64,000 nt of DNA from Monocercomonoides exilis PA203 (Eukaryota > Protista > Preaxostyla): assembly GCA_001643675.2 (NCBI GenBank), contig LSRY02000045.1, positions 496,001-560,000 of the forward strand, in the 5' to 3' direction. The position numbers and the translations under genes were made by a program. Below, one piece after another: positions 1 to 64,000 of this stretch; position 1 is the first letter of the stretch, and every line of letters starts with the position of its first letter. The notes under the pieces were generated by a model. The model was not told where the DNA came from. It was given only the letters and a program-made list of their open reading frames with translations, and did not search any database.

Positions 1-1
1 T

Positions 2-1357
2 GGGTCAAATACAACTGGAACAACTAATTCTTATACAGATAGGGCTTCGAATGGAGGGGCGATTAACATGTATGGTTTGTCATCAGGAACACTTTCAGTG
101 AAATTTTGTTCTTTTAATGATTGCTATGCCCATTGGAATGGAGGAGGAATTATGTGTCATACAATTAATTCAATCAAGATTGAGAACAATTCGTTCAATG
201 CATGTACAGCAAAAAATAATGTAGGAGGGGGGATGTATGCTTATTCGATTTCAACATGTGTCAGGATCAGTGGGTGCGAATTCCAGAAATGCAAAGCGAG
301 TGGCTCAGGAGGAGGCCTTTATCTTGCATCTTTTCAGGTTTCTGGATCTTCATGTATTGGAACAGAAAATGGCAAAGGGGAAAGTGCTTGTGTGTTTGAG
401 TGTTTCTTCACTTCGTGCTCGCTTACAGGTTCAAGTGGCGGAGGGTTGTGTTGTGTTACTGTTCCGGCTGCATTCAAAATGAGAAGCCTCCAATTTATTT
501 CGTGCAACGCAACATCAACTGGCGGAGGATTGTATTTTAATCCAAACCAACAAACACCTCCAAGCAACAACATTTATTGCTATTTCTTCTTCTTCCACGA
601 TTGCAGTTGCAACGCTTCCACTCCGTATGGCCACGATGTGTATTTTCAAGACAATTACAATCTCTTTTCGTCATACAACCCGTTCTACGAATCGTACACA
701 ACGAATAACAATGATAAGAGAGTGTGCTATTATTATAATGGTTATCAGCATACAGAAAAGAAGGAATGGTTGAAGGAAGGGATGAAGGATCGGTATGTTG
801 GGGTGAGTGGGAATGACGCAAACAATCTGTGTGGGATGAGTGAGGCAGCGCCTTGCAAGACCGTGGGGCATGCAGTGGAGTCGAGCATGGCGCAGCTGAG
901 CTCGACAATCACGTTGCTGGGTGGGAAGCATGTGAGCGAAGGGGAGACGATCAGTGTTGGGGAAAAGAAGATTTCAGTTGTTGGGAGAGGGAAGACAGTG
1001 AGTGTGATTGGGACGAATTCTCTTTCGACCTCTTCGACAACACTGTTTAGCATATCTTCTGGCCAACTGGAGGTGGGGCATGTGGGGATCGATCACAACT
1101 CGATGAGAAGTCCATCGCCGAGTGTGTTTGTGGTGTCTGTGGGGAGTGGGGCTCTTTCGCTGGAGGATGTTTTGATCGACTCTTCGACGCCAGGAGGGAG
1201 TGGAATGACGAAGTGTGTGTTTGAAGTGGCGCTGAGGCAGCTGAAGACGATTGATGTGGAGATTGAAAACATGAAAGTGAGCCAACTTCTGATTATCGAT
1301 CCATATTTTATTGGATTTGCATTGGGAGAAAATTATTTATTGTTTATTTTATTTTGA
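2..1357 (+). CDS. Beta-helix (pectin lyase-like) Cys/Gly-rich family protein, copy A (5'-partial, frame open from window start)
   Basis: Repeated 'CxFxxCxA...GGG[ILM]Y' rungs, then 'YVGVSGNDANNLCGMSEAAPCKTVGHAV', which resembles the DUF1565/pectate-lyase N-cap motif. Clear paralogue of 8 other copies in the window. Confidence 0.75.
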   Translation, partial: GSNTTGTTNSYTDRASNGGAINMYGLSSGTLSVKFCSFNDCYAHWNGGGIMCHTINSIKIENNSFNACTAKNNVGGGMYAYSISTCVRISGCEFQKCKASGSGGGLYLASFQVSGSSCIGTENGKGESACVFECFFTSCSLTGSSGGGLCCVTVPAAFKMRSLQFISCNATSTGGGLYFNPNQQTPPSNNIYCYFFFFHDCSCNASTPYGHDVYFQDNYNLFSSYNPFYESYTTNNNDKRVCYYYNGYQHTEKKEWLKEGMKDRYVGVSGNDANNLCGMSEAAPCKTVGHAVESSMAQLSSTITLLGGKHVSEGETISVGEKKISVVGRGKTVSVIGTNSLSTSSTTLFSISSGQLEVGHVGIDHNSMRSPSPSVFVVSVGSGALSLEDVLIDSSTPGGSGMTKCVFEVALRQLKTIDVEIENMKVSQLLIIDPYFIGFALGENYLLFILF

Positions 1358-1904
1358 GTTCATGGCACACTGACTGAAGAGAGAGTGAAAATAATTGAAA
1401 TTCTGAGATTAACTTTTTTATTATCTTTTTTGTTGAAATGACAAGCAATAAAGAGTTATTTTTTGTTGAGAGTGCATTTTCTTTACGGAAACGATTATTT
1501 TTTTTATGAATATGATATGTTGATATAAATTTTGTGGATGCATATAAAAACGGAATAAATGAAAAACCCACCAAAATCAATGACAAAATTGTTAATTATG
1601 AATGAATACAAATCTCATTTTTTTTTTTTTACAATATACCAAAAATGATTCTTTTATTGAGCGTTATGTTCCAAAAATTGTTCGACGTCAAGAACATTGC
1701 AACAAAAATCGAAAAAGTTATTATTATTAAGAAAACAGAATTTATCAACAGTTATGATATATCAGACACTTCAGATTGTGAAAAGTGTAAGATTGTTAAA
1801 GATTTATAAATGATCTGCTTTTGTTTTCTGATGATTGTGAATCATGAACACCACAGATAATCTTGTTTCAATGAGTGTTTTATTGTGAAGTGATTGAATA
1901 TATT

Positions 1905-2650
1905 CAAACTCTGAAAAACATATTATTTTCATTCATTTTTTGAAAAGAATAAATTTGAGATAAGTGAAGAAATTGTGTCAAATTGTTTATAGTGAACTGT
2001 ATATTTTTTTTTTCAAAATATTGTTCAAATGGAAATTTGTTCACAAATGGGTGATTGTTTTTGAAATCATAGAAAAGATCTGGGAGTTAATTATTTCCAT
2101 TATTCACTTTTCAATGAAGTTATTTGTATTGAATTGAAATTGACACAAACAATGGTGATGAACAATAAATGTGATGTTATCTCCTTTCAGAGAGTTGATA
2201 AATGTCATTTTCCAAAAATCATTAAAAATCTGAATTGATTGACAGAACGTGTCTGATCTCTGAAAATTATTTAATTTGAGGTTATTCTATTTTTTGAGAT
2301 CAGACACGTTCTGTCAATCAATTCAGATTTTTAATGATTTTTGGAAAATGACATTTATCAACTCTCTGAAAGGAGATAACATCACATTTATTGTTCATCA
2401 CCATTGTTTGTGTCAATTTCAATTCAATACAAATAACTTCATTGAAAAGTGAATAATGGAAATAATTAACTCCCAGATCTTTTCTATGATTTCAAAAACA
2501 ATCACCCATTTGTGAACAAATTTCCATTTGAACAATATTTTGAAAAAAAAAATATACAGTTCACTATAAACAATTTGACACAATTTCTTCACTTATCTCA
2601 AATTTATTCTTTTCAAAAAATGAATGAAAATAATATGTTTTTCAGAGTTT
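1905..2650. repeat. Palindrome P1 core: near-perfect inverted arms (~1905-2260 and 2296-2650) around a 35-bp spacer (2261-2295); diverged inverted homology continues outward through copies A and B
   Basis: ...gacagaacgtgtctgatctc(2260) pairs with (2296)gagatcagacacgttctgtc...; mirror positions sum to ~4556. Confidence 0.95.
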
Positions 2651-3204
2651 GAATAATATTCAATAACTTCACAATAATTTACTCATTGAAACAAAATTAT
2701 CTGTGGTGTTCATGATTCACAATCATCAGAAAACAGAAGCAGCTCATTTAAAAATCTTTAACAATTTTATTATCATCGCAACCAAAAGTGACTGATAAAT
2801 CAGGATTATTGATAAATTCTGTTTTCTTAATAATAATAATTTTTTTGATTTTTGTTGCAATGTTCTTGACGTCGGACAATTTTTGGAACATAATGCTCGA
2901 AAAAAATATCATTTTTTGGAATATTTTCTTCAAAAAATCAGATATTTGAATTCATTCATAATTTATGGTTAAATCATTGTTTTTTAGTTGTATTTTTTCA
3001 TTTATTCCGCTTTTACATGCCTCTATTAAATATTTATCAACAAATCATTTTCATAAAAAAATATTTATTTTCTGCCGTTAAACACATGCACTCTCAATGC
3101 AAAATAACTCTTTATCGCTTGTCATTTCAACAAAAAAGATAATAAAAAAGTTAATCTCAGAATTTCTATTTTTTTTCTCTCTCTTCAGTCAGTGTGTTGT
3201 GCAG

Positions 3205-5160
3205 TCAAAACAAAGCAAACAATAACCAATTTTCTGCTAATACTGATCCTGTTGATGATGGTTTGGCAAATAGTGGTTGACTCATTTTCATGTTTTCTAT
3301 CTCCACATCAATCGTCTTCAGCTGATTCAGCGCAACATCTAACACAGATGACGAGATTCCACTCCCTCCTGATGTGGAAGAATTAATCACCACATCCTCC
3401 AGCAAAAGAGTCCCGCTCCTCAGTGACACCACAAACACACTCGGCGATGGACTTCTCATCGAGTTGTGGTCGATCCCAACATGCCCCACCTCCAGTTGGC
3501 CAGAAGATATGCTGAACAGTGTTGACGAAGAGGTCGAAAGCGCACTTGTTCCAATCACACTCACTGCCTTCCCTCTCCCCAAAACAGAAATCTTCTTATC
3601 CCCAACACTGATTGTCTTCTCTTCGCTCACATGCCTCCCACCCAGCAACGTGATTGTCGAGCTCATCTGCGCCATGCTCGACCCCACTGCATGCCCCACT
3701 GTCTTGCACGGCGCAGACTCACTCATCCCACACAGATTGCTCGAATCATTCCCACCCACCCCAACATATCTATCTTTCATCCCCTCCTTCAACCATTCCT
3801 TCTTTTCTGTATGCAGATATGTCCAACTGCCTGAATAATATCTATGGCACACTCTCGTATCATTTGTATTCGTTGTATACGATTCATAGAACGGATTGTT
3901 CGATGAGAAGAGATTGTAATAATCTTCCAAATACACATCGTGGCCATATGGAGTGGAAGTGGTTGTGCATCTGCAATCGTGGAAGAAGAAGAAATAGCAA
4001 TATTGATTGTAACTTGGGGCTGTTGATTGATATGGCCTGAAATCCAATCCTCCGCCATATGAATATGCCGAGCACGAAATAAATTGGAGGCTCCTCATCT
4101 TGGATGCAGCCGGAACATTTTGACAAAACATCCCTCCGCCACAATTACTTGTAAGCGAGCACGAAGTGAAAAAACATTCAAACACACAAGCACTCTCTCC
4201 TTTCCCATTTTCTGTTCCAATACAGCCAGAACTAGAAACCTGAAAAGTATATAGAAAAAGTCCTCCTCCATTACTATATGCCTTACAGTTCTGGAACTCG
4301 CACCCACTGATCCTGACACATGACGAAATTGATAGAGCATATATCCCTCCTCCAGCACTATTTTTTGCAGTACATGCATTGAACGAATTGTTCTCGATCT
4401 TGATGGAATTTATTGAAACGCAAAAAATTCCTCCACCATAAGCATATGCATAACAATCATTGAACGAACAAAATTTCACTGAAAGTGTCCCAGCTGCCAG
4501 ATTATACATATTAATGGCCCCTCCACTTGATATTCCATCTGTAACTGAATTGCTTGTCCCTGTTGTATTTGACCCATTCCACACACACCAAGTGAACGAA
4601 TTTGCCCCATTGTCTGTCTGATTCTGTCTCGCTTGTTTCGATGGATTCCCTTCACTCCCGCTGACTGCAACATTCTGAGACCGATAGCACCTGACAAACG
4701 AGGTGTTCGAGACAGCCAAAGACGATGAAGGGCTGTTGAGCGAGGGGACAATGCCCCCATCATACACATCCCACACTGATGAAAATGAGCATCCACTCAT
4801 CAGAAACACTCTTTGGCTCAGCCCTTCACCCAGATGTGTTGTTTTCTGTGGATTTGTCGAGATGTTGAAGAAGGTCAGCTGCGTGAGAGATACAAGGGGT
4901 GTCAAGGGAGGCGCCAGAAACGGGGCTGATGAAACACAAAAAGATGAGAAATCCGACTCACTCACCAATACACTCCCTTCTTCTTCACTTTCTTCTTCTT
5001 TTCCTTTTCCTCTTCCTTCTCCACCTCTTCTTCCTCCACCTCCTCCTTGTCCTCCTCTCTCTCCTCCTTCACCTCTTCCGCTTCCTCTTCCCCATCCTCC
5101 TCTTCCTCCTCCACCTTCTCTCTCGCTCCTCGTCTGCCCCATCCTCTCATTCTCTCCCAA
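3205..5160 (-). CDS. Beta-helix family protein, copy B (651-aa ORF; true 5' end uncertain, upstream exon appears disrupted)
   Basis: Same scaffold as copy A, with a G/R/E-rich N-terminal linker followed by 'VLVSESDFSSFCVSSAPFLAPPL'. Convergent with copy A. Confidence 0.75.
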   Translation of the reverse strand: MGENERMGQTRSEREGGGGRGGWGRGSGRGEGGERGGQGGGGGRRGGEGRGKGKEEESEEEGSVLVSESDFSSFCVSSAPFLAPPLTPLVSLTQLTFFNISTNPQKTTHLGEGLSQRVFLMSGCSFSSVWDVYDGGIVPSLNSPSSSLAVSNTSFVRCYRSQNVAVSGSEGNPSKQARQNQTDNGANSFTWCVWNGSNTTGTSNSVTDGISSGGAINMYNLAAGTLSVKFCSFNDCYAYAYGGGIFCVSINSIKIENNSFNACTAKNSAGGGIYALSISSCVRISGCEFQNCKAYSNGGGLFLYTFQVSSSGCIGTENGKGESACVFECFFTSCSLTSNCGGGMFCQNVPAASKMRSLQFISCSAYSYGGGLDFRPYQSTAPSYNQYCYFFFFHDCRCTTTSTPYGHDVYLEDYYNLFSSNNPFYESYTTNTNDTRVCHRYYSGSWTYLHTEKKEWLKEGMKDRYVGVGGNDSSNLCGMSESAPCKTVGHAVGSSMAQMSSTITLLGGRHVSEEKTISVGDKKISVLGRGKAVSVIGTSALSTSSSTLFSISSGQLEVGHVGIDHNSMRSPSPSVFVVSLRSGTLLLEDVVINSSTSGGSGISSSVLDVALNQLKTIDVEIENMKMSQPLFAKPSSTGSVLAENWLLFALF

Positions 5161-6179
5161 TCCCTCTCAATAAAATATTTCTTATAACCCCAAATTATTC
5201 TACATCCATTTTCTTGTCTCTTTCTGATGCTCATAAAAGGAATCTTATAAATGATGTAAAAGAACCTTCGCTGTCAATGCCTTTTTATAATGATGATCCA
5301 ATAAAGCTCTTTCCCAAGCTGATCTCTCCGATCCCACTTCACTTTCTGTCGTTTGATGTAATTTCACTCCCTTGAAGTTTTACGAAAACGCCAGCAAAAA
5401 CAATTTTGTTCAAACAAATAAAAAGAAAAAATAATAAATCATATTAAAAATAGGTCAAATAATATCACCAATAAAAATGTCATACCTTTGTTTTCCTTTT
5501 CTCTTGCCAACTTTTCTCAAAGAATCATCGCATTCCTTGTCTCCTCATCGTTTTCATTATCTCCAACAAAAACAAAACACATTGCACCTCCATCCATAAA
5601 GATGTTCCTTTTGGTACTGTCCTTGAGGATATTCCCTTCTCCTTTTTTGAATAATTCTTTGTTGAACTGACTTTCCTCTATTTTTCTCCAAAATCTCTTT
5701 TCTCTTTCTTCTTCTTCATGCCCTCCCTCATTTCATATTACCATTTCATTTCCTTCTTTTGGCTCTTCTTCGAATGTTCCAAAAAATTCATTCTTCTAAT
5801 TCCTCTTCTTTCCTTTCTTCTTTCCTTATTTCCCTTTTATCATTCATTTTCAATCACTTTTCTTTTAAATATCTTCTTTTTCTTCTAAGTTTTTTGTCAA
5901 TTTTTTTCTTCTGCCGCATCATCAACATTTGTTTCCCTCGTTTTTGCTTCTAACATGATTCACCAGATACGCCTTCCAAAACCATCAAAGACCTCCTCCT
6001 CTATTCGCTTCAATTTTTGCTCCTTCCCATTCCACCAAACACTCTCCAATTATTATCTCCAGGTTTCTTAAAGGCGCCAAATATGCTTTTCCCCCATATT
6101 CCATGTTCATTCATCGACATCGAACACTCGTTAAAAAAAATCCTAGTTTCATAATATATATATATATATATATATGATA

Positions 6180-8240
6180 AAATACAGTAATAAAAAAGCA
6201 AACCTATGACTTTTATACGAATAATCTTTGCAAACTTTCTTCTCCTCCAAATATCGTTCCTTTCTACCAACAAAACCCATCTGTCCCTTCTTCGTTTCCT
6301 TTCTGCCCTCAAAAATCGTTTATTTACAATCCTTGGTCCTGCTTCCACTCAAATAACTCAGCCAGCTCCATTCTTTTAAAAAAACTAGCAATGAAGAAGA
6401 TTTCATCAGAAGAGCCCCTTTCCATCCCTTTCTTCTGCATCACCTTCTTCTTCTCCACATTTCTCCAAAAACAACATCAACACCCCTCCGCCACACATCC
6501 TCCATCTCTTCCACTTCATTCCCCAACATCCTTTTCCCAATCAAAAATATAAATACCTCCAATATTTTGCCTCTCTTTGGTGCAAGACACCCTTTCGTGG
6601 TCAGCCCCTCATCTTCCTCTGTCTCCATACCCCCAATGCAAAGTGCTGCGCCTGACGTTCCTTCTTCCTGTCTTCCTCCACCTCGGCCTCCATCCCTTGC
6701 CCTGCAAATGAGAGGCGCGTCCAAACGGTTCACAAAATAAATTATATAAGAATATGAAAAAAATTTTTCTTCACTTTTTTTTCTTCAACCCCACTTCTCT
6801 TTCTTATCAAACATACATCAGCAAAAATTCTCCCTCTTGCTCCGCTTCATATGAACCCTCCTCTTCCTGCATTTGAAAAAAAAACATTTTCTCCCCATTT
6901 CTTCTCCATATCTCTCCATCTCTCATCTTCCCCTCCAATAAATATATTCCATTCACTCCACCCATCTTCCACCCCTCTGTTCCTCCTCTTCCTTTTCCCT
7001 CCAACAAATTCCATTTCTCCAACAAATAACACGACCTCCACACCTTCCAACTCACAAAAATCGAAAAAACAACCCCTCCAAACCTCATCCCAATCCATCC
7101 CCCGCACATCCATTTTGCCTCTTAAATCTCATAAAAACACCTCTTTCTCCCCCAAAAAATCATCCTTTTATCGTTCCATTCCCCCTCCAAAACCATGTTT
7201 ATTCTCAATGCATAAATCCATCACCCCATTCCATAAATCTATCCTGTTGCAATCGCGTTGTCTTCATATGCCCATTTAGCCACGGTGCATCGAGTTGTGC
7301 TCCTTTTCTTTTGTGGCTCCAATCTGTTATGGAAAATGATCAAGAAATGTCAAATGCTCAAGAACTGCCAGCGGAATGAGAAGTCAAGATGCAAACATTC
7401 CGGCTGGAATAAATGAAATATTTCTAGTGATGAAAAAGCAGCAGCAACAGCAACTCTTTTTTTTTATTGGAAGCTGGAGTTGTTCGTTTAGATTGATGGA
7501 ATGCTGTCAAGCCACGATATTTTCAATGTGAATGTGAAATTTTTAATGTGTGTATTTTTTATTGTTCTGTTGATTGTGAAGATATTTCCATCCGTATCCT
7601 CTCCAAAGTCGTGATTCAGACAAATTATATAAAATGGACGATTTATTCTTTGCAGAATGGGAAAAGCAAGTCAGACATTTCCTTACAAGCATGTTAGAGC
7701 CTGAATGTATTTTATCATAAGTATTTATGCAACTTTTTTTGGACAACATGCGCGATGGATAGAAATTCGATGAAAAACGAATATTGATGGAGTGGATATT
7801 AACGGGGTTGGAAGATGTCCAAGGCTAAAAGGAACAATATCCAATTTCTATGAAAAGGGAGTTTTTTTAAAAGATGGGGTGACATTTACAAAAATATTTT
7901 GTTGGAAAGATTGGGGCAGATGACAGAAACAGGTACATTGGAGGCAGTTGGGACAGAGCAAGGTGCCTTTCTTGAGATGGAAAAGGCAAGACATTGATTT
8001 TACGCGCTGAGGAGAGGGGTAGAATGGCACTTGATTGCTTGGCTTGAGAGGCGAAAATGCGAGAAAATCAGGCAGTTTGGCGTGATGCAAGCAGCTTGGG
8101 GTAGATAACAAACAAAAATGGATTTAATTTATTTGACCCTTGCCTTTTGCATTGCGTCATTGAAGGATTTGCAGCTGGAGCAGAGAACGAGGTTGTTATG
8201 TTGAGGATATCTTCCAACAGAAAATATTGTTCATATGAAA
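6180..8240 (-). repeat. Shared ~2-kb 5'-flank cassette of the family (copy B version)
   Basis: Homologous to 20110-22330, 28415-30635 and in part 57960-59200, e.g. 'caaagtgctgcgcc', 'tccgtatcctctccaaagtcgtgattcagac', 'gaaggatttgcagctggagcagagaacgaggttgttatgttgagga'. Confidence 0.85.
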
Positions 8241-8918
8241 TTTCCATATGGTACGAAATATTTTGTCTTATGAATTTTGTTCCATTCTGCTCTTACAAAT
8301 ATTTTCCTCAATTTAAGAATTTTTCTGTATTTTTTTAACATGGTAATGAAAGACTTGTAATTATAAGGTTAGAGAAAAAGTTTGGAACAAATCGTTGTTT
8401 TTTTCATAAATGAAAAAATATTTCCCCATATTATCTCCGTTTTCAATCACGCCTTTATCATCATTTTATTTTTTTATTTATCTTTTTCTTCTTTGCTTTC
8501 TTCCTCATTTTTCTATTCTTCGTCTTCTATATTTTCAGGAAATAAATTGAATAAGCTTTTTCATTTAAGCAAACTTTAAACAAAGTTGATTTTTCATTTC
8601 ATTTTATTTTTTTCGTATTGAAAAATGGAAAATGGATATTTCTTTAAAAGAACAAATTATTCAAAAATGCAAAATTTGATGCAAACGTTATATCACATTA
8701 TTTTTTTTTAACAAATTCATTTGAAAACAAATGGGATAGAATTCTTTCATTTATGAAAATTTTTAAAATTTGTTCCAAACTTTTTCTGCTATCGTATAAT
8801 AATAATTCTGATATTGCAATAAAAATATATAAGAATTAAAAAAAATAAAATAAAAACAAATTAGAGATCATTTAACAATAAGATTGGAATAAATATAACA
8901 TTTTGACGAATGAAGAAA

Positions 8919-11609
8919 TCACAACGGAGGCGGAGGAAACGGGTTTTTAAAGTGTTTTTCGTCTTTCTTTCTCAGTTTTCTCAGCAGGTTCATTTGCTGC
9001 TGGAGTGAAGGAAGAATTGGAAGAGGAAGAAGTGGTTCATCATCTGCCTTCTGTTGCCTTTCTGACACAAAAGGAAGGTCATTCAAATGCAAATCTGTTG
9101 GATTCTCTTTCAGAACAGGATCAAATAATTCATCAGAACTTGAAATTTCACGACAAAATTCTGAAGCAGGGAGTGTATTTGCCAAAGAAGACAAACAATT
9201 TCTCTTCTCAATTGGTTCATTTGGAAGAGAAAGCAAAGGAGGCAAGCGTGTGCTGCTTTCAGAGCTGAAAGAAGGTTCATTTTGACTGAAAACGGAGTTT
9301 GTGTTAATTTGATCGGGAAAGAAATTTGAGGGAAAAGAGGGGAATGGATGTTGAGAAGAGAAGGGAAGAGGGGAATGGATGGTGGAATTGGAGTTATTCA
9401 AGAATGGATGCATATCGCATTCATCAGAAGGGAAAGAAGAAGAAGAAGAAGAAGAAAGTGAGAGAGGAGAAGAAGAAGAAAATGAAGATGATGATGGTGG
9501 TGGCAATGAAGAAGAAGAAGAAAGAGAAGAAGAAGAAGAAGAAGAATTTGAAAAAGAAGAAAAAGAAGGCGGCGGAGGAGGCGGGGGCAAAACAAATGGA
9601 GTTGAATAGCCACATTGAAATTTTGGATTCTGAAGCAGAAGAGGGTTCTCTATATGCTCAGAAATAGCTGGGTTGCTCAGCATTGTTGGGTTGCACCATT
9701 TCTCTGTCTCTTCGTCACATTGACAATATTCCGTGAAAAACGTGCGTTTATTCTCTGCTAATAGCTTCGCCTTCTTCTCTTCTTCTTCTTCTTCTTCTTC
9801 TTCTTCTTCTTCTTCATTGATTCTGTCTTTCGTGGTTTGTTGTGCAAATCCTTTTGGAATAAAAACATTTGCTTCCATTTTGTCTGGTTTTGTCTGGTTT
9901 TTCTTTGCTTGATCATCTTTCTTACTGTTTTCTTCGAATTCTCTTTCTATTTTTATATCTTTTTGCCTCATTATTTCCAATTGCTTTTCCATTTCTTCAA
10001 TAAAACTCACTTTCCCATCAAAATCTTCTTTTCTTTCATCGCTCCATTTTCTTGATTCTTCTGCTATCTTCCAAAATTCCTCGTTTGCTTTGTCTTTCTT
10101 CTTATTCTTATTCTTCTTCCTATTCTTTTTCTTCTTCTTTTCCTCTTTTTCTTCTTTTTCTTCTTTCTCTTTCTCTTTCATACAATCAAATTCTCTTCCT
10201 TCTTCATCTTCTTCTTCTTCTTCCTTTTCATCTTCACTTTCAAATCGCATTTCTTCAAAAAGCAATCCGTTCACCTTCAAAAGTCTTTCCATTTCTTCCT
10301 TCCTTTTCCTCTCTTGTTTCTTCCTCCTCTTCTTCTCTTTCTCTTCTTCTTTCTCCAGTTGCCTTATCATCTTTTCGATTTCTTTCTCATCTTCATCATC
10401 TTCATCTTCATCTTCCTCCTTCCTCTTCCTCCTCTCCTCCACCTCCCTCTTCCTCCTCCACACCTCCTCCCACCTTTCTTCTCTCCTCTTCTCCTTCTCC
10501 TCTCTCTCTCTATCTTCCCTCACCCACCTCCTCCTCATCTTCTCCTTCTCCACCACAATTCTGTCGCTTTCTGCATATCCATTCCTCTCCACCTCCACAT
10601 CAACAGCCACTCGCCCTGCCTTCACTGAAGGTGGAACCCACCCCGCTGCCATCCACACAAGATCGTTGTCTTCTTCTTCTTCTTCTTCTATTTCTTCTTT
10701 CTCTTCGTCCTTTTCTTTTTCCTTCGCTTCTTCTTTGTCTTCTTCTTTTTGATATTCTTTCTCTTTCTCTTTCATTTTCTCTTTCTCTATTGCTTTTTCT
10801 TCACCTTCACTTTCACTTTCACTTTCATCCTCATTGAAAGAAATAGAATTCACCAAAGACTTTTCCATCTTCCTCCCAATTTTTTCTTCTCTCTTTGAAA
10901 AGTGTGAATAAGCTGATGAATAATCCAATTTCTTGTTTTTTAAACCCTCTCTGCTTTTTTTCCCTTTTTTGTAATTTTTCTCATATTTCTGTGCAAATTT
11001 CTCATTCCCTTGTATTTCCTGTGTGTCTGCCTCTTGTTTTTCTTTGGCGCTTTGCTTCAGCTTTTTCACTGCTTCCCGAAGATAGCCATATCCCAAACAT
11101 TTCCTTTCTTTCTGTTCTTCCGTCTTTTCTGCTTCTTCCAATCTACGCGATCCTTCATCTTCCTTCCATTTTTCTTTAACAGTGCAACTTTCTTTTGTTG
11201 CAGCGACCTCATTTCGCAAGATAAGTGGAAAGAAATCGCTTCCTTTCTTTTTGAAGGAATCATTTTCTGTGTGAGTAACACTAAAACCATCACGCAAAAG
11301 TGACGCAGATGAAGATGTAAATGATGACGTGGGAATCCGGCTTGATTCAAAGGGCTTTATTATTTCGAAACTCCTTTTTTTCTCACTAGGTTCAATAATA
11401 ATTTCATTGCTTGATTCACAAATATTACAATCCTCTTGCACCAAATTTCCAAATATTCGGAAAAAATTACCGCTTTGCTCTGTCACTGTTTCATATATTG
11501 AGTAGGCACCACTTTCAGAGTTAAGAACACTTTTTTCTGAAAAATATTCAGAATCTAAAATATTGTTTTTTTGAATCAATAAAATTAATATCATTTCAAA
11601 GGAGTTCAA
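8919..11609 (-). CDS. Hypothetical acidic low-complexity (poly-E/K, poly-S/P) protein; start uncertain
   Basis: 896-codon open frame with charged coiled-coil-like tracts; no domain recognised. Confidence 0.6.
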   Translation of the reverse strand: MNSFEMILILLIQKNNILDSEYFSEKSVLNSESGAYSIYETVTEQSGNFFRIFGNLVQEDCNICESSNEIIIEPSEKKRSFEIIKPFESSRIPTSSFTSSSASLLRDGFSVTHTENDSFKKKGSDFFPLILRNEVAATKESCTVKEKWKEDEGSRRLEEAEKTEEQKERKCLGYGYLREAVKKLKQSAKEKQEADTQEIQGNEKFAQKYEKNYKKGKKSREGLKNKKLDYSSAYSHFSKREEKIGRKMEKSLVNSISFNEDESESESEGEEKAIEKEKMKEKEKEYQKEEDKEEAKEKEKDEEKEEIEEEEEEDNDLVWMAAGWVPPSVKAGRVAVDVEVERNGYAESDRIVVEKEKMRRRWVREDREREEKEKRREERWEEVWRRKREVEERRKRKEEDEDEDDEDEKEIEKMIRQLEKEEEKEKKRRKKQERKRKEEMERLLKVNGLLFEEMRFESEDEKEEEEEDEEGREFDCMKEKEKEEKEEKEEKKKKKNRKKNKNKKKDKANEEFWKIAEESRKWSDERKEDFDGKVSFIEEMEKQLEIMRQKDIKIEREFEENSKKDDQAKKNQTKPDKMEANVFIPKGFAQQTTKDRINEEEEEEEEEEEEEKKAKLLAENKRTFFTEYCQCDEETEKWCNPTMLSNPAISEHIENPLLLQNPKFQCGYSTPFVLPPPPPPPSFSSFSNSSSSSSSLSSSSSLPPPSSSSFSSSSPLSLSSSSSSSFPSDECDMHPFLNNSNSTIHSPLPFSSQHPFPSFPSNFFPDQINTNSVFSQNEPSFSSESSTRLPPLLSLPNEPIEKRNCLSSLANTLPASEFCREISSSDELFDPVLKENPTDLHLNDLPFVSERQQKADDEPLLPLPILPSLQQQMNLLRKLRKKDEKHFKNPFPPPPL

Positions 11610-12079
11610 AGCAAATTAGTTTAATTTTGAAACAATCAAATTTTATTTTTTATTTAAAATTTCGCTTTATATTGTCAAAGATCTAATAAAGAGTTTCAAA
11701 CCTATTTGGTTTGCAAGCATCAAAGCAGGTGATTTCTAAAAACAACTTAATAATTCAAGTGTGCTGTTAAGTATCAATCCTTTTGAAATGCTTCTTCTAA
11801 GTGCTCAACAGTTGTCTTTGCAAAAACTTTTGACGCAGCTTTTCTTAAAAAAGAATTCATTTTCGAAAATTTTCCAAAAAATTTTTAAAAAAGTCATATT
11901 TATCAAGTTTAAAATCCAACATATTTAATAAAATTTGAATAAGAACCAACTTAAACAGTGCCTAAAGAATTTCTCTTTAAATAAAACTAAAAAACAGCAA
12001 ATAATTTTCTTCGGGTATTATTATGGTTTAATAGACTACAATATGGTATTGATCAACATCGTTTGGTACTTGTTTAAAG

Positions 12080-12484
12080 ATGTTTGCATTAGTCTTAGCT
12101 ATCTTGTCAAACGCACTTTGCATTAATGTCAAAGATTGCGGAAATGGAAGAAACATTGTTCATCTTGATGCATTTTCAGTTAAGCCAGATCCAATTCAAA
12201 AGAAGCAAAATGTGACTTACAACGTCACTTACACATTCAAGCAACAATTGACTTCAGCAACGTGCCAGGCTGTTGTTAAGAAAGGAGCCATTCCGTTATT
12301 CCGAAAGACAATTAACATTTGCGAGAACATTCAATGCCCAATTGATGCAAAAACATACAACCAACATGGATCAATTGCACTTCCTTCAATTGTACCAACT
12401 GGCTCTTTCAATGCAGAAATTCACTGCAATGATGCCAACAAGAAAGAGATCATTTGCTTCTCTGGGAGCGTTACAATTAAATAA
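12080..12484 (+). CDS. ML-domain (MD-2/NPC2-like) lipid-binding protein, secreted or lysosomal
   Basis: 134 aa, with signal peptide 'MFALVLAILSNALC', 'VKDCG', 'VKPDPIQK', 'NICENIQCPI', 'LPSIVPTGSF' and C-terminal 'EIICF', the ML-domain Cys pattern. Confidence 0.85.
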   Translation: MFALVLAILSNALCINVKDCGNGRNIVHLDAFSVKPDPIQKKQNVTYNVTYTFKQQLTSATCQAVVKKGAIPLFRKTINICENIQCPIDAKTYNQHGSIALPSIVPTGSFNAEIHCNDANKKEIICFSGSVTIK

Positions 12485-12815
12485 GGAAATTTTTCTTATT
12501 TATACTCTAAAAATCCCGAATTGCTCATTATTTTTATTTAACTTTTCCTTACAGCTTTTTAATTGATGTTGTTAATTTTTTTTTAATATTGTCACATAAT
12601 TTTTCAAAACAGTCCTGAAAGTTGTGACGGAGTTGCTAAAATAAGAAATACAAAAAATTGAAAATTTTGTTTTTTAAATATTCACCAAAAATGATTAATT
12701 TAAGTGATTGAAAAAATAAAATAATTACTCTAAATTTTCACAAGAATGAACAGTTGAAAAATAAACAGAAACACAAGAATTTTTATCCATTTCAGAGGAA
12801 CCAAGTGAAAAAATG

Positions 12816-14118
12816 TTATTTTTTCTTGAATACAACTTCAGAGATATCTGGAGTCGATGAAAGTGGTTTGTAATCTTCGTCAACTTTGAATCCCATCTCA
12901 ATCCTCTCTTCCCTGCTTTCCCACACAGTTTCATGCTCGCTTCCCATCATCTGGCATGTGACGCAACAATAATGAGGTTGAAAAGAGCCACATCCACATA
13001 TTTTGCAATGATGAGATGGATCAGGGCTATGTTGCTGATTATATTTAAAAAATAAGGAAGAAAGAAAAAAAAAAGCACATTTTTATAAACTGAAATAACA
13101 GAAAATATAAAGAATCAGACTTCGTGTGTGTGATTGCATTTGCATTTTGGTCTCCATTCAAGTACATTGAAATCTTTTCTTCTGGGAAGGTGCCAATCTC
13201 CAACCTCTTTATTGTCAAACAAATGAATTTTCAAAAGAATAAAAGAAATGCACATATCAATAGAAGCAAATAAACCGAATCAAATATAAATCAACAAAAT
13301 AAAAAATGAGCAGCAATTACAAGTTGGTGGTAATTTCAAAATATTCAAAGTTTCATAATTTATACCTTCTGGTCTCATTGGAACAAATTCAAATCTTCTA
13401 CATGTGCAATTCTTGCATCTTGTTGTTGGCCTTCTTTTGTCCAACGGATTAATTTCATGCTCATCCATTTTATGGCCGCAAAAGCATCTGCAACTCGGTC
13501 CAATACGTGCACAAAAATCCAGGAAATGAACGCTGTCGGCAGATGGATAATCCAGCGAAAATTCTGAATCGCTTTTAAACGAAGAATGAACGTCTCTCGG
13601 AGTTATAGCAGATGAAGGTTTTGGAAATGGGGTTGAAGATGTAATTTGAGTGGGTCCATCCATGCGCGATGAAAATGATTGATGATGTGATGTTTCCGCC
13701 TTTAGAGAGTCAGATGAAAAAATTGATGGTGCTGACCTTTCGGAAAATCTTCTTTCTCTTTCAGCTTCATCTTTAGCCCTCTGTACAGCTTTTTCGCATC
13801 TCCAAATTCCGTAAATTCCAGTTTTAATTGACCACTCAGCAGCTTCCATTTCACGATCCATCAAAAATCTTGCCCCTGGAGCGGGTCCGTATTGTTCAAC
13901 AGCTTCACGAATTCCAATACTTCCTTTGGAGAAAAAGCTTTCAATTACCTAAAATTGAAAAGAGAATTGAATTTAATCAAACCAGGAGCTCGCATGTTCG
14001 ATATTATCACTGGCTGTCCTCTTGAAGTTGCTTTTTTCGAAGACGAATGCACTACAGCCAAGTGCCCTCTTGAAATTCCAACTTTAGGCTTTGGGACCAT
14101 TTTTTTCGGAAAGGACAT
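12816..14118 (-). CDS. FAM221 (DUF4475)-like Cys/His-rich protein, spliced
   Basis: Exons give 'GIYGIWRC...DFCARIGPSCRCFCGH...CKNCTCRRFEFVPMRPE|EVGDWHLPRRKDFNVLEWRPKCKCNHTHE|QHSPDPSHHCKICGCGSFQPHYCCVTC...HETVWES'. GT-AG introns at 13365-13207 and 13120-13035. The first intron ends at 13949 but its donor is uncertain. Confidence 0.75.
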
Positions 14119-15780
14119 AACAAATTACAAAATAATTTTTGTTCAATTTTTCAATATTTATAATGGTTAAAAATGTTGAGTTTTTTGTCAACTTCAAATG
14201 TGAAATATAATTGAAAAAAATATGGGGAAATATGTGGTGAATAGTTGTTTACATTTATCGTTCAATGAAATACTTGTTTTATTTAGAATAATATTGATTT
14301 TCAAAAAAATATTAGAAAAAACAAGTTGCAAGAAAATTATTCCGAGAAAAATAAATAATGTTTTAATTTTAATTTTATAAGGTCGCAAATGTTAATTTCA
14401 AAAATTCAATGAAATTTGAGATTTTTTTTATTTCTTCTTTCAATCATGCGAATAAATCAACAGATTGCGCATCAATTGTTGAACATCGCAAAAAACACAG
14501 AACTTGAACGTTTTCTCACAAACTGCATGCGGAATTATTCTTATGATTTTCATCCAACTTCACATTATTTATTTGCACTCTTTTGGTAAATCAGACTCTC
14601 ATTTTCTTGTGAACAAAACACTGTTAAAAGTAATTTTTAAAATTTTAGAGTTATGAGATTTTGAGTTTTCCAGAGATTAAAACAATATTTTTTTTTCATG
14701 AACAAATGAAGATGTTTTGAAAGTTATGTTCGTCAAATTTATTTGTATTGATAAGATATGGTTTGCGGAAAATGAGTCAGATTTTTTTTTTTTCGAGAGG
14801 AGTTATCGAGAAATCGATCATGCCCGGAATTTTGTGCGCCGTCTGTAACCCTCTAACAAACTGATGTTTTGGAAAATTTCCAATAAGAGATGAAATACAT
14901 TAGAGTCAAATTTTGGTAATCCGTTGTATAAATTCAAAAAAAAAAAGGTGGAAAGTTTCAATGGATATGAAGTTTTTACATTTTGAATTTATGGAAGAAA
15001 AATATTAATCAGTTGAAAATCAATTTAGTTAATTAAAACTATTAGAATATTGTTTATTTATCAATTTTATATTTGGAATAAAAAAGTGAAGTTATTAATG
15101 AAATAACTGTGTTTGTTGTTAAAAAGGAAATATCTTTTTCTTTTAAAATATAACATTTGTTTAAAAATCTTTAATAAATCATTCAAAATATAAATATTGA
15201 AGAGATGAATTCGATTGTCATAGAGACAAGAAATGTTCAAATATGAAACAATCTCTTAATGAGAATCTTCAGAAAGAAAAAAGATTATTTATGAAAATAA
15301 CTATTTCAAATGCGTGAATTTGATGAATTACACATATTTTGGAAATTAGAGATGACAAAAGTTTGGATTTCTTGAACAATTGCTAAAATAGCAAAATAAA
15401 TAAACTCTCAAAAAATTTTTTGCATTTTTAAAAATTCCAATATTTAGATAATATTTTTATCTCAACTCAGATAAAAATTACTGAATAAAATGAATAATCA
15501 TTTTTGGAATCATAACTTTTGATTTTCATCATTTTCAAAATGCTGCAAAAAGTTTGAAATAGAATTTTTTTATTTGAAAAATGAGAAAAGAATCACTCTT
15601 GTTTCTTTATTCAATGTTTGGAACGAACATATGACAAAGTTGTTTGAAAATAGCTTTTCCACTTTTCAGTGTTCAGAAAATTATAATCTTCTCAAATTAG
15701 TGAAACAAAATTATTTATGCAGATAGTTATATGATTTCAAAAATAATCACATAAATTAATTGATTAATAGAAAAAATATA

Positions 15781-16097
15781 CAGATATCGCATGAAATACC
15801 GGACATCGCACAAAATACCGGACAAGATCGAATTCACAATAACTGTAAGAGGAATAATTCTGACAATTTTCCTCAAAACACATCTCATCAATACAAACTC
15901 ACGTGACATACAAGACTTTCAGGACAGCTTCATTTGTTCTCAGAATAATATATTCTGAAAATCTCGGAGAAACTCAAAATCCTATTTCTCCGAGATTTTC
16001 AGAATATATTATTCTGAGAAAATTGTGAAAGTCTTCCTTTGAATTGAGGAAATTGTCCGGTATTTTGTGCGATGTCCTGTATTTTATGCGATATCTG
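15781..16097. mobile_element. MITE-1: 317-bp non-autonomous element with ~45-bp TIRs and flanking TA (Tc1/mariner-type), containing an internal 36-bp hairpin
   Basis: TA|cagatatcgcatgaaataccggacatcgcacaaaataccggacaa ... ttgtccggtattttgtgcgatgtcctgtattttatgcgatatctg|TA. Internal stem at 15937-15972/15985-16020. Confidence 0.8.
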
Positions 16098-16682
16098 TAA
16101 CTCAAACAAAAATATCGCACTTTAAAAAAAACACTTATAATTTGCAAAATAAAACTTCATAATTGAATTTTGTAAACTTTTGAATTAATCACATCATGTC
16201 ATATTTATTTTCTTTCATTTTTTCCTCTTCTTTTTTTATTTTTTTCCTTCCTTTTCTTTTTTCTAATTTCTTTTTTGATAGAAATTGTATTTTTGAAAAT
16301 TTCAGTTTTTGATATCTGGAAACAATTTATTGATATGTTTATCAATGTTAACGAAACTGTTTAATTTATCTTCAATACAAAATATTAATATTTTCCCTTT
16401 TAATTAGCAATTCTGATAATTTTTCATTTTCGTCAAACTGTTTGCTGGATAAAAAAAAGTGTTCATTTTGGAAAAATCATTGCCACAGAGATGTCTGAAG
16501 AATCATTAATAAAAACACAGATGCCAATAATAAAAAAATATGCTAGAACGTTTTTATAAGGCAGTTAGAAAATAAATAATAAACATTTGAATTTTTTGTT
16601 GCTATTTTCATAAACTCAGAATAATTATGAGCATAACGCTCAATAAAAATCATTTTTGGTATAATTTGTTAAAAAACAGATA

Positions 16683-17039
16683 TAGTCATGGACAAAACCA
16701 GGGAAAGGGACAAAACCCGGGAATGTCCAATCAATTGAGGAGTTTTTCAACAATTGGCTCTTCTTCCTGATTTCTTTATTAAGAATTAACAGAATTTTAT
16801 ATTTGTTTGTAAAAAAACGCTCAAACAATGTTATTAAATAAGTTTTTCTTAATAAGTTTACTTTATGATCCTTACATTCAATTTTAAAAATTTTGAAATT
16901 TCATATTTTCAAAAAAAGATATCATTGAATAATTGAAGAGCAATAGGAAAGTATTTGTTATTTTCAATATCAATTTCATTTATTCACTTTTTCATTTTTG
17001 CGTTTTTCATTAGACATTCTCGGGTTTTGTCCATGACTA
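16683..17039. mobile_element. MITE-2: 357-bp TIR element with TA target-site duplication
   Basis: caga TA[tagtcatggacaaaacc...gggttttgtccatgacta]TA tttgaattc. Paralogous empty sites read 'cagaTAtttgaatt' at ~2939-2952 and, on the reverse strand, ~62052-62065. Confidence 0.88.
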
Positions 17040-17297
17040 TATTTGAATTCATTCATAATTTATGATGAAATAGTTGTTTTTAGTTGTATTTTTTCATTAA
17101 TTCCGTTTTTACGTGCCTCTTCAAAATTTTTATCAACAAATCATATTCATAAAAAAATAACCTTTTTCGTAAAGCATACGTATGCTCAATGCAAAATAAT
17201 TCTTTATTGCTTGTCATTTCAACAAAAAAAGTTAACAAAAAGTTAATCTCAGAATTTCAATTATTTTCCCTCTCTCTTCAGTCAGTGTGCCATGAAC

Positions 17298-19058
17298 TCA
17301 AAATAAAATAAATAAATAATAATTTTCTCCTGATGGCAATCCTGTTGATGATGGCTCAGAAAATAGAGGTTGGCTCACTTTCATGTTTTCTATCTCCACA
17401 TCAATCGTCTTCAACTGCCTCAAAACCACTTCAAACACACACTTCGTCATTCCACTCCCTCCTGATGTGGAAGAATTAATCACCACATCCTCCAGCGAAA
17501 GTGTCCCGCTCCCCAGTGACACCACAAACACACTCGGCGATGGGCTTCTTGCTGCGTTGTGATCGATCCCCACATGACCCACCTCCAGTTGGCCAGAAGA
17601 TAAGCTGAACAGCGTTGTTGAAGAGGTCGAAAGAGAATTCGTCCCAATCACACTCACTGTCTTCCCTTTCCCAACAACTGAAATCTTCTTTTCCCCAACA
17701 CTGATTGTTGTCCCTTCACTCACATGCTTCCCACCCAGCAACGTGATTGTCGAGCTCAGCTGCGCCATGCTCGAACTCACTGCATGCCCCACTGTCTTGC
17801 AAGGTGCTGCCTCACTCATCCCACACAAATTGCTCGAATCATCCCCACCCACCCCAACATAAATTGTTTTGTCCTTCAGCCAATCCTTCTTTTCTGTGTG
17901 CTGATATTTCCAACTGCTTGATTGCAAATAAGCATAGCACACTCTCTTCTCATCACTATTCGTTGTATACGATTCGTGGAATGGGTTGCTCGATGAGAAC
18001 AGATTGTATCGATCTTCCAAATACACATCGTGGCCATATGGAGTGGAAGTGGTTGTGCATCTGCAATCATGGAAGAAGAAGAAATAGCAATAAATGTTGT
18101 TGCTTGGAGCTGTTGATTGACTTGGAGCAAAACACAATCCTCCGCCATATGACACTGCTGAACACGAAATGAACTGGAGGCTCCTCATTTTGAATGCAGC
18201 CGGAACATTAACACAATACATCCCTCCGCCACTTGAACCTGTAAGAGAACACGAAGTGAATGAGCACTCAAACACACAAGCACTCTCTCCATTGCCGTTT
18301 TCTGTTCCAATACAATTGGATCCAGAAACATTAAAATTTTCGAGATAAAGCCCTCCTCCATAGTAATTTGCTTTGCATTTCTGGAACTCGCACCCACTGA
18401 TCCTGACACATGACGAAATTGATAGAGCATATATCCCTCCTCCGTAGCAATTTTTTGCTGTACAAGCATTGAATGAGTTGTTCTCAATCTTGACTGAATT
18501 GATTGAATAGCACATAATCCCTCCACCACACCAATGCGCATAGCAGTCATTGAACGAACAAAACTTCACTGAAAGTGTTCCTGATGTCTTGCTATACATG
18601 TTTATAGCTCCTCCACTCGAAACTCCATCTGAAACAGAATTTTGATTTCCAGTTGTATTTGACCCATTCCACACACACCAAGTGAACGAATTCGCCCCAT
18701 TGTCTGTGATCTGCTGTCTCGCTGGTTTCGAAGGATTCCCTTCACTCCCGCTGACTGCAACATTCTGTGATCGATAGCACCTGGCAAATGAGGTGTTTGA
18801 GGCAGCCAAGGAAGATGAGGGGCTGTTCAGCGAGGGGACAATGCCCCCGTCATAAACATCCCACACCGATGAAAACGAGCATCCATTCATCAGAAACGAG
18901 GTTTGGCCCAACCCTTCACCCAGATGTGTTGTTTTCTGTGGATTTGTGGAGATGTTGAAGAAGGTCAGCTGGGTGAGTGTCACAAGGGGTGTCAGGGGAG
19001 GTGCCAGAAACGGGGCTGAAGACACACAAAAAGATGAGAAACGAGTCTCACTCACCAA
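17298..19058 (-). CDS. Beta-helix family protein, copy C (586-aa frame; no ATG start or signal peptide, 5'-truncated)
   Basis: Family scaffold; the frame begins at TTG directly at 'VSETRFSSFCVSSAP'. Mirror of copy F. Confidence 0.65.
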   Translation of the reverse strand: MVSETRFSSFCVSSAPFLAPPLTPLVTLTQLTFFNISTNPQKTTHLGEGLGQTSFLMNGCSFSSVWDVYDGGIVPSLNSPSSSLAASNTSFARCYRSQNVAVSGSEGNPSKPARQQITDNGANSFTWCVWNGSNTTGNQNSVSDGVSSGGAINMYSKTSGTLSVKFCSFNDCYAHWCGGGIMCYSINSVKIENNSFNACTAKNCYGGGIYALSISSCVRISGCEFQKCKANYYGGGLYLENFNVSGSNCIGTENGNGESACVFECSFTSCSLTGSSGGGMYCVNVPAAFKMRSLQFISCSAVSYGGGLCFAPSQSTAPSNNIYCYFFFFHDCRCTTTSTPYGHDVYLEDRYNLFSSSNPFHESYTTNSDEKRVCYAYLQSSSWKYQHTEKKDWLKDKTIYVGVGGDDSSNLCGMSEAAPCKTVGHAVSSSMAQLSSTITLLGGKHVSEGTTISVGEKKISVVGKGKTVSVIGTNSLSTSSTTLFSLSSGQLEVGHVGIDHNAARSPSPSVFVVSLGSGTLSLEDVVINSSTSGGSGMTKCVFEVVLRQLKTIDVEIENMKVSQPLFSEPSSTGLPSGENYYLFILF

Positions 19059-19754
19059 AAATCTTCTTCATCATCTTCCTTTTTTCCTCAAGTCATATTT
19101 CCCATTCATTTCCTTCTTTCAGTTCTTCTTCAAATATCCCTCAAAGCATTCACTTAAAATCCTTCTTATTTCCCTTCTTTCGTTTTCAATCAAATCATCT
19201 TTTTCAGTCTAATTTCTTATAAACATCTTCTTCTTCTTCTTCTCAATTTTTAGTCGAATCTCTTCTTTTGCCATGTCAACATTTTTCCGATATCTTTCTT
19301 TTCTTTTTATTAGATTCGTCCGATACGCCTTCTAAAACCTTCAAAATAATTATCTTCATTTCCTTTCCTTTCATTTGTATTTCACACCCGCTCACTCCAC
19401 CAAACGCCCCTTCATATTATCTCCTTATTTCTTTTATCCATTCAATATCCTCTCTTTCCATATTCCTTGTTCATCCATTGTCATTGAACATTCTTGCAAA
19501 AATCCTAGTTTCATTAAAAAAAATAATATATGAAAAATCGTAATAAAAAAAGCAAACCTATGCCTGTTACAATGATCGCTCTTCACTGACTTTATTCTTT
19601 CTTCTCCTCCAAATATCGTTCCTTTCTTCCATAAATCCCATCTTTCCTGCCTTCGCTTCATCTCTGCTCCCAAAAATCGTTTATTCCCAATCCTTGGTAC
19701 TGCTTCCACTCAAATAATCTCCACAAACTCCATTCTTAAAAAAAAAAAAATTGA

Positions 19755-19937
19755 CGAGGACGAGGACGAAAAAGAGGAAGAGGAAGAGGAAGAGGAAGAG
19801 GAAGAGGAAGAGGAAGAGGAAGAGGAAGAGGAAGAGGAAGAGGAAGAGGAAGAGGAAGAGGAAGAAGAAGAAGAGGAAGAAGAAGAAGAGGAAGAAGAAG
19901 AAGAAGAGGAGGAAGAAGAAGAAGAGGAAGAAGAAGA
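19755..19937 (+). repeat. Purine microsatellite (GAGGAA)n/(GAA)n; mirrored at 30810-30992
   Basis: Direct reading of the sequence. Confidence 0.95.
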
Positions 19938-20109
19938 ATAAGTTGTTGAATGCAACGAAGGTGATGACCCGATGAAAACGATGCAGCTGAAAATGAAGAC
20001 GAAAAACATGGAGAAGACGGAGAAGATGGAGAAGAAAACGAAAGCTAAGAAAAACAAAAACCATGTCGAATATAAGGGAGAATAAGACAATGAAGACGAT
20101 TTTATCGAG

Positions 20110-22330
20110 ATTTCATATGAAAGATAATTTTTGTTGGAATTATCCTCAACATAACAACCTCGTTCTCTGCTCCAGCTGCAAATCCTTCGATGACACAAGG
20201 CTGAAGACAAAGATCAAATGATCCAAGTCCATTTTGTCTGTTATCCACCTCCAGCTGCCTGTATTACGCCAAACTGTCTGTTTTTCTCGTATATTTGGTT
20301 CAAAAGCCAATCAATCAAATGCTGTTCCATCGCTCCCCCGGTCCACAAAGTCAATGTCTTGCCTTTCTCATCCCAAGAAATGCGCCTTGTTCTGTCCCAA
20401 TCGATTTCAATCTCCTGTTTCAGTTATTTGCCCCAATCTCTCCAACAAACTTAAAAATGAAAATGTCCTCTTCCTCTTTTTAAAAACGCTCCCTTTTCAT
20501 TGAATTTGGCTGTTCTTCCTTTTTGTCTTGAATATCTTCCAACCCCGTTGATTTCCGCTCCATCAGAATTCATTCTTCATCGAATTTCTATCCATCGCGC
20601 ATGCCGAATCAAAAATGAGTGAAATAAATGTTTATGTTAAAATGCATTCATGCTCTAATATATTTGTAAAGAAATATTTAGCTCTCTTCTTCGCTGTTCT
20701 GCTCTGTTTAGCACAAATCATCCATTTTTTAAAAATCGTCTGAATCACGACTTTGGAGAGGATACGGATGGAAATATCTTCACAATCAATTGGACAACAA
20801 AAAATACATACATCAAAATTTTCTCGTTTCCATCGAAAATGTTGTTGCTCCACAGCATTCCATCAATCAAAATGAACAATTTCGTCTTCTATCAATAAAA
20901 AAAGAGATGTTGTTGTTGCTTTTTCATCACTAGAAATAATTCATTTAGCCTAGCTGCATTTTTGGTCACATGTAATTTTCATTCCGCTGGAAGTTCTTGA
21001 GCATTTGGCTAAACTTGATCATTTTCCATAACGAATAAGAGTCACACAAGAAAAGGGGCACAACTCGATGTGTCGTGGCTGAATGGGCATATGAAGACAA
21101 TGTGGTTGTAAAAGGATGAATTTGTGGAACAGGGTGATGGATTTGTTCAATTGAGAATAAACATGGTTTTGGAGGGAAAATGGAACGATAAAAGAATATT
21201 TTTGGGGGGAGAAAGAGGTGTTTTTGTGAGATTTAAGAAGCAAAATGGATGTGCAGGGGATGGACAAAGATAAGGTTGGGAGGGGTAGTTTTTGAGATTT
21301 TTGTCATTGGGAAGGTGTTTAGACCGTGTTTATTGTTGGAGAAATGGAATTTGATGTGGAGGAGATGGGGTGAGGTGAGGGGCTGAGGAGAAGACGATGG
21401 GCGGAGTTAATGGTATATTATTATTGGAGGGGAAGATGAGAGTTGGAAAGGAAATGGAGAGATATGGGGAGAAGATGGAAAAGGGATAATTTTTTTTTAT
21501 GTATCGAGAGAAGGAGGAGGCACATGAGGCAGAGCAAGAGGGAGAATTTTTGCTGATGTACAAGTAGAGGGGGAAATGGAAAGAGGGATGTTTGGGAAGA
21601 GAAGAAGAAAAATGAAAGAAAAAAATTTCATATTTATATATAATTTATTCTGTGAACTGTTAGGCCGCGCCTCTCATTTTCGGGGCAAGGGATGGAGGCC
21701 GAGGTGGAGGAAGACAGGAAGAAGGAACATCGGGCGCAGCACTTTGCATTGGGGGTGTGGGGAAGGATTCGCGACAGGGATGGAGCGAGGTGAGGTGTTT
21801 ACCATGAGAGAGTGTCTAGCAATGGAAAGAGGCAAAATATTGGAGGCATTTATATTTTTGATTGGGAAAAGGATGATGGTGAATGAAATGGAAGAGATGG
21901 AGGATATGTGGCGGAGGGGTGTTGATGTTGTTTTTGGAGAAATGGAAAGAAGAAGAAGGTGATGCAGAAGAAAGGGATGGAAAGGGGCTCTTCTGATGAA
22001 ATCTTCTTCATTGCTAGTTTTTTTAAAAGAATGGAGCTGGCTGAGTTATTTGAGTGGAAGCAGAACAAGAGGTTGGGTTTTGGTTGATTTTTTTTGAGGA
22101 AGCAGAAGGGAAGCGAAGAAGGGGCAGATGGGTTTTGTTGGCAAAACGGAGAAATATTTGGAGGAGGAGAAAATCAGTGAAGAATGATCATTATAAAAGA
22201 TATAGGTTTGCCACTTTTTTCAATGTTCTTTTTCATAAATTATTATTTTTGTTGAAATTAGATTGTTTTGCAGGTATATTTACTGCGAATATATGCCTAT
22301 AGAATATGGAAAGAGAGGATATAAAATGCA
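20110..22330 (+). repeat. Shared 5'-flank cassette (copy D version)
   Basis: Inverse homologue of 6180-8240; mirror of 28415-30635. Confidence 0.85.
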
Positions 22331-22659
22331 TTTAAGAAGTCAGGAAATAATAATTGAAGGGGCGCTTGGAGGAGTGAGGGGGCGTGAAATATAAATGAAA
22401 GGAAAAGAAACGAAGATAATTATTTTGAAGGCTTTGGAAGACATATAGGACGAATCTTGTTAAAAGCAAAAAGAGGGAAACAAAAGTTGATGATGCAGCA
22501 GAAGAAGAAATTTGGCAAATGATCGAGAAGAAAAAGATATTTTTTTTGGAAGTTCGATTGAAAGAGAAAATTTGAATAAGGCGAAGAAAGAAGGGAAGGG
22601 GAAAATCAGAGATATGATTTTTTAGATACATTTGAAGAAAAGTTGGAAAAAGGAAGAAG

Positions 22660-24669
22660 ATGAGATATCTTTTTGTGAGGGAGTCATTGAACCCGTCGGT
22701 TGAGTTAAATCAAATTTTATTGGAGAATTATGATAATTGTTGTTCAGTGTGTGGAATGAGGGGGAGTGTGGTTGTGGTGAGGGGATGTGGTGTGGAGATG
22801 GGGAGAGGCAAGGAAGCAGGGGTGTTTGAGCTGGGCGAGTGCAGAGGGGTGTTTTGGAACATCACGCTGAAAGGGGTTGGAAGGGGAGGAAATGTGTGTG
22901 GGAGACTGTTTGGAGGAGAGGGGAGGATGGGGCAGAAGATGAGTGAGAGAGAAGGTGGGGGAGGAGAAAGAGTCGGATGGGGAAGAGGAGGAGGAAGAGG
23001 TGAAGGAGGAGAGAGAGGAAGACAACGAGGAGGTGGAGGAAGAAGAGGTGGAGAAGGAAGAGGAGAAGGAAGTGAAGAAGGAAGTGAAGGAGGAGGGAGT
23101 GTATTGGTGAGTGAGTCGGATTTCTCATCTTTTTGTGTGTCTTCAGCCCCGTTTCTGGCACCTCCCCTGACACCCCTTGTATCTCTCACCCAGCTGACCT
23201 TCTTCAACATCTCTACAAATCCACAGAAAACAACACATCTGGGTGAAGGGTTGGGCCAAACCTCGTTTCTGATGAATGGATGCTCGTTTTCATCGGTGTG
23301 GGATGTTTATGACGGGGGCATTGTCCCCTCGCTGAACAGCCCCTCATCTTCCTTGGCTGCCTCAAACACCTCATTTGCCAGGTGCTATCGATCACAGAAT
23401 GTTGCAATCAGCGGGAGTGAGGGGAATCCATCGAAACCAGCGAGACAGCAGATCACAGACAATGGGGCGAATTCGTTCACTTGGTGTGTGTGGAATGGGT
23501 CAAATACAACTGGAAATCAAAATTCTGTTTCAGATGGAGTTTCGAGTGGAGGAGCTATAAACATGTATAGCAAGACATCAGGAACACTTTCAGTGAAGTT
23601 TTGTTCGTTCAATGACTGCTATGCGCATTGGTGTGGTGGAGGGATTATGTGCTATTCAATCAATTCAGTCAAGATTGAGAACAACTCATTCAATGCTTGT
23701 ACAGCAAAAAATTGCTACGGAGGGGGGATGTATGCAAATTCTATTTCGTCATGTGTCAGGATCAGTGGATGCGAATTTAAGAGTTGCAACGGAAAAAATA
23801 ATGGAGGAGGGCTTTATCTTAATAATTTTAATGTTTCTGGACCTTCCTGTATTGGAACAGAAAACGGCAATGGAGAGAGTGCTTGTGTGTTTGAGTGCTC
23901 ATTCACTTCGTGTTCTCTTACAGGTTCAAGTGGCGGAGGGATGTATTGTGTTAATGTTCCGGCTGCATTCAAAATGAGGAGCCTCCAGTTCATTTCGTGT
24001 TCAGCAGTGTCATATGGCGGAGGATTGTGTTTTGCTCCAAGTCAATCAACAGCTCCAAGCAACAACATTTATTGCTATTTCTTCTTCTTCCATGATTGCA
24101 GATGCACAACCACTTCCACTCCATATGGCCACGATGTGTATTTGGAAGATCGATACAATCTGTTCTCATCGAGCAACCCATTCCACGAATCGTATACAAC
24201 GAATAGTGATGAGAAGAGAGTGTGCTATGCTTATTTGCAATCAAGCAGTTGGAAATATCAGCACACAGAAAAGAAGGAGTGGTTGAAAGAAGGGATGAAA
24301 GATCGGTATGTTGGAGTGGGTGGGGATGATGCGAGCAATCTGTGTGGGATGAGTGAGGCAGCGCCGTGCAAGACAGTGGGGCATGCAGTAAGGTCGAGCA
24401 TGGCGCAGCTGAGCTCGACAATCACAGTGCTGGGTGGGAGGCATGTGAGCGAAGGGGCGACGATCAATGTTGGGGAAAAGAAGATAATGATAATTGAGGA
24501 AAATGAGAAAAAGAAGATGGAGATGCAAATGAAAGGCAAATATTTTCTGGTATTATTATTTTTGGGAAATTTTGCTGAGAAGAGAATAAAGAGCAAATCA
24601 GCCAACTTTTTTTCCTTCAACCCAAATAAGCAGTTCGATTTGCCAACGTCGCTTTGCCGGGGGAAATAA
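22660..24669 (+). CDS. Beta-helix family protein, copy D (669 aa; family homology stops after 'VGEKKI', so C-terminally truncated)
   Basis: ATG start 'MRYLFVRESLNPSVEL' shared with copy I; full variable core; divergent tail. Confidence 0.72.
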   Translation: MRYLFVRESLNPSVELNQILLENYDNCCSVCGMRGSVVVVRGCGVEMGRGKEAGVFELGECRGVFWNITLKGVGRGGNVCGRLFGGEGRMGQKMSEREGGGGERVGWGRGGGRGEGGERGRQRGGGGRRGGEGRGEGSEEGSEGGGSVLVSESDFSSFCVSSAPFLAPPLTPLVSLTQLTFFNISTNPQKTTHLGEGLGQTSFLMNGCSFSSVWDVYDGGIVPSLNSPSSSLAASNTSFARCYRSQNVAISGSEGNPSKPARQQITDNGANSFTWCVWNGSNTTGNQNSVSDGVSSGGAINMYSKTSGTLSVKFCSFNDCYAHWCGGGIMCYSINSVKIENNSFNACTAKNCYGGGMYANSISSCVRISGCEFKSCNGKNNGGGLYLNNFNVSGPSCIGTENGNGESACVFECSFTSCSLTGSSGGGMYCVNVPAAFKMRSLQFISCSAVSYGGGLCFAPSQSTAPSNNIYCYFFFFHDCRCTTTSTPYGHDVYLEDRYNLFSSSNPFHESYTTNSDEKRVCYAYLQSSSWKYQHTEKKEWLKEGMKDRYVGVGGDDASNLCGMSEAAPCKTVGHAVRSSMAQLSSTITVLGGRHVSEGATINVGEKKIMIIEENEKKKMEMQMKGKYFLVLLFLGNFAEKRIKSKSANFFSFNPNKQFDLPTSLCRGK

Positions 24670-26454
24670 ATAAATAAATAAATAAAAATTTCCTCAACTT
24701 AAAAAAGAAAAAAATTTTTTTATATCACTTATTTTGCAATTCACGAGACATATGGGAAAAAGCAGTTTGACTTCTGGAGAGAAACGAATATTTTATTTTA
24801 TTTTTTTCTCAAAGAAAAAGAAAAGAGAGTGCTAACCTGTCGAAGTGTTGTTCATGTGCATCAATGATGTTTGGGATAAAAAATTATTTCTTTTTTTAAA
24901 TTGGTTTGTTTGCTTATCTCGTTATTTAATAAATGTGGAAATGTTTATTGTGCAAAAATTATTAGTTGAACAAATATATTGGAACAACAAACTTATTTTG
25001 AAAAAAAATAACCATTTGACATTGTTATTTTCACTTTTTCGTCTTATCACTCAGTGTTTCTTGAATACTTTCAAATCGAAATTTTTTGACAGAAAACAAA
25101 TGATTTCAAAAAAAAAATTAACTGTCGATTGGAAAAGAGGAATTTCTTTTCATTTTATAGCTGTTCTTTTCTTTTCAAGATATGTTTCTCACACAATCAT
25201 GTTGTGCTTTGTTCAAAATGAGATTGTTTATTCAGCATAGTTTTATTCTTTATTTTTCCAACATATTTGTGTTGTTTGATAAAGAAGCCATGGGGATATG
25301 CTTGTGACTGATTTTAGAATACAAGCAGGTTTATCATTTTATTCTGGCCTTTATTAATATGGGTTATTATATATGAAAAATCACAAAACACTTGTCATTT
25401 ATTCTTTTTGAAATGTTTTTCATTCATTTCTTTTCCTTATGTTACTCATGCTTCACAATTGAGTTTGTCACAATCTATTTTGAATAAACAACAACAAAAC
25501 TTGCTTGTCAATGATTTGGGTGATCATTTTTGAAATCATAACTTTTTTGGAGATGTTAATTAAAAAGGTATTTAAGTTGAAGACAAAGATTTTGTTGTTC
25601 TCGAAAGAATCTTTCAAGATTGTTTTTGAAATTTGTTGAATTTAATTTCACACTGAATTCACATTGATGAATAATTTATGACCAACATTTTGAAGAAATT
25701 GTGACTTCAAAAATGATCACCTAAATCATTGATAAGCAGGTTTCGTTGTTGTTGATTAAAAATAGATTGTGACAAACTCAATTGTGAAGCATGAGTAACA
25801 TAAGGAAAAGAAATGAATGAAAAACATTTCAAAAAGAATAAATGACAAGTGTTTTGTGATTTTTCATATATAATAACCCATATTAATAAAGGCCAGAATA
25901 AAATGATAAACCTGCTTGTATTCTAAAATCAGTCACAAGCATATCCCCATGGCTTCTTTATCAAACAACACAAATATGTTGGAAAAATAAAGAATAAAAC
26001 TATGCTGAATAAACAATCTCATTTTGAACAAAGCACAACATGATTGTGTGAGAAACATATCTTGAAAAGAAAAGAACAGCTAATCGACAGTTAATTTTTT
26101 TGAAATCATTTGTTTTCTGTCAAAAATTTCGATTTGAAAGTATTCAAGAAACACTGAGGCGAAAAAGTGAAAATAACAATGTCAAATGGTTATTTTTTTC
26201 AAAATAAGTTTGTTGTTCCAATATATTTGTTCAACTAATAATTTTTGCACAATAAACCATTTAAATAACGTAATAATTTAAAAAAAAAATCCCCAAACAT
26301 CATTGATACATAGTTACTCTCTTTTCTTTGAGAAAAATAAAATAAAATATTCGTTTCTCTCCAGAGTCAAACTGCTTTATATGTGTGAATTGCAAAATAA
26401 GTGATATAAAAATTTTTTTCTTTTTAAGTTGAGGAAATTTTTATTTATTTATTA

Positions 26455-28086
26455 TTTATTTCCCCCGGCAAAGCGACGTTGGCAAATGACTGCTTGGAAA
26501 GGAAAAAAAGTTGGCTTTTATTCTCTTTCAAAAATTTCCCAGAAAAAATAACATTTCCATCTCCCTCTTCTCATTTCAATTATCACCACTGTGATTCACA
26601 TCATCCCATTCTCACCAGCCTGTATTGTATTGCTTCCACTCCAACTATCATTATTTTTCCTTCAGCCAATCCTTCTTTTCTGTGTGCTGATATTCCTCTC
26701 TTCTTGTGCATTAGCCAGCACATTGAATCAGATTTTCGTGGGCAGATCAAGCCTATGGGTTTCGATGGTTGTACATCACAGTATGGAGAAGAAGAAAGAA
26801 GAATAGCAATAAATGTTGTTGCTTGGAGCTGTTGATTGACTTGGAGCAAAACACAATCCTCTATATTGCTGCTTGAGCACGTGTCCCTCACCCTTCTCTC
26901 CATTGCCGTTTCTGTTCCAATACAGGAAGGTCCAGAAACATTAAAATTTTCGAGATAAAGCCCTCCTCCATAGTAATTTGCTTTGCATTTCTGGAACTCG
27001 CACCCACTGATCCTGACACATGACGAAATTATCCCTCCTCCGTAGCAATTTTTTGCTGTACAAGCATTGAATGAGTTGTTCTCAATCTTGACTGAATTGA
27101 TTGAATAGCACATAATCCACCACACACCAATGCGTGGTCATTGAACGAACAAAACTTCACTGAAAGTGTTCCTGATGTCTTGCTATACATGTTTATGCTC
27201 CTCCACTAGAAACTCCAGCAGAATTTTGATTTCCAGTTGTATTTGACCCATTCCACACACACCAAGTGAACGAATTCGCCCCATTGTCTGTGATCTGCTG
27301 TCTCGCTGGTTTCGAAGGATTCCCTTCACTCCCGCTGACTGCAGCCTGTGATCGATAGCACCTGGCAAATGAGGTGTTTGAGGCAGCCAAGGAAGATGAG
27401 GGGCTGTTCAGCGAGGGGACAATGCCCCCGTCATAAACATCCCACACCGATGAAAACGAGCATCCATTCATCAGAAACGAGGTTTGGCCCAACCCTTCAC
27501 CCAGATGTGTTGTTTTCTGTGGATTTGTGGAGATGTTGAAGAAGGTCAGCTGGGTGAGTGTCACAAGGGGTGTCAGGGGAGGTGCCAGAAACGGGGCTGA
27601 AGACACACAAAAAGATGAGAAATCCGACTCACTCACCAATACACTCCCTCCTCCTTCACTTTCTTCTTCGCTTTCTTCTTCTTTTCCTTCTCCACCTCTT
27701 CTTCCTCTGCCTCCTCGTTGTCCTCCTCTCTCTCCTCCTTCATCTCTTCCTCCTCCTCTTCCCCATCCTCCTATTCCTCTTCCTCCCCCACCTTCTCTCT
27801 CACTCCTCGTCTGCCCCATCCTCCCCTCTCCTCCAAACAGTCTCCCACACACATTTCCTCCCCTTCCAACCCCTTTTAGCGTGATGTTCCAAAACACCCC
27901 TCTGCACCTGCCCAGCTCAAACACCCCTGCCTCCTTGCCTCTCCCCATCTCCACACCACATCCCCTCACCACAACCACACTCCCCTTCATTCCACACACA
28001 ATCCTCCAAATTTCATCTCCAATCAGCTCAATCATTTTCAACTCAACCGAAGAGTTCAATAACTCTCTCACAAAAAGATATCTCAT
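26455..28086 (-). pseudogene. Beta-helix family copy E: intact 5' part (27350-28086), deletion-riddled 3' part (pseudogene or consensus error)
   Basis: Fragments 27193-28086 and 26601-27125 match the family, with many small deletions and frameshifts relative to copy D. Confidence 0.7.
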
Positions 28087-28414
28087 CTTCTTCCTTTTTC
28101 CAACTTTTCTTCAAATATCTCTAAAAAATCATATCTCTGATTTTCCCCTTCCCTTCTTTCTTCGCCTTATTCAAATTTTCTCTTTCAATCGAACTTCCAA
28201 AAAAAATATCTTTTTCTTCTCGATCATTTGCCAAATTTCTTCTTCTGCTGCATCATCAACTTTTGTTTCCCTCTTTTTGCTTTTAACAAGATTCGTCCTA
28301 TATGTCTTCCAAAGCCTTCAAAATAATTATCTTCGTTTCTTTTCCTTTCATTTATATTTCACGCCCCCTCACTCCTCCAAGCGCCCCTTCAATTATTATT
28401 TCCTGACTTCTTAA

Positions 28415-30635
28415 ATGCATTTTATATCCTCTCTTTCCATATTCTATAGGCATATATTCGCAGTAAATATACCTGCAAAACAATCTAATTTCAACAAAAA
28501 TAATAATTTATGAAAAAGAACATTGAAAAAAGTGGCAAACCTATATCTTTTATAATGATCATTCTTCACTGATTTTCTCCTCCTCCAAATATTTCTCCGT
28601 TTTGCCAACAAAACCCATCTGCCCCTTCTTCGCTTCCCTTCTGCTTCCTCAAAAAAAATCAACCAAAACCCAACCTCTTGTTCTGCTTCCACTCAAATAA
28701 CTCAGCCAGCTCCATTCTTTTAAAAAAAACTAGCAATGAAGAAGATTTCATCAGAAGAGCCCCTTTCCATCCCTTTCTTCTGCATCACCTTCTTCTTCTT
28801 TCCATTTCTCCAAAAACAACATCAACACCCCTCCGCCACATATCCTCCATCTCTTCCATTTCATTCACCATCATCCTTTTCCCAATCAAAAATATAAATG
28901 CCTCCAATATTTTGCCTCTTTCCATTGCTAGACACTCTCTCATGGTAAACACCTCACCTCGCTCCATCCCTGTCGCGAATCCTTCCCCACACCCCCAATG
29001 CAAAGTGCTGCGCCCGATGTTCCTTCTTCCTGTCTTCCTCCACCTCGGCCTCCATCCCTTGCCCCGAAAATGAGAGGCGCGGCCTAACAGTTCACAGAAT
29101 AAATTATATATAAATATGAAATTTTTTTCTTTCATTTTTCTTCTTCTCTTCCCAAACATCCCTCTTTCCATTTCCCCCTCTACTTGTACATCAGCAAAAA
29201 TTCTCCCTCTTGCTCTGCCTCATGTGCCTCCTCCTTCTCTCGATACATAAAAAAAAATTATCCCTTTTCCATCTTCTCCCCATATCTCTCCATTTCCTTT
29301 CCAACTCTCATCTTCCCCTCCAATAATAATATACCATTAACTCCGCCCATCGTCTTCTCCTCAGCCCCTCACCTCACCCCATCTCCTCCACATCAAATTC
29401 CATTTCTCCAACAATAAACACGGTCTAAACACCTTCCCAATGACAAAAATCTCAAAAACTACCCCTCCCAACCTTATCTTTGTCCATCCCCTGCACATCC
29501 ATTTTGCTTCTTAAATCTCACAAAAACACCTCTTTCTCCCCCCAAAAATATTCTTTTATCGTTCCATTTTCCCTCCAAAACCATGTTTATTCTCAATTGA
29601 ACAAATCCATCACCCTGTTCCACAAATTCATCCTTTTACAACCACATTGTCTTCATATGCCCATTCAGCCACGACACATCGAGTTGTGCCCCTTTTCTTG
29701 TGTGACTCTTATTCGTTATGGAAAATGATCAAGTTTAGCCAAATGCTCAAGAACTTCCAGCGGAATGAAAATTACATGTGACCAAAAATGCAGCTAGGCT
29801 AAATGAATTATTTCTAGTGATGAAAAAGCAACAACAACATCTCTTTTTTTATTGATAGAAGACGAAATTGTTCATTTTGATTGATGGAATGCTGTGGAGC
29901 AACAACATTTTCGATGGAAACGAGAAAATTTTGATGTATGTATTTTTTGTTGTCCAATTGATTGTGAAGATATTTCCATCCGTATCCTCTCCAAAGTCGT
30001 GATTCAGACGATTTTTAAAAAATGGATGATTTGTGCTAAACAGAGCAGAACAGCGAAGAAGAGAGCTAAATATTTCTTTACAAATATATTAGAGCATGAA
30101 TGCATTTTAACATAAACATTTATTTCACTCATTTTTGATTCGGCATGCGCGATGGATAGAAATTCGATGAAGAATGAATTCTGATGGAGCGGAAATCAAC
30201 GGGGTTGGAAGATATTCAAGACAAAAAGGAAGAACAGCCAAATTCAATGAAAAGGGAGCGTTTTTAAAAAGAGGAAGAGGACATTTTCATTTTTAAGTTT
30301 GTTGGAGAGATTGGGGCAAATAACTGAAACAGGAGATTGAAATCGATTGGGACAGAACAAGGCGCATTTCTTGGGATGAGAAAGGCAAGACATTGACTTT
30401 GTGGACCGGGGGAGCGATGGAACAGCATTTGATTGATTGGCTTTTGAACCAAATATACGAGAAAAACAGACAGTTTGGCGTAATACAGGCAGCTGGAGGT
30501 GGATAACAGACAAAATGGACTTGGATCATTTGATCTTTGTCTTCAGCCTTGTGTCATCGAAGGATTTGCAGCTGGAGCAGAGAACGAGGTTGTTATGTTG
30601 AGGATAATTCCAACAAAAATTATCTTTCATATGAA
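28415..30635 (-). repeat. Shared 5'-flank cassette (copy E version; mirror of 20110-22330)
   Basis: Identical mirrored short ORFs, e.g. 21576-21962 vs 28785-29171. Confidence 0.85.
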
Positions 30636-31687
30636 ATCTCGATAAAATCGTCTTCATTGTCTTATTCTCCCTTATATTCGACATGGTTTTTGTTTTTCTT
30701 AGCTTTCGTTTTCTTCTCCATCTTCTCCGTCTTCTCCATGTTTTTCGTCTTCATTTTCAGCTGCATCGTTTTCATCGGGTCATCACCTTCGTTGCATTCA
30801 ACAACTTATTCTTCTTCTTCCTCTTCTTCTTCTTCCTCCTCTTCTTCTTCTTCTTCCTCTTCTTCTTCTTCCTCTTCTTCTTCTTCCTCTTCCTCTTCCT
30901 CTTCCTCTTCCTCTTCCTCTTCCTCTTCCTCTTCCTCTTCCTCTTCCTCTTCCTCTTCCTCTTCCTCTTCCTCTTTTTCGTCCTCGTCCTCGTCAATTTT
31001 TTTTTTTTAAGAATGGAGTTTGTGGAGATTATTTGAGTGGAAGCAGTACCAAGGATTGGGAATAAACGATTTTTGGGAGCAGAGATGAAGCGAAGGCAGG
31101 AAAGATGGGATTTATGGAAGAAAGGAACGATATTTGGAGGAGAAGAAAGAATAAAGTCAGTGAAGAGCGATCATTGTAACAGGCATAGGTTTGCTTTTTT
31201 TATTACGATTTTTCATATATTATTTTTTTTAATGAAACTAGGATTTTTGCAAGAATGTTCAATGACAATGGATGAACAAGGAATATGGAAAGAGAGGATA
31301 TTGAATGGATAAAAGAAATAAGGAGATAATATGAAGGGGCGTTTGGTGGAGTGAGCGGGTGTGAAATACAAATGAAAGGAAAGGAAATGAAGATAATTAT
31401 TTTGAAGGTTTTAGAAGGCGTATCGGACGAATCTAATAAAAAGAAAAGAAAGATATCGGAAAAATGTTGACATGGCAAAAGAAGAGATTCGACTAAAAAT
31501 TGAGAAGAAGAAGAAGAAGATGTTTATAAGAAATTAGACTGAAAAAGATGATTTGATTGAAAACGAAAGAAGGGAAATAAGAAGGATTTTAAGTGAATGC
31601 TTTGAGGGATATTTGAAGAAGAACTGAAAGAAGGAAATGAATGGGAAATATGACTTGAGGAAAAAAGGAAGATGATGAAGAAGATTT

Positions 31688-33448
31688 TTGGTGAGTGAGA
31701 CTCGTTTCTCATCTTTTTGTGTGTCTTCAGCCCCGTTTCTGGCACCTCCCCTGACACCCCTTGTGACACTCACCCAGCTGACCTTCTTCAACATCTCCAC
31801 AAATCCACAGAAAACAACACATCTGGGTGAAGGGTTGGGCCAAACCTCGTTTCTGATGAATGGATGCTCGTTTTCATCGGTGTGGGATGTTTATGACGGG
31901 GGCATTGTCCCCTCGCTGAACAGCCCCTCATCTTCCTTGGCTGCCTCAAACACCTCATTTGCCAGGTGCTATCGATCACAGAATGTTGCAGTCAGCGGGA
32001 GTGAAGGGAATCCTTCGAAACCAGCGAGACAGCAGATCACAGACAATGGGGCGAATTCGTTCACTTGGTGTGTGTGGAATGGGTCAAATACAACTGGAAA
32101 TCAAAATTCTGTTTCAGATGGAGTTTCGAGTGGAGGAGCTATAAACATGTATAGCAAGACATCAGGAACACTTTCAGTGAAGTTTTGTTCGTTCAATGAC
32201 TGCTATGCGCATTGGTGTGGTGGAGGGATTATGTGCTATTCAATCAATTCAGTCAAGATTGAGAACAACTCATTCAATGCTTGTACAGCAAAAAATTGCT
32301 ACGGAGGAGGGATATATGCTCTATCAATTTCGTCATGTGTCAGGATCAGTGGGTGCGAGTTCCAGAAATGCAAAGCAAATTACTATGGAGGAGGGCTTTA
32401 TCTCGAAAATTTTAATGTTTCTGGATCCAATTGTATTGGAACAGAAAGTGGCAATGGAGAGAGTGCTTGTGTGTTTGAGTGCTCATTCACTTCATGCTCG
32501 CTTACAAGTCAATATGGCGGAGGGATGTATTGCCAAAGTGTTCCAGCTGCATTCAAAATGAGGAGCCTCCAATTTATTTCGTGCTCAGCAGTGTCAGTTG
32601 GCGGAGGATTGGATTTCAGGCCATCTCAATCAACACCTCCAAGCAACAACATTTATTGCTATTTCTTCTTCTTCCATGATTGCAGATGCACAACCACTTC
32701 CACTCCATATGGCCACGATGTGTATTTGGAAGATCGATACAATCTGTTCTCATCGAGCAACCCATTCCACGAATCGTATACAACGAATAGTGATGAGAAG
32801 AGAGTGTGCTATGCTTATTTGCAATCAAGCAGTTGGAAATATCAGCACACAGAAAAGAAGGATTGGCTGAAGGACAAAACAATTTATGTTGGGGTGGGTG
32901 GGGATGATTCGAGCAATTTGTGTGGGATGAGTGAGGCAGCACCTTGCAAGACAGTGGGGCATGCAGTGAGTTCGAGCATGGCGCAGCTGAGCTCGACAAT
33001 CACGTTGCTGGGTGGGAAGCATGTGAGTGAAGGGACAACAATCAGTGTTGGGGAAAAGAAGATTTCAGTTGTTGGGAAAGGGAAGACAGTGAGTGTGATT
33101 GGGACGAATTCTCTTTCGACCTCTTCAACAACGCTGTTCAGCTTATCTTCTGGCCAACTGGAGGTGGGTCATGTGGGGATCGATCACAACGCAGCAAGAA
33201 GCCCATCGCCGAGTGTGTTTGTGGTGTCACTGGGGAGCGGGACACTTTCGCTGGAGGATGTGGTGATTAATTCTTCCACATCAGGAGGGAGTGGAATGAC
33301 GAAGTGTGTGTTTGAAGTGGTTTTGAGGCAGTTGAAGACGATTGATGTGGAGATAGAAAACATGAAAGTGAGCCAACCTCTATTTTCTGAGCCATCATCA
33401 ACAGGATTGCCATCAGGAGAAAATTATTATTTATTTATTTTATTTTGA
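31688..33448 (+). CDS. Beta-helix family protein, copy F (586-aa frame; mirror of C except one internal patch)
   Basis: Protein identical to copy C outside ~32447-32640. Confidence 0.65.
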   Translation: MVSETRFSSFCVSSAPFLAPPLTPLVTLTQLTFFNISTNPQKTTHLGEGLGQTSFLMNGCSFSSVWDVYDGGIVPSLNSPSSSLAASNTSFARCYRSQNVAVSGSEGNPSKPARQQITDNGANSFTWCVWNGSNTTGNQNSVSDGVSSGGAINMYSKTSGTLSVKFCSFNDCYAHWCGGGIMCYSINSVKIENNSFNACTAKNCYGGGIYALSISSCVRISGCEFQKCKANYYGGGLYLENFNVSGSNCIGTESGNGESACVFECSFTSCSLTSQYGGGMYCQSVPAAFKMRSLQFISCSAVSVGGGLDFRPSQSTPPSNNIYCYFFFFHDCRCTTTSTPYGHDVYLEDRYNLFSSSNPFHESYTTNSDEKRVCYAYLQSSSWKYQHTEKKDWLKDKTIYVGVGGDDSSNLCGMSEAAPCKTVGHAVSSSMAQLSSTITLLGGKHVSEGTTISVGEKKISVVGKGKTVSVIGTNSLSTSSTTLFSLSSGQLEVGHVGIDHNAARSPSPSVFVVSLGSGTLSLEDVVINSSTSGGSGMTKCVFEVVLRQLKTIDVEIENMKVSQPLFSEPSSTGLPSGENYYLFILF

Positions 33449-33705
33449 GTTCATGGCACACTGACTGAAGAGAGAGGGAAAATAATTGAAATTCTGAGAT
33501 TAACTTTTTGTTAACTTTTTTGTTGAAATGACAAGCAATAAAGAATTATTTTGCATTGAGCATACGTATGCTTTACGAAAAAGGTTATTTTTTTATGAAT
33601 ATGATTTGTTGATAAAAATTTTGAAGAGGCACGTAAAAACGGAATTAATGAAAAAATACAACTAAAAACAACTATTTCATCATAAATTATGAATGAATTC
33701 AAATA

Positions 33706-34062
33706 TAGTCATGGACAAAACCCGAGAATGTCTAATGAAAAACGCAAAAATGAAAAAGTGAATAAATGAAATTGATATTGAAAATAACAAATACTTTCCT
33801 ATTGCTCTTCAATTATTCAATGATATCTTTTTTTGAAAATATGAAATTTCAAAATTTTTAAAATTGAATGTAAGGATCATAAAGTAAACTTATTAAGAAA
33901 AACTTATTTAATAACATTGTTTGAGCGTTTTTTTACAAACAAATATAAAATTCTGTTAATTCTTAATAAAGAAATCAGGAAGAAGAGCCAATTGTTGAAA
34001 AACTCCTCAATTGATTGGACATTCCCGGGTTTTGTCCCTTTCCCTGGTTTTGTCCATGACTA
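33706..34062. mobile_element. MITE-2, mirror copy in the right arm of P2
   Basis: aaaTA[tagtcatggacaaaacccgagaatg...ttttgtccatgacta]TAtctg. Confidence 0.88.
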
Positions 34063-35360
34063 TATCTGTTTTTTAACAAATTATACCAAAAATGATTTTT
34101 ATTGAGCGTTATGCTCATAATTATTCTGAGTTTATGAAAATAGCAACAAAAAATTCAAATGTTTATTATTTATTTTCTAACTGCCTTATAAAAACGTTCT
34201 AGCATATTTTTTTATTATTGGCATCTGTGTTTTTATTAATGATTCTTCAGACATCTCTGTGGCAATGATTTTTCCAAAATGAACACTTTTTTTTATCCAG
34301 CAAACAGTTTGACGAAAATGAAAAATTATCAGAATTGCTAATTAAAAGGGAAAATATTAATATTTTGTATTGAAGATAAATTAAACAGTTTCGTTAACAT
34401 TGATAAACATATCAATAAATTGTTTCCAGATATCAAAAACTGAAATTTTCAAAAATACAATTTCTATCACAAAAAATGAAAGGGAAAGAAAGGGGAAAAA
34501 GAAAAGATATGTCTTTATAATTTTTTGAAAAGTTCCTATTGAGTTATTTTCAAATAAAATAAAAATAACATACGTATAACGACCAAATTTCTGTTCCCAC
34601 TCAACAAATTTCACCAAAATAAAAATGATAACATTGGTGACTATTTTTGAAATCATATCTTTTTTCTGGGTGTTGATTTTTCAAAGATTGAAAGCTTTTC
34701 GAAAGAACTTTTTATTTCAAAAGAAAAGAAGCATAATAATTGTCTAAATAAACAAGTATATTTTCAAAATAAAAAATGAAAATATCTTTAATAAGCCTTT
34801 TCACTTTTCAACGTTCATATGTTAATATTCAAGATAAGTTTTTGAACCGAAAATTATGTTAAAAAAAATAATGATCACAAAAATGGAAATAATAACATTG
34901 TCAAGGTTTTATTTTCATGACAGCAAAATTTGGTGAGTAAGAACAGATATTTGATCGAAATATGAAATAAAAATAATTTGAAAATAAAACAAATGGAAAC
35001 TTTCAAGAAAATTTTGACATGTGGATATTTATTATTTCCAATCCAATAACTTTTTGTTGATTTTTTCACATCATCAATTTTTTTTTCTTTGAGAGAGATC
35101 ATTTTTGATATCATATTTACCCAGTCAAACAGTACTGTTTGAAATTCACTTCGAATGTTGATAAATGAACACTTGAAAAAAATAACTTTATTCAAAACCA
35201 ATTTTTTTATGTTTGCATGTTTAAAATCGTTTTTTTTTTGAAACTATTATGATTCATTTAACTTTTGAATGAATTATTCCTCTACAAAGTCATATAATCT
35301 ATTTAGAAAATTCATTCTGAAAAAAATGCATGATTACAAATAAAATCACCCTTATTTATT

Positions 35361-35361
<1 letters not shown>

Positions 35362-35412
<51 letters not shown>
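35362..35412 (+). repeat. Poly-A tract (51 nt)
   Basis: Direct reading. Confidence 0.9.
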
Positions 35413-35414
<2 letters not shown>

Positions 35415-36131
35415 AACCACTAAAAAATATTTGAAGATGAAAGCTCATTCTTTTTTCACATCAGTATTTCTTCACAAATATGAAGAAGTGTTTAAACCAA
35501 AGAAAATATTGTGTTTCAATGGCTGAAATGAACAGAAATACAAAAAAGGAAAGTTTTCATTTAACATTTTGCAAATCAAACACTCAGTTAGAAAAGTTCG
35601 TGGAAATACGAGAATAATTTATTATGAAAAATTAAAAGGAATAAAAAAAAAACTTTCATCTTTTTTTTAAGATAAAATTTTTGAAAAAACAGAAAATGCA
35701 CAGTCTAATGATGTTGTATAATAAAAAAAAATTACGTTTGACGTTTTAGAGCATCTATTTGAAACAATAATGCCTAATAAAAATTTAAAGATACTGTTAA
35801 AGACTGAGTACTTTTAAAAATGCTGGTGCATATAATTTTTATTTGGAAAGGATAATTGATCATTCGTTCAGATACAATGTGGAAAAAATTATAACTGCAT
35901 TAAATATTGAGATTTGAATATTTCAATTTTCCTATCTGGCAAACACAAATCTCTTTGAGCAGAATAACGATGTGTAAACCTTGAAGAGAAGAAATGAACA
36001 AATTCATTCTTAAACATTTATCAAACGAATGGAACAAGAACAACTCAATAAAAAATCATCAAAAATTTCGATATCAAGCTAAAATCCAACTACAACTATA
36101 ACATCCTCGCGGTTGATTCAAGAAAACATAA

Positions 36132-36858
36132 TCATTGAACTTCGCCCATGAGAAAATTTAAATCAATTTGCAATTGAGATTTCTTGAAACTGAATGTTGC
36201 AAGTGAGGGATTTGCGTTTTCTTCACATGAATCTGTTTCTTGAGATATCTGCGGAGGCTTTGGCTTATTGTCAATGTCTCTTCTTGGATTTGAAGGATCA
36301 AAAAACCAAGGATTATCACTCGTTGTCCAAGAAGGTCTTTTATCGCCAATTTGAAAATCCAAAAGAGATAGAAGTGAATCAAGAGATGCCGATTGAGTGT
36401 CCATCAATTCATTTTTGTCTATATTGAACTTTCTATCTTTTCTAAAATTTAATATTTTGTTAACACTTGAATCACACATGTGTGAACAAGACACAAAATT
36501 CTTTATTGTTTGAAATAACATGCGAATGAAAATGAAAAGGAAAACGATATATATAAAATTTCAGAAATGATAGTAATTAGGGAAAAAGTCAAACCTGAAC
36601 GCAATCTGCAATCTTATCAATTCCGCAGTCTTGAATACATTTTATTATTTCTTCATTCTCTCCTCGTTTTCGTGTGCAATTTTTTTTGCATCCTTCAACT
36701 GTTGCATTTATATGTCTTTGAAATATTTGTTTGCATTCGTTATTACAATCATCGCGGTTATTTGCTTCAGAAAGAACATATTCGTTGAAGTGGTTTTCTG
36801 TTCTCATGAATGGAAAAATAAGAAACGCAAGCAAATATGAAACAACAAAGACTTTCAT
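36132..36858 (-). CDS. Putative secreted CxxxC-repeat Cys-rich protein (~210 aa, two exons)
   Basis: Signal-like 'MKVFVVSYLLAFLIFPF'; CNNEC, CKKNC, CIQDC. A phase-0 GT-AG intron (36594-36501) joins 'DCVQ' to 'NFVSCSHMC', continuing the Cys pattern. Confidence 0.6.
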
Positions 36859-37077
36859 TTTAATTGTTGATAAAAATTCGATAAAAACAATTTCCTTCAA
36901 GAGCTGTAAAAAAATTAACACATCATTGTTAAAAATAACTGAAAAATATTAAGTATGGTTGAAAATCGAAAATAAAAATTTAAAAATAAAATTATTAAAA
37001 ATTTCTATTAACAAAATAAAAGCTTTGGATGTAAATTATTATTGTTAAATAATCAATTTTGAAAGATTTTGAAAATG

Positions 37078-40000
37078 CTATAATGATAGGACAATTCGAT
37101 TGTTTCCATTAAAATAGAGCTGCAACAAAGGAGTTGTTAATTGATATTCTCTTGCTTCTTGCTCTGCAACAAGTTCACTTCGTTGAGTCAAAAGTGTTGA
37201 ATAAAAAGAAGAGCAATCCGCTAGACAATTCTGTGTTTTTTGCGGCAAAAGCGGAATTTCGTTTTTGCAATCCATATTTTGACATGAATTGCATGTCATT
37301 TTTTCCCCATTATTAATTTGTTTGTTTGTGAATGAATCCAGAATGCTACGAGAAGCTGGGTCGAGGAGCGAAGAGGAAGAAAAAGGCAAAAACGATGCCG
37401 GCGCGGCAGAAGGGGAAACTCCAGCGCATTCTGCGATGAATTGAGAGAGAAGAGAAGAGAATGAAGAAATAGCAAAACGATATTCAGAAGGAAGAAGAGG
37501 AGCTGTGGGACGCATTTTTGGGTTATAACAGCCGGAAATCCAATGAAATCGACCAGTTTTCTTTGGGTTTGAGGCAAATTTGCTTGAAAATTTGCTTTTT
37601 TTGGTTGATTCTTCTTTTCTTTCTTCTTCTTCTTCTTCTTCTTCATTTTTAATTTCTTTATTAATTTCTTCTTTCTCTCTTTCTTTTCCTTCTTCTTCTC
37701 TTTCTTCTCTTTCTCCTTTCCCTTCTCTCACAAATTCTCTAATGTTTATCTTCTCCAACACAATCTGGGCGAAAAGGGGATTATCAATAGGAATACCCAA
37801 ATTAAGATCAATGGGAACATACTTGAAGGAAGAAGAAGAAGAAGAAGAAGAAGAAGAAGAAGAAGAAGAAGAAGAAGAAGAAGAAGAAGAAGAAGAAGAA
37901 GAAGAAATACATAAAGAAGAAGAAGAATTACCAGAATTATTATTCTTCTTCTTATTTATTCTTACAGCCCCCATCCACAGCACCCCCACCAAATCATAAA
38001 GAGAAAGAGCTTCGACAACATCACACGCGCATTCAATGCATTTGGGAGGGATAAGAGGATGCTGCCAGAGGAAGGAGGAAGAAGAAGAGGGAGAAGGAGA
38101 AGGAGAAGAGAAAGAAGAAGAAGAAGAAGAAGAAGAAGAGGGAGAAGGAGAAGAGGAAGAAGAGAAAGAAGAAGAAGATGATGTGTCAGAAGAATTAAAC
38201 GAAGGAGAAGAAGAAGATAAAGAAGAAGAATATCTATAGAAAGGGAGGAAGATGGGGTAGCAGGCAAATCGATCATCAGACTCAGAAGAAGGCGAAGACA
38301 AGATGTGGAGACGAGGGTGAGTGAAATAGAATGGAGAGGAGAAGGAAGAGAACGCTTTGAAGCGAAGAGAAGAAGGAGAAAGAGAAGGAGAAGGAGAAGG
38401 AGAGGAAGATGAAGAAGAAGTTGTTTGTTCTTCATCATTTTCAGGTTTATTTTCTTTGTTGTCACTCAAAATATTTGTTTCTTTGTCTTCTTCTTTCTCC
38501 TTGTTTTCCTCTTTCTCTTCCTCTTTTCCTATCTTTTCTTCTTTCTCTCCTTCCTCTTTAGCTTCTTCTCCTTTCCCTTTTTCACTCTCTTCCTTCTTCT
38601 CCTCCTTTTCTTTCTCTTTCTCCTCTTCCATTTCTTCTTCCTCTTCTTCCTCTTCCTCTTCCTCTTCCTCCTCTTCTTCTCCTCTCACCATGTTCTGATG
38701 CCCCCACACCACACAACATCCTCCTTCTCCCAATGCTTCCTGAAGAAGAGCTAACAAATATGCCCTTTCGACCCACTTCCCGTCTTTCCCATCAGGAAGA
38801 AGAAGATAATAGAGAGGAAGAGAAGAAGGAGAAGGAGAAGAAGAAGAGGGAGAAGAAGAGGGAGAAGAGGAAGAGGAAGATTGAGAAGAGAATGAAGATA
38901 AAGATAACAATGAAGAACTTAATTTAAGCTCATCATCATCATCATCTTCTTCCTCTTCTTTTTCTCTTTCTCTTTCCTCTCTTTCCTCTTCTTCTCTTTC
39001 TCCTTCTTCTTCTTCTTCTCTCTCCTCTTCTTCTCCCTCACACAGCACATCTGGCAACGTCTCAATCACACTTCCAAATGGAAGATAGAGCAGATGCAGA
39101 CCTCCCTTTCCTCCCCTCTCTGAAAGAAGGAAGCGAATCCAGGGGGTGCAGGAGAGAGAAGAGGAGAATGGGCCGACGAAGGGGAGGGAGGGGAGGAGAG
39201 GAGGAGGAAGAGGAGAAGAGGAAGAAAGAGAGGAAGAAGAAGATGATGATGAGGCGATGATGGAATGCTGTTTGATTAATGATGTATTTTCATTATTTAA
39301 TGTTCTTTCTTCTTCTTTTTTTATCTCTTCTTTCTCTTCTTTCTCTTTCTCCCTCTCTTTCTCCCTCTCCTTCCCTCTCTCCTTCTTCTCCTTCTCCTTC
39401 TCCATAGGCACCACCATCTCCATCGCCACTTCCCTCGCAATAGGGCAGACCGTAAACACACACGAATGCTTGTCCACAATCATTGTTTTCCTCTCTTCCT
39501 CGTCAAATTGGAAGAGCATCTCAATCTTCAGCACATCCACCTCACCTCCTCTGGAGAGGAGGAGGCGGAGGAGGAGAGAGAGGCCCCAGGCACGGAGGGT
39601 GTATTCGGAGAGAGAGGAAGAGGAGGAAGAGGAAGAGGAAGAAGAAGAAGAAGAAGATGATGATGATGAAGAGGAAGAAGAAGGAAGAATAGAAGACAAA
39701 TAGAAGGATTTGGGTGATGGAGATGAAGGAGGAGGAGGAGGGGTGGATGAAGAGGAAGGTGGAGATGAAGAATGCGAATGAGAAAAAGAAGAAGGTGGAG
39801 GAGAGGGAGAGGAAGAAGAGGGAGAGGAAGAAGAAGAAGAAGAACGAACATGTTTATTTTCAAATGGAAGAGGTTTTGGAAAATTCTTTTGTGTCTTCTC
39901 ATTTTCTGATTCGTTTTTATCTTCTAATAATTCAACATCATTTTCTTTCTCTTCATCTTTTTCTTCTTCTCTTTCTCTTTTTCCTTCTTCTTCTTCTTCT

Positions 40001-41779
40001 TCTTCTTTCTCCTCTTCTTCTTCAAACTCCTTCTTCATCACTTCCATCATCTCCCTCATTCTCCTCCTCTCCCTCCTCTTCTCTTCCCTCTCTTCCTTCC
40101 TCCTCCTCCTCTCCTCCTTTCTCTTCTCCCTCCATTCCTCTTCTTCCTTCTCCTCTTCCTCCCTCCTCTTCCTCTCCCCTTCCCTTCTCCCTTCCTCCAG
40201 CCCTTTCACGAATTCCTCCATTCCTTCATGGGATATCCTCCCAACCTCCATCAGCATCACAGCATATGTCATCAGCTGAGGGGAGAGGTTGTTGAGCATC
40301 AAGAGAGCATTCGTGTTGTTGTCGAGGAGGAGGAGGAGGCGCTTGTGGGCTGAGGAGGGGAAGGGGGATGGAGAGGAGAAGGAAGAAGAAGAAGAAGAAG
40401 AAGAAGAAGATGATGATAAAGGAGAAGGAGAAGAAGAAGAAATGGAAGAAGAAGAAGATGTTTTTTGAGGAGAAGAAAGAGGATGAGAAGGAGGAAGAGG
40501 AGGAAGCGAAAGAGATTTATTAGCCAAGTCAACAATTTGAGGAGAAGATGAAATGGAAGAGTTTGAAATGGCGGAAGGATGAAGTGTGTTTGAGTAAGAA
40601 TGTGAAAGAGGAGAAGAAAGAGGAGAAGAGGAAGAAGAAGAAGAAAGAGAGGAAGAGGGAGAAGAAGAGGAAGGAGAAGAAGATAAAGGAGAAGAAAGAG
40701 GAGAAGAAGAAGAAGAAGTTAATAAATTGTCTTTTGTTGAGAATTGAGTGATGTTTCTATCAGCTCCAAATGTTGAGTCAAATTCTTTTTTGGTCATTAA
40801 ATTTGAAGAAGAGGAGGAAGAAGAGGAAGAAGAGGGAGAAGAGGGAGAAGGCGAGGGAGAAGAAGAAGAAGAAGAAGAAGAAGAAGGTGAGAGAGGTGAA
40901 GAAAACTGCATAGAAATAGGAGAAGAAGAAGGGTTTTGAGTGAACAATAAGGAAGAAGGAAGACGAGAACGAACGGAAGAAGAAGAAGAAGAAGAAGAGG
41001 AGGAGGAGGAGGAGGAAGGAGAAGAAGAGGAAGATAAATTTGTTGTGAATGAAAAGGAAGAAGAAGAAGAAGAAGGGGAAGAAGAAGATGATGAGGAAGA
41101 TGAGGAAGATGAGGAAGATGAGGAAAGAGAAGAAGAAGAAGAAGAAATAGAATTAATTTGAGGAGAAGGAGCAATAAACGCATCGAGAGAAGGAAGAGGA
41201 GTCTTAGTGAGCATTGGGAGAGGGACAAGAACATCAAAAGTGGATGGAATAAGACGAGAAGAAGAAGAAGAGGAGGAGGAGGAGGAAGAAGAAAGAGAAG
41301 AAGAAGAATTAATAGAAGAAGAAGAAGAAAGAGAAGAGGAAGAGGAAGAAGAAGACAATGAAGAAGAAGAATTAATAGAATTCTGATAACTTGTAAGCCA
41401 TGAAGGGTCGCAAGGGATGGGGGCGGTGTGTTTGAGGAAGAGAGGAAGAGGAAGAGGAAAAGAACGAGAAAGAAATGTTTGAGAGATGTGAGGGAAGGAA
41501 GAGAGAGAAGAAGAAGAAGAAGAGGAAGGAGAAGAGGGAGAAGAGGAGGAAGAAGAAGAATTTTGAACGATTATGCGATGAAAAGAAGAAGAAGGGGAAC
41601 AAGGAGAGGAAGAAGAAGAAGATGACGATGATGAAGGAGAAGGAGAAGAAGGAGAAGGTGATATAGAAGAAGGAGAATTTGAAGAAGAGGAAGGAGAAGA
41701 AGGCAAAACATACAGAATTTTATTGTTATCAGAAGAAGAAGAAGAAGAAGAAGAAGAAGAAGAAGAAGAAGAAGAAGAA

Positions 41780-41811
<32 letters not shown>

Positions 41812-41945
41812 AGAGGAAGAGGAAGAAGAAGATGAATCAATTCTATCATTTAAAGGCATAGGAATAACAACATTATCATTATCATCATCATCATCATGAA
41901 TATTTCCTTCTCTTTCGTTTTCTGAGTTGAGAAGAGAGAGAAGAG

Positions 41946-41977
<32 letters not shown>

Positions 41978-44211
41978 GAAGAAGAAGAGGAGGAGGGGGA
42001 AGAAGAAGAAGAAGAAGAAGAAGAAGAATACATGTTTGTTTCAGGAGATGTTGGGTTTGAGACAATTTGTGTTGAAATATCTTGTTGTGAGTCAGATTTA
42101 GAGAGAAGAACAATATCTTTGGAGGAAGAAGAAAGAGAAGAAGAAGAAGAAGAAGAAGAAGAAGAAGAAGATGATGATGATGATGAATTTAATTGAGAAT
42201 TAGCCAACATTTCATCATTACTTGTTCCATAAGCATTCATTTTCATTGAAATATTATGAAAATCTTCCTCTTTCCCTTTCCCTTTCTCCTTCTCCCCTTC
42301 TCTTCCTCCTCCTCTCCCCATCTCTTTCTCTCTCCCCTTCCCTCCTTCTTTCTCTTTCTCCTTCTCCTTCTCCTTCTCAAACTCCCACCCGTCCCATTCA
42401 TCGTCTTCTTCTTCTTCTTCTTCTCTCCCTCCATTCTTCGCTGACACAAACCCCATCCGCATCAGCAGCCCAACCCATTCACTCACCCTCTTCCATGTCT
42501 CCCACCACACTTTGCCCCGGATTCGCTTGTGCTTCAGATGAATTTCTTCTTTTTCCACTCTTTTTGTGACAGTTTTGATGGTTTTGATGGGGTTTTTGAT
42601 GGAATTTTTGTTTTTATTATCTTCTTCTTCTTTTTCTCCTTCTCCTTCTTCTCCTTCTCCTTCTCCTTCTCCTTCCTTCTTTGCCTCTATCTCTTTCTCT
42701 ATCTCTTTCTGCTTCTGCAGCTGTTGATGATGACCAATGTGAATAGATGAAAGTGTTGGTGGCGTAACACTTTCTGATAAATCCATTTCTTTCTCTTCTT
42801 CTTCTCCTTCTCCTTTTTCTTCTTCATTTGGTTGAGTTTCAATTGACTCTCCAACTTCTTCTGAAGAATTAATATCTTTTTCTTCTTTATTCTCTTCTTC
42901 TTCTTCTTCCTCCTCTTCTTCCTCCTCTTCTTCCTCTATTTCCTCTTCTACTTCTTCAATCACTTTCTCCACTGACGCCTTCTCTATCTCTTGCACCCAT
43001 CCATTGCTCCTCTCCTCCACTTCCCCTTCTCCTCCTTCTTTCCCTTTCCCCATCCCTCTCCCTTTCTCTCTCTCCCTCTCCCTCTCCTTCTCCCTCTCCC
43101 TTTCTCTCCTCCTCCTCCTCCCTTCCTCCTCCACCATCACCCTCAGCGGAAACCGCTCATCCATCGAGTTCATCACACGATACAGCGCCTTCTCTATCGC
43201 ATCCCCTCCCACTCGATTCATCACAAACCCATTCATCTCTGGTGCAGTCAGCACAGAAGAAGGGAAGAGGGGGATGGTGATGTAAACAAGTGGCTGCGTG
43301 CTGCTGGCGGAGAGAAGGGAAATAAGCGCATTCCGCTCAAACAAGCCGGCGGGGGCGCAGCCGTAGAGACATTGAGGGTGCGGGAGCGTGGGATAGGCTG
43401 CTTGAGGCAAAGGAGAAGGAAACGAGGAATAAGGAGAAGAGGAAGAAGAAGGAGAAGAAGGAGAATTTGTTTGAGATCCAACAAGCTCTGGCTGTTGAAT
43501 AGAAATCGTGATGGTTTGTATAGCTTGCAACCATTGCTGCAAATGCTGCTTGCTCGAAAGAAGTTGTCGTATGATCATTTTTTGGGGTTCTGGCAACACT
43601 TTCACTGAATCATCTTCAAGACTGTTAACTCTTCCTAAGTGAACAAACCACCAAGGTTCGATATGTGGAACAGGTGGAGTTGGAAGCAAAGACAGAAGAG
43701 TGGATTTTCTTTTCCTGGCAAAGTACGATTTTGACCGAAGAGTATTTAGTATTGTAATGAATTCATTTCTTCCAACTCCAAGAATTCGAACACTTTCTCG
43801 ACCGGTAAAATTTGGTAAAGTGTCATAAGATTTTCCTAAAAAAAAAAATAAAATAAAATAAATTGTATGAACTTAAACTTTTCACTTTTTGAGCTACAAA
43901 CCAGATTCAATTAGCGATATCAAAATCTCTCTGTAATATGAATAAGGCGTAAGACCAGCAACACATGTCAGATAAGCTGAGTCATGGTATGGATACACCA
44001 TTAATTCTGATTGCAATGTTTTTATAAACCTTCCATAGTACTCTTCCCTTCTGATAGGAAGTTCTGGATTCCATGAATCTGCATTTTTAATGCTATGATC
44101 AATAATCATTGCATTCCATTTGCTTTCTGTAAGACCTAATGTATGAACTAAACTGTACGGAAGATTATGGAAGCTTGTCTTTTCATTGAGATGAAATTGA
44201 ACGCTTTCCAT
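37078..44211 (-). CDS. FAM91A1: FAM91A1 family protein (~2350 aa, heavily expanded by poly-S/poly-E tracts); intron 43901-43836
   Basis: 'VYPYH...TPYSYY...G|KSYDTLPNFT...ILGVGRNEFI', 'IEPWWFVHLG', 'GFVMNRVGGD.IEKALY', 'KRLLLLLD..TNALLMLNNLSPQLMTYAVMLMEVGRIS.EGMEEF' match FAM91 N- and C-domain motifs. Confidence 0.88.
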
Positions 44212-44334
44212 CTTTTGTTATGATCATTATCCCAAAGAAAATAATTTTTTAAATTCTATTTTTTTTTTTGTTTATTTTTCTTCTTTAAAAATTCAAATTA
44301 TGATCAAAAGCTCACAAAAAAACAAATTTTTAAT

Positions 44335-44976
44335 TTACTCATCAGGAACAGCAATGCTTCCGTCGTCAATCCTTGGGAAAAGATCCTTTGGAGATTGCCC
44401 ATCAACTGAGCATCCAACGCTGACGCATGAGCCAAGAATCTCCTTAACTGTGCCTTTCAAAGTACAGGCAAGAGATCTATCGCGGACGGTGCGTGCAATT
44501 TTTATGACCTGATCCATGGTGATTGAGCCACTGTGTTTAACTTAAAAAATTATATTATTTTTTCGAAAACGCATTAAAATAACTCATAAAATGCAAAAAG
44601 TCATAAAAAATCCAACATACTATTTTTAACTTTCTTTCTGTCTCTTGGTGGTTCGTTCAGTGCTTGGATAATCATTGAAGGAACAGATGGAACAACAAAA
44701 ACTTCTGCTTGTCTGTTCTTCACAACAAGTTTAACAGTGACTCTGAGTCCTTTCCATCCCATTGTCGCTTTAGCGATATCTTCTCCTGTTTTTTTTGGGT
44801 TCTTTTTGGAAATTATTTTTATCAAATATTATCAAATATTAAATCCTTGTGAAAAAAAAATAAACCAATCCGAGAGGACCAATCTTTGGTGCGAGAGTGG
44901 AAGCTGCTCCAACCTCTCCTCCGACTGCACGGATGAAAACAATTTTCTCTTCATTTGGATCAATCTTTGGTGGCAT
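44335..44976 (-). CDS. RPL12: 60S ribosomal protein L12 (uL11), three exons: 44976-44866, 44801-44621, 44540-44335
   Basis: MPPKIDPNE...[19 protein letters not shown]|[22 protein letters not shown]...[11 protein letters not shown]|IKHSG...[16 protein letters not shown]; canonical GT-AG introns. Confidence 0.97.
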
Positions 44977-45499
44977 TTCTGAAAAGCTTTTGATCAATTG
45001 AGGAGTTATTGCAAATTTTTTGCCCATACATTTTATATGTGAATTATTCAAATTTGTTTTTTGGTATTATTTGAACATAATATCGATTCAATTACATTTA
45101 TTTGATGGCAATTATATATTGCAGCATTTCAAACAATTTTTTATATGAATTCAAATTTCCTATTCAAGAATTGTGATTTCGATTGAATATTGTTGGAACA
45201 TTTATTGCAAAAATTAAGATATATCAGTTATTTTATTCTAATTGACGTGGTAAAAATTACGCTATTCAAACTGTGAAATACAATCTTGATGCAAATGAGT
45301 CTTTGCAAAAAACTCAAAAGAACAACTTTATCATGAAACTGTTATTTCATTTGAAAGATGAAAGGTTAGAAAATGTTTTGTTCTGTGTTTTCTTTAACTT
45401 GTTTTGGATATTTATAAAGACTGTTTTTCAGAAAAACATGTTATATTTTCTTTTCAGTAGTCTTGATTTTAGAGCCTCTTCATTTTTGAAGATTTAAGC

Positions 45500-47500
45500 T
45501 TCAATGAATCACTATTCAGAACTGTAATTGGAACTTCTTCCTAAATTTTAGCTCAAGCCTTCTTATGGATTGAACATTCCGCTCTTCTTGTTCATTTTAG
45601 CCTCGTCTTCACTTCAAAGCGTCGCATCTGCAGGAACATTCTTGCACATTTGCATACTTACAGCAGGGACACATGCTTTCCACAATCACTCTATCTATCC
45701 TTATCATAAGCAAAGCAGCAAAGAACTAGTGCAGTTCCAACACTTGCAACAATCAGAATTCATCTTTAATTTACGAAATCAGAGGAAAGAACTCTATAAA
45801 TTCAACCACACACACACAAAAAAAAAAATATTATAGAAGCATTTACAAAAGTTATCAAAGTACTTCTCAGCAATCACCTTTCAAGCAAAGGATTATTTTA
45901 TTTGAAACCAACCAGCCAAGGAATCTGAATCATTTTCTCCGTAGCTAACTTCTCTTTCGAGTTTTATGCGAATCTTCAATGATCATTGCTTGAACCTCGT
46001 CAACTTATTCATTCGATTTTTTAATTGTCTCGTATTTTTTCTTGTTTCTGTATACACAAATGAAGCAACAAAGGAAAAATATCGACATATTCGATTACTT
46101 TTACTTCTGCTTCTCTAATAGCTACACCATCTTGATTGGGAGCAGACATGAATATGACTTCTCTTTTTTACAAGTTTTTGAACCATGTATTCAATGGCAG
46201 TTTTTACTAAAAAGCCAAAAGTTGCTATTTAGTCTTTTTAATGATTTTTAGATTTCTCCTCGCATATTCCTCTCTTTCAATCCTGCGTAGATGAATTTTT
46301 ATTCCTCTCTTCTTTGGAAGTGAAGCGAGTCAAATGTACAATCAATACATCAAACGGAAGATATTAAACAATTATTCAAGTCGAATATACGCTCATCATC
46401 ATTATCATCTGCAGATTCACAATTATGTTTGTACGTGCCTTCATTTTCGAGCTGATTACTCAAAGAAATATCAATGTTGCTATTTTCAACAAATGAATAA
46501 AATGCTTCATATCCATGCTCTGATCCTGCTTCACTAAAATAACTCATTGAGGCGGAGTCAAGCATTCACAACGCTTTCTCTTCAACCATCTTTTTGCATG
46601 TTCACATTTTGTCTCGAAGGCATTATCTTGCAAACTCCTCTTCTATCTATCAAATAAATAAATATTCTTCTTCAGATCATTTGTACGATATATTTATTTT
46701 CTTTCTAGATGGATGTAGATACAATTCCTTTCAAAATAGCACCGTATTAGCATTCAACTCTTATTAAAGCAGCACAATAACGACTTCATCTTTCATGAGA
46801 TAAAAGGAAATTCTTCATTTTCGTTATATTGACAAGACATTCATCGCAAATATCGCAATATCAGCTTCATTAGAGTTGAACAAGCGCTCCATCCCTTTCT
46901 GTTAGTTCAGTTCATTTCGTTTCGATGCTTATCAGTGAAGAAGTCTTCAACATAACTCATAACTACATGAATCACTTTTGTCATAGGCGATGCAAATAAC
47001 CTTGAGAACGAGTAAAGTTCATTCTCAATAATTTCTGCTTCCTCATAAGTATTTTCACTTTACGATTTCAATGATCTTCTATTAGAAATCTCCAGTAGTT
47101 TTCATATGGATAATTACAGCGTCTATCAAAAGCATCTTAAATTTTGACTTCATTGAAAGTATCAAGGTGCATCCTATCTGAATAACACTACAGCAAATGT
47201 GCTGCGGTTATAATGCCCAATAGCAATTAACTTTTCCTATGAATTTGATTGATTTTGAGGCCTTCTAAGGAATCCAAAGAAGTTGAGTTGGGGAATCATT
47301 CCAGGAGAAAGAGTGTTGCCAGATGTAAGAAACGCTGCTATCGTTGTTTCTGCTGCTTTTTCACCTATTTTGGAACAAAAAGTACACTCAGATGGAAATA
47401 AAAATATATTTTTATTAGGCAATGTCATTTTCATTTCCGCATGAAGAATAATTAAGCCAGAAATCCTTTTCTGAAAAGAATTTGAAAACAACAACAACAT
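45500..47500 (-). pseudogene. Possible decayed gene fragments (unassigned)
   Basis: Somewhat higher GC than the intergenic DNA, with short protein-like frames broken by stops; no recognisable domain. Confidence 0.2.
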
Positions 47501-48783
47501 ATTATTCATCTATTTTAATGAATGAAAAGCTTCTTACAGAACTGGGGCAGAGAAAATTTTATGAACATAATTTTTTGAGGATTGTCGCTCTCAAATGAAG
47601 TTGAAATCATTTATTACGTTAAAGTCATTGCGGGTATTTTACAATTTTCAGATATTTTGACGCATTTTTTTGTTTTCAGTGAAAAGTGACTGATTTATTC
47701 GGAAGATCGTAACGTATTGTTTATTCAAGTCTTTCCTGTTGATCCCAAAAAAATTTATGTAATTTCCAATGCTTTGAAAGATTCGATAAACAAATCATTT
47801 ACATGCGATGTATCTTTTGTGGGCGAAAATATCATTGAGGAAACAAATTCTTTTACGTTTTGGATTGAAGAGGTTTTCTTTCCACAAATAATGATTTGTG
47901 ATGTTCATTTTATTTAACATTTTTAATGTCATCATCAATTTCTATCATTATCAAGAACGCTGAAGCATGAATTTCTTATTTCCTTTGTGTTTACACTCTT
48001 TCTTCTCTCTAACAAAGTGCTTGTTTCAGAGCGGAACAAATTGGATGAGAGAATTGAGGACAGTTCTTCAAAAGTTTGAGATAGCTGAAGGACTTTCTTT
48101 GATGATGGGCAGAACAGCTTTTCTGGAAATGACTGAATTGTTCAAAGAGAGCTGGAGTGAGATGAAGGAAGGGGACGAGACATTTCAAGGAGCTGTTTTG
48201 GAGGAATAGTACGAAAGATAATTGCCAAAATGATGAATGGAAAATGATGAGTGCAGCGGATGAATAGAATTGGTGAGGGAAAGTTTGAAGAAAGGCGGAA
48301 CTGGGATTTACAGAAATATGCAAAGATAAAGAAAAAGAATAAGAATTCAAAAATGCAAATGGTTTGCATTTATTTAATCAGATTGATTGACTTTTCCCTT
48401 CAAAAAATGATACAATTATGTTGAAAAAAATAACATTTATAATTTCTATTTTAATGATATTTCAAATTTTAAATATTTTCATATTTTCATATTTTCATAT
48501 TTTTTATATCTTGCGATACTAGAATTTCAGCATGGGCGCTCTACAGCAAGGAGGGAACAAGGAACTTGGAAGCGCTGGCGTTCGAGCGGATTTGGAATTA
48601 TGGCAGAAGATGGAGACTGAGGGGCAATGAGCTGAATCAGCTTGGGAAAGAGCTTGATGGAATCATAAATTATATAAGGCATTGGCAGAGAAAAGGAGCT
48701 TTTACATATTTTTTTTTACAAGAATTCTCTTATGAGCAGCAGAAAGAGACAAGAAAAGGGTTGCAGAATAATTTGAGATTTTG

Positions 48784-50394
48784 ATGAAAATTGTATTGAG
48801 AGGGATGGGGCAGACGAGGAACGAGAGAGAATGTGGAGGAAGAGGAAGAGGAGGAAGGGGAAGAGGAGGAGAAGAAAGAGAAGAAGAAAGCGAAGGAGGA
48901 GGGAGCGTATTGGTGAGTGAATCAGATTTCTCATCTTTTTGTGTGTCTTCAGCCCCGTTTCTGGCGCCTCCCCTGACACGCCTTATGACACTCACCCAGC
49001 TAACCTTCTTCAACATCTCCACAAATCCATCGAAAACACCACATCTGGGTGAAGGGCCGAGCCAAAGAGTGTTTCTGATGAGTGGATGTGAATTTGTGTC
49101 AGTGTGGGATGTGTATGATGGGGGCATTATCCCTTCACTCAACAGCCCCTCATCATCCTTGGCTGCCTCGAACACCTCGTTTGTCAGGTGCTATCGATCA
49201 CAGAATGTTGCAGTCAGCGGGAGTGAAGGGAATCCATCGAAACCAGCGAGACAGCAGATAGCAGACAATGGGGCGAATTCATTCACTTGGTGTGTGTGGA
49301 ATGGCTCAAAAACCACTGGAACATCGCCTTACGTAGATAATGATGCTTCAAATGGTGGAGCAATTTACATGTATAACAAAGCATCAGCAACACTTTCTGT
49401 AAAACATTGCTCGTTCAATGATTGCTATGCATATGCTTATGGAGGAGGAATTATGTGTCATACAATCAATTCAATCAAGATCGAGAACAACTCATTCAAT
49501 GCTTGTACAGCAAAAAATTATTATGGAGGAGGGATGTATGCTTATTCGATTTCTTCGTGTGTCAGGATCAGTGGTTGCGAATTTCAAAAATGCAAAGCAG
49601 TTAATTATGGAGGAGGGCTTTATCTTCATACTTTTAATGTTTCTGGATCTTCCTGTATCGGAACAGAAAGTGGCAATGGAGAGAGTGCTTGTGTGTTTGA
49701 GTGCTCATTCACTTCGTGTTCTCTGACAAGTCAATATGGAGGGGGGATGTATTGTTATGGCGTTCCGGCTGCATTCAAAATGCGGAGCCTCCAATTTATT
49801 TCGTGCAGTGCATTATCATATGGCGGAGGGATGAGATTTTATCCTGATCAATCAGAAGCTCCAGATGACAAGCTTTATTGTTATTTCTTCTTCTTCCACG
49901 ATTGCAGATGCAGTAATTCCACTCCATATGGCCATGATGTGTTTTTTCAAGACAATTACAATCACTTTTCTTCGAACAACCCGTTCTACGAATCATACAC
50001 AACGAATAGCAATGATAAGAGAGTGTGCTATTATTATAATGGTTATCAACATACAGAAAAGAAGGGATGGCTGAAGGAGGGGATGAAAGATCGGTATGTT
50101 GGGGTGAGTGGGGATGACACAAACAATCTGTGTGGGATGAGTGAGTCAGCACCTTGCAAGACAGTGGGGCATGCAGTGGGGTCGAGCATGGCGCAGCTGA
50201 GCTCGACAATCACGTTGCTGGGTGGGAAGCATGCGAGTGAAGGGGCGACGATCAGTGTTGGGGAAAAGAAGATTTCAGTTGTTGGGAGAGGGAAAGCAGT
50301 GAGTGTGATTGAGACGAGTGCACTTTCGACCTCTTCAACAACGCTGTTTAGCATATCTTCTGGCCAACTGGAGGTGGGGCATGAGACAGGTTAG
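48784..50394 (+). CDS. Beta-helix family protein, copy G (~536 aa; C-terminally truncated at 'EVGHETG')
   Basis: Family scaffold; ATG at 48784. Confidence 0.7.
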   Translation: MKIVLRGMGQTRNERECGGRGRGGRGRGGEEREEESEGGGSVLVSESDFSSFCVSSAPFLAPPLTRLMTLTQLTFFNISTNPSKTPHLGEGPSQRVFLMSGCEFVSVWDVYDGGIIPSLNSPSSSLAASNTSFVRCYRSQNVAVSGSEGNPSKPARQQIADNGANSFTWCVWNGSKTTGTSPYVDNDASNGGAIYMYNKASATLSVKHCSFNDCYAYAYGGGIMCHTINSIKIENNSFNACTAKNYYGGGMYAYSISSCVRISGCEFQKCKAVNYGGGLYLHTFNVSGSSCIGTESGNGESACVFECSFTSCSLTSQYGGGMYCYGVPAAFKMRSLQFISCSALSYGGGMRFYPDQSEAPDDKLYCYFFFFHDCRCSNSTPYGHDVFFQDNYNHFSSNNPFYESYTTNSNDKRVCYYYNGYQHTEKKGWLKEGMKDRYVGVSGDDTNNLCGMSESAPCKTVGHAVGSSMAQLSSTITLLGGKHASEGATISVGEKKISVVGRGKAVSVIETSALSTSSTTLFSISSGQLEVGHETG

Positions 50395-52808
50395 AGATGG
50401 GATGGCAAGCAAAAGAAGAAGAATGATGAGAATGACGAAGAAATGTAGTTGAAGTATTTTTGCAGAAATAAAGGATTCAGATGAGAAAAAGGAGATGAAT
50501 ATAAAAAGTGTGGAATTGCAAATAGCTTTTATTGAGTATTTTGCTGAGAAGAGAATAAAGAGCAAATCAGCCAACTTTTCCTCCGCTACAGAAATAAACA
50601 GTTCGATTTGTCAACGTAGCTTTGCCGGGAAAAAAAAAATAAATAAATAAATAAATATTTCCTCGACTTAAAAAAGAAAAAAAATTTTGTATCACTTATT
50701 TTGCAATTCACGAGACATATGGGAAAAAGCAGTTTGACTTCTGGAGAGAAACGAATATTTTTGTTTATTTTTTTCTCAAAGAAAAAGAAAAGAGAGTGCT
50801 AACCTGTCGAAGTGTTGTTCATGTGCATCAATGATGTTCGGGATAAAAAATTATTTCTTTTTTTTAATTGGCTTGTTTGCTTGTCTTCAGCAATTTCATA
50901 AATGTGGAAATGTTTATTGTGCAAAAATTATTAGTTGAACAAATATATTGGAACAACAAACTTATTTAGAAAAAAAAAAAATAACCATTTGACATTGTTA
51001 TTTTCACTTTTTCGTCTTATCACTCAGTGTTTCTTGAATACTTTCAAATCGAAATTTTTTGACAGAAAACAAATGATTTCAAAAAAAAAAAAAATTAACT
51101 GTCGATTGGAAAAGAGGAATTTCTTTTCATTTTATAGCTGTTCTTTTCTTTTCTTTTCAAGATATATTTCTCACACAATCATGTTGTGCTTTGTTCAAGA
51201 TGAGATTATTTATTCAGCATAGTTTTATTCTTTATTTTTCCAACATATTCGTGTTGTTGGATGAAGAAGCCATGGGGATATGATTGTGACTGATTTTTGA
51301 ATACAACCAGGTTTATCATTTTATTCTGACCTTTATTTACATGGGTAATTATTTATGAAAAATCACAAAATACTTGTCATTTTTTCTTTTTGAGATGTTT
51401 TTTGTTCATTTCATTTCCTTTTGTCACATGCTTCACAAATGAGTTTGTCACAATTTATTTTGAATCAACAACAACGAAACCTGCTTATCAATGATTTGGG
51501 TGATTATTTTTGAAATCACATTTTCTTTCGAACGTTTATCATAAAATATTCATCAATGGTGGATTTAGTATGAAATTAAATTCAACAAATTTCAAAAACA
51601 ATTTTGATAAAGTGCTTTGAGAATAACAAAATCTTTGTTTCCAACTGAAATATCTTAATAAATAACATCATCAAAAAAGTTATGACTTCAAAAATGATCA
51701 CCCAAATCATTGACAAGCAAGTTTCGTTGTTGTTGATTCAAAATAAATTGTGACAAACTCATTTATGAAGCATGAGTAACATAAGGAAATGAAATGAATG
51801 AAAAACATCTCAAAAAGAAAAAATGACAAGTATTTTGTGATTTTTCATAAATAATTACCCATGTAAATAAAGGTCAGAATAAAATGATAAACCTGGTTGT
51901 ATTCAAAAATCAGTCACAATCATATCCCCATGGCTTCTTCATCCAACAACACGAATATGTTGGAAAAATAAAGAATAAAACTATGCTGAATAAATAATCT
52001 CATCTTGAACAAAGCACAACATGATTGTGTGAGAAATATATCTTGAAAAGAAAAGAAAAGAACAGCTATAAAATGAAAAGAAATTCCTCTTTTCCAATCG
52101 ACAGTTAATTTTTTTTTTTTTTGAAATCATTTGTTTTCTGTCAAAAAATTTCGATTTGAAAGTATTCAAGAAACACTGAGTGATAAGACGAAAAAGTGAA
52201 AATAACAATGTCAAATGGTTATTTTTTTTTTTTCTAAATAAGTTTGTTGTTCCAATATATTTGTTCAACTAATAATTTTTGCACAATAAACATTTCCACA
52301 TTTATGAAATTGCTGAAGACAAGCAAACAAGCCAATTAAAAAAAAGAAATAATTTTTTATCCCGAACATCATTGATGCACATGAACAACACTTCGACAGG
52401 TTAGCACTCTCTTTTCTTTTTCTTTGAGAAAAAAATAAACAAAAATATTCGTTTCTCTCCAGAAGTCAAACTGCTTTTTCCCATATGTCTCGTGAATTGC
52501 AAAATAAGTGATACAAAATTTTTTTTCTTTTTTAAGTCGAGGAAATATTTATTTATTTATTTATTTTTTTTTTCCCGGCAAAGCTACGTTGACAAATCGA
52601 ACTGTTTATTTCTGTAGCGGAGGAAAAGTTGGCTGATTTGCTCTTTATTCTCTTCTCAGCAAAATACTCAATAAAAGCTATTTGCAATTCCACACTTTTT
52701 ATATTCATCTCCTTTTTCTCATCTGAATCCTTTATTTCTGCAAAAATACTTCAACTACATTTCTTCGTCATTCTCATCATTCTTCTTCTTTTGCTTGCCA
52801 TCCCATCT

Positions 52809-54467
52809 CTAACCTGTCTCATGCCCCACCTCCAGTTGGCCAGAAGATATGCTAAACAGCGTTGTTGAAGAGGTCGAAAGTGCACTCGTCCCAATCACAC
52901 TCACTGCTTTCCCTCTCCCAACAACTGAAATCTTCTTTTCCCCAACACTGATCGTCGCCCCTTCACTCGCATGCTTCCCACCCAGCAACGTGATTGTCGA
53001 GCTCAGCTGCGCCATGCTCGACCCCACTGCATGCCCCACTGTCTTGCAAGGTGCTGACTCACTCATCCCACACAGATTGTTTGTGTCATCCCCACTCACC
53101 CCAACATACCGATCTTTCATCCCCTCCTTCAGCCATCCCTTCTTTTCTGTATGTTGATAACCATTATAATAATAGCACACTCTCTTATCATTGCTATTCG
53201 TTGTGTATGATTCGTAGAACGGGTTGTTCGAAGAAAAGTGATTGTAATTGTCTTGAAAAAACACATCATGGCCATATGGAGTGGAATTACTGCATCTGCA
53301 ATCGTGGAAGAAGAAGAAATAACAATAAAGCTTGTCATCTGGAGCTTCTGATTGATCAGGATAAAATCTCATCCCTCCGCCATATGATAATGCACTGCAC
53401 GAAATAAATTGGAGGCTCCGCATTTTGAATGCAGCCGGAACGCCATAACAATACATCCCCCCTCCATATTGACTTGTCAGAGAACACGAAGTGAATGAGC
53501 ACTCAAACACACAAGCACTCTCTCCATTGCCACTTTCTGTTCCGATACAGGAAGATCCAGAAACATTAAAAGTATGAAGATAAAGCCCTCCTCCATAATT
53601 AACTGCTTTGCATTTTTGAAATTCGCAACCACTGATCCTGACACACGAAGAAATCGAATAAGCATACATCCCTCCTCCATAATAATTTTTTGCTGTACAA
53701 GCATTGAATGAGTTGTTCTCGATCTTGACTGAATTAACAGAAACACACAAAATTCCTCCACCACACCAATGCGCATAGCAGTCATTGAACGAACAAAACT
53801 TCACTGAAAGTGTTCCTGATGTCTTGCTATACATGTAAATTGCTCCACCATTTGAAGCTCCATCTGAGACAGAATTTTGATTTCCAGTTGTATTTGACCC
53901 ATTCCACACACACCAGGTGAACGAATTTGCCCCATTGTCTGTTATCTGCTGTCTCGCTGGTTTCGATGGATTCCCCTCACTCCCGCTGACTGCAACATTC
54001 TGTGATCGATAGCACCTGACAAACGAGGTGTTCGAGGCAGCCAAGGATGATGAGGGGCTGTTCAGCGAGGGGACAATGCCCCCATCATACACATCCCACA
54101 CTGACACAAATTCACATCCACTCATCAGAAATGATGTTTGGCCCAGCCCTTCACCCAGATGTGGTGTTTTCGATGGATTTGTGGAGATGTTGAAGAAGGT
54201 TAGCTGGGTGAGTGTCATAAGGCGTGTCAGGGGAGGCGCCAGAAACGGGGCTGAAGACACACAAAAAGATGAGAAATCGGACTCACTCACCAATACACTC
54301 CCTTCTTCTTCACTTTCTTCTTCTTTTCCTTTTCCTCTTCCTTCTCCACCTCTTCTTCCTCCACCTCCTCGTTGTCCTCCTCTCTCTCCTCCTTCACCCC
54401 TTCCTCTTCCTCCTCCACATTCTCTCTCGTTCCTCGTCTGCCCCATCCCTCTCAATACAATTTTCAT
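52809..54467 (-). CDS. Beta-helix family protein, copy H (~552 aa; mirror of G with a mosaic 5' half)
   Basis: 3' two-thirds essentially identical to copy G; 5' third differs in patches. Confidence 0.7.
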   Translation of the reverse strand: MKIVLRGMGQTRNERECGGGRGRGEGGERGGQRGGGGRRGGEGRGKGKEEESEEEGSVLVSESDFSSFCVSSAPFLAPPLTRLMTLTQLTFFNISTNPSKTPHLGEGLGQTSFLMSGCEFVSVWDVYDGGIVPSLNSPSSSLAASNTSFVRCYRSQNVAVSGSEGNPSKPARQQITDNGANSFTWCVWNGSNTTGNQNSVSDGASNGGAIYMYSKTSGTLSVKFCSFNDCYAHWCGGGILCVSVNSVKIENNSFNACTAKNYYGGGMYAYSISSCVRISGCEFQKCKAVNYGGGLYLHTFNVSGSSCIGTESGNGESACVFECSFTSCSLTSQYGGGMYCYGVPAAFKMRSLQFISCSALSYGGGMRFYPDQSEAPDDKLYCYFFFFHDCRCSNSTPYGHDVFFQDNYNHFSSNNPFYESYTTNSNDKRVCYYYNGYQHTEKKGWLKEGMKDRYVGVSGDDTNNLCGMSESAPCKTVGHAVGSSMAQLSSTITLLGGKHASEGATISVGEKKISVVGRGKAVSVIGTSALSTSSTTLFSISSGQLEVGHETG

Positions 54468-54766
54468 CAAAATCTCAAATTATTCTGCAACCCTTTTCTT
54501 GTCTCTTTCTGCTGCTCATAAAAGAATTCTTGTAAAAAAAAATGTAAAAGCTCCTTTTCTCTGCCAATGCCTTATATAATTTATGAATCTATCAAGCTCT
54601 TTCCCAGCTGATTCAGCTCATTGCCCTTCAGTCTCCATCTTCTGCCATAATTCCAAATTCGCTCGAACGCCAGCGCTTCCAAGTTTCTTGTTCCCTCCTT
54701 GCTGTAGAGCGCCCATGCCAAAATTCCAATGTTGCAAGATATAAAAAATAAAATAAAATAAAATAA

Positions 54767-54918
54767 ATATGAAAATATGAAAATATGAAAATATGAAAAT
54801 ATGAAAATATGAAAATATGAAAATATGAAAATATGAAAATATGAAAATATGAAAATATGAAAATATGAAAATATGAAAATATGAAAATATGAAAATATGA
54901 AAATATGAAAATATGAAA
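54767..54918 (+). repeat. Tandem 8-mer (ATATGAAA) x19 in a putative intron; only ~3 units in the mirror arm (~48477-48500)
   Basis: Direct count. Confidence 0.92.
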
Positions 54919-55449
54919 ATATCATTAAAATAGAAATGAATAATGTTATTTTTTTCAACATAATTTTTTAATTTTTAGAAGGGAAAAATCAATCAATCTG
55001 ATAAAATAAATGCAAACCATTTGTATTTTTGCATCCTTATTCTTCAGTCTCCTTTTTCTTCTCTCCCTCCGAAGAATCCCTTCTCCATATTCTTCTTTTC
55101 CTTTCTCTCTTGAGTCTCTTGCTTTTCCCAGCATTCTCCTTCTATCGCACTCAGCCAGCCAACAACGCTCACTCCCTTCGCTCACACTTCATCCAGCTCT
55201 TTCCCACCCCTCCAAACTCCACCCACCAACCACCACAATAAAATACTCCACCAAAATACCATCCACACCAAAACCAGCCAAAACCAGCCAATCCACAAAA
55301 AATCATCCTCAATGCCTCATCCTCATCTGACAGCAGCACATTCCTTGCCTCATTGCACTCTTCCTCCTTTTCCTTGCTTTCTTTTTCTCTCCCCTCGCTA
55401 AAATGCAAGCAATCACACCAACCACACAAACAACACCAAATGCTTCATC

Positions 55450-56076
55450 TCATTAATTATTGCAGCTTTTGACAGCATCTGAGGATCGCACTGTTCCAGA
55501 ACAAGAAACAGCACAACAGCAGCAGCAGAAGAAGAAGAAAAAGAAGAGGAAGGCGAGTGAATATGTTGAGTTGAATAATACAAGCATCAAAGGAGAAAAG
55601 AACGGCAGCCACAGAAACTGCTTCTGTTCATCAGAGGAATCACGAGCCACAAATCATTGTGCTTTTTGCTGGCATACACACCACTCAACACTTCTCTGCC
55701 ACTCCGCTGCACAAAATAGAAGCACAAAAAGAAATGGGTTGTCTGACAAAAAATGTCACAGCAGCAGTAGAAGAAGAAGCAGAAGATGAAGAAGATGAAG
55801 ACGATGAAGACGATGAAGAAGAAGAAAATGAAGAAGAAGAAGAAGATTGTGCTTCTCATGCAATGCTGCAAATGGCATTCCTCTTGTCTCCTCTGCCCCG
55901 TCTGCTTGCGCCTTCTCCAGTTTCTTTCTTCATCCGCTCTCCTTTCTCTCCCAACTCCCATTCCCCATTCTCCTTCAACAAACAAATAAAAGTCTGCTCT
56001 CTCCTCAAAATGCTCTCTCACAGCTAATCCAGAACAGAATGCAAACAAAAAATATACAAATATACAAATATACAAA

Positions 56077-56120
<44 letters not shown>

Positions 56121-57520
56121 ACCAATATTTTCTGACAGATTTCTGTGCCTCTCAAGAAAACTGACAGCTCCTCAATCAGCATCGTTCTCCACTTCATCTT
56201 TGCTTTCTCATGTTTGTTGTCAGTTTCGAAAATAGAATAAAAAACAACAAAAAATATATTGCGAACGATTTTTGCCTGGCTGGATCTTCCTCCTCTGATG
56301 TGCTGCAGCGTGGCCGAAAAGGCTGGCAAAGCAAAGTTCTGCCAAAAATATCATTCATTCGAGCAAGTCGGGGAGCGATCCAAACACTCTGCCCATTGCC
56401 TGGCTGCATCTTCCCTTCCATCACAGCACAGCAATATGTAGCAATGACGATGACAACAAAGGCGCTGATGAAATCAATCAAAGCATAAAAGCGGTTCAGG
56501 TGAATCAGCAGAACAATTCCATTCGAAGGCAGAAGTAGCATCAGCAAATGACCACATTCGCCAAGACGCACAAAATGATATCTCCAGTGCCCAAGACGCA
56601 GTTCACGGATGCATCTCAGCCGATGCAAAATCTATCCCTGTGGCTTGTGAATGATTCAACAAACAATTCAACGAATGAATGAATGAAGGAATGAATGAAT
56701 GAAGGAATGAATGAAGGAAGGAAGGAAGGAATGAAGGAAGGAAGGAATGAAGGAAGGCATATCAGGTGAATAAGGAGGAGACGGCAAAAGTAGGGCTGAC
56801 TGACGAAATTGTGGCTGCGCAATTCATTTTACAAAATCTCTCTGAAACACTCGCTCGCAAATGAGCATCCAACTGCCATTCCATCGCAAGAGCGCCTGAG
56901 GTTTGCTCCAGCAGCATCCATTCCCATGCACAGGACACAGGGCACAGGGCACACGGCACAGGGCTATCATAATTTTTTGATGAAAGAAGAAGACAAAGAT
57001 GTTGAAAAAGGTGACGATGAAGATGATTAGATTGAAATGCCAATGAAGTGATGCAAAGTGGTTAAACTTGTCCAACTGGTCCAACTGGTTCAAGTGGCTG
57101 ATCTTCTGAGGACAAGCCGAGCACCAAAATGGCCGAAGAAGAATCAAGCAAAGTTGTTCTGTCAATAGCAAGCGCACCCAGAGAAGCAAAGACCTGGCGC
57201 TCCAACAGAAGCCTCTCCAACAAAAACGGCATCCTTGTGAAAAGTCTGACTGGAGCAGCACGAGTCGAGCAAAAACAAACAGAAACCGATTTCCAAGACC
57301 CCAAATGCTCGATTCGATTCACAGCCAAAAATGCCACAGCCAAATTCCTTCCAAATGGCTTCACAATGCTCTTCGCACTCATATCCTCAAAATACCTGCT
57401 CCTCTCTCAGCCTTCTGTCTGCCATCCCCTTTGTTTTCCTCTTTCCAGCCCAATTCCCCAATTCCAAATATCCCTCAGAAAATGCCTCCTTTCATCATTT
57501 TCCGATTCTTGATGCGACCT
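55450..57520 (-). other. Possible decayed or spliced gene with microsatellite-filled introns (unassigned)
   Basis: GC-richer protein-like blocks separated by (AAAT)n at 56075-56119, (GAAT/GAAG)n at 56670-56758 and CACAGG repeats; no continuous frame or domain recognised. Confidence 0.2.
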
Positions 57521-57959
57521 GGAATTTCTATTTCATCAAAATCAATTCTTCATTGTTCTCTGTTTTCGATAAAATTTTACCATATAATATCTTCTCAAAT
57601 AATTGCAAGGTCTCTTGAACCTGTTCGTTTTCTTATCGAATGAATTTGTCATTTGTCAATTTCGAACAATATCATCACGCCTTTTCAATTATGAAAATAA
57701 AAATAAAAATAAAATTCTTTGATAAGCACAAACAAAAAATAAAGCACAAACTGCCCCTCTTTTCGGTGGTGCTGCGGAAGCTCGTGCTCCAACACGCCTT
57801 CCAGCAGTCAGAATATTCAGCGTTCACTTCCCTCAGAAAAACACAGTTGCAGTCCTATCTGCCTCATCGCTGCATAAAACTCGCCCATTCCAGCTGCCAT
57901 ATTTTGAGTGCATGGAACTTCCGCTCTGCGGGTGGTTGTGCCACTTTTGTTGAATTTGG

Positions 57960-59600
57960 CTTGGCTTGATCGTCTCCATAACAGATTTGGGGCGGATTCA
58001 GAAAAGGGGCACAACACGATGCGCTGTGGCTGAATGGGCACATGAAGACAACGTGATTACAAAAGAATGGATTTATTGTGCTTGAGGAAGGATTTGAGTG
58101 TTTGTGGAGAAACAACGTTTTGGAGGGGAAAGGAACGATAAAAGGAAGATTTTTTTTTGAGGAGAGAGAAAGAGGTGTTTTTATGAGATTTAAGAGGCAA
58201 AATGGATGTGTGGGAGATGGATTGGGATGAGGTTGGGAGGGGTTATTTTTGAGATTTTTGTCATTGGGAAGGAGCGGGGGTTGTGTTAATTATTGGAGAA
58301 AAGGATTTTGATGTAGAGGAGGTGGGGCGAGGCGAAGGGGGAGCAGAGGGGAAGAAGATGGATGTGGCGAATGGAATATTATTATTGGAGTGGAAGATAT
58401 GTGGGAGAAAGAAGGAGGGCTGGGGAAGAGATGGAAAAGGGATGTATGTTTTTTTCCAAATGCACCGAGAGAAGGGGGGTTCATATGAGGTGGAGCAAGT
58501 GGGAGAGTTTTTGTGGATGCGTGTGTTATTTGAGAGGGAAGTGGGGTTGGAGAAGAAGAAAAATGAAAGAAAATATTTCATATTCTTATATAATTTATTT
58601 TGTGAACCGTTTGGACGCGCCAGGCATTTGCGGAACAAGGGATGGAGGCGGAGGCGGAGGAAGACGGGAAGAAGGAACGTCAGGCGCAGCACTTTGCATT
58701 GGGGGTGTGGAGACAGAGGAAGATGAGGGGCTGACCACGAAAGGGTGTTTTGCACCAAAGAGAGGCAAAATATTGGAGGCATTTATATTTTTGATTGGGA
58801 AAAGGATGATGAGGAATGAAATGGAAGAGATGGAGGATATGTGGCGGAGGGGTGTTGATGTTGCTTTGAGGGGAAATGGAGAGAAGAAAAAGGTGATGCA
58901 GAAGAAAGGGATGGAAAGGGGCTCTTCAGATGGAATCTTCTTCATTGCTAGTTTTTTTATAGAATGGAGCTGGTTGAGCTATTTGAGTGGAAGCAGTACC
59001 GAGGATTGGAAATGAACGATTTTTGGGAGCAGAAGGGAATCAAAGATGAGGCAGATGGATTTTGTTGGCAAAACGGAGAAATAATTGAAGAAAAAGAAGA
59101 AAGTTTGAGAAGAATGATCATCATAAAAGATATAGGTTTGCTTTTTTTATTACGATTTTTCATGTATTATTTTTTTATGAAATTAGATTGTTTTGCAGGT
59201 ATATTTACTGCGAATATATGCCTATAGAATATTGAAAGAGAGGATACAAAATGCATTAAAGAAGTCAGAAAACAACAATTGGAAGGATGCATGGAGGAGT
59301 GAGCAGGCACAAAATATAAATTAAATAAAAAGAAGATATTTTTCTTTCTTTTTTTGAAGGTTTTGGAAGACATATACGACGAATCTTGTTAAAAGCCGAA
59401 AATGAGATCAAGGAATTGATGATGCAGCAGAAGAAGAAGTTTGGCAAATGTTTGAGAAGAATAAGACATTTTTTTTTGGAAGTTCGATTGAAAGAGAAAA
59501 CTTTATGAAAATCTGATGGAAGCGAAGAAAGAAGGGAACTGGAAAATCAGAGATATGATTTTTTAGAGATATTTGAAGAAAAGTTGGAAAAAGGAAGAAG
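57960..59600 (+). repeat. Shared 5'-flank cassette (copy I version)
   Basis: Homologous to 21010-22660, e.g. 'caggcgcagcactttgcattgggg', 'gaaagggatggaaaggggctcttc'. Confidence 0.85.
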
Positions 59601-61808
59601 ATGAGATATCTTTTTGTGAGGGAGTCATTGAACCCGTCGGTTGAGTTAAATCAAATTTTATTGGAGAATTATGATAATTGTTGTTCAGTGTGTGGAATGA
59701 GGGGGAGTGTGGTTGTGGTGAGGGGATGTGGTGTGGAGATGGGGAGAGGCAAGGAGGCAGGGGTGTTTGAGCTGGGCAGGTGCAGAGGGGTGTTTTGGAA
59801 CATCACGCTGAGAGGGGTTGGAAGGGGAGGAAATGTGTGTGGGAGACTGTTTGGAGGAGAGGGGAGGATGGGGCAGACGAGGAGTGAGAGAGAAGGTGGG
59901 GGAAGAGGAAGAGTCGGATGGGGAAGAGGAAGTGGAAGAGCTGAAGGAGGAGAGAGAGGAGGACAACGAGGAGGTGGAGGAAGAAGAGGTGGAGAAGGAA
60001 GAGGAAAAGGAAAAGAAGAAGAAAGTGAAGAAGAAGGGAGTGTATTGGTGAGTGAGTCCGATTTCTCATCTTTTTGTGTGTCTTCAGCCCCGTTTCTGGC
60101 GCCTCCCCTGACACGCCTTATGACACTCACCCAGCTAACCTTCTTCAACATCTCCACAAATCCATCGAAAACACCACATCTGGGTGAAGGGCCGAGCCAA
60201 ACCTCGTTTCTGATGAGTGGGTGCACATTTTCATCAGTGTGGGATGTGTATGATGGAGGCATTGTACCCTCACTGAACAGCCCCTCATCATCCTTGTCTG
60301 CCTCGAACACCTCATTTATCAGATGCTATCGGTCTGAGAATGTTGCAGTCAGCGGGAGTGAAGGGAATCCATCGAAACCAGCGAGACAGCAGATAGCAGA
60401 CAATGGGGCAAATTCGTTCACTTGGTGCGTGTGGAATGGCACAAAAACCACTGGAACAAGTGGTTCTTATTCAGATGGGATATCGAGTGGAGGGGCGATT
60501 AACATGTATAATCTGGGATCGGGAACGCTTTCAGTGAAATTTTGTTCATTCAATGATTGCTATGCATATGCTTATGGTGGAGGAATTATGTGTCGTTCGA
60601 TCAGTTCAATCAATATTGAGAACAACTCATTCAATGCATGTACTGCAAAAAATTATTATGGAGGAGGGATATATGCTCTATCAATTTCGTCATGTGTCAG
60701 GATCAGCGGCTGTGAATTTCAGAATTGCAAAGCAGATCGAGTGGGAGGAGGGCTTTATCTCGAAAATTTTAATGTTTCTGGATCTTCCTGTATTGGAACA
60801 GAAAGCGGCAAAGGGGAGAGTGCTTGTGTGTTTGAGTGTTTTTTCACTTCGTGCTCGCTTACAAGTAATTGTGGCGGAGGGATGTATTGCCAAAGTGTTC
60901 CAGCTGCATTCAAAATGAGGAGCCTCCAATTTATTTCGTGCTCAGCAGTGTCAGTTGGCGGAGGATTGGATTTCAGGCCATATCAATCAACAGCTCCAAG
61001 CAACAACACTTATTGCTATTTCTTCTTCTTCCACGATTGCAGTTGCAGTAATTCCACTCCATATGGCCACGATGTGTATTTTGAAGATCGTTACAATTTC
61101 TTCTCATCGAGCAACCCATTCCACGAATCGTATACAACGAATAGTGATGAGAAGAGAGTGTGCTATGCTTATTTGCAATCAAGCAGTTGGAAATATCAGC
61201 ATACAGAAAAGAAGGGATGGCTGAAGGAAGGGATGAAGGATCGGTATGTTGGGGTGGGTGGGGATGATGCGAGCAATCTGTGTGGGATGAGTGAGGCAGC
61301 ACCTTGCAAGACAGTGGGGCATGCAGTGAGTTCGAGCATGGCGCAGCTGAGCTCGACAATCACAGTGCTGAGTGGGAGGCATGTGAGTGAAGGGACAACA
61401 ATCAGTGTTGGGGAAAAGAAGATTTCTGTTTTGGGGAAAGGGAAGGCAGTGAGTGTGATTGGGACAAGTGCGCTTTCTTCGTCTGCAACTACTCTGTTTA
61501 GCATATCTTCTGGCCAACTGGAGGTGGGGCATGTGGGGATCGATCACAACGCGACAAGAAGCTCATCGCCGAGTGTGTTTGTGGTGTCACTGGGGAGCGG
61601 GACTCTTTCGCTGGAGGATGTGGTGCTCAACTCTTCGACATCAGGAGGGAGTGTAATATCAATATCTGTGTTAGATGTTGCGCTGAGGCAGCTGAAGACG
61701 ATTGATGTGGAGATTGAAAACATGAAAATGACCCAACTTCTGATTATCGATCCATATTTTATTGGATTTGCATTGGGAGAAAATTGTTTGTTGTTTATTT
61801 TGTTCTGA
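59601..61808 (+). CDS. Beta-helix family protein, copy I (735 aa, the longest copy)
   Basis: ATG start as in copy D; complete scaffold to 'ENCLLFILF'. Confidence 0.78.
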   Translation: MRYLFVRESLNPSVELNQILLENYDNCCSVCGMRGSVVVVRGCGVEMGRGKEAGVFELGRCRGVFWNITLRGVGRGGNVCGRLFGGEGRMGQTRSEREGGGRGRVGWGRGSGRAEGGERGGQRGGGGRRGGEGRGKGKEEESEEEGSVLVSESDFSSFCVSSAPFLAPPLTRLMTLTQLTFFNISTNPSKTPHLGEGPSQTSFLMSGCTFSSVWDVYDGGIVPSLNSPSSSLSASNTSFIRCYRSENVAVSGSEGNPSKPARQQIADNGANSFTWCVWNGTKTTGTSGSYSDGISSGGAINMYNLGSGTLSVKFCSFNDCYAYAYGGGIMCRSISSINIENNSFNACTAKNYYGGGIYALSISSCVRISGCEFQNCKADRVGGGLYLENFNVSGSSCIGTESGKGESACVFECFFTSCSLTSNCGGGMYCQSVPAAFKMRSLQFISCSAVSVGGGLDFRPYQSTAPSNNTYCYFFFFHDCSCSNSTPYGHDVYFEDRYNFFSSSNPFHESYTTNSDEKRVCYAYLQSSSWKYQHTEKKGWLKEGMKDRYVGVGGDDASNLCGMSEAAPCKTVGHAVSSSMAQLSSTITVLSGRHVSEGTTISVGEKKISVLGKGKAVSVIGTSALSSSATTLFSISSGQLEVGHVGIDHNATRSSSPSVFVVSLGSGTLSLEDVVLNSSTSGGSVISISVLDVALRQLKTIDVEIENMKMTQLLIIDPYFIGFALGENCLLFILF

Positions 61809-62193
61809 CTGCACAACACGCAAACTGAAGAGAGGAAAAAAAAATAGAAATTATGAAGTTTTCTTTTTATTATCTTTTTATTAAAGTATCAGGTGATGAA
61901 GTGTTATTTTTTATTGAGCATACGTATGCTTCACGAAAAAGAATTTTTTTTTATGAAAATGATTTGTTGATAAAAATTTTGTGGATGCATGTAAACGGAA
62001 TAAATGAAAAAATACAACTAAAAACAACGATTTAGTCATAAATTATGAATAAATTCAAATATCTGTTTTATAACAAATTATTCAAAAAATGATTGTTATT
62101 TGAACATTCTGATAAAAAAGTTTCAAAATCTTTGAAAATAGAAACAAAAATCGAAAATGCTTTAATTATCAAAAATATTGTATTTATCAACAA

Positions 62194-64000
62194 TCATGAT
62201 TTAAAAGTCGCTTTAGATTGCGATGATAATAAAATTGTCATAGATTTTTAAATGAGCTGCTTTTGTTTTCTGATGATTGTGAATCATGAACATCACAGAT
62301 AATCTTGTATCAATGAGTGTATTATTGTGAAGTGATTGAATATTATTCAAAGTCTGAAAATCAATTTATTTTCATTTATTTTTCAAATAAAAAAAATAAT
62401 AATTTAAAAAGATTAGAGAAGAAATCGTGTCAAATTATTTATGGTGAACTGTATATTTTTTCAAAATATTGTTCGAATAGACATTTGTTCACAAATGGGT
62501 GATTATTCTTGAAATCATAGAAAAGATCTGGGGGTGAATTATTCACTCATCTCCTTTTGAATGAAGTTATTTGTATTGAATTGAAATTGACACAAACAAT
62601 GGTGTTGAATAACGAATGTGATGTTATCTCCTTTCAGAGAGTTGATAAATGTCATTTTCCAAAAATTATGAAAAATCTGAATTGATTGACATAACGTGTC
62701 TGATTTCGAAAAAATAGAATAACCTTGAATTGAATAGTCCTCAACCTTTCAAATCATTGTTGGAATGGTATCAGCAATTTATTTTTTGAAAAAGACATTT
62801 GATCTTGAAACACTCATCTCTTGCTCATTTCTCAATGATTGTTTGTTGTTGAGTCTTTTCATCTCAAACAAATGTTTTGAAATTTTTTTCTTCTTGATCC
62901 TTATTTCTTATTTTCAGATATCTCAACTTTTGTTCAATAAGTGGTAAATTGGGAAAGAATTTGAATAACAAACTTATGAGGAAAAAGGAATGAGCATTAT
63001 CCTTTTTGAAAAGAAACAAAAACATGTCAAAAATTAAAAAGAATGTGAAATGAAATCATTCAATTTTCTTTGTTCCAAAATATTCAAATGTCTCTATTAA
63101 TCAGCAAAAACAAACAATTTTTCCATTAATGAAAATAATTTCATTTCACATTCTTTTTAATTTTTGACATGTTTTTGTTTCTTTTCAAAAAGGATAATGC
63201 TCATTCCTTTTTCCTCATAAGTTTGTTATTCAAATTCTTTCCCAATTTACCACTTATTGAACAAAAGTTGAGATATCTGAAAATAAGAAATAAGGATCAA
63301 GAAGAAAAAAATTTCAAAACATTTGTTTGAGATGAAAAGACTCAACAACAAACAATCATTGAGAAATGAGCAAGAGATGAGTGTTTCAAGATCAAATGTC
63401 TTTTTCAAAAAATAAATTGCTGATACCATTCCAACAATGATTTGAAAGGTTGAGGACTATTCAATTCAAGGTTATTCTATTTTTTCGAAATCAGACACGT
63501 TATGTCAATCAATTCAGATTTTTCATAATTTTTGGAAAATGACATTTATCAACTCTCTGAAAGGAGATAACATCACATTCGTTATTCAACACCATTGTTT
63601 GTGTCAATTTCAATTCAATACAAATAACTTCATTCAAAAGGAGATGAGTGAATAATTCACCCCCAGATCTTTTCTATGATTTCAAGAATAATCACCCATT
63701 TGTGAACAAATGTCTATTCGAACAATATTTTGAAAAAATATACAGTTCACCATAAATAATTTGACACGATTTCTTCTCTAATCTTTTTAAATTATTATTT
63801 TTTTTATTTGAAAAATAAATGAAAATAAATTGATTTTCAGACTTTGAATAATATTCAATCACTTCACAATAATACACTCATTGATACAAGATTATCTGTG
63901 ATGTTCATGATTCACAATCATCAGAAAACAAAAGCAGCTCATTTAAAAATCTATGACAATTTTATTATCATCGCAATCTAAAGCGACTTTTAAATCATGA
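62194..64000. repeat. Palindrome P4 (runs off the window); spacer 63057-63137 (81 bp)
   Basis: Mirror positions sum to 126194 (62317/63877, 62765/63429); arms look identical to the window end. Confidence 0.95.

Follow-up and report, generated by a model that had tools for sequence, protein, structure and literature searches.

The 64,000-nt window of Monocercomonoides exilis contig LSRY02000045.1 analysed here (negative coordinates and those above 64000 lie in the flanking contig) is probably part of a donor-like cassette array that serves as a reservoir for gene conversion in a dispersed family of receptors. The cassettes exchange short patches with each other and with full-length receptors, and are therefore probably a stored source of receptor variants. 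The preliminary description of this sequence missed that full-length receptors encoded on other contigs take part in this exchange. This is the more interesting side of the finding, and the palindromes are the more ordinary one. The known targets of cassette-templated conversion are pathogen surface antigens and vertebrate immune receptors; the apparent target here is a dispersed signalling-type receptor family of a commensal gut protist. M. exilis is monoploid and lacks non-homologous end joining, and homologous recombination is present (PMC6759080). The array makes it possible to test how recognition diversity arises in a monoploid eukaryote that has no end joining. If it is a reservoir, each patch in a receptor gene would be expected to have its source in a particular named cassette, and the patches to vary from strain to strain or clone to clone; part of the genome's unclassified repeats would also be explained. 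No description of these arrays was found in the literature searched.

Palindromic arrangement of the cassettes

Nine paralogous cassettes, A to I, are located in the window, every one of them within the arms of four inverted duplications: P1 (A/B), P2 (C, D/E, F), P3 (G/H) and P4 (I/J). The preliminary description had placed them so, and the four palindromes are confirmed in the assembly. The partner that it had predicted for I is copy J, found just past the window end at 66594-64391. Array-borne members of the family elsewhere in the genome likewise stand in inverted pairs, which supports the earlier reading. The features of the window are as follows.

-1095 to 5647 (1 to 5647 in the window), no strand: palindrome P1 (A/B), centre 2260/2296
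2 to 1357, plus strand: cassette A, 3' part; ORF starts ~570 nt outside the left window edge; type T1 (long truncation)
2261 to 2295, no strand: P1 spacer, 35 nt; fold-back within a 3' flank that runs further in I/J
3205 to 5160, minus strand: cassette B; intact ORF; type T1
5750 to 8248, minus strand: upstream carrier flank of B; non-coding
16234 to 34505, no strand: palindrome P2 (C, D, E, F), centre 25481/25759; outer arms ~100% alike
17298 to 19067, minus strand: cassette C; frame intact; first ATG 58 codons inside the conserved core; type T1
20103 to 22659, plus strand: upstream carrier flank of D, with a mirror copy ahead of E
22660 to 24669, plus strand: cassette D; homology stops at ~24495; short truncation type T2
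25482 to 25758, no strand: P2 pivot; MITE-like hairpin of ~205 nt in a 277-nt imperfect spacer; 89% homologous to the P3 pivot
26200 to 28086, minus strand: cassette E; nanopore errors garble 26200-27350, and the 5' part is clean
31679 to 33448, plus strand: cassette F; arm partner of C
48436 to 54813, no strand: palindrome P3 (G, H), centre 51402/51801; inner arm ends 51480/51721
48781 to 50394, plus strand: cassette G; truncation type T3
51481 to 51720, no strand: P3 pivot; MITE-like hairpin, DNA fold z = -4.1; exact in short-read contigs
52809 to 54470, minus strand: cassette H; arm partner of G
57631 to 68558 (57631 to 64000 in the window), no strand: palindrome P4 (I/J); 99.2% alike; 73-81-nt spacer
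57954 to 59600, plus strand: upstream carrier flank of I
59601 to 61808, plus strand: cassette I; intact ORF; type T1; right-handed β-helix core
62994 to 63200, no strand: P4 pivot; MITE-like element; same pivot as in a palindrome on another contig (L004, 82%)

The arms of P1 are ~83% alike (80-90% in the genes), rising to 95-99% in the 500 nt beside the centre. In P2, cassettes C and F face outward and are arranged head-to-head with D and E via an older inverted duplication. The innermost 1.8 kb of P3 is identical between the arms. P4 and the L004 palindrome share their pivot at 82%, and the arms within each are >99% alike. These values, and the identity at the P1 centre, fit homogenisation of the arms, and would also result if fold-back had recurred recently at one and the same hairpin.

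The pivots of P2, P3, P4, copy K and L004 are 190-270-nt elements that have a terminal motif in common, and one such element stands free in the long gene L007. The label MITE-like rests on this terminal motif and the hairpin. P2-P4 are centred on such hairpins and therefore resemble fold-back duplications, unlike P1, which has only its 35-nt spacer. The preliminary description had regarded the palindromes as recombination platforms; since their pivots are MITE-like hairpins, a purpose-built role is not supported.

Receptor origin of the cassettes

The long relatives of the cassettes are proteins of ~2,000 aa in which a signal peptide and a long ectodomain are followed by a single membrane helix and a tail resembling a tyrosine kinase (e.g. 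MONOS_5659). They belong to the M. exilis tyrosine-kinase-like family, the largest of this organism (PMC6759080, PMC8767320); these two papers do not mention the ectodomain, truncated cassettes, palindromes or conversion for the family. The cassettes span approximately residues 110-830 of the long receptors, with both ends missing, and the signal peptide, membrane helix and kinase-like domain are absent from every window copy. The copies are thus not the complete surface antigens that had been proposed. Judged by their sequences, they are doubly truncated, in-frame pieces of the outer β-helix region of a receptor.

The β-helix fold suggested earlier for the family is upheld by structural comparison, and is right-handed. 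The AlphaFold core has a pLDDT of ~85-95, the top VIA-align matches are β-helices with Z of 15-19, and Atlas structure neighbours carry Chlam_PMP or Beta_helix. Foldseek against the PDB gave no significant match (best E = 0.02), and the wide structural search settled the fold. Like Chlam_PMP and pectin-lyase-like β-helices, the receptor tip is predicted to be right-handed and parallel, with GG[AG][ILM] repeats. No Pfam domain was matched by the cassettes, nor by ten ORFs from the carrier flank and the DNA next to it.

The cassette frame is intact along its full length, and the regions upstream of the cassette decay. Nine clean copies contain zero stops at pS 0.27, with dN/dS of 0.34. All 12 indels in the core are multiples of three, as against 27 of 183 in the carrier flank, most of whose indels break the multiple of three; the flank is therefore not coding. 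The carrier flank is 73-80% alike across cassettes of both clades and was not seen beside the long receptor genes. Non-partner copies are 83-90% alike in DNA, except for C/D/F (93-95%). The scaffold is conserved, but to call it nearly invariant was an overstatement: eight non-redundant copies agree in 298 of 463 columns.

The cassettes end at three unrelated truncation points (T1, T2 and T3), and T1 copies finish in a hydrophobic tail. The T1 end was also considered as a retained intron of a longer gene. This was rejected, because the long genes continue straight past that point; nor is there a downstream exon or kinase tail near the window copies.

Exchange of patches and its interpretation

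Mosaic sharing among the cassettes is well above chance (PHI z = -15.9; z = -2.6 to -3.7 on synonymous sites alone). Together with clean tracts between non-partner copies, it bears out the earlier claim that loops are reshuffled by segmental gene conversion. Two tracts distinguish arm partners.

18108 to 18299, minus strand: conversion tract in C; holds all 30 C/F differences
53730 to 53900, minus strand: conversion tract in H; 37 of 44 G/H differences are of the C/D/F type; an EukProt protein contains it as well

At the 30 C/F differences, C equals D in 30 and F equals I in 24. The palindromes had been read as generators of diversity. The arms are not its origin, because partners are near-identical and the few tracts that differ between them match other cassettes.

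Patches of the cassettes recur in full-length receptors. In MONOS_14295, on another contig, 546 aa are tiled by runs identical to different cassettes, among them 99 aa to G/H (3' part of G), 44 aa to C/D and 37 aa to I. Compared with five long genes of the same clade, this protein is ~55-95% alike per 50-aa window inside the cassette interval, with a few windows lower, and 12-31% outside it. The intact MONOS_5659 contains a 57-aa run identical to H against a 64% background, and a 70-nt perfect tract joins B and L007 over a background of 75%. Such patches are present in many long genes on many contigs, not at a single expression site. L003, the nearest long gene on the same contig, was rejected as such a site: it carries two nonsense stops and a frameshift, the longest perfect tract that it shares with any cassette of the window measures 63 nt, and genes on other contigs match better.

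The direction of exchange was approached in several comparisons, for an incomplete sample of long genes of up to ~2,190 aa; many of these genes are broken themselves (L003, L007), and broken genes were searched as separate pieces, with no spliced model joined. At equal sample size, the best match of long-gene windows was a cassette in 113 cases and a long gene in 54. A strict donor test on W-type patches in non-W long genes was mixed: when run lengths were compared, ten random cassettes came out ahead in 6 genes and W-type long genes in 9, and with all 24 cassettes there were 8 wins, 5 ties and 2 losses for the cassettes. Cassettes are covered nearly equally by long-gene runs (0.53-0.83) and by runs of other cassettes (0.56-0.82), and exchange may therefore go both ways. 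Inter-clade mosaics were found in 8-10 of 30 long genes and in 0 of 77 array cassettes (Fisher p = 1.8e-5 at run length 4; cross-validated rates 0.26 and 0.00).

In the reading that we favour, every cassette is a receptor piece of approximately residues 110-830, in frame and set in the common non-coding carrier. Fold-back duplication at the small MITE-like hairpins, which are seen at the pivots, may have multiplied the cassettes in alternating orientation. Homologous recombination copies tracts of ~50-400 nt from cassette to cassette and reshuffles the loops beside GGG motifs, as the mosaics show. Tracts also move between cassettes and the dispersed long receptor genes, a traffic visible mostly in the proteins; that more of it runs into the long genes than out of them is supported in part by the comparisons above. 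The outcome would be a varied ligand-binding tip across the receptor family, and its fold and the habitat of the organism suggest that the tip most likely recognises bacteria or bacterial polysaccharides. We read the conversion as ordinary and repair-driven, acting over generations, and not as a timed switch at a single expression site.

It is also possible, though rather unlikely, that the array is a by-product: MITE-seeded inverted duplications would have amplified two receptor fragments accidentally, and cassettes and long genes would form one pool converting in both directions, in concerted evolution, with frames open only through overwriting by functional genes and with no selected reservoir role. 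The MITE-like pivots, the near-symmetric coverage, the mixed strict test and the interspersion of cassettes and long genes in the FastTree tree are what such a pool would give. It is harder to reconcile with the lack of other-clade patches in all 77 cassettes, although long genes of both types exist and two contigs hold arrays with both clades. The frames, intact across the whole cassette next to decayed upstream parts, and the single carrier flank kept at 73-80% in both clades also argue against it. At the other extreme, we consider it unlikely that the palindromic cassette libraries actively template the β-helix tips of many receptor pseudokinases on the scale of cell generations, providing a variable repertoire for recognising bacteria. 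This would be akin to lamprey VLR or chicken immunoglobulin diversification, without the single expression locus.

The cassettes could instead be genes in their own right, encoding short β-helix proteins under purifying selection, either decoys or proteins anchored by the T1 hydrophobic tail, so that conversion would diversify only a small-protein family. The dN/dS value and the T1 tail agree with this, as do RNA data: an RNA library yields exact contigs over the G/H-type 3' end at a depth of 13-15, from which neither level nor copy of origin can be read, and a D/K-type junction, and no RNA contig covers 50900-52499, as hairpin RNA across the P3 centre would, absence from contigs being weak evidence. 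Against it stand the missing signal peptide, the three unrelated truncation points and, in C, F and K, 57 conserved in-frame codons ahead of the first ATG. At several G-specific sites, moreover, RNA contigs carry only the letters of other paralogues. We find this reading very doubtful.

Finally, palindromes and mosaics could have arisen from nanopore fold-back reads and polishing with multi-mapping short reads. The paper on the M. exilis assembly cautions that multi-copy regions are poorly polished (PMC8767320), J is frameshifted by the loss of 1 bp in a homopolymer (T) run, and short-read contigs that reach across a pivot with 31 nt on either side were not found. The assembled E is noise: of the words in 25800-27800, a fraction of 0.45 occurs in a short-read run, and 0.46 is expected if all E-only 31-mers are absent. 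The deletions in E are nanopore noise; one garbled arm is the known nanopore signature of inverted duplicates in a single molecule (PMC7229812), and is expected from true ones. An artefact is highly improbable, given that the pivots are inherited (P2 and P3 at 89%, P4 and L004 at 82%), that the P1 arms are 15-20% different with both frames intact, that the P3 spacer is exact in short-read contigs (depth ~163 versus 290-450 on arm pieces, in one run), and that the EukProt gene set, which apparently stems from an older 454 assembly, exactly matches A, B, I and the first 548 aa of D, and holds the mosaic 5' part of H. The D junction is present in both short-read DNA and RNA contigs.

Comparison with known systems

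In ODIRA, inverted amplification occurs at short interrupted inverted repeats (PMC4689423). As in ODIRA and fold-back repair, the large inverted duplications described here are centred on a short, spacer-containing hairpin that was there before them; unlike there, the hairpins are MITE-like, inherited with the unit and recurring in arrays. The sequence is compatible with ODIRA and with break-induced fold-back alike. Mammalian Y-chromosome palindromes have near-identical arms and gene pairs in a single-copy setting. In contrast, the arms here are 1-9 kb long, and novelty between them comes from outside the palindrome; their identity may be due to a recent origin no less than to conversion between the arms.

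In Giardia muris, also a metamonad, identical VSP genes form tail-to-tail or head-to-head pairs, and copies without a signal peptide lie in arrays (PMC7641422). The two organisms share inverted gene pairs, signal-peptide-less arrays and evidence of recombination or segmental conversion, but the G. muris protein is a Cys-rich VSP and not a β-helix receptor. Its inverted pairs are complete genes, and its pseudogene arrays are linear, telomere-adjacent and silent, whereas the truncated copies here are palindromic, contig-internal and accompanied by low-level RNA.

The Borrelia vlsE/vlsS system has arrays of truncated cassettes ~80-90% identical to the central region of the complete gene (PMC11499132). 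The M. exilis cassettes likewise match a central gene region, undergo segmental conversion and keep variable regions in a constant frame, and complete genes (MONOS_14295, MONOS_5659) are segmental mosaics of different cassettes. Unlike in vlsE, the patches are carried by many dispersed receptor genes and not by a single expression site, conversion acts on a membrane receptor that has a kinase-like tail, not on a lipoprotein, and the arrays are MITE-centred palindromes. vlsE is further marked by one-way flow and by switching during infection; for the one M. exilis strain analysed, a net flow into the long genes is supported in part.

Chicken immunoglobulin pseudo-V genes and lamprey VLR donors are leaderless, mostly in-frame and in mixed orientations, and template the variable tip of a recognition receptor. 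Their diversification takes place in somatic cells, depends on AID/CDA deaminases and is directed at a single locus. Like these donors, the cassettes of M. exilis are leaderless in-frame pieces in mixed orientations, and are candidate templates for a receptor tip.

Layout of the array and its palindromes

Self-comparison of the window reveals four inverted duplications with nine family copies (cassettes A–I). The preliminary description placed nine paralogues inside the arms of four palindromes, which is confirmed with cassette E discounted. The partner that it predicted for I exists as cassette J, in the P4 arm lying outside the window; J lacks 1 bp in a T run.

Palindromes of the array (window coordinates)
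P1, cassettes A/B: arms about 83% alike, 95–99% close to the centre; spacer of 35 nt
16234–34505, P2, cassettes C, D, E and F: outer arms about 100% alike
48436–54813, P3, cassettes G/H
57631–68558, P4, cassettes I/J: arms 99.2% alike; runs past the window
About −10565 to −6950 (locus L002, 1–3620), left of the window: cassette K (truncation type T2); a MITE-like element of 270 nt serves as the centre of a fifth palindrome

Along the array the cassettes alternate in orientation (K−, A+, B−, C−, D+, E−, F+, G+, H−, I+, J−). Elsewhere, four of four array cassettes lie in palindromes or inverted pairs (arm identities 99.5% at locus L004, 96.8% at L005, 75% at L006 and 89% at L012), against zero of six long or dispersed members, both samples being small and hand-picked. 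An 8-nt tandem repeat lies by the outer ends of P3, with about eight degenerate copies in the left arm (48439–48503) and 20 perfect ones in the right arm (54765–54922). The P3 arm homology extends outward as far as 48335 and 55044.

Other genes in the window
37081–43872, minus strand: open frame of 2,264 codons in which both FAM91 domains, N- and C-terminal, are recognised, enlarged by Glu/Lys/Ser-rich runs; an ordinary gene in the stretch that separates P2 from P3
13283–13948, minus strand: exon with a FAM221A/B domain
8922–11615, minus strand: 898-codon Glu/Lys-rich low-complexity ORF with no Pfam match

The elements at the palindrome centres (pivots) of P2, P3, P4, K and the 17-kb palindrome of L004, on another contig, are 190–270 nt long. 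P2 and P3 have a common pivot (89% identity), as do P4 and L004 (82% identity). The terminal motif of these elements also occurs in a free-standing hairpin element within locus L007, and the P3 pivot element has a fold z of −4.1. The palindromes fit a known process in which inverted duplication starts from short interrupted inverted repeats (PMC4689423).

Immediately beyond P2 on its left side lies a small, imperfect hairpin element (15779–16099) whose arms contain tandem 19-mers and which encloses a perfect hairpin; a degenerate second copy is located at 14450–14838. MITE-like pieces of the K-pivot family (34521–35022) start 16 nt past the right end, and therefore both outer ends of P2 adjoin hairpin elements. 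Around the P3-type element (50785–51862), short-read contigs contain several alternative arm-to-pivot joints, which suggests further palindromes or deletions elsewhere on the same pivot family.

The window lies at about 496,001–560,000 of contig LSRY02000045.1 in assembly GCA_001643675.2. This assembly was built from nanopore reads with Canu and polished with Nanopolish and Pilon, and its authors caution about poor polishing in multi-copy regions (PMC8767320). Cassette E as assembled contains 50–70-nt gaps and garbled stretches. The best short-read run holds a fraction of 0.45 of the words of 25800–27800, where 0.46 is predicted if the E-only words are all absent. The assembled sequence of E is noise, and garbling of this kind is a known behaviour of nanopore reads of inverted duplicates (PMC7229812). 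On several sequence-based grounds, we consider the palindrome architecture real, because the pivots are inherited, being common to separate palindromes, because the exact P3 spacer is present in short-read contigs, and because the EukProt gene set holds identical proteins. In one run the spacer has a depth of about 163 against 290–450 on arm pieces, contig depth being a weak measure; no short-read contig crosses the P3 pivot with 31 nt on each side. Proteins A, B and I match EukProt entries whole, D over its first 548 aa, and H over its mosaic first 245 aa. The EukProt set presumably derives from the older 454 assembly, since its models differ from NCBI models at the same loci.

Cassettes as truncated receptor tips

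The cassette core is predicted to form a right-handed parallel β-helix (structural matches with Z up to 19), and its Atlas structure neighbours are PMP-repeat proteins. In longer relatives, a signal peptide is followed by 1,500–1,900 aa of ectodomain, a single membrane helix and a tail that resembles a tyrosine kinase; these proteins belong to the largest family reported in the M. exilis genome (PMC6759080, PMC8767320). The window copies correspond at most to residues 110–830 of such a long relative and stop at three different truncation points. They lack both receptor ends and are therefore not complete surface antigens. High-identity matches of the family proteins come from M. exilis only. 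Protein P0144 of Streblomastix strix is a distant homologue (29% over half of the domain), and the domain is therefore older than Monocercomonoides.

The cassettes are surrounded by a non-coding carrier flank, 73–80% alike and common to cassettes on three contigs; none was seen beside long genes. Reading frames are kept: the nine clean copies are free of stop codons (pN 0.108, pS 0.275, dN/dS 0.34), and indels are multiples of three in 12 of 12 cases in the core versus 27 of 183 in the flank. As the preliminary description noted, loops vary more than the rest, with pN/pS of 1.05 before each GGG motif and 0.32 elsewhere. The loop value indicates relaxed or mildly diversifying selection and falls short of proving positive selection.

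Related copies outside the array vary in completeness. The L008 copy (10001–14294) has a near-complete N-terminus yet a T1 truncation, with the contig end 1.9 kb downstream. Nearby full-length-type receptor genes (L003, 10001–17067; L007, 9944–16828) have in-frame stops downstream of an intact cassette-covered tip. At L010 (9136–15491), 534-nt inverted repeats (99.6%) enclose a clade-mixing family fragment together with the gene for a DDE_1 transposase; this may be a transposon with a captured receptor tip.

In one RNA library, exact contigs cover the G/H-type 3′ end and the D/K-type junction at depth 13–15, none spans the P3 centre, and those over the G coding part mostly carry letters of other paralogues. 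Weak transcription of some cassettes is possible, the contigs giving neither level nor copy of origin.

Exchange among cassettes and with long receptor genes

Segmental gene conversion among the copies, as proposed earlier, is borne out by the PHI test (z = −15.9 at all sites, −2.6 to −3.7 at synonymous sites) and by individual tracts. The 30 differences between the arm partners C and F are confined to 190 nt; C agrees with D at every one of these sites, and F agrees with I at 24. In H, 37 of the 44 sites that distinguish it from G belong to a C/D/F-type tract. These tracts match other cassettes, and therefore palindrome novelty comes from other cassettes and the arms chiefly store duplicates, contrary to the suggestion that the arms are a diversifying platform. 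M. exilis is reported to be monoploid and to lack non-homologous end joining, with homologous recombination kept (PMC6759080).

The shared tracts establish, at the level of sequence and mostly of protein (long genes sampled up to about 2,190 aa), that cassettes and long receptors exchange segments. MONOS_14295 (1,784 aa, with a signal peptide, on another contig) has 546 residues tiled with runs identical to different cassettes, including 99 aa of G/H, 44 aa of C/D and 37 aa of I. Compared with five same-clade long genes, it is about 55–95% identical per 50-aa window within the cassette interval, with a few windows lower, and 12–31% outside residues 100–900. The intact MONOS_5659 contains a 57-aa run identical to H against a background of 64%, and B and L007 have in common a 70-nt perfect tract spanning a variable loop. 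Array cassettes form two clades, which are mixed in 8–10 of 30 long genes versus 0 of 77 cassettes (Fisher p = 1.8e-5; 0.26 versus 0.00 with diagnostic sites from half of the cassettes).

At equal sample size, the best match of long-gene windows is a cassette in 113 cases and another long gene in 54. Two results count against strict one-way flow: the near-symmetric coverage by identical runs between cassettes and long genes, and the discordant-patch donor test with subsampled cassettes (cassettes 6, long genes 9). With all cassettes, the patch test gives them 8 wins, 5 ties and 2 losses, the longest patches being won by wide margins.

Of the earlier conversion-driven diversification reading, conversion among cassettes and the β-helix family stand, but the palindrome arms as source of novelty do not. 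We somewhat favour the view that the array is a palindromic library of receptor-tip cassettes, feeding a dispersed receptor family via ordinary gene conversion. An active programmed receptor repertoire in M. exilis is improbable. The publications consulted on the M. exilis genome contain no account of the ectodomain, cassettes or palindromes. The array resembles the vlsE type in segmental conversion from truncated cassettes (PMC11499132), but does not belong to that type: it has no single expression site, and one-way flow and switching would here be hypothetical. It also recalls the inverted VSP pairs and pseudo-VSP arrays of Giardia muris (PMC7641422).
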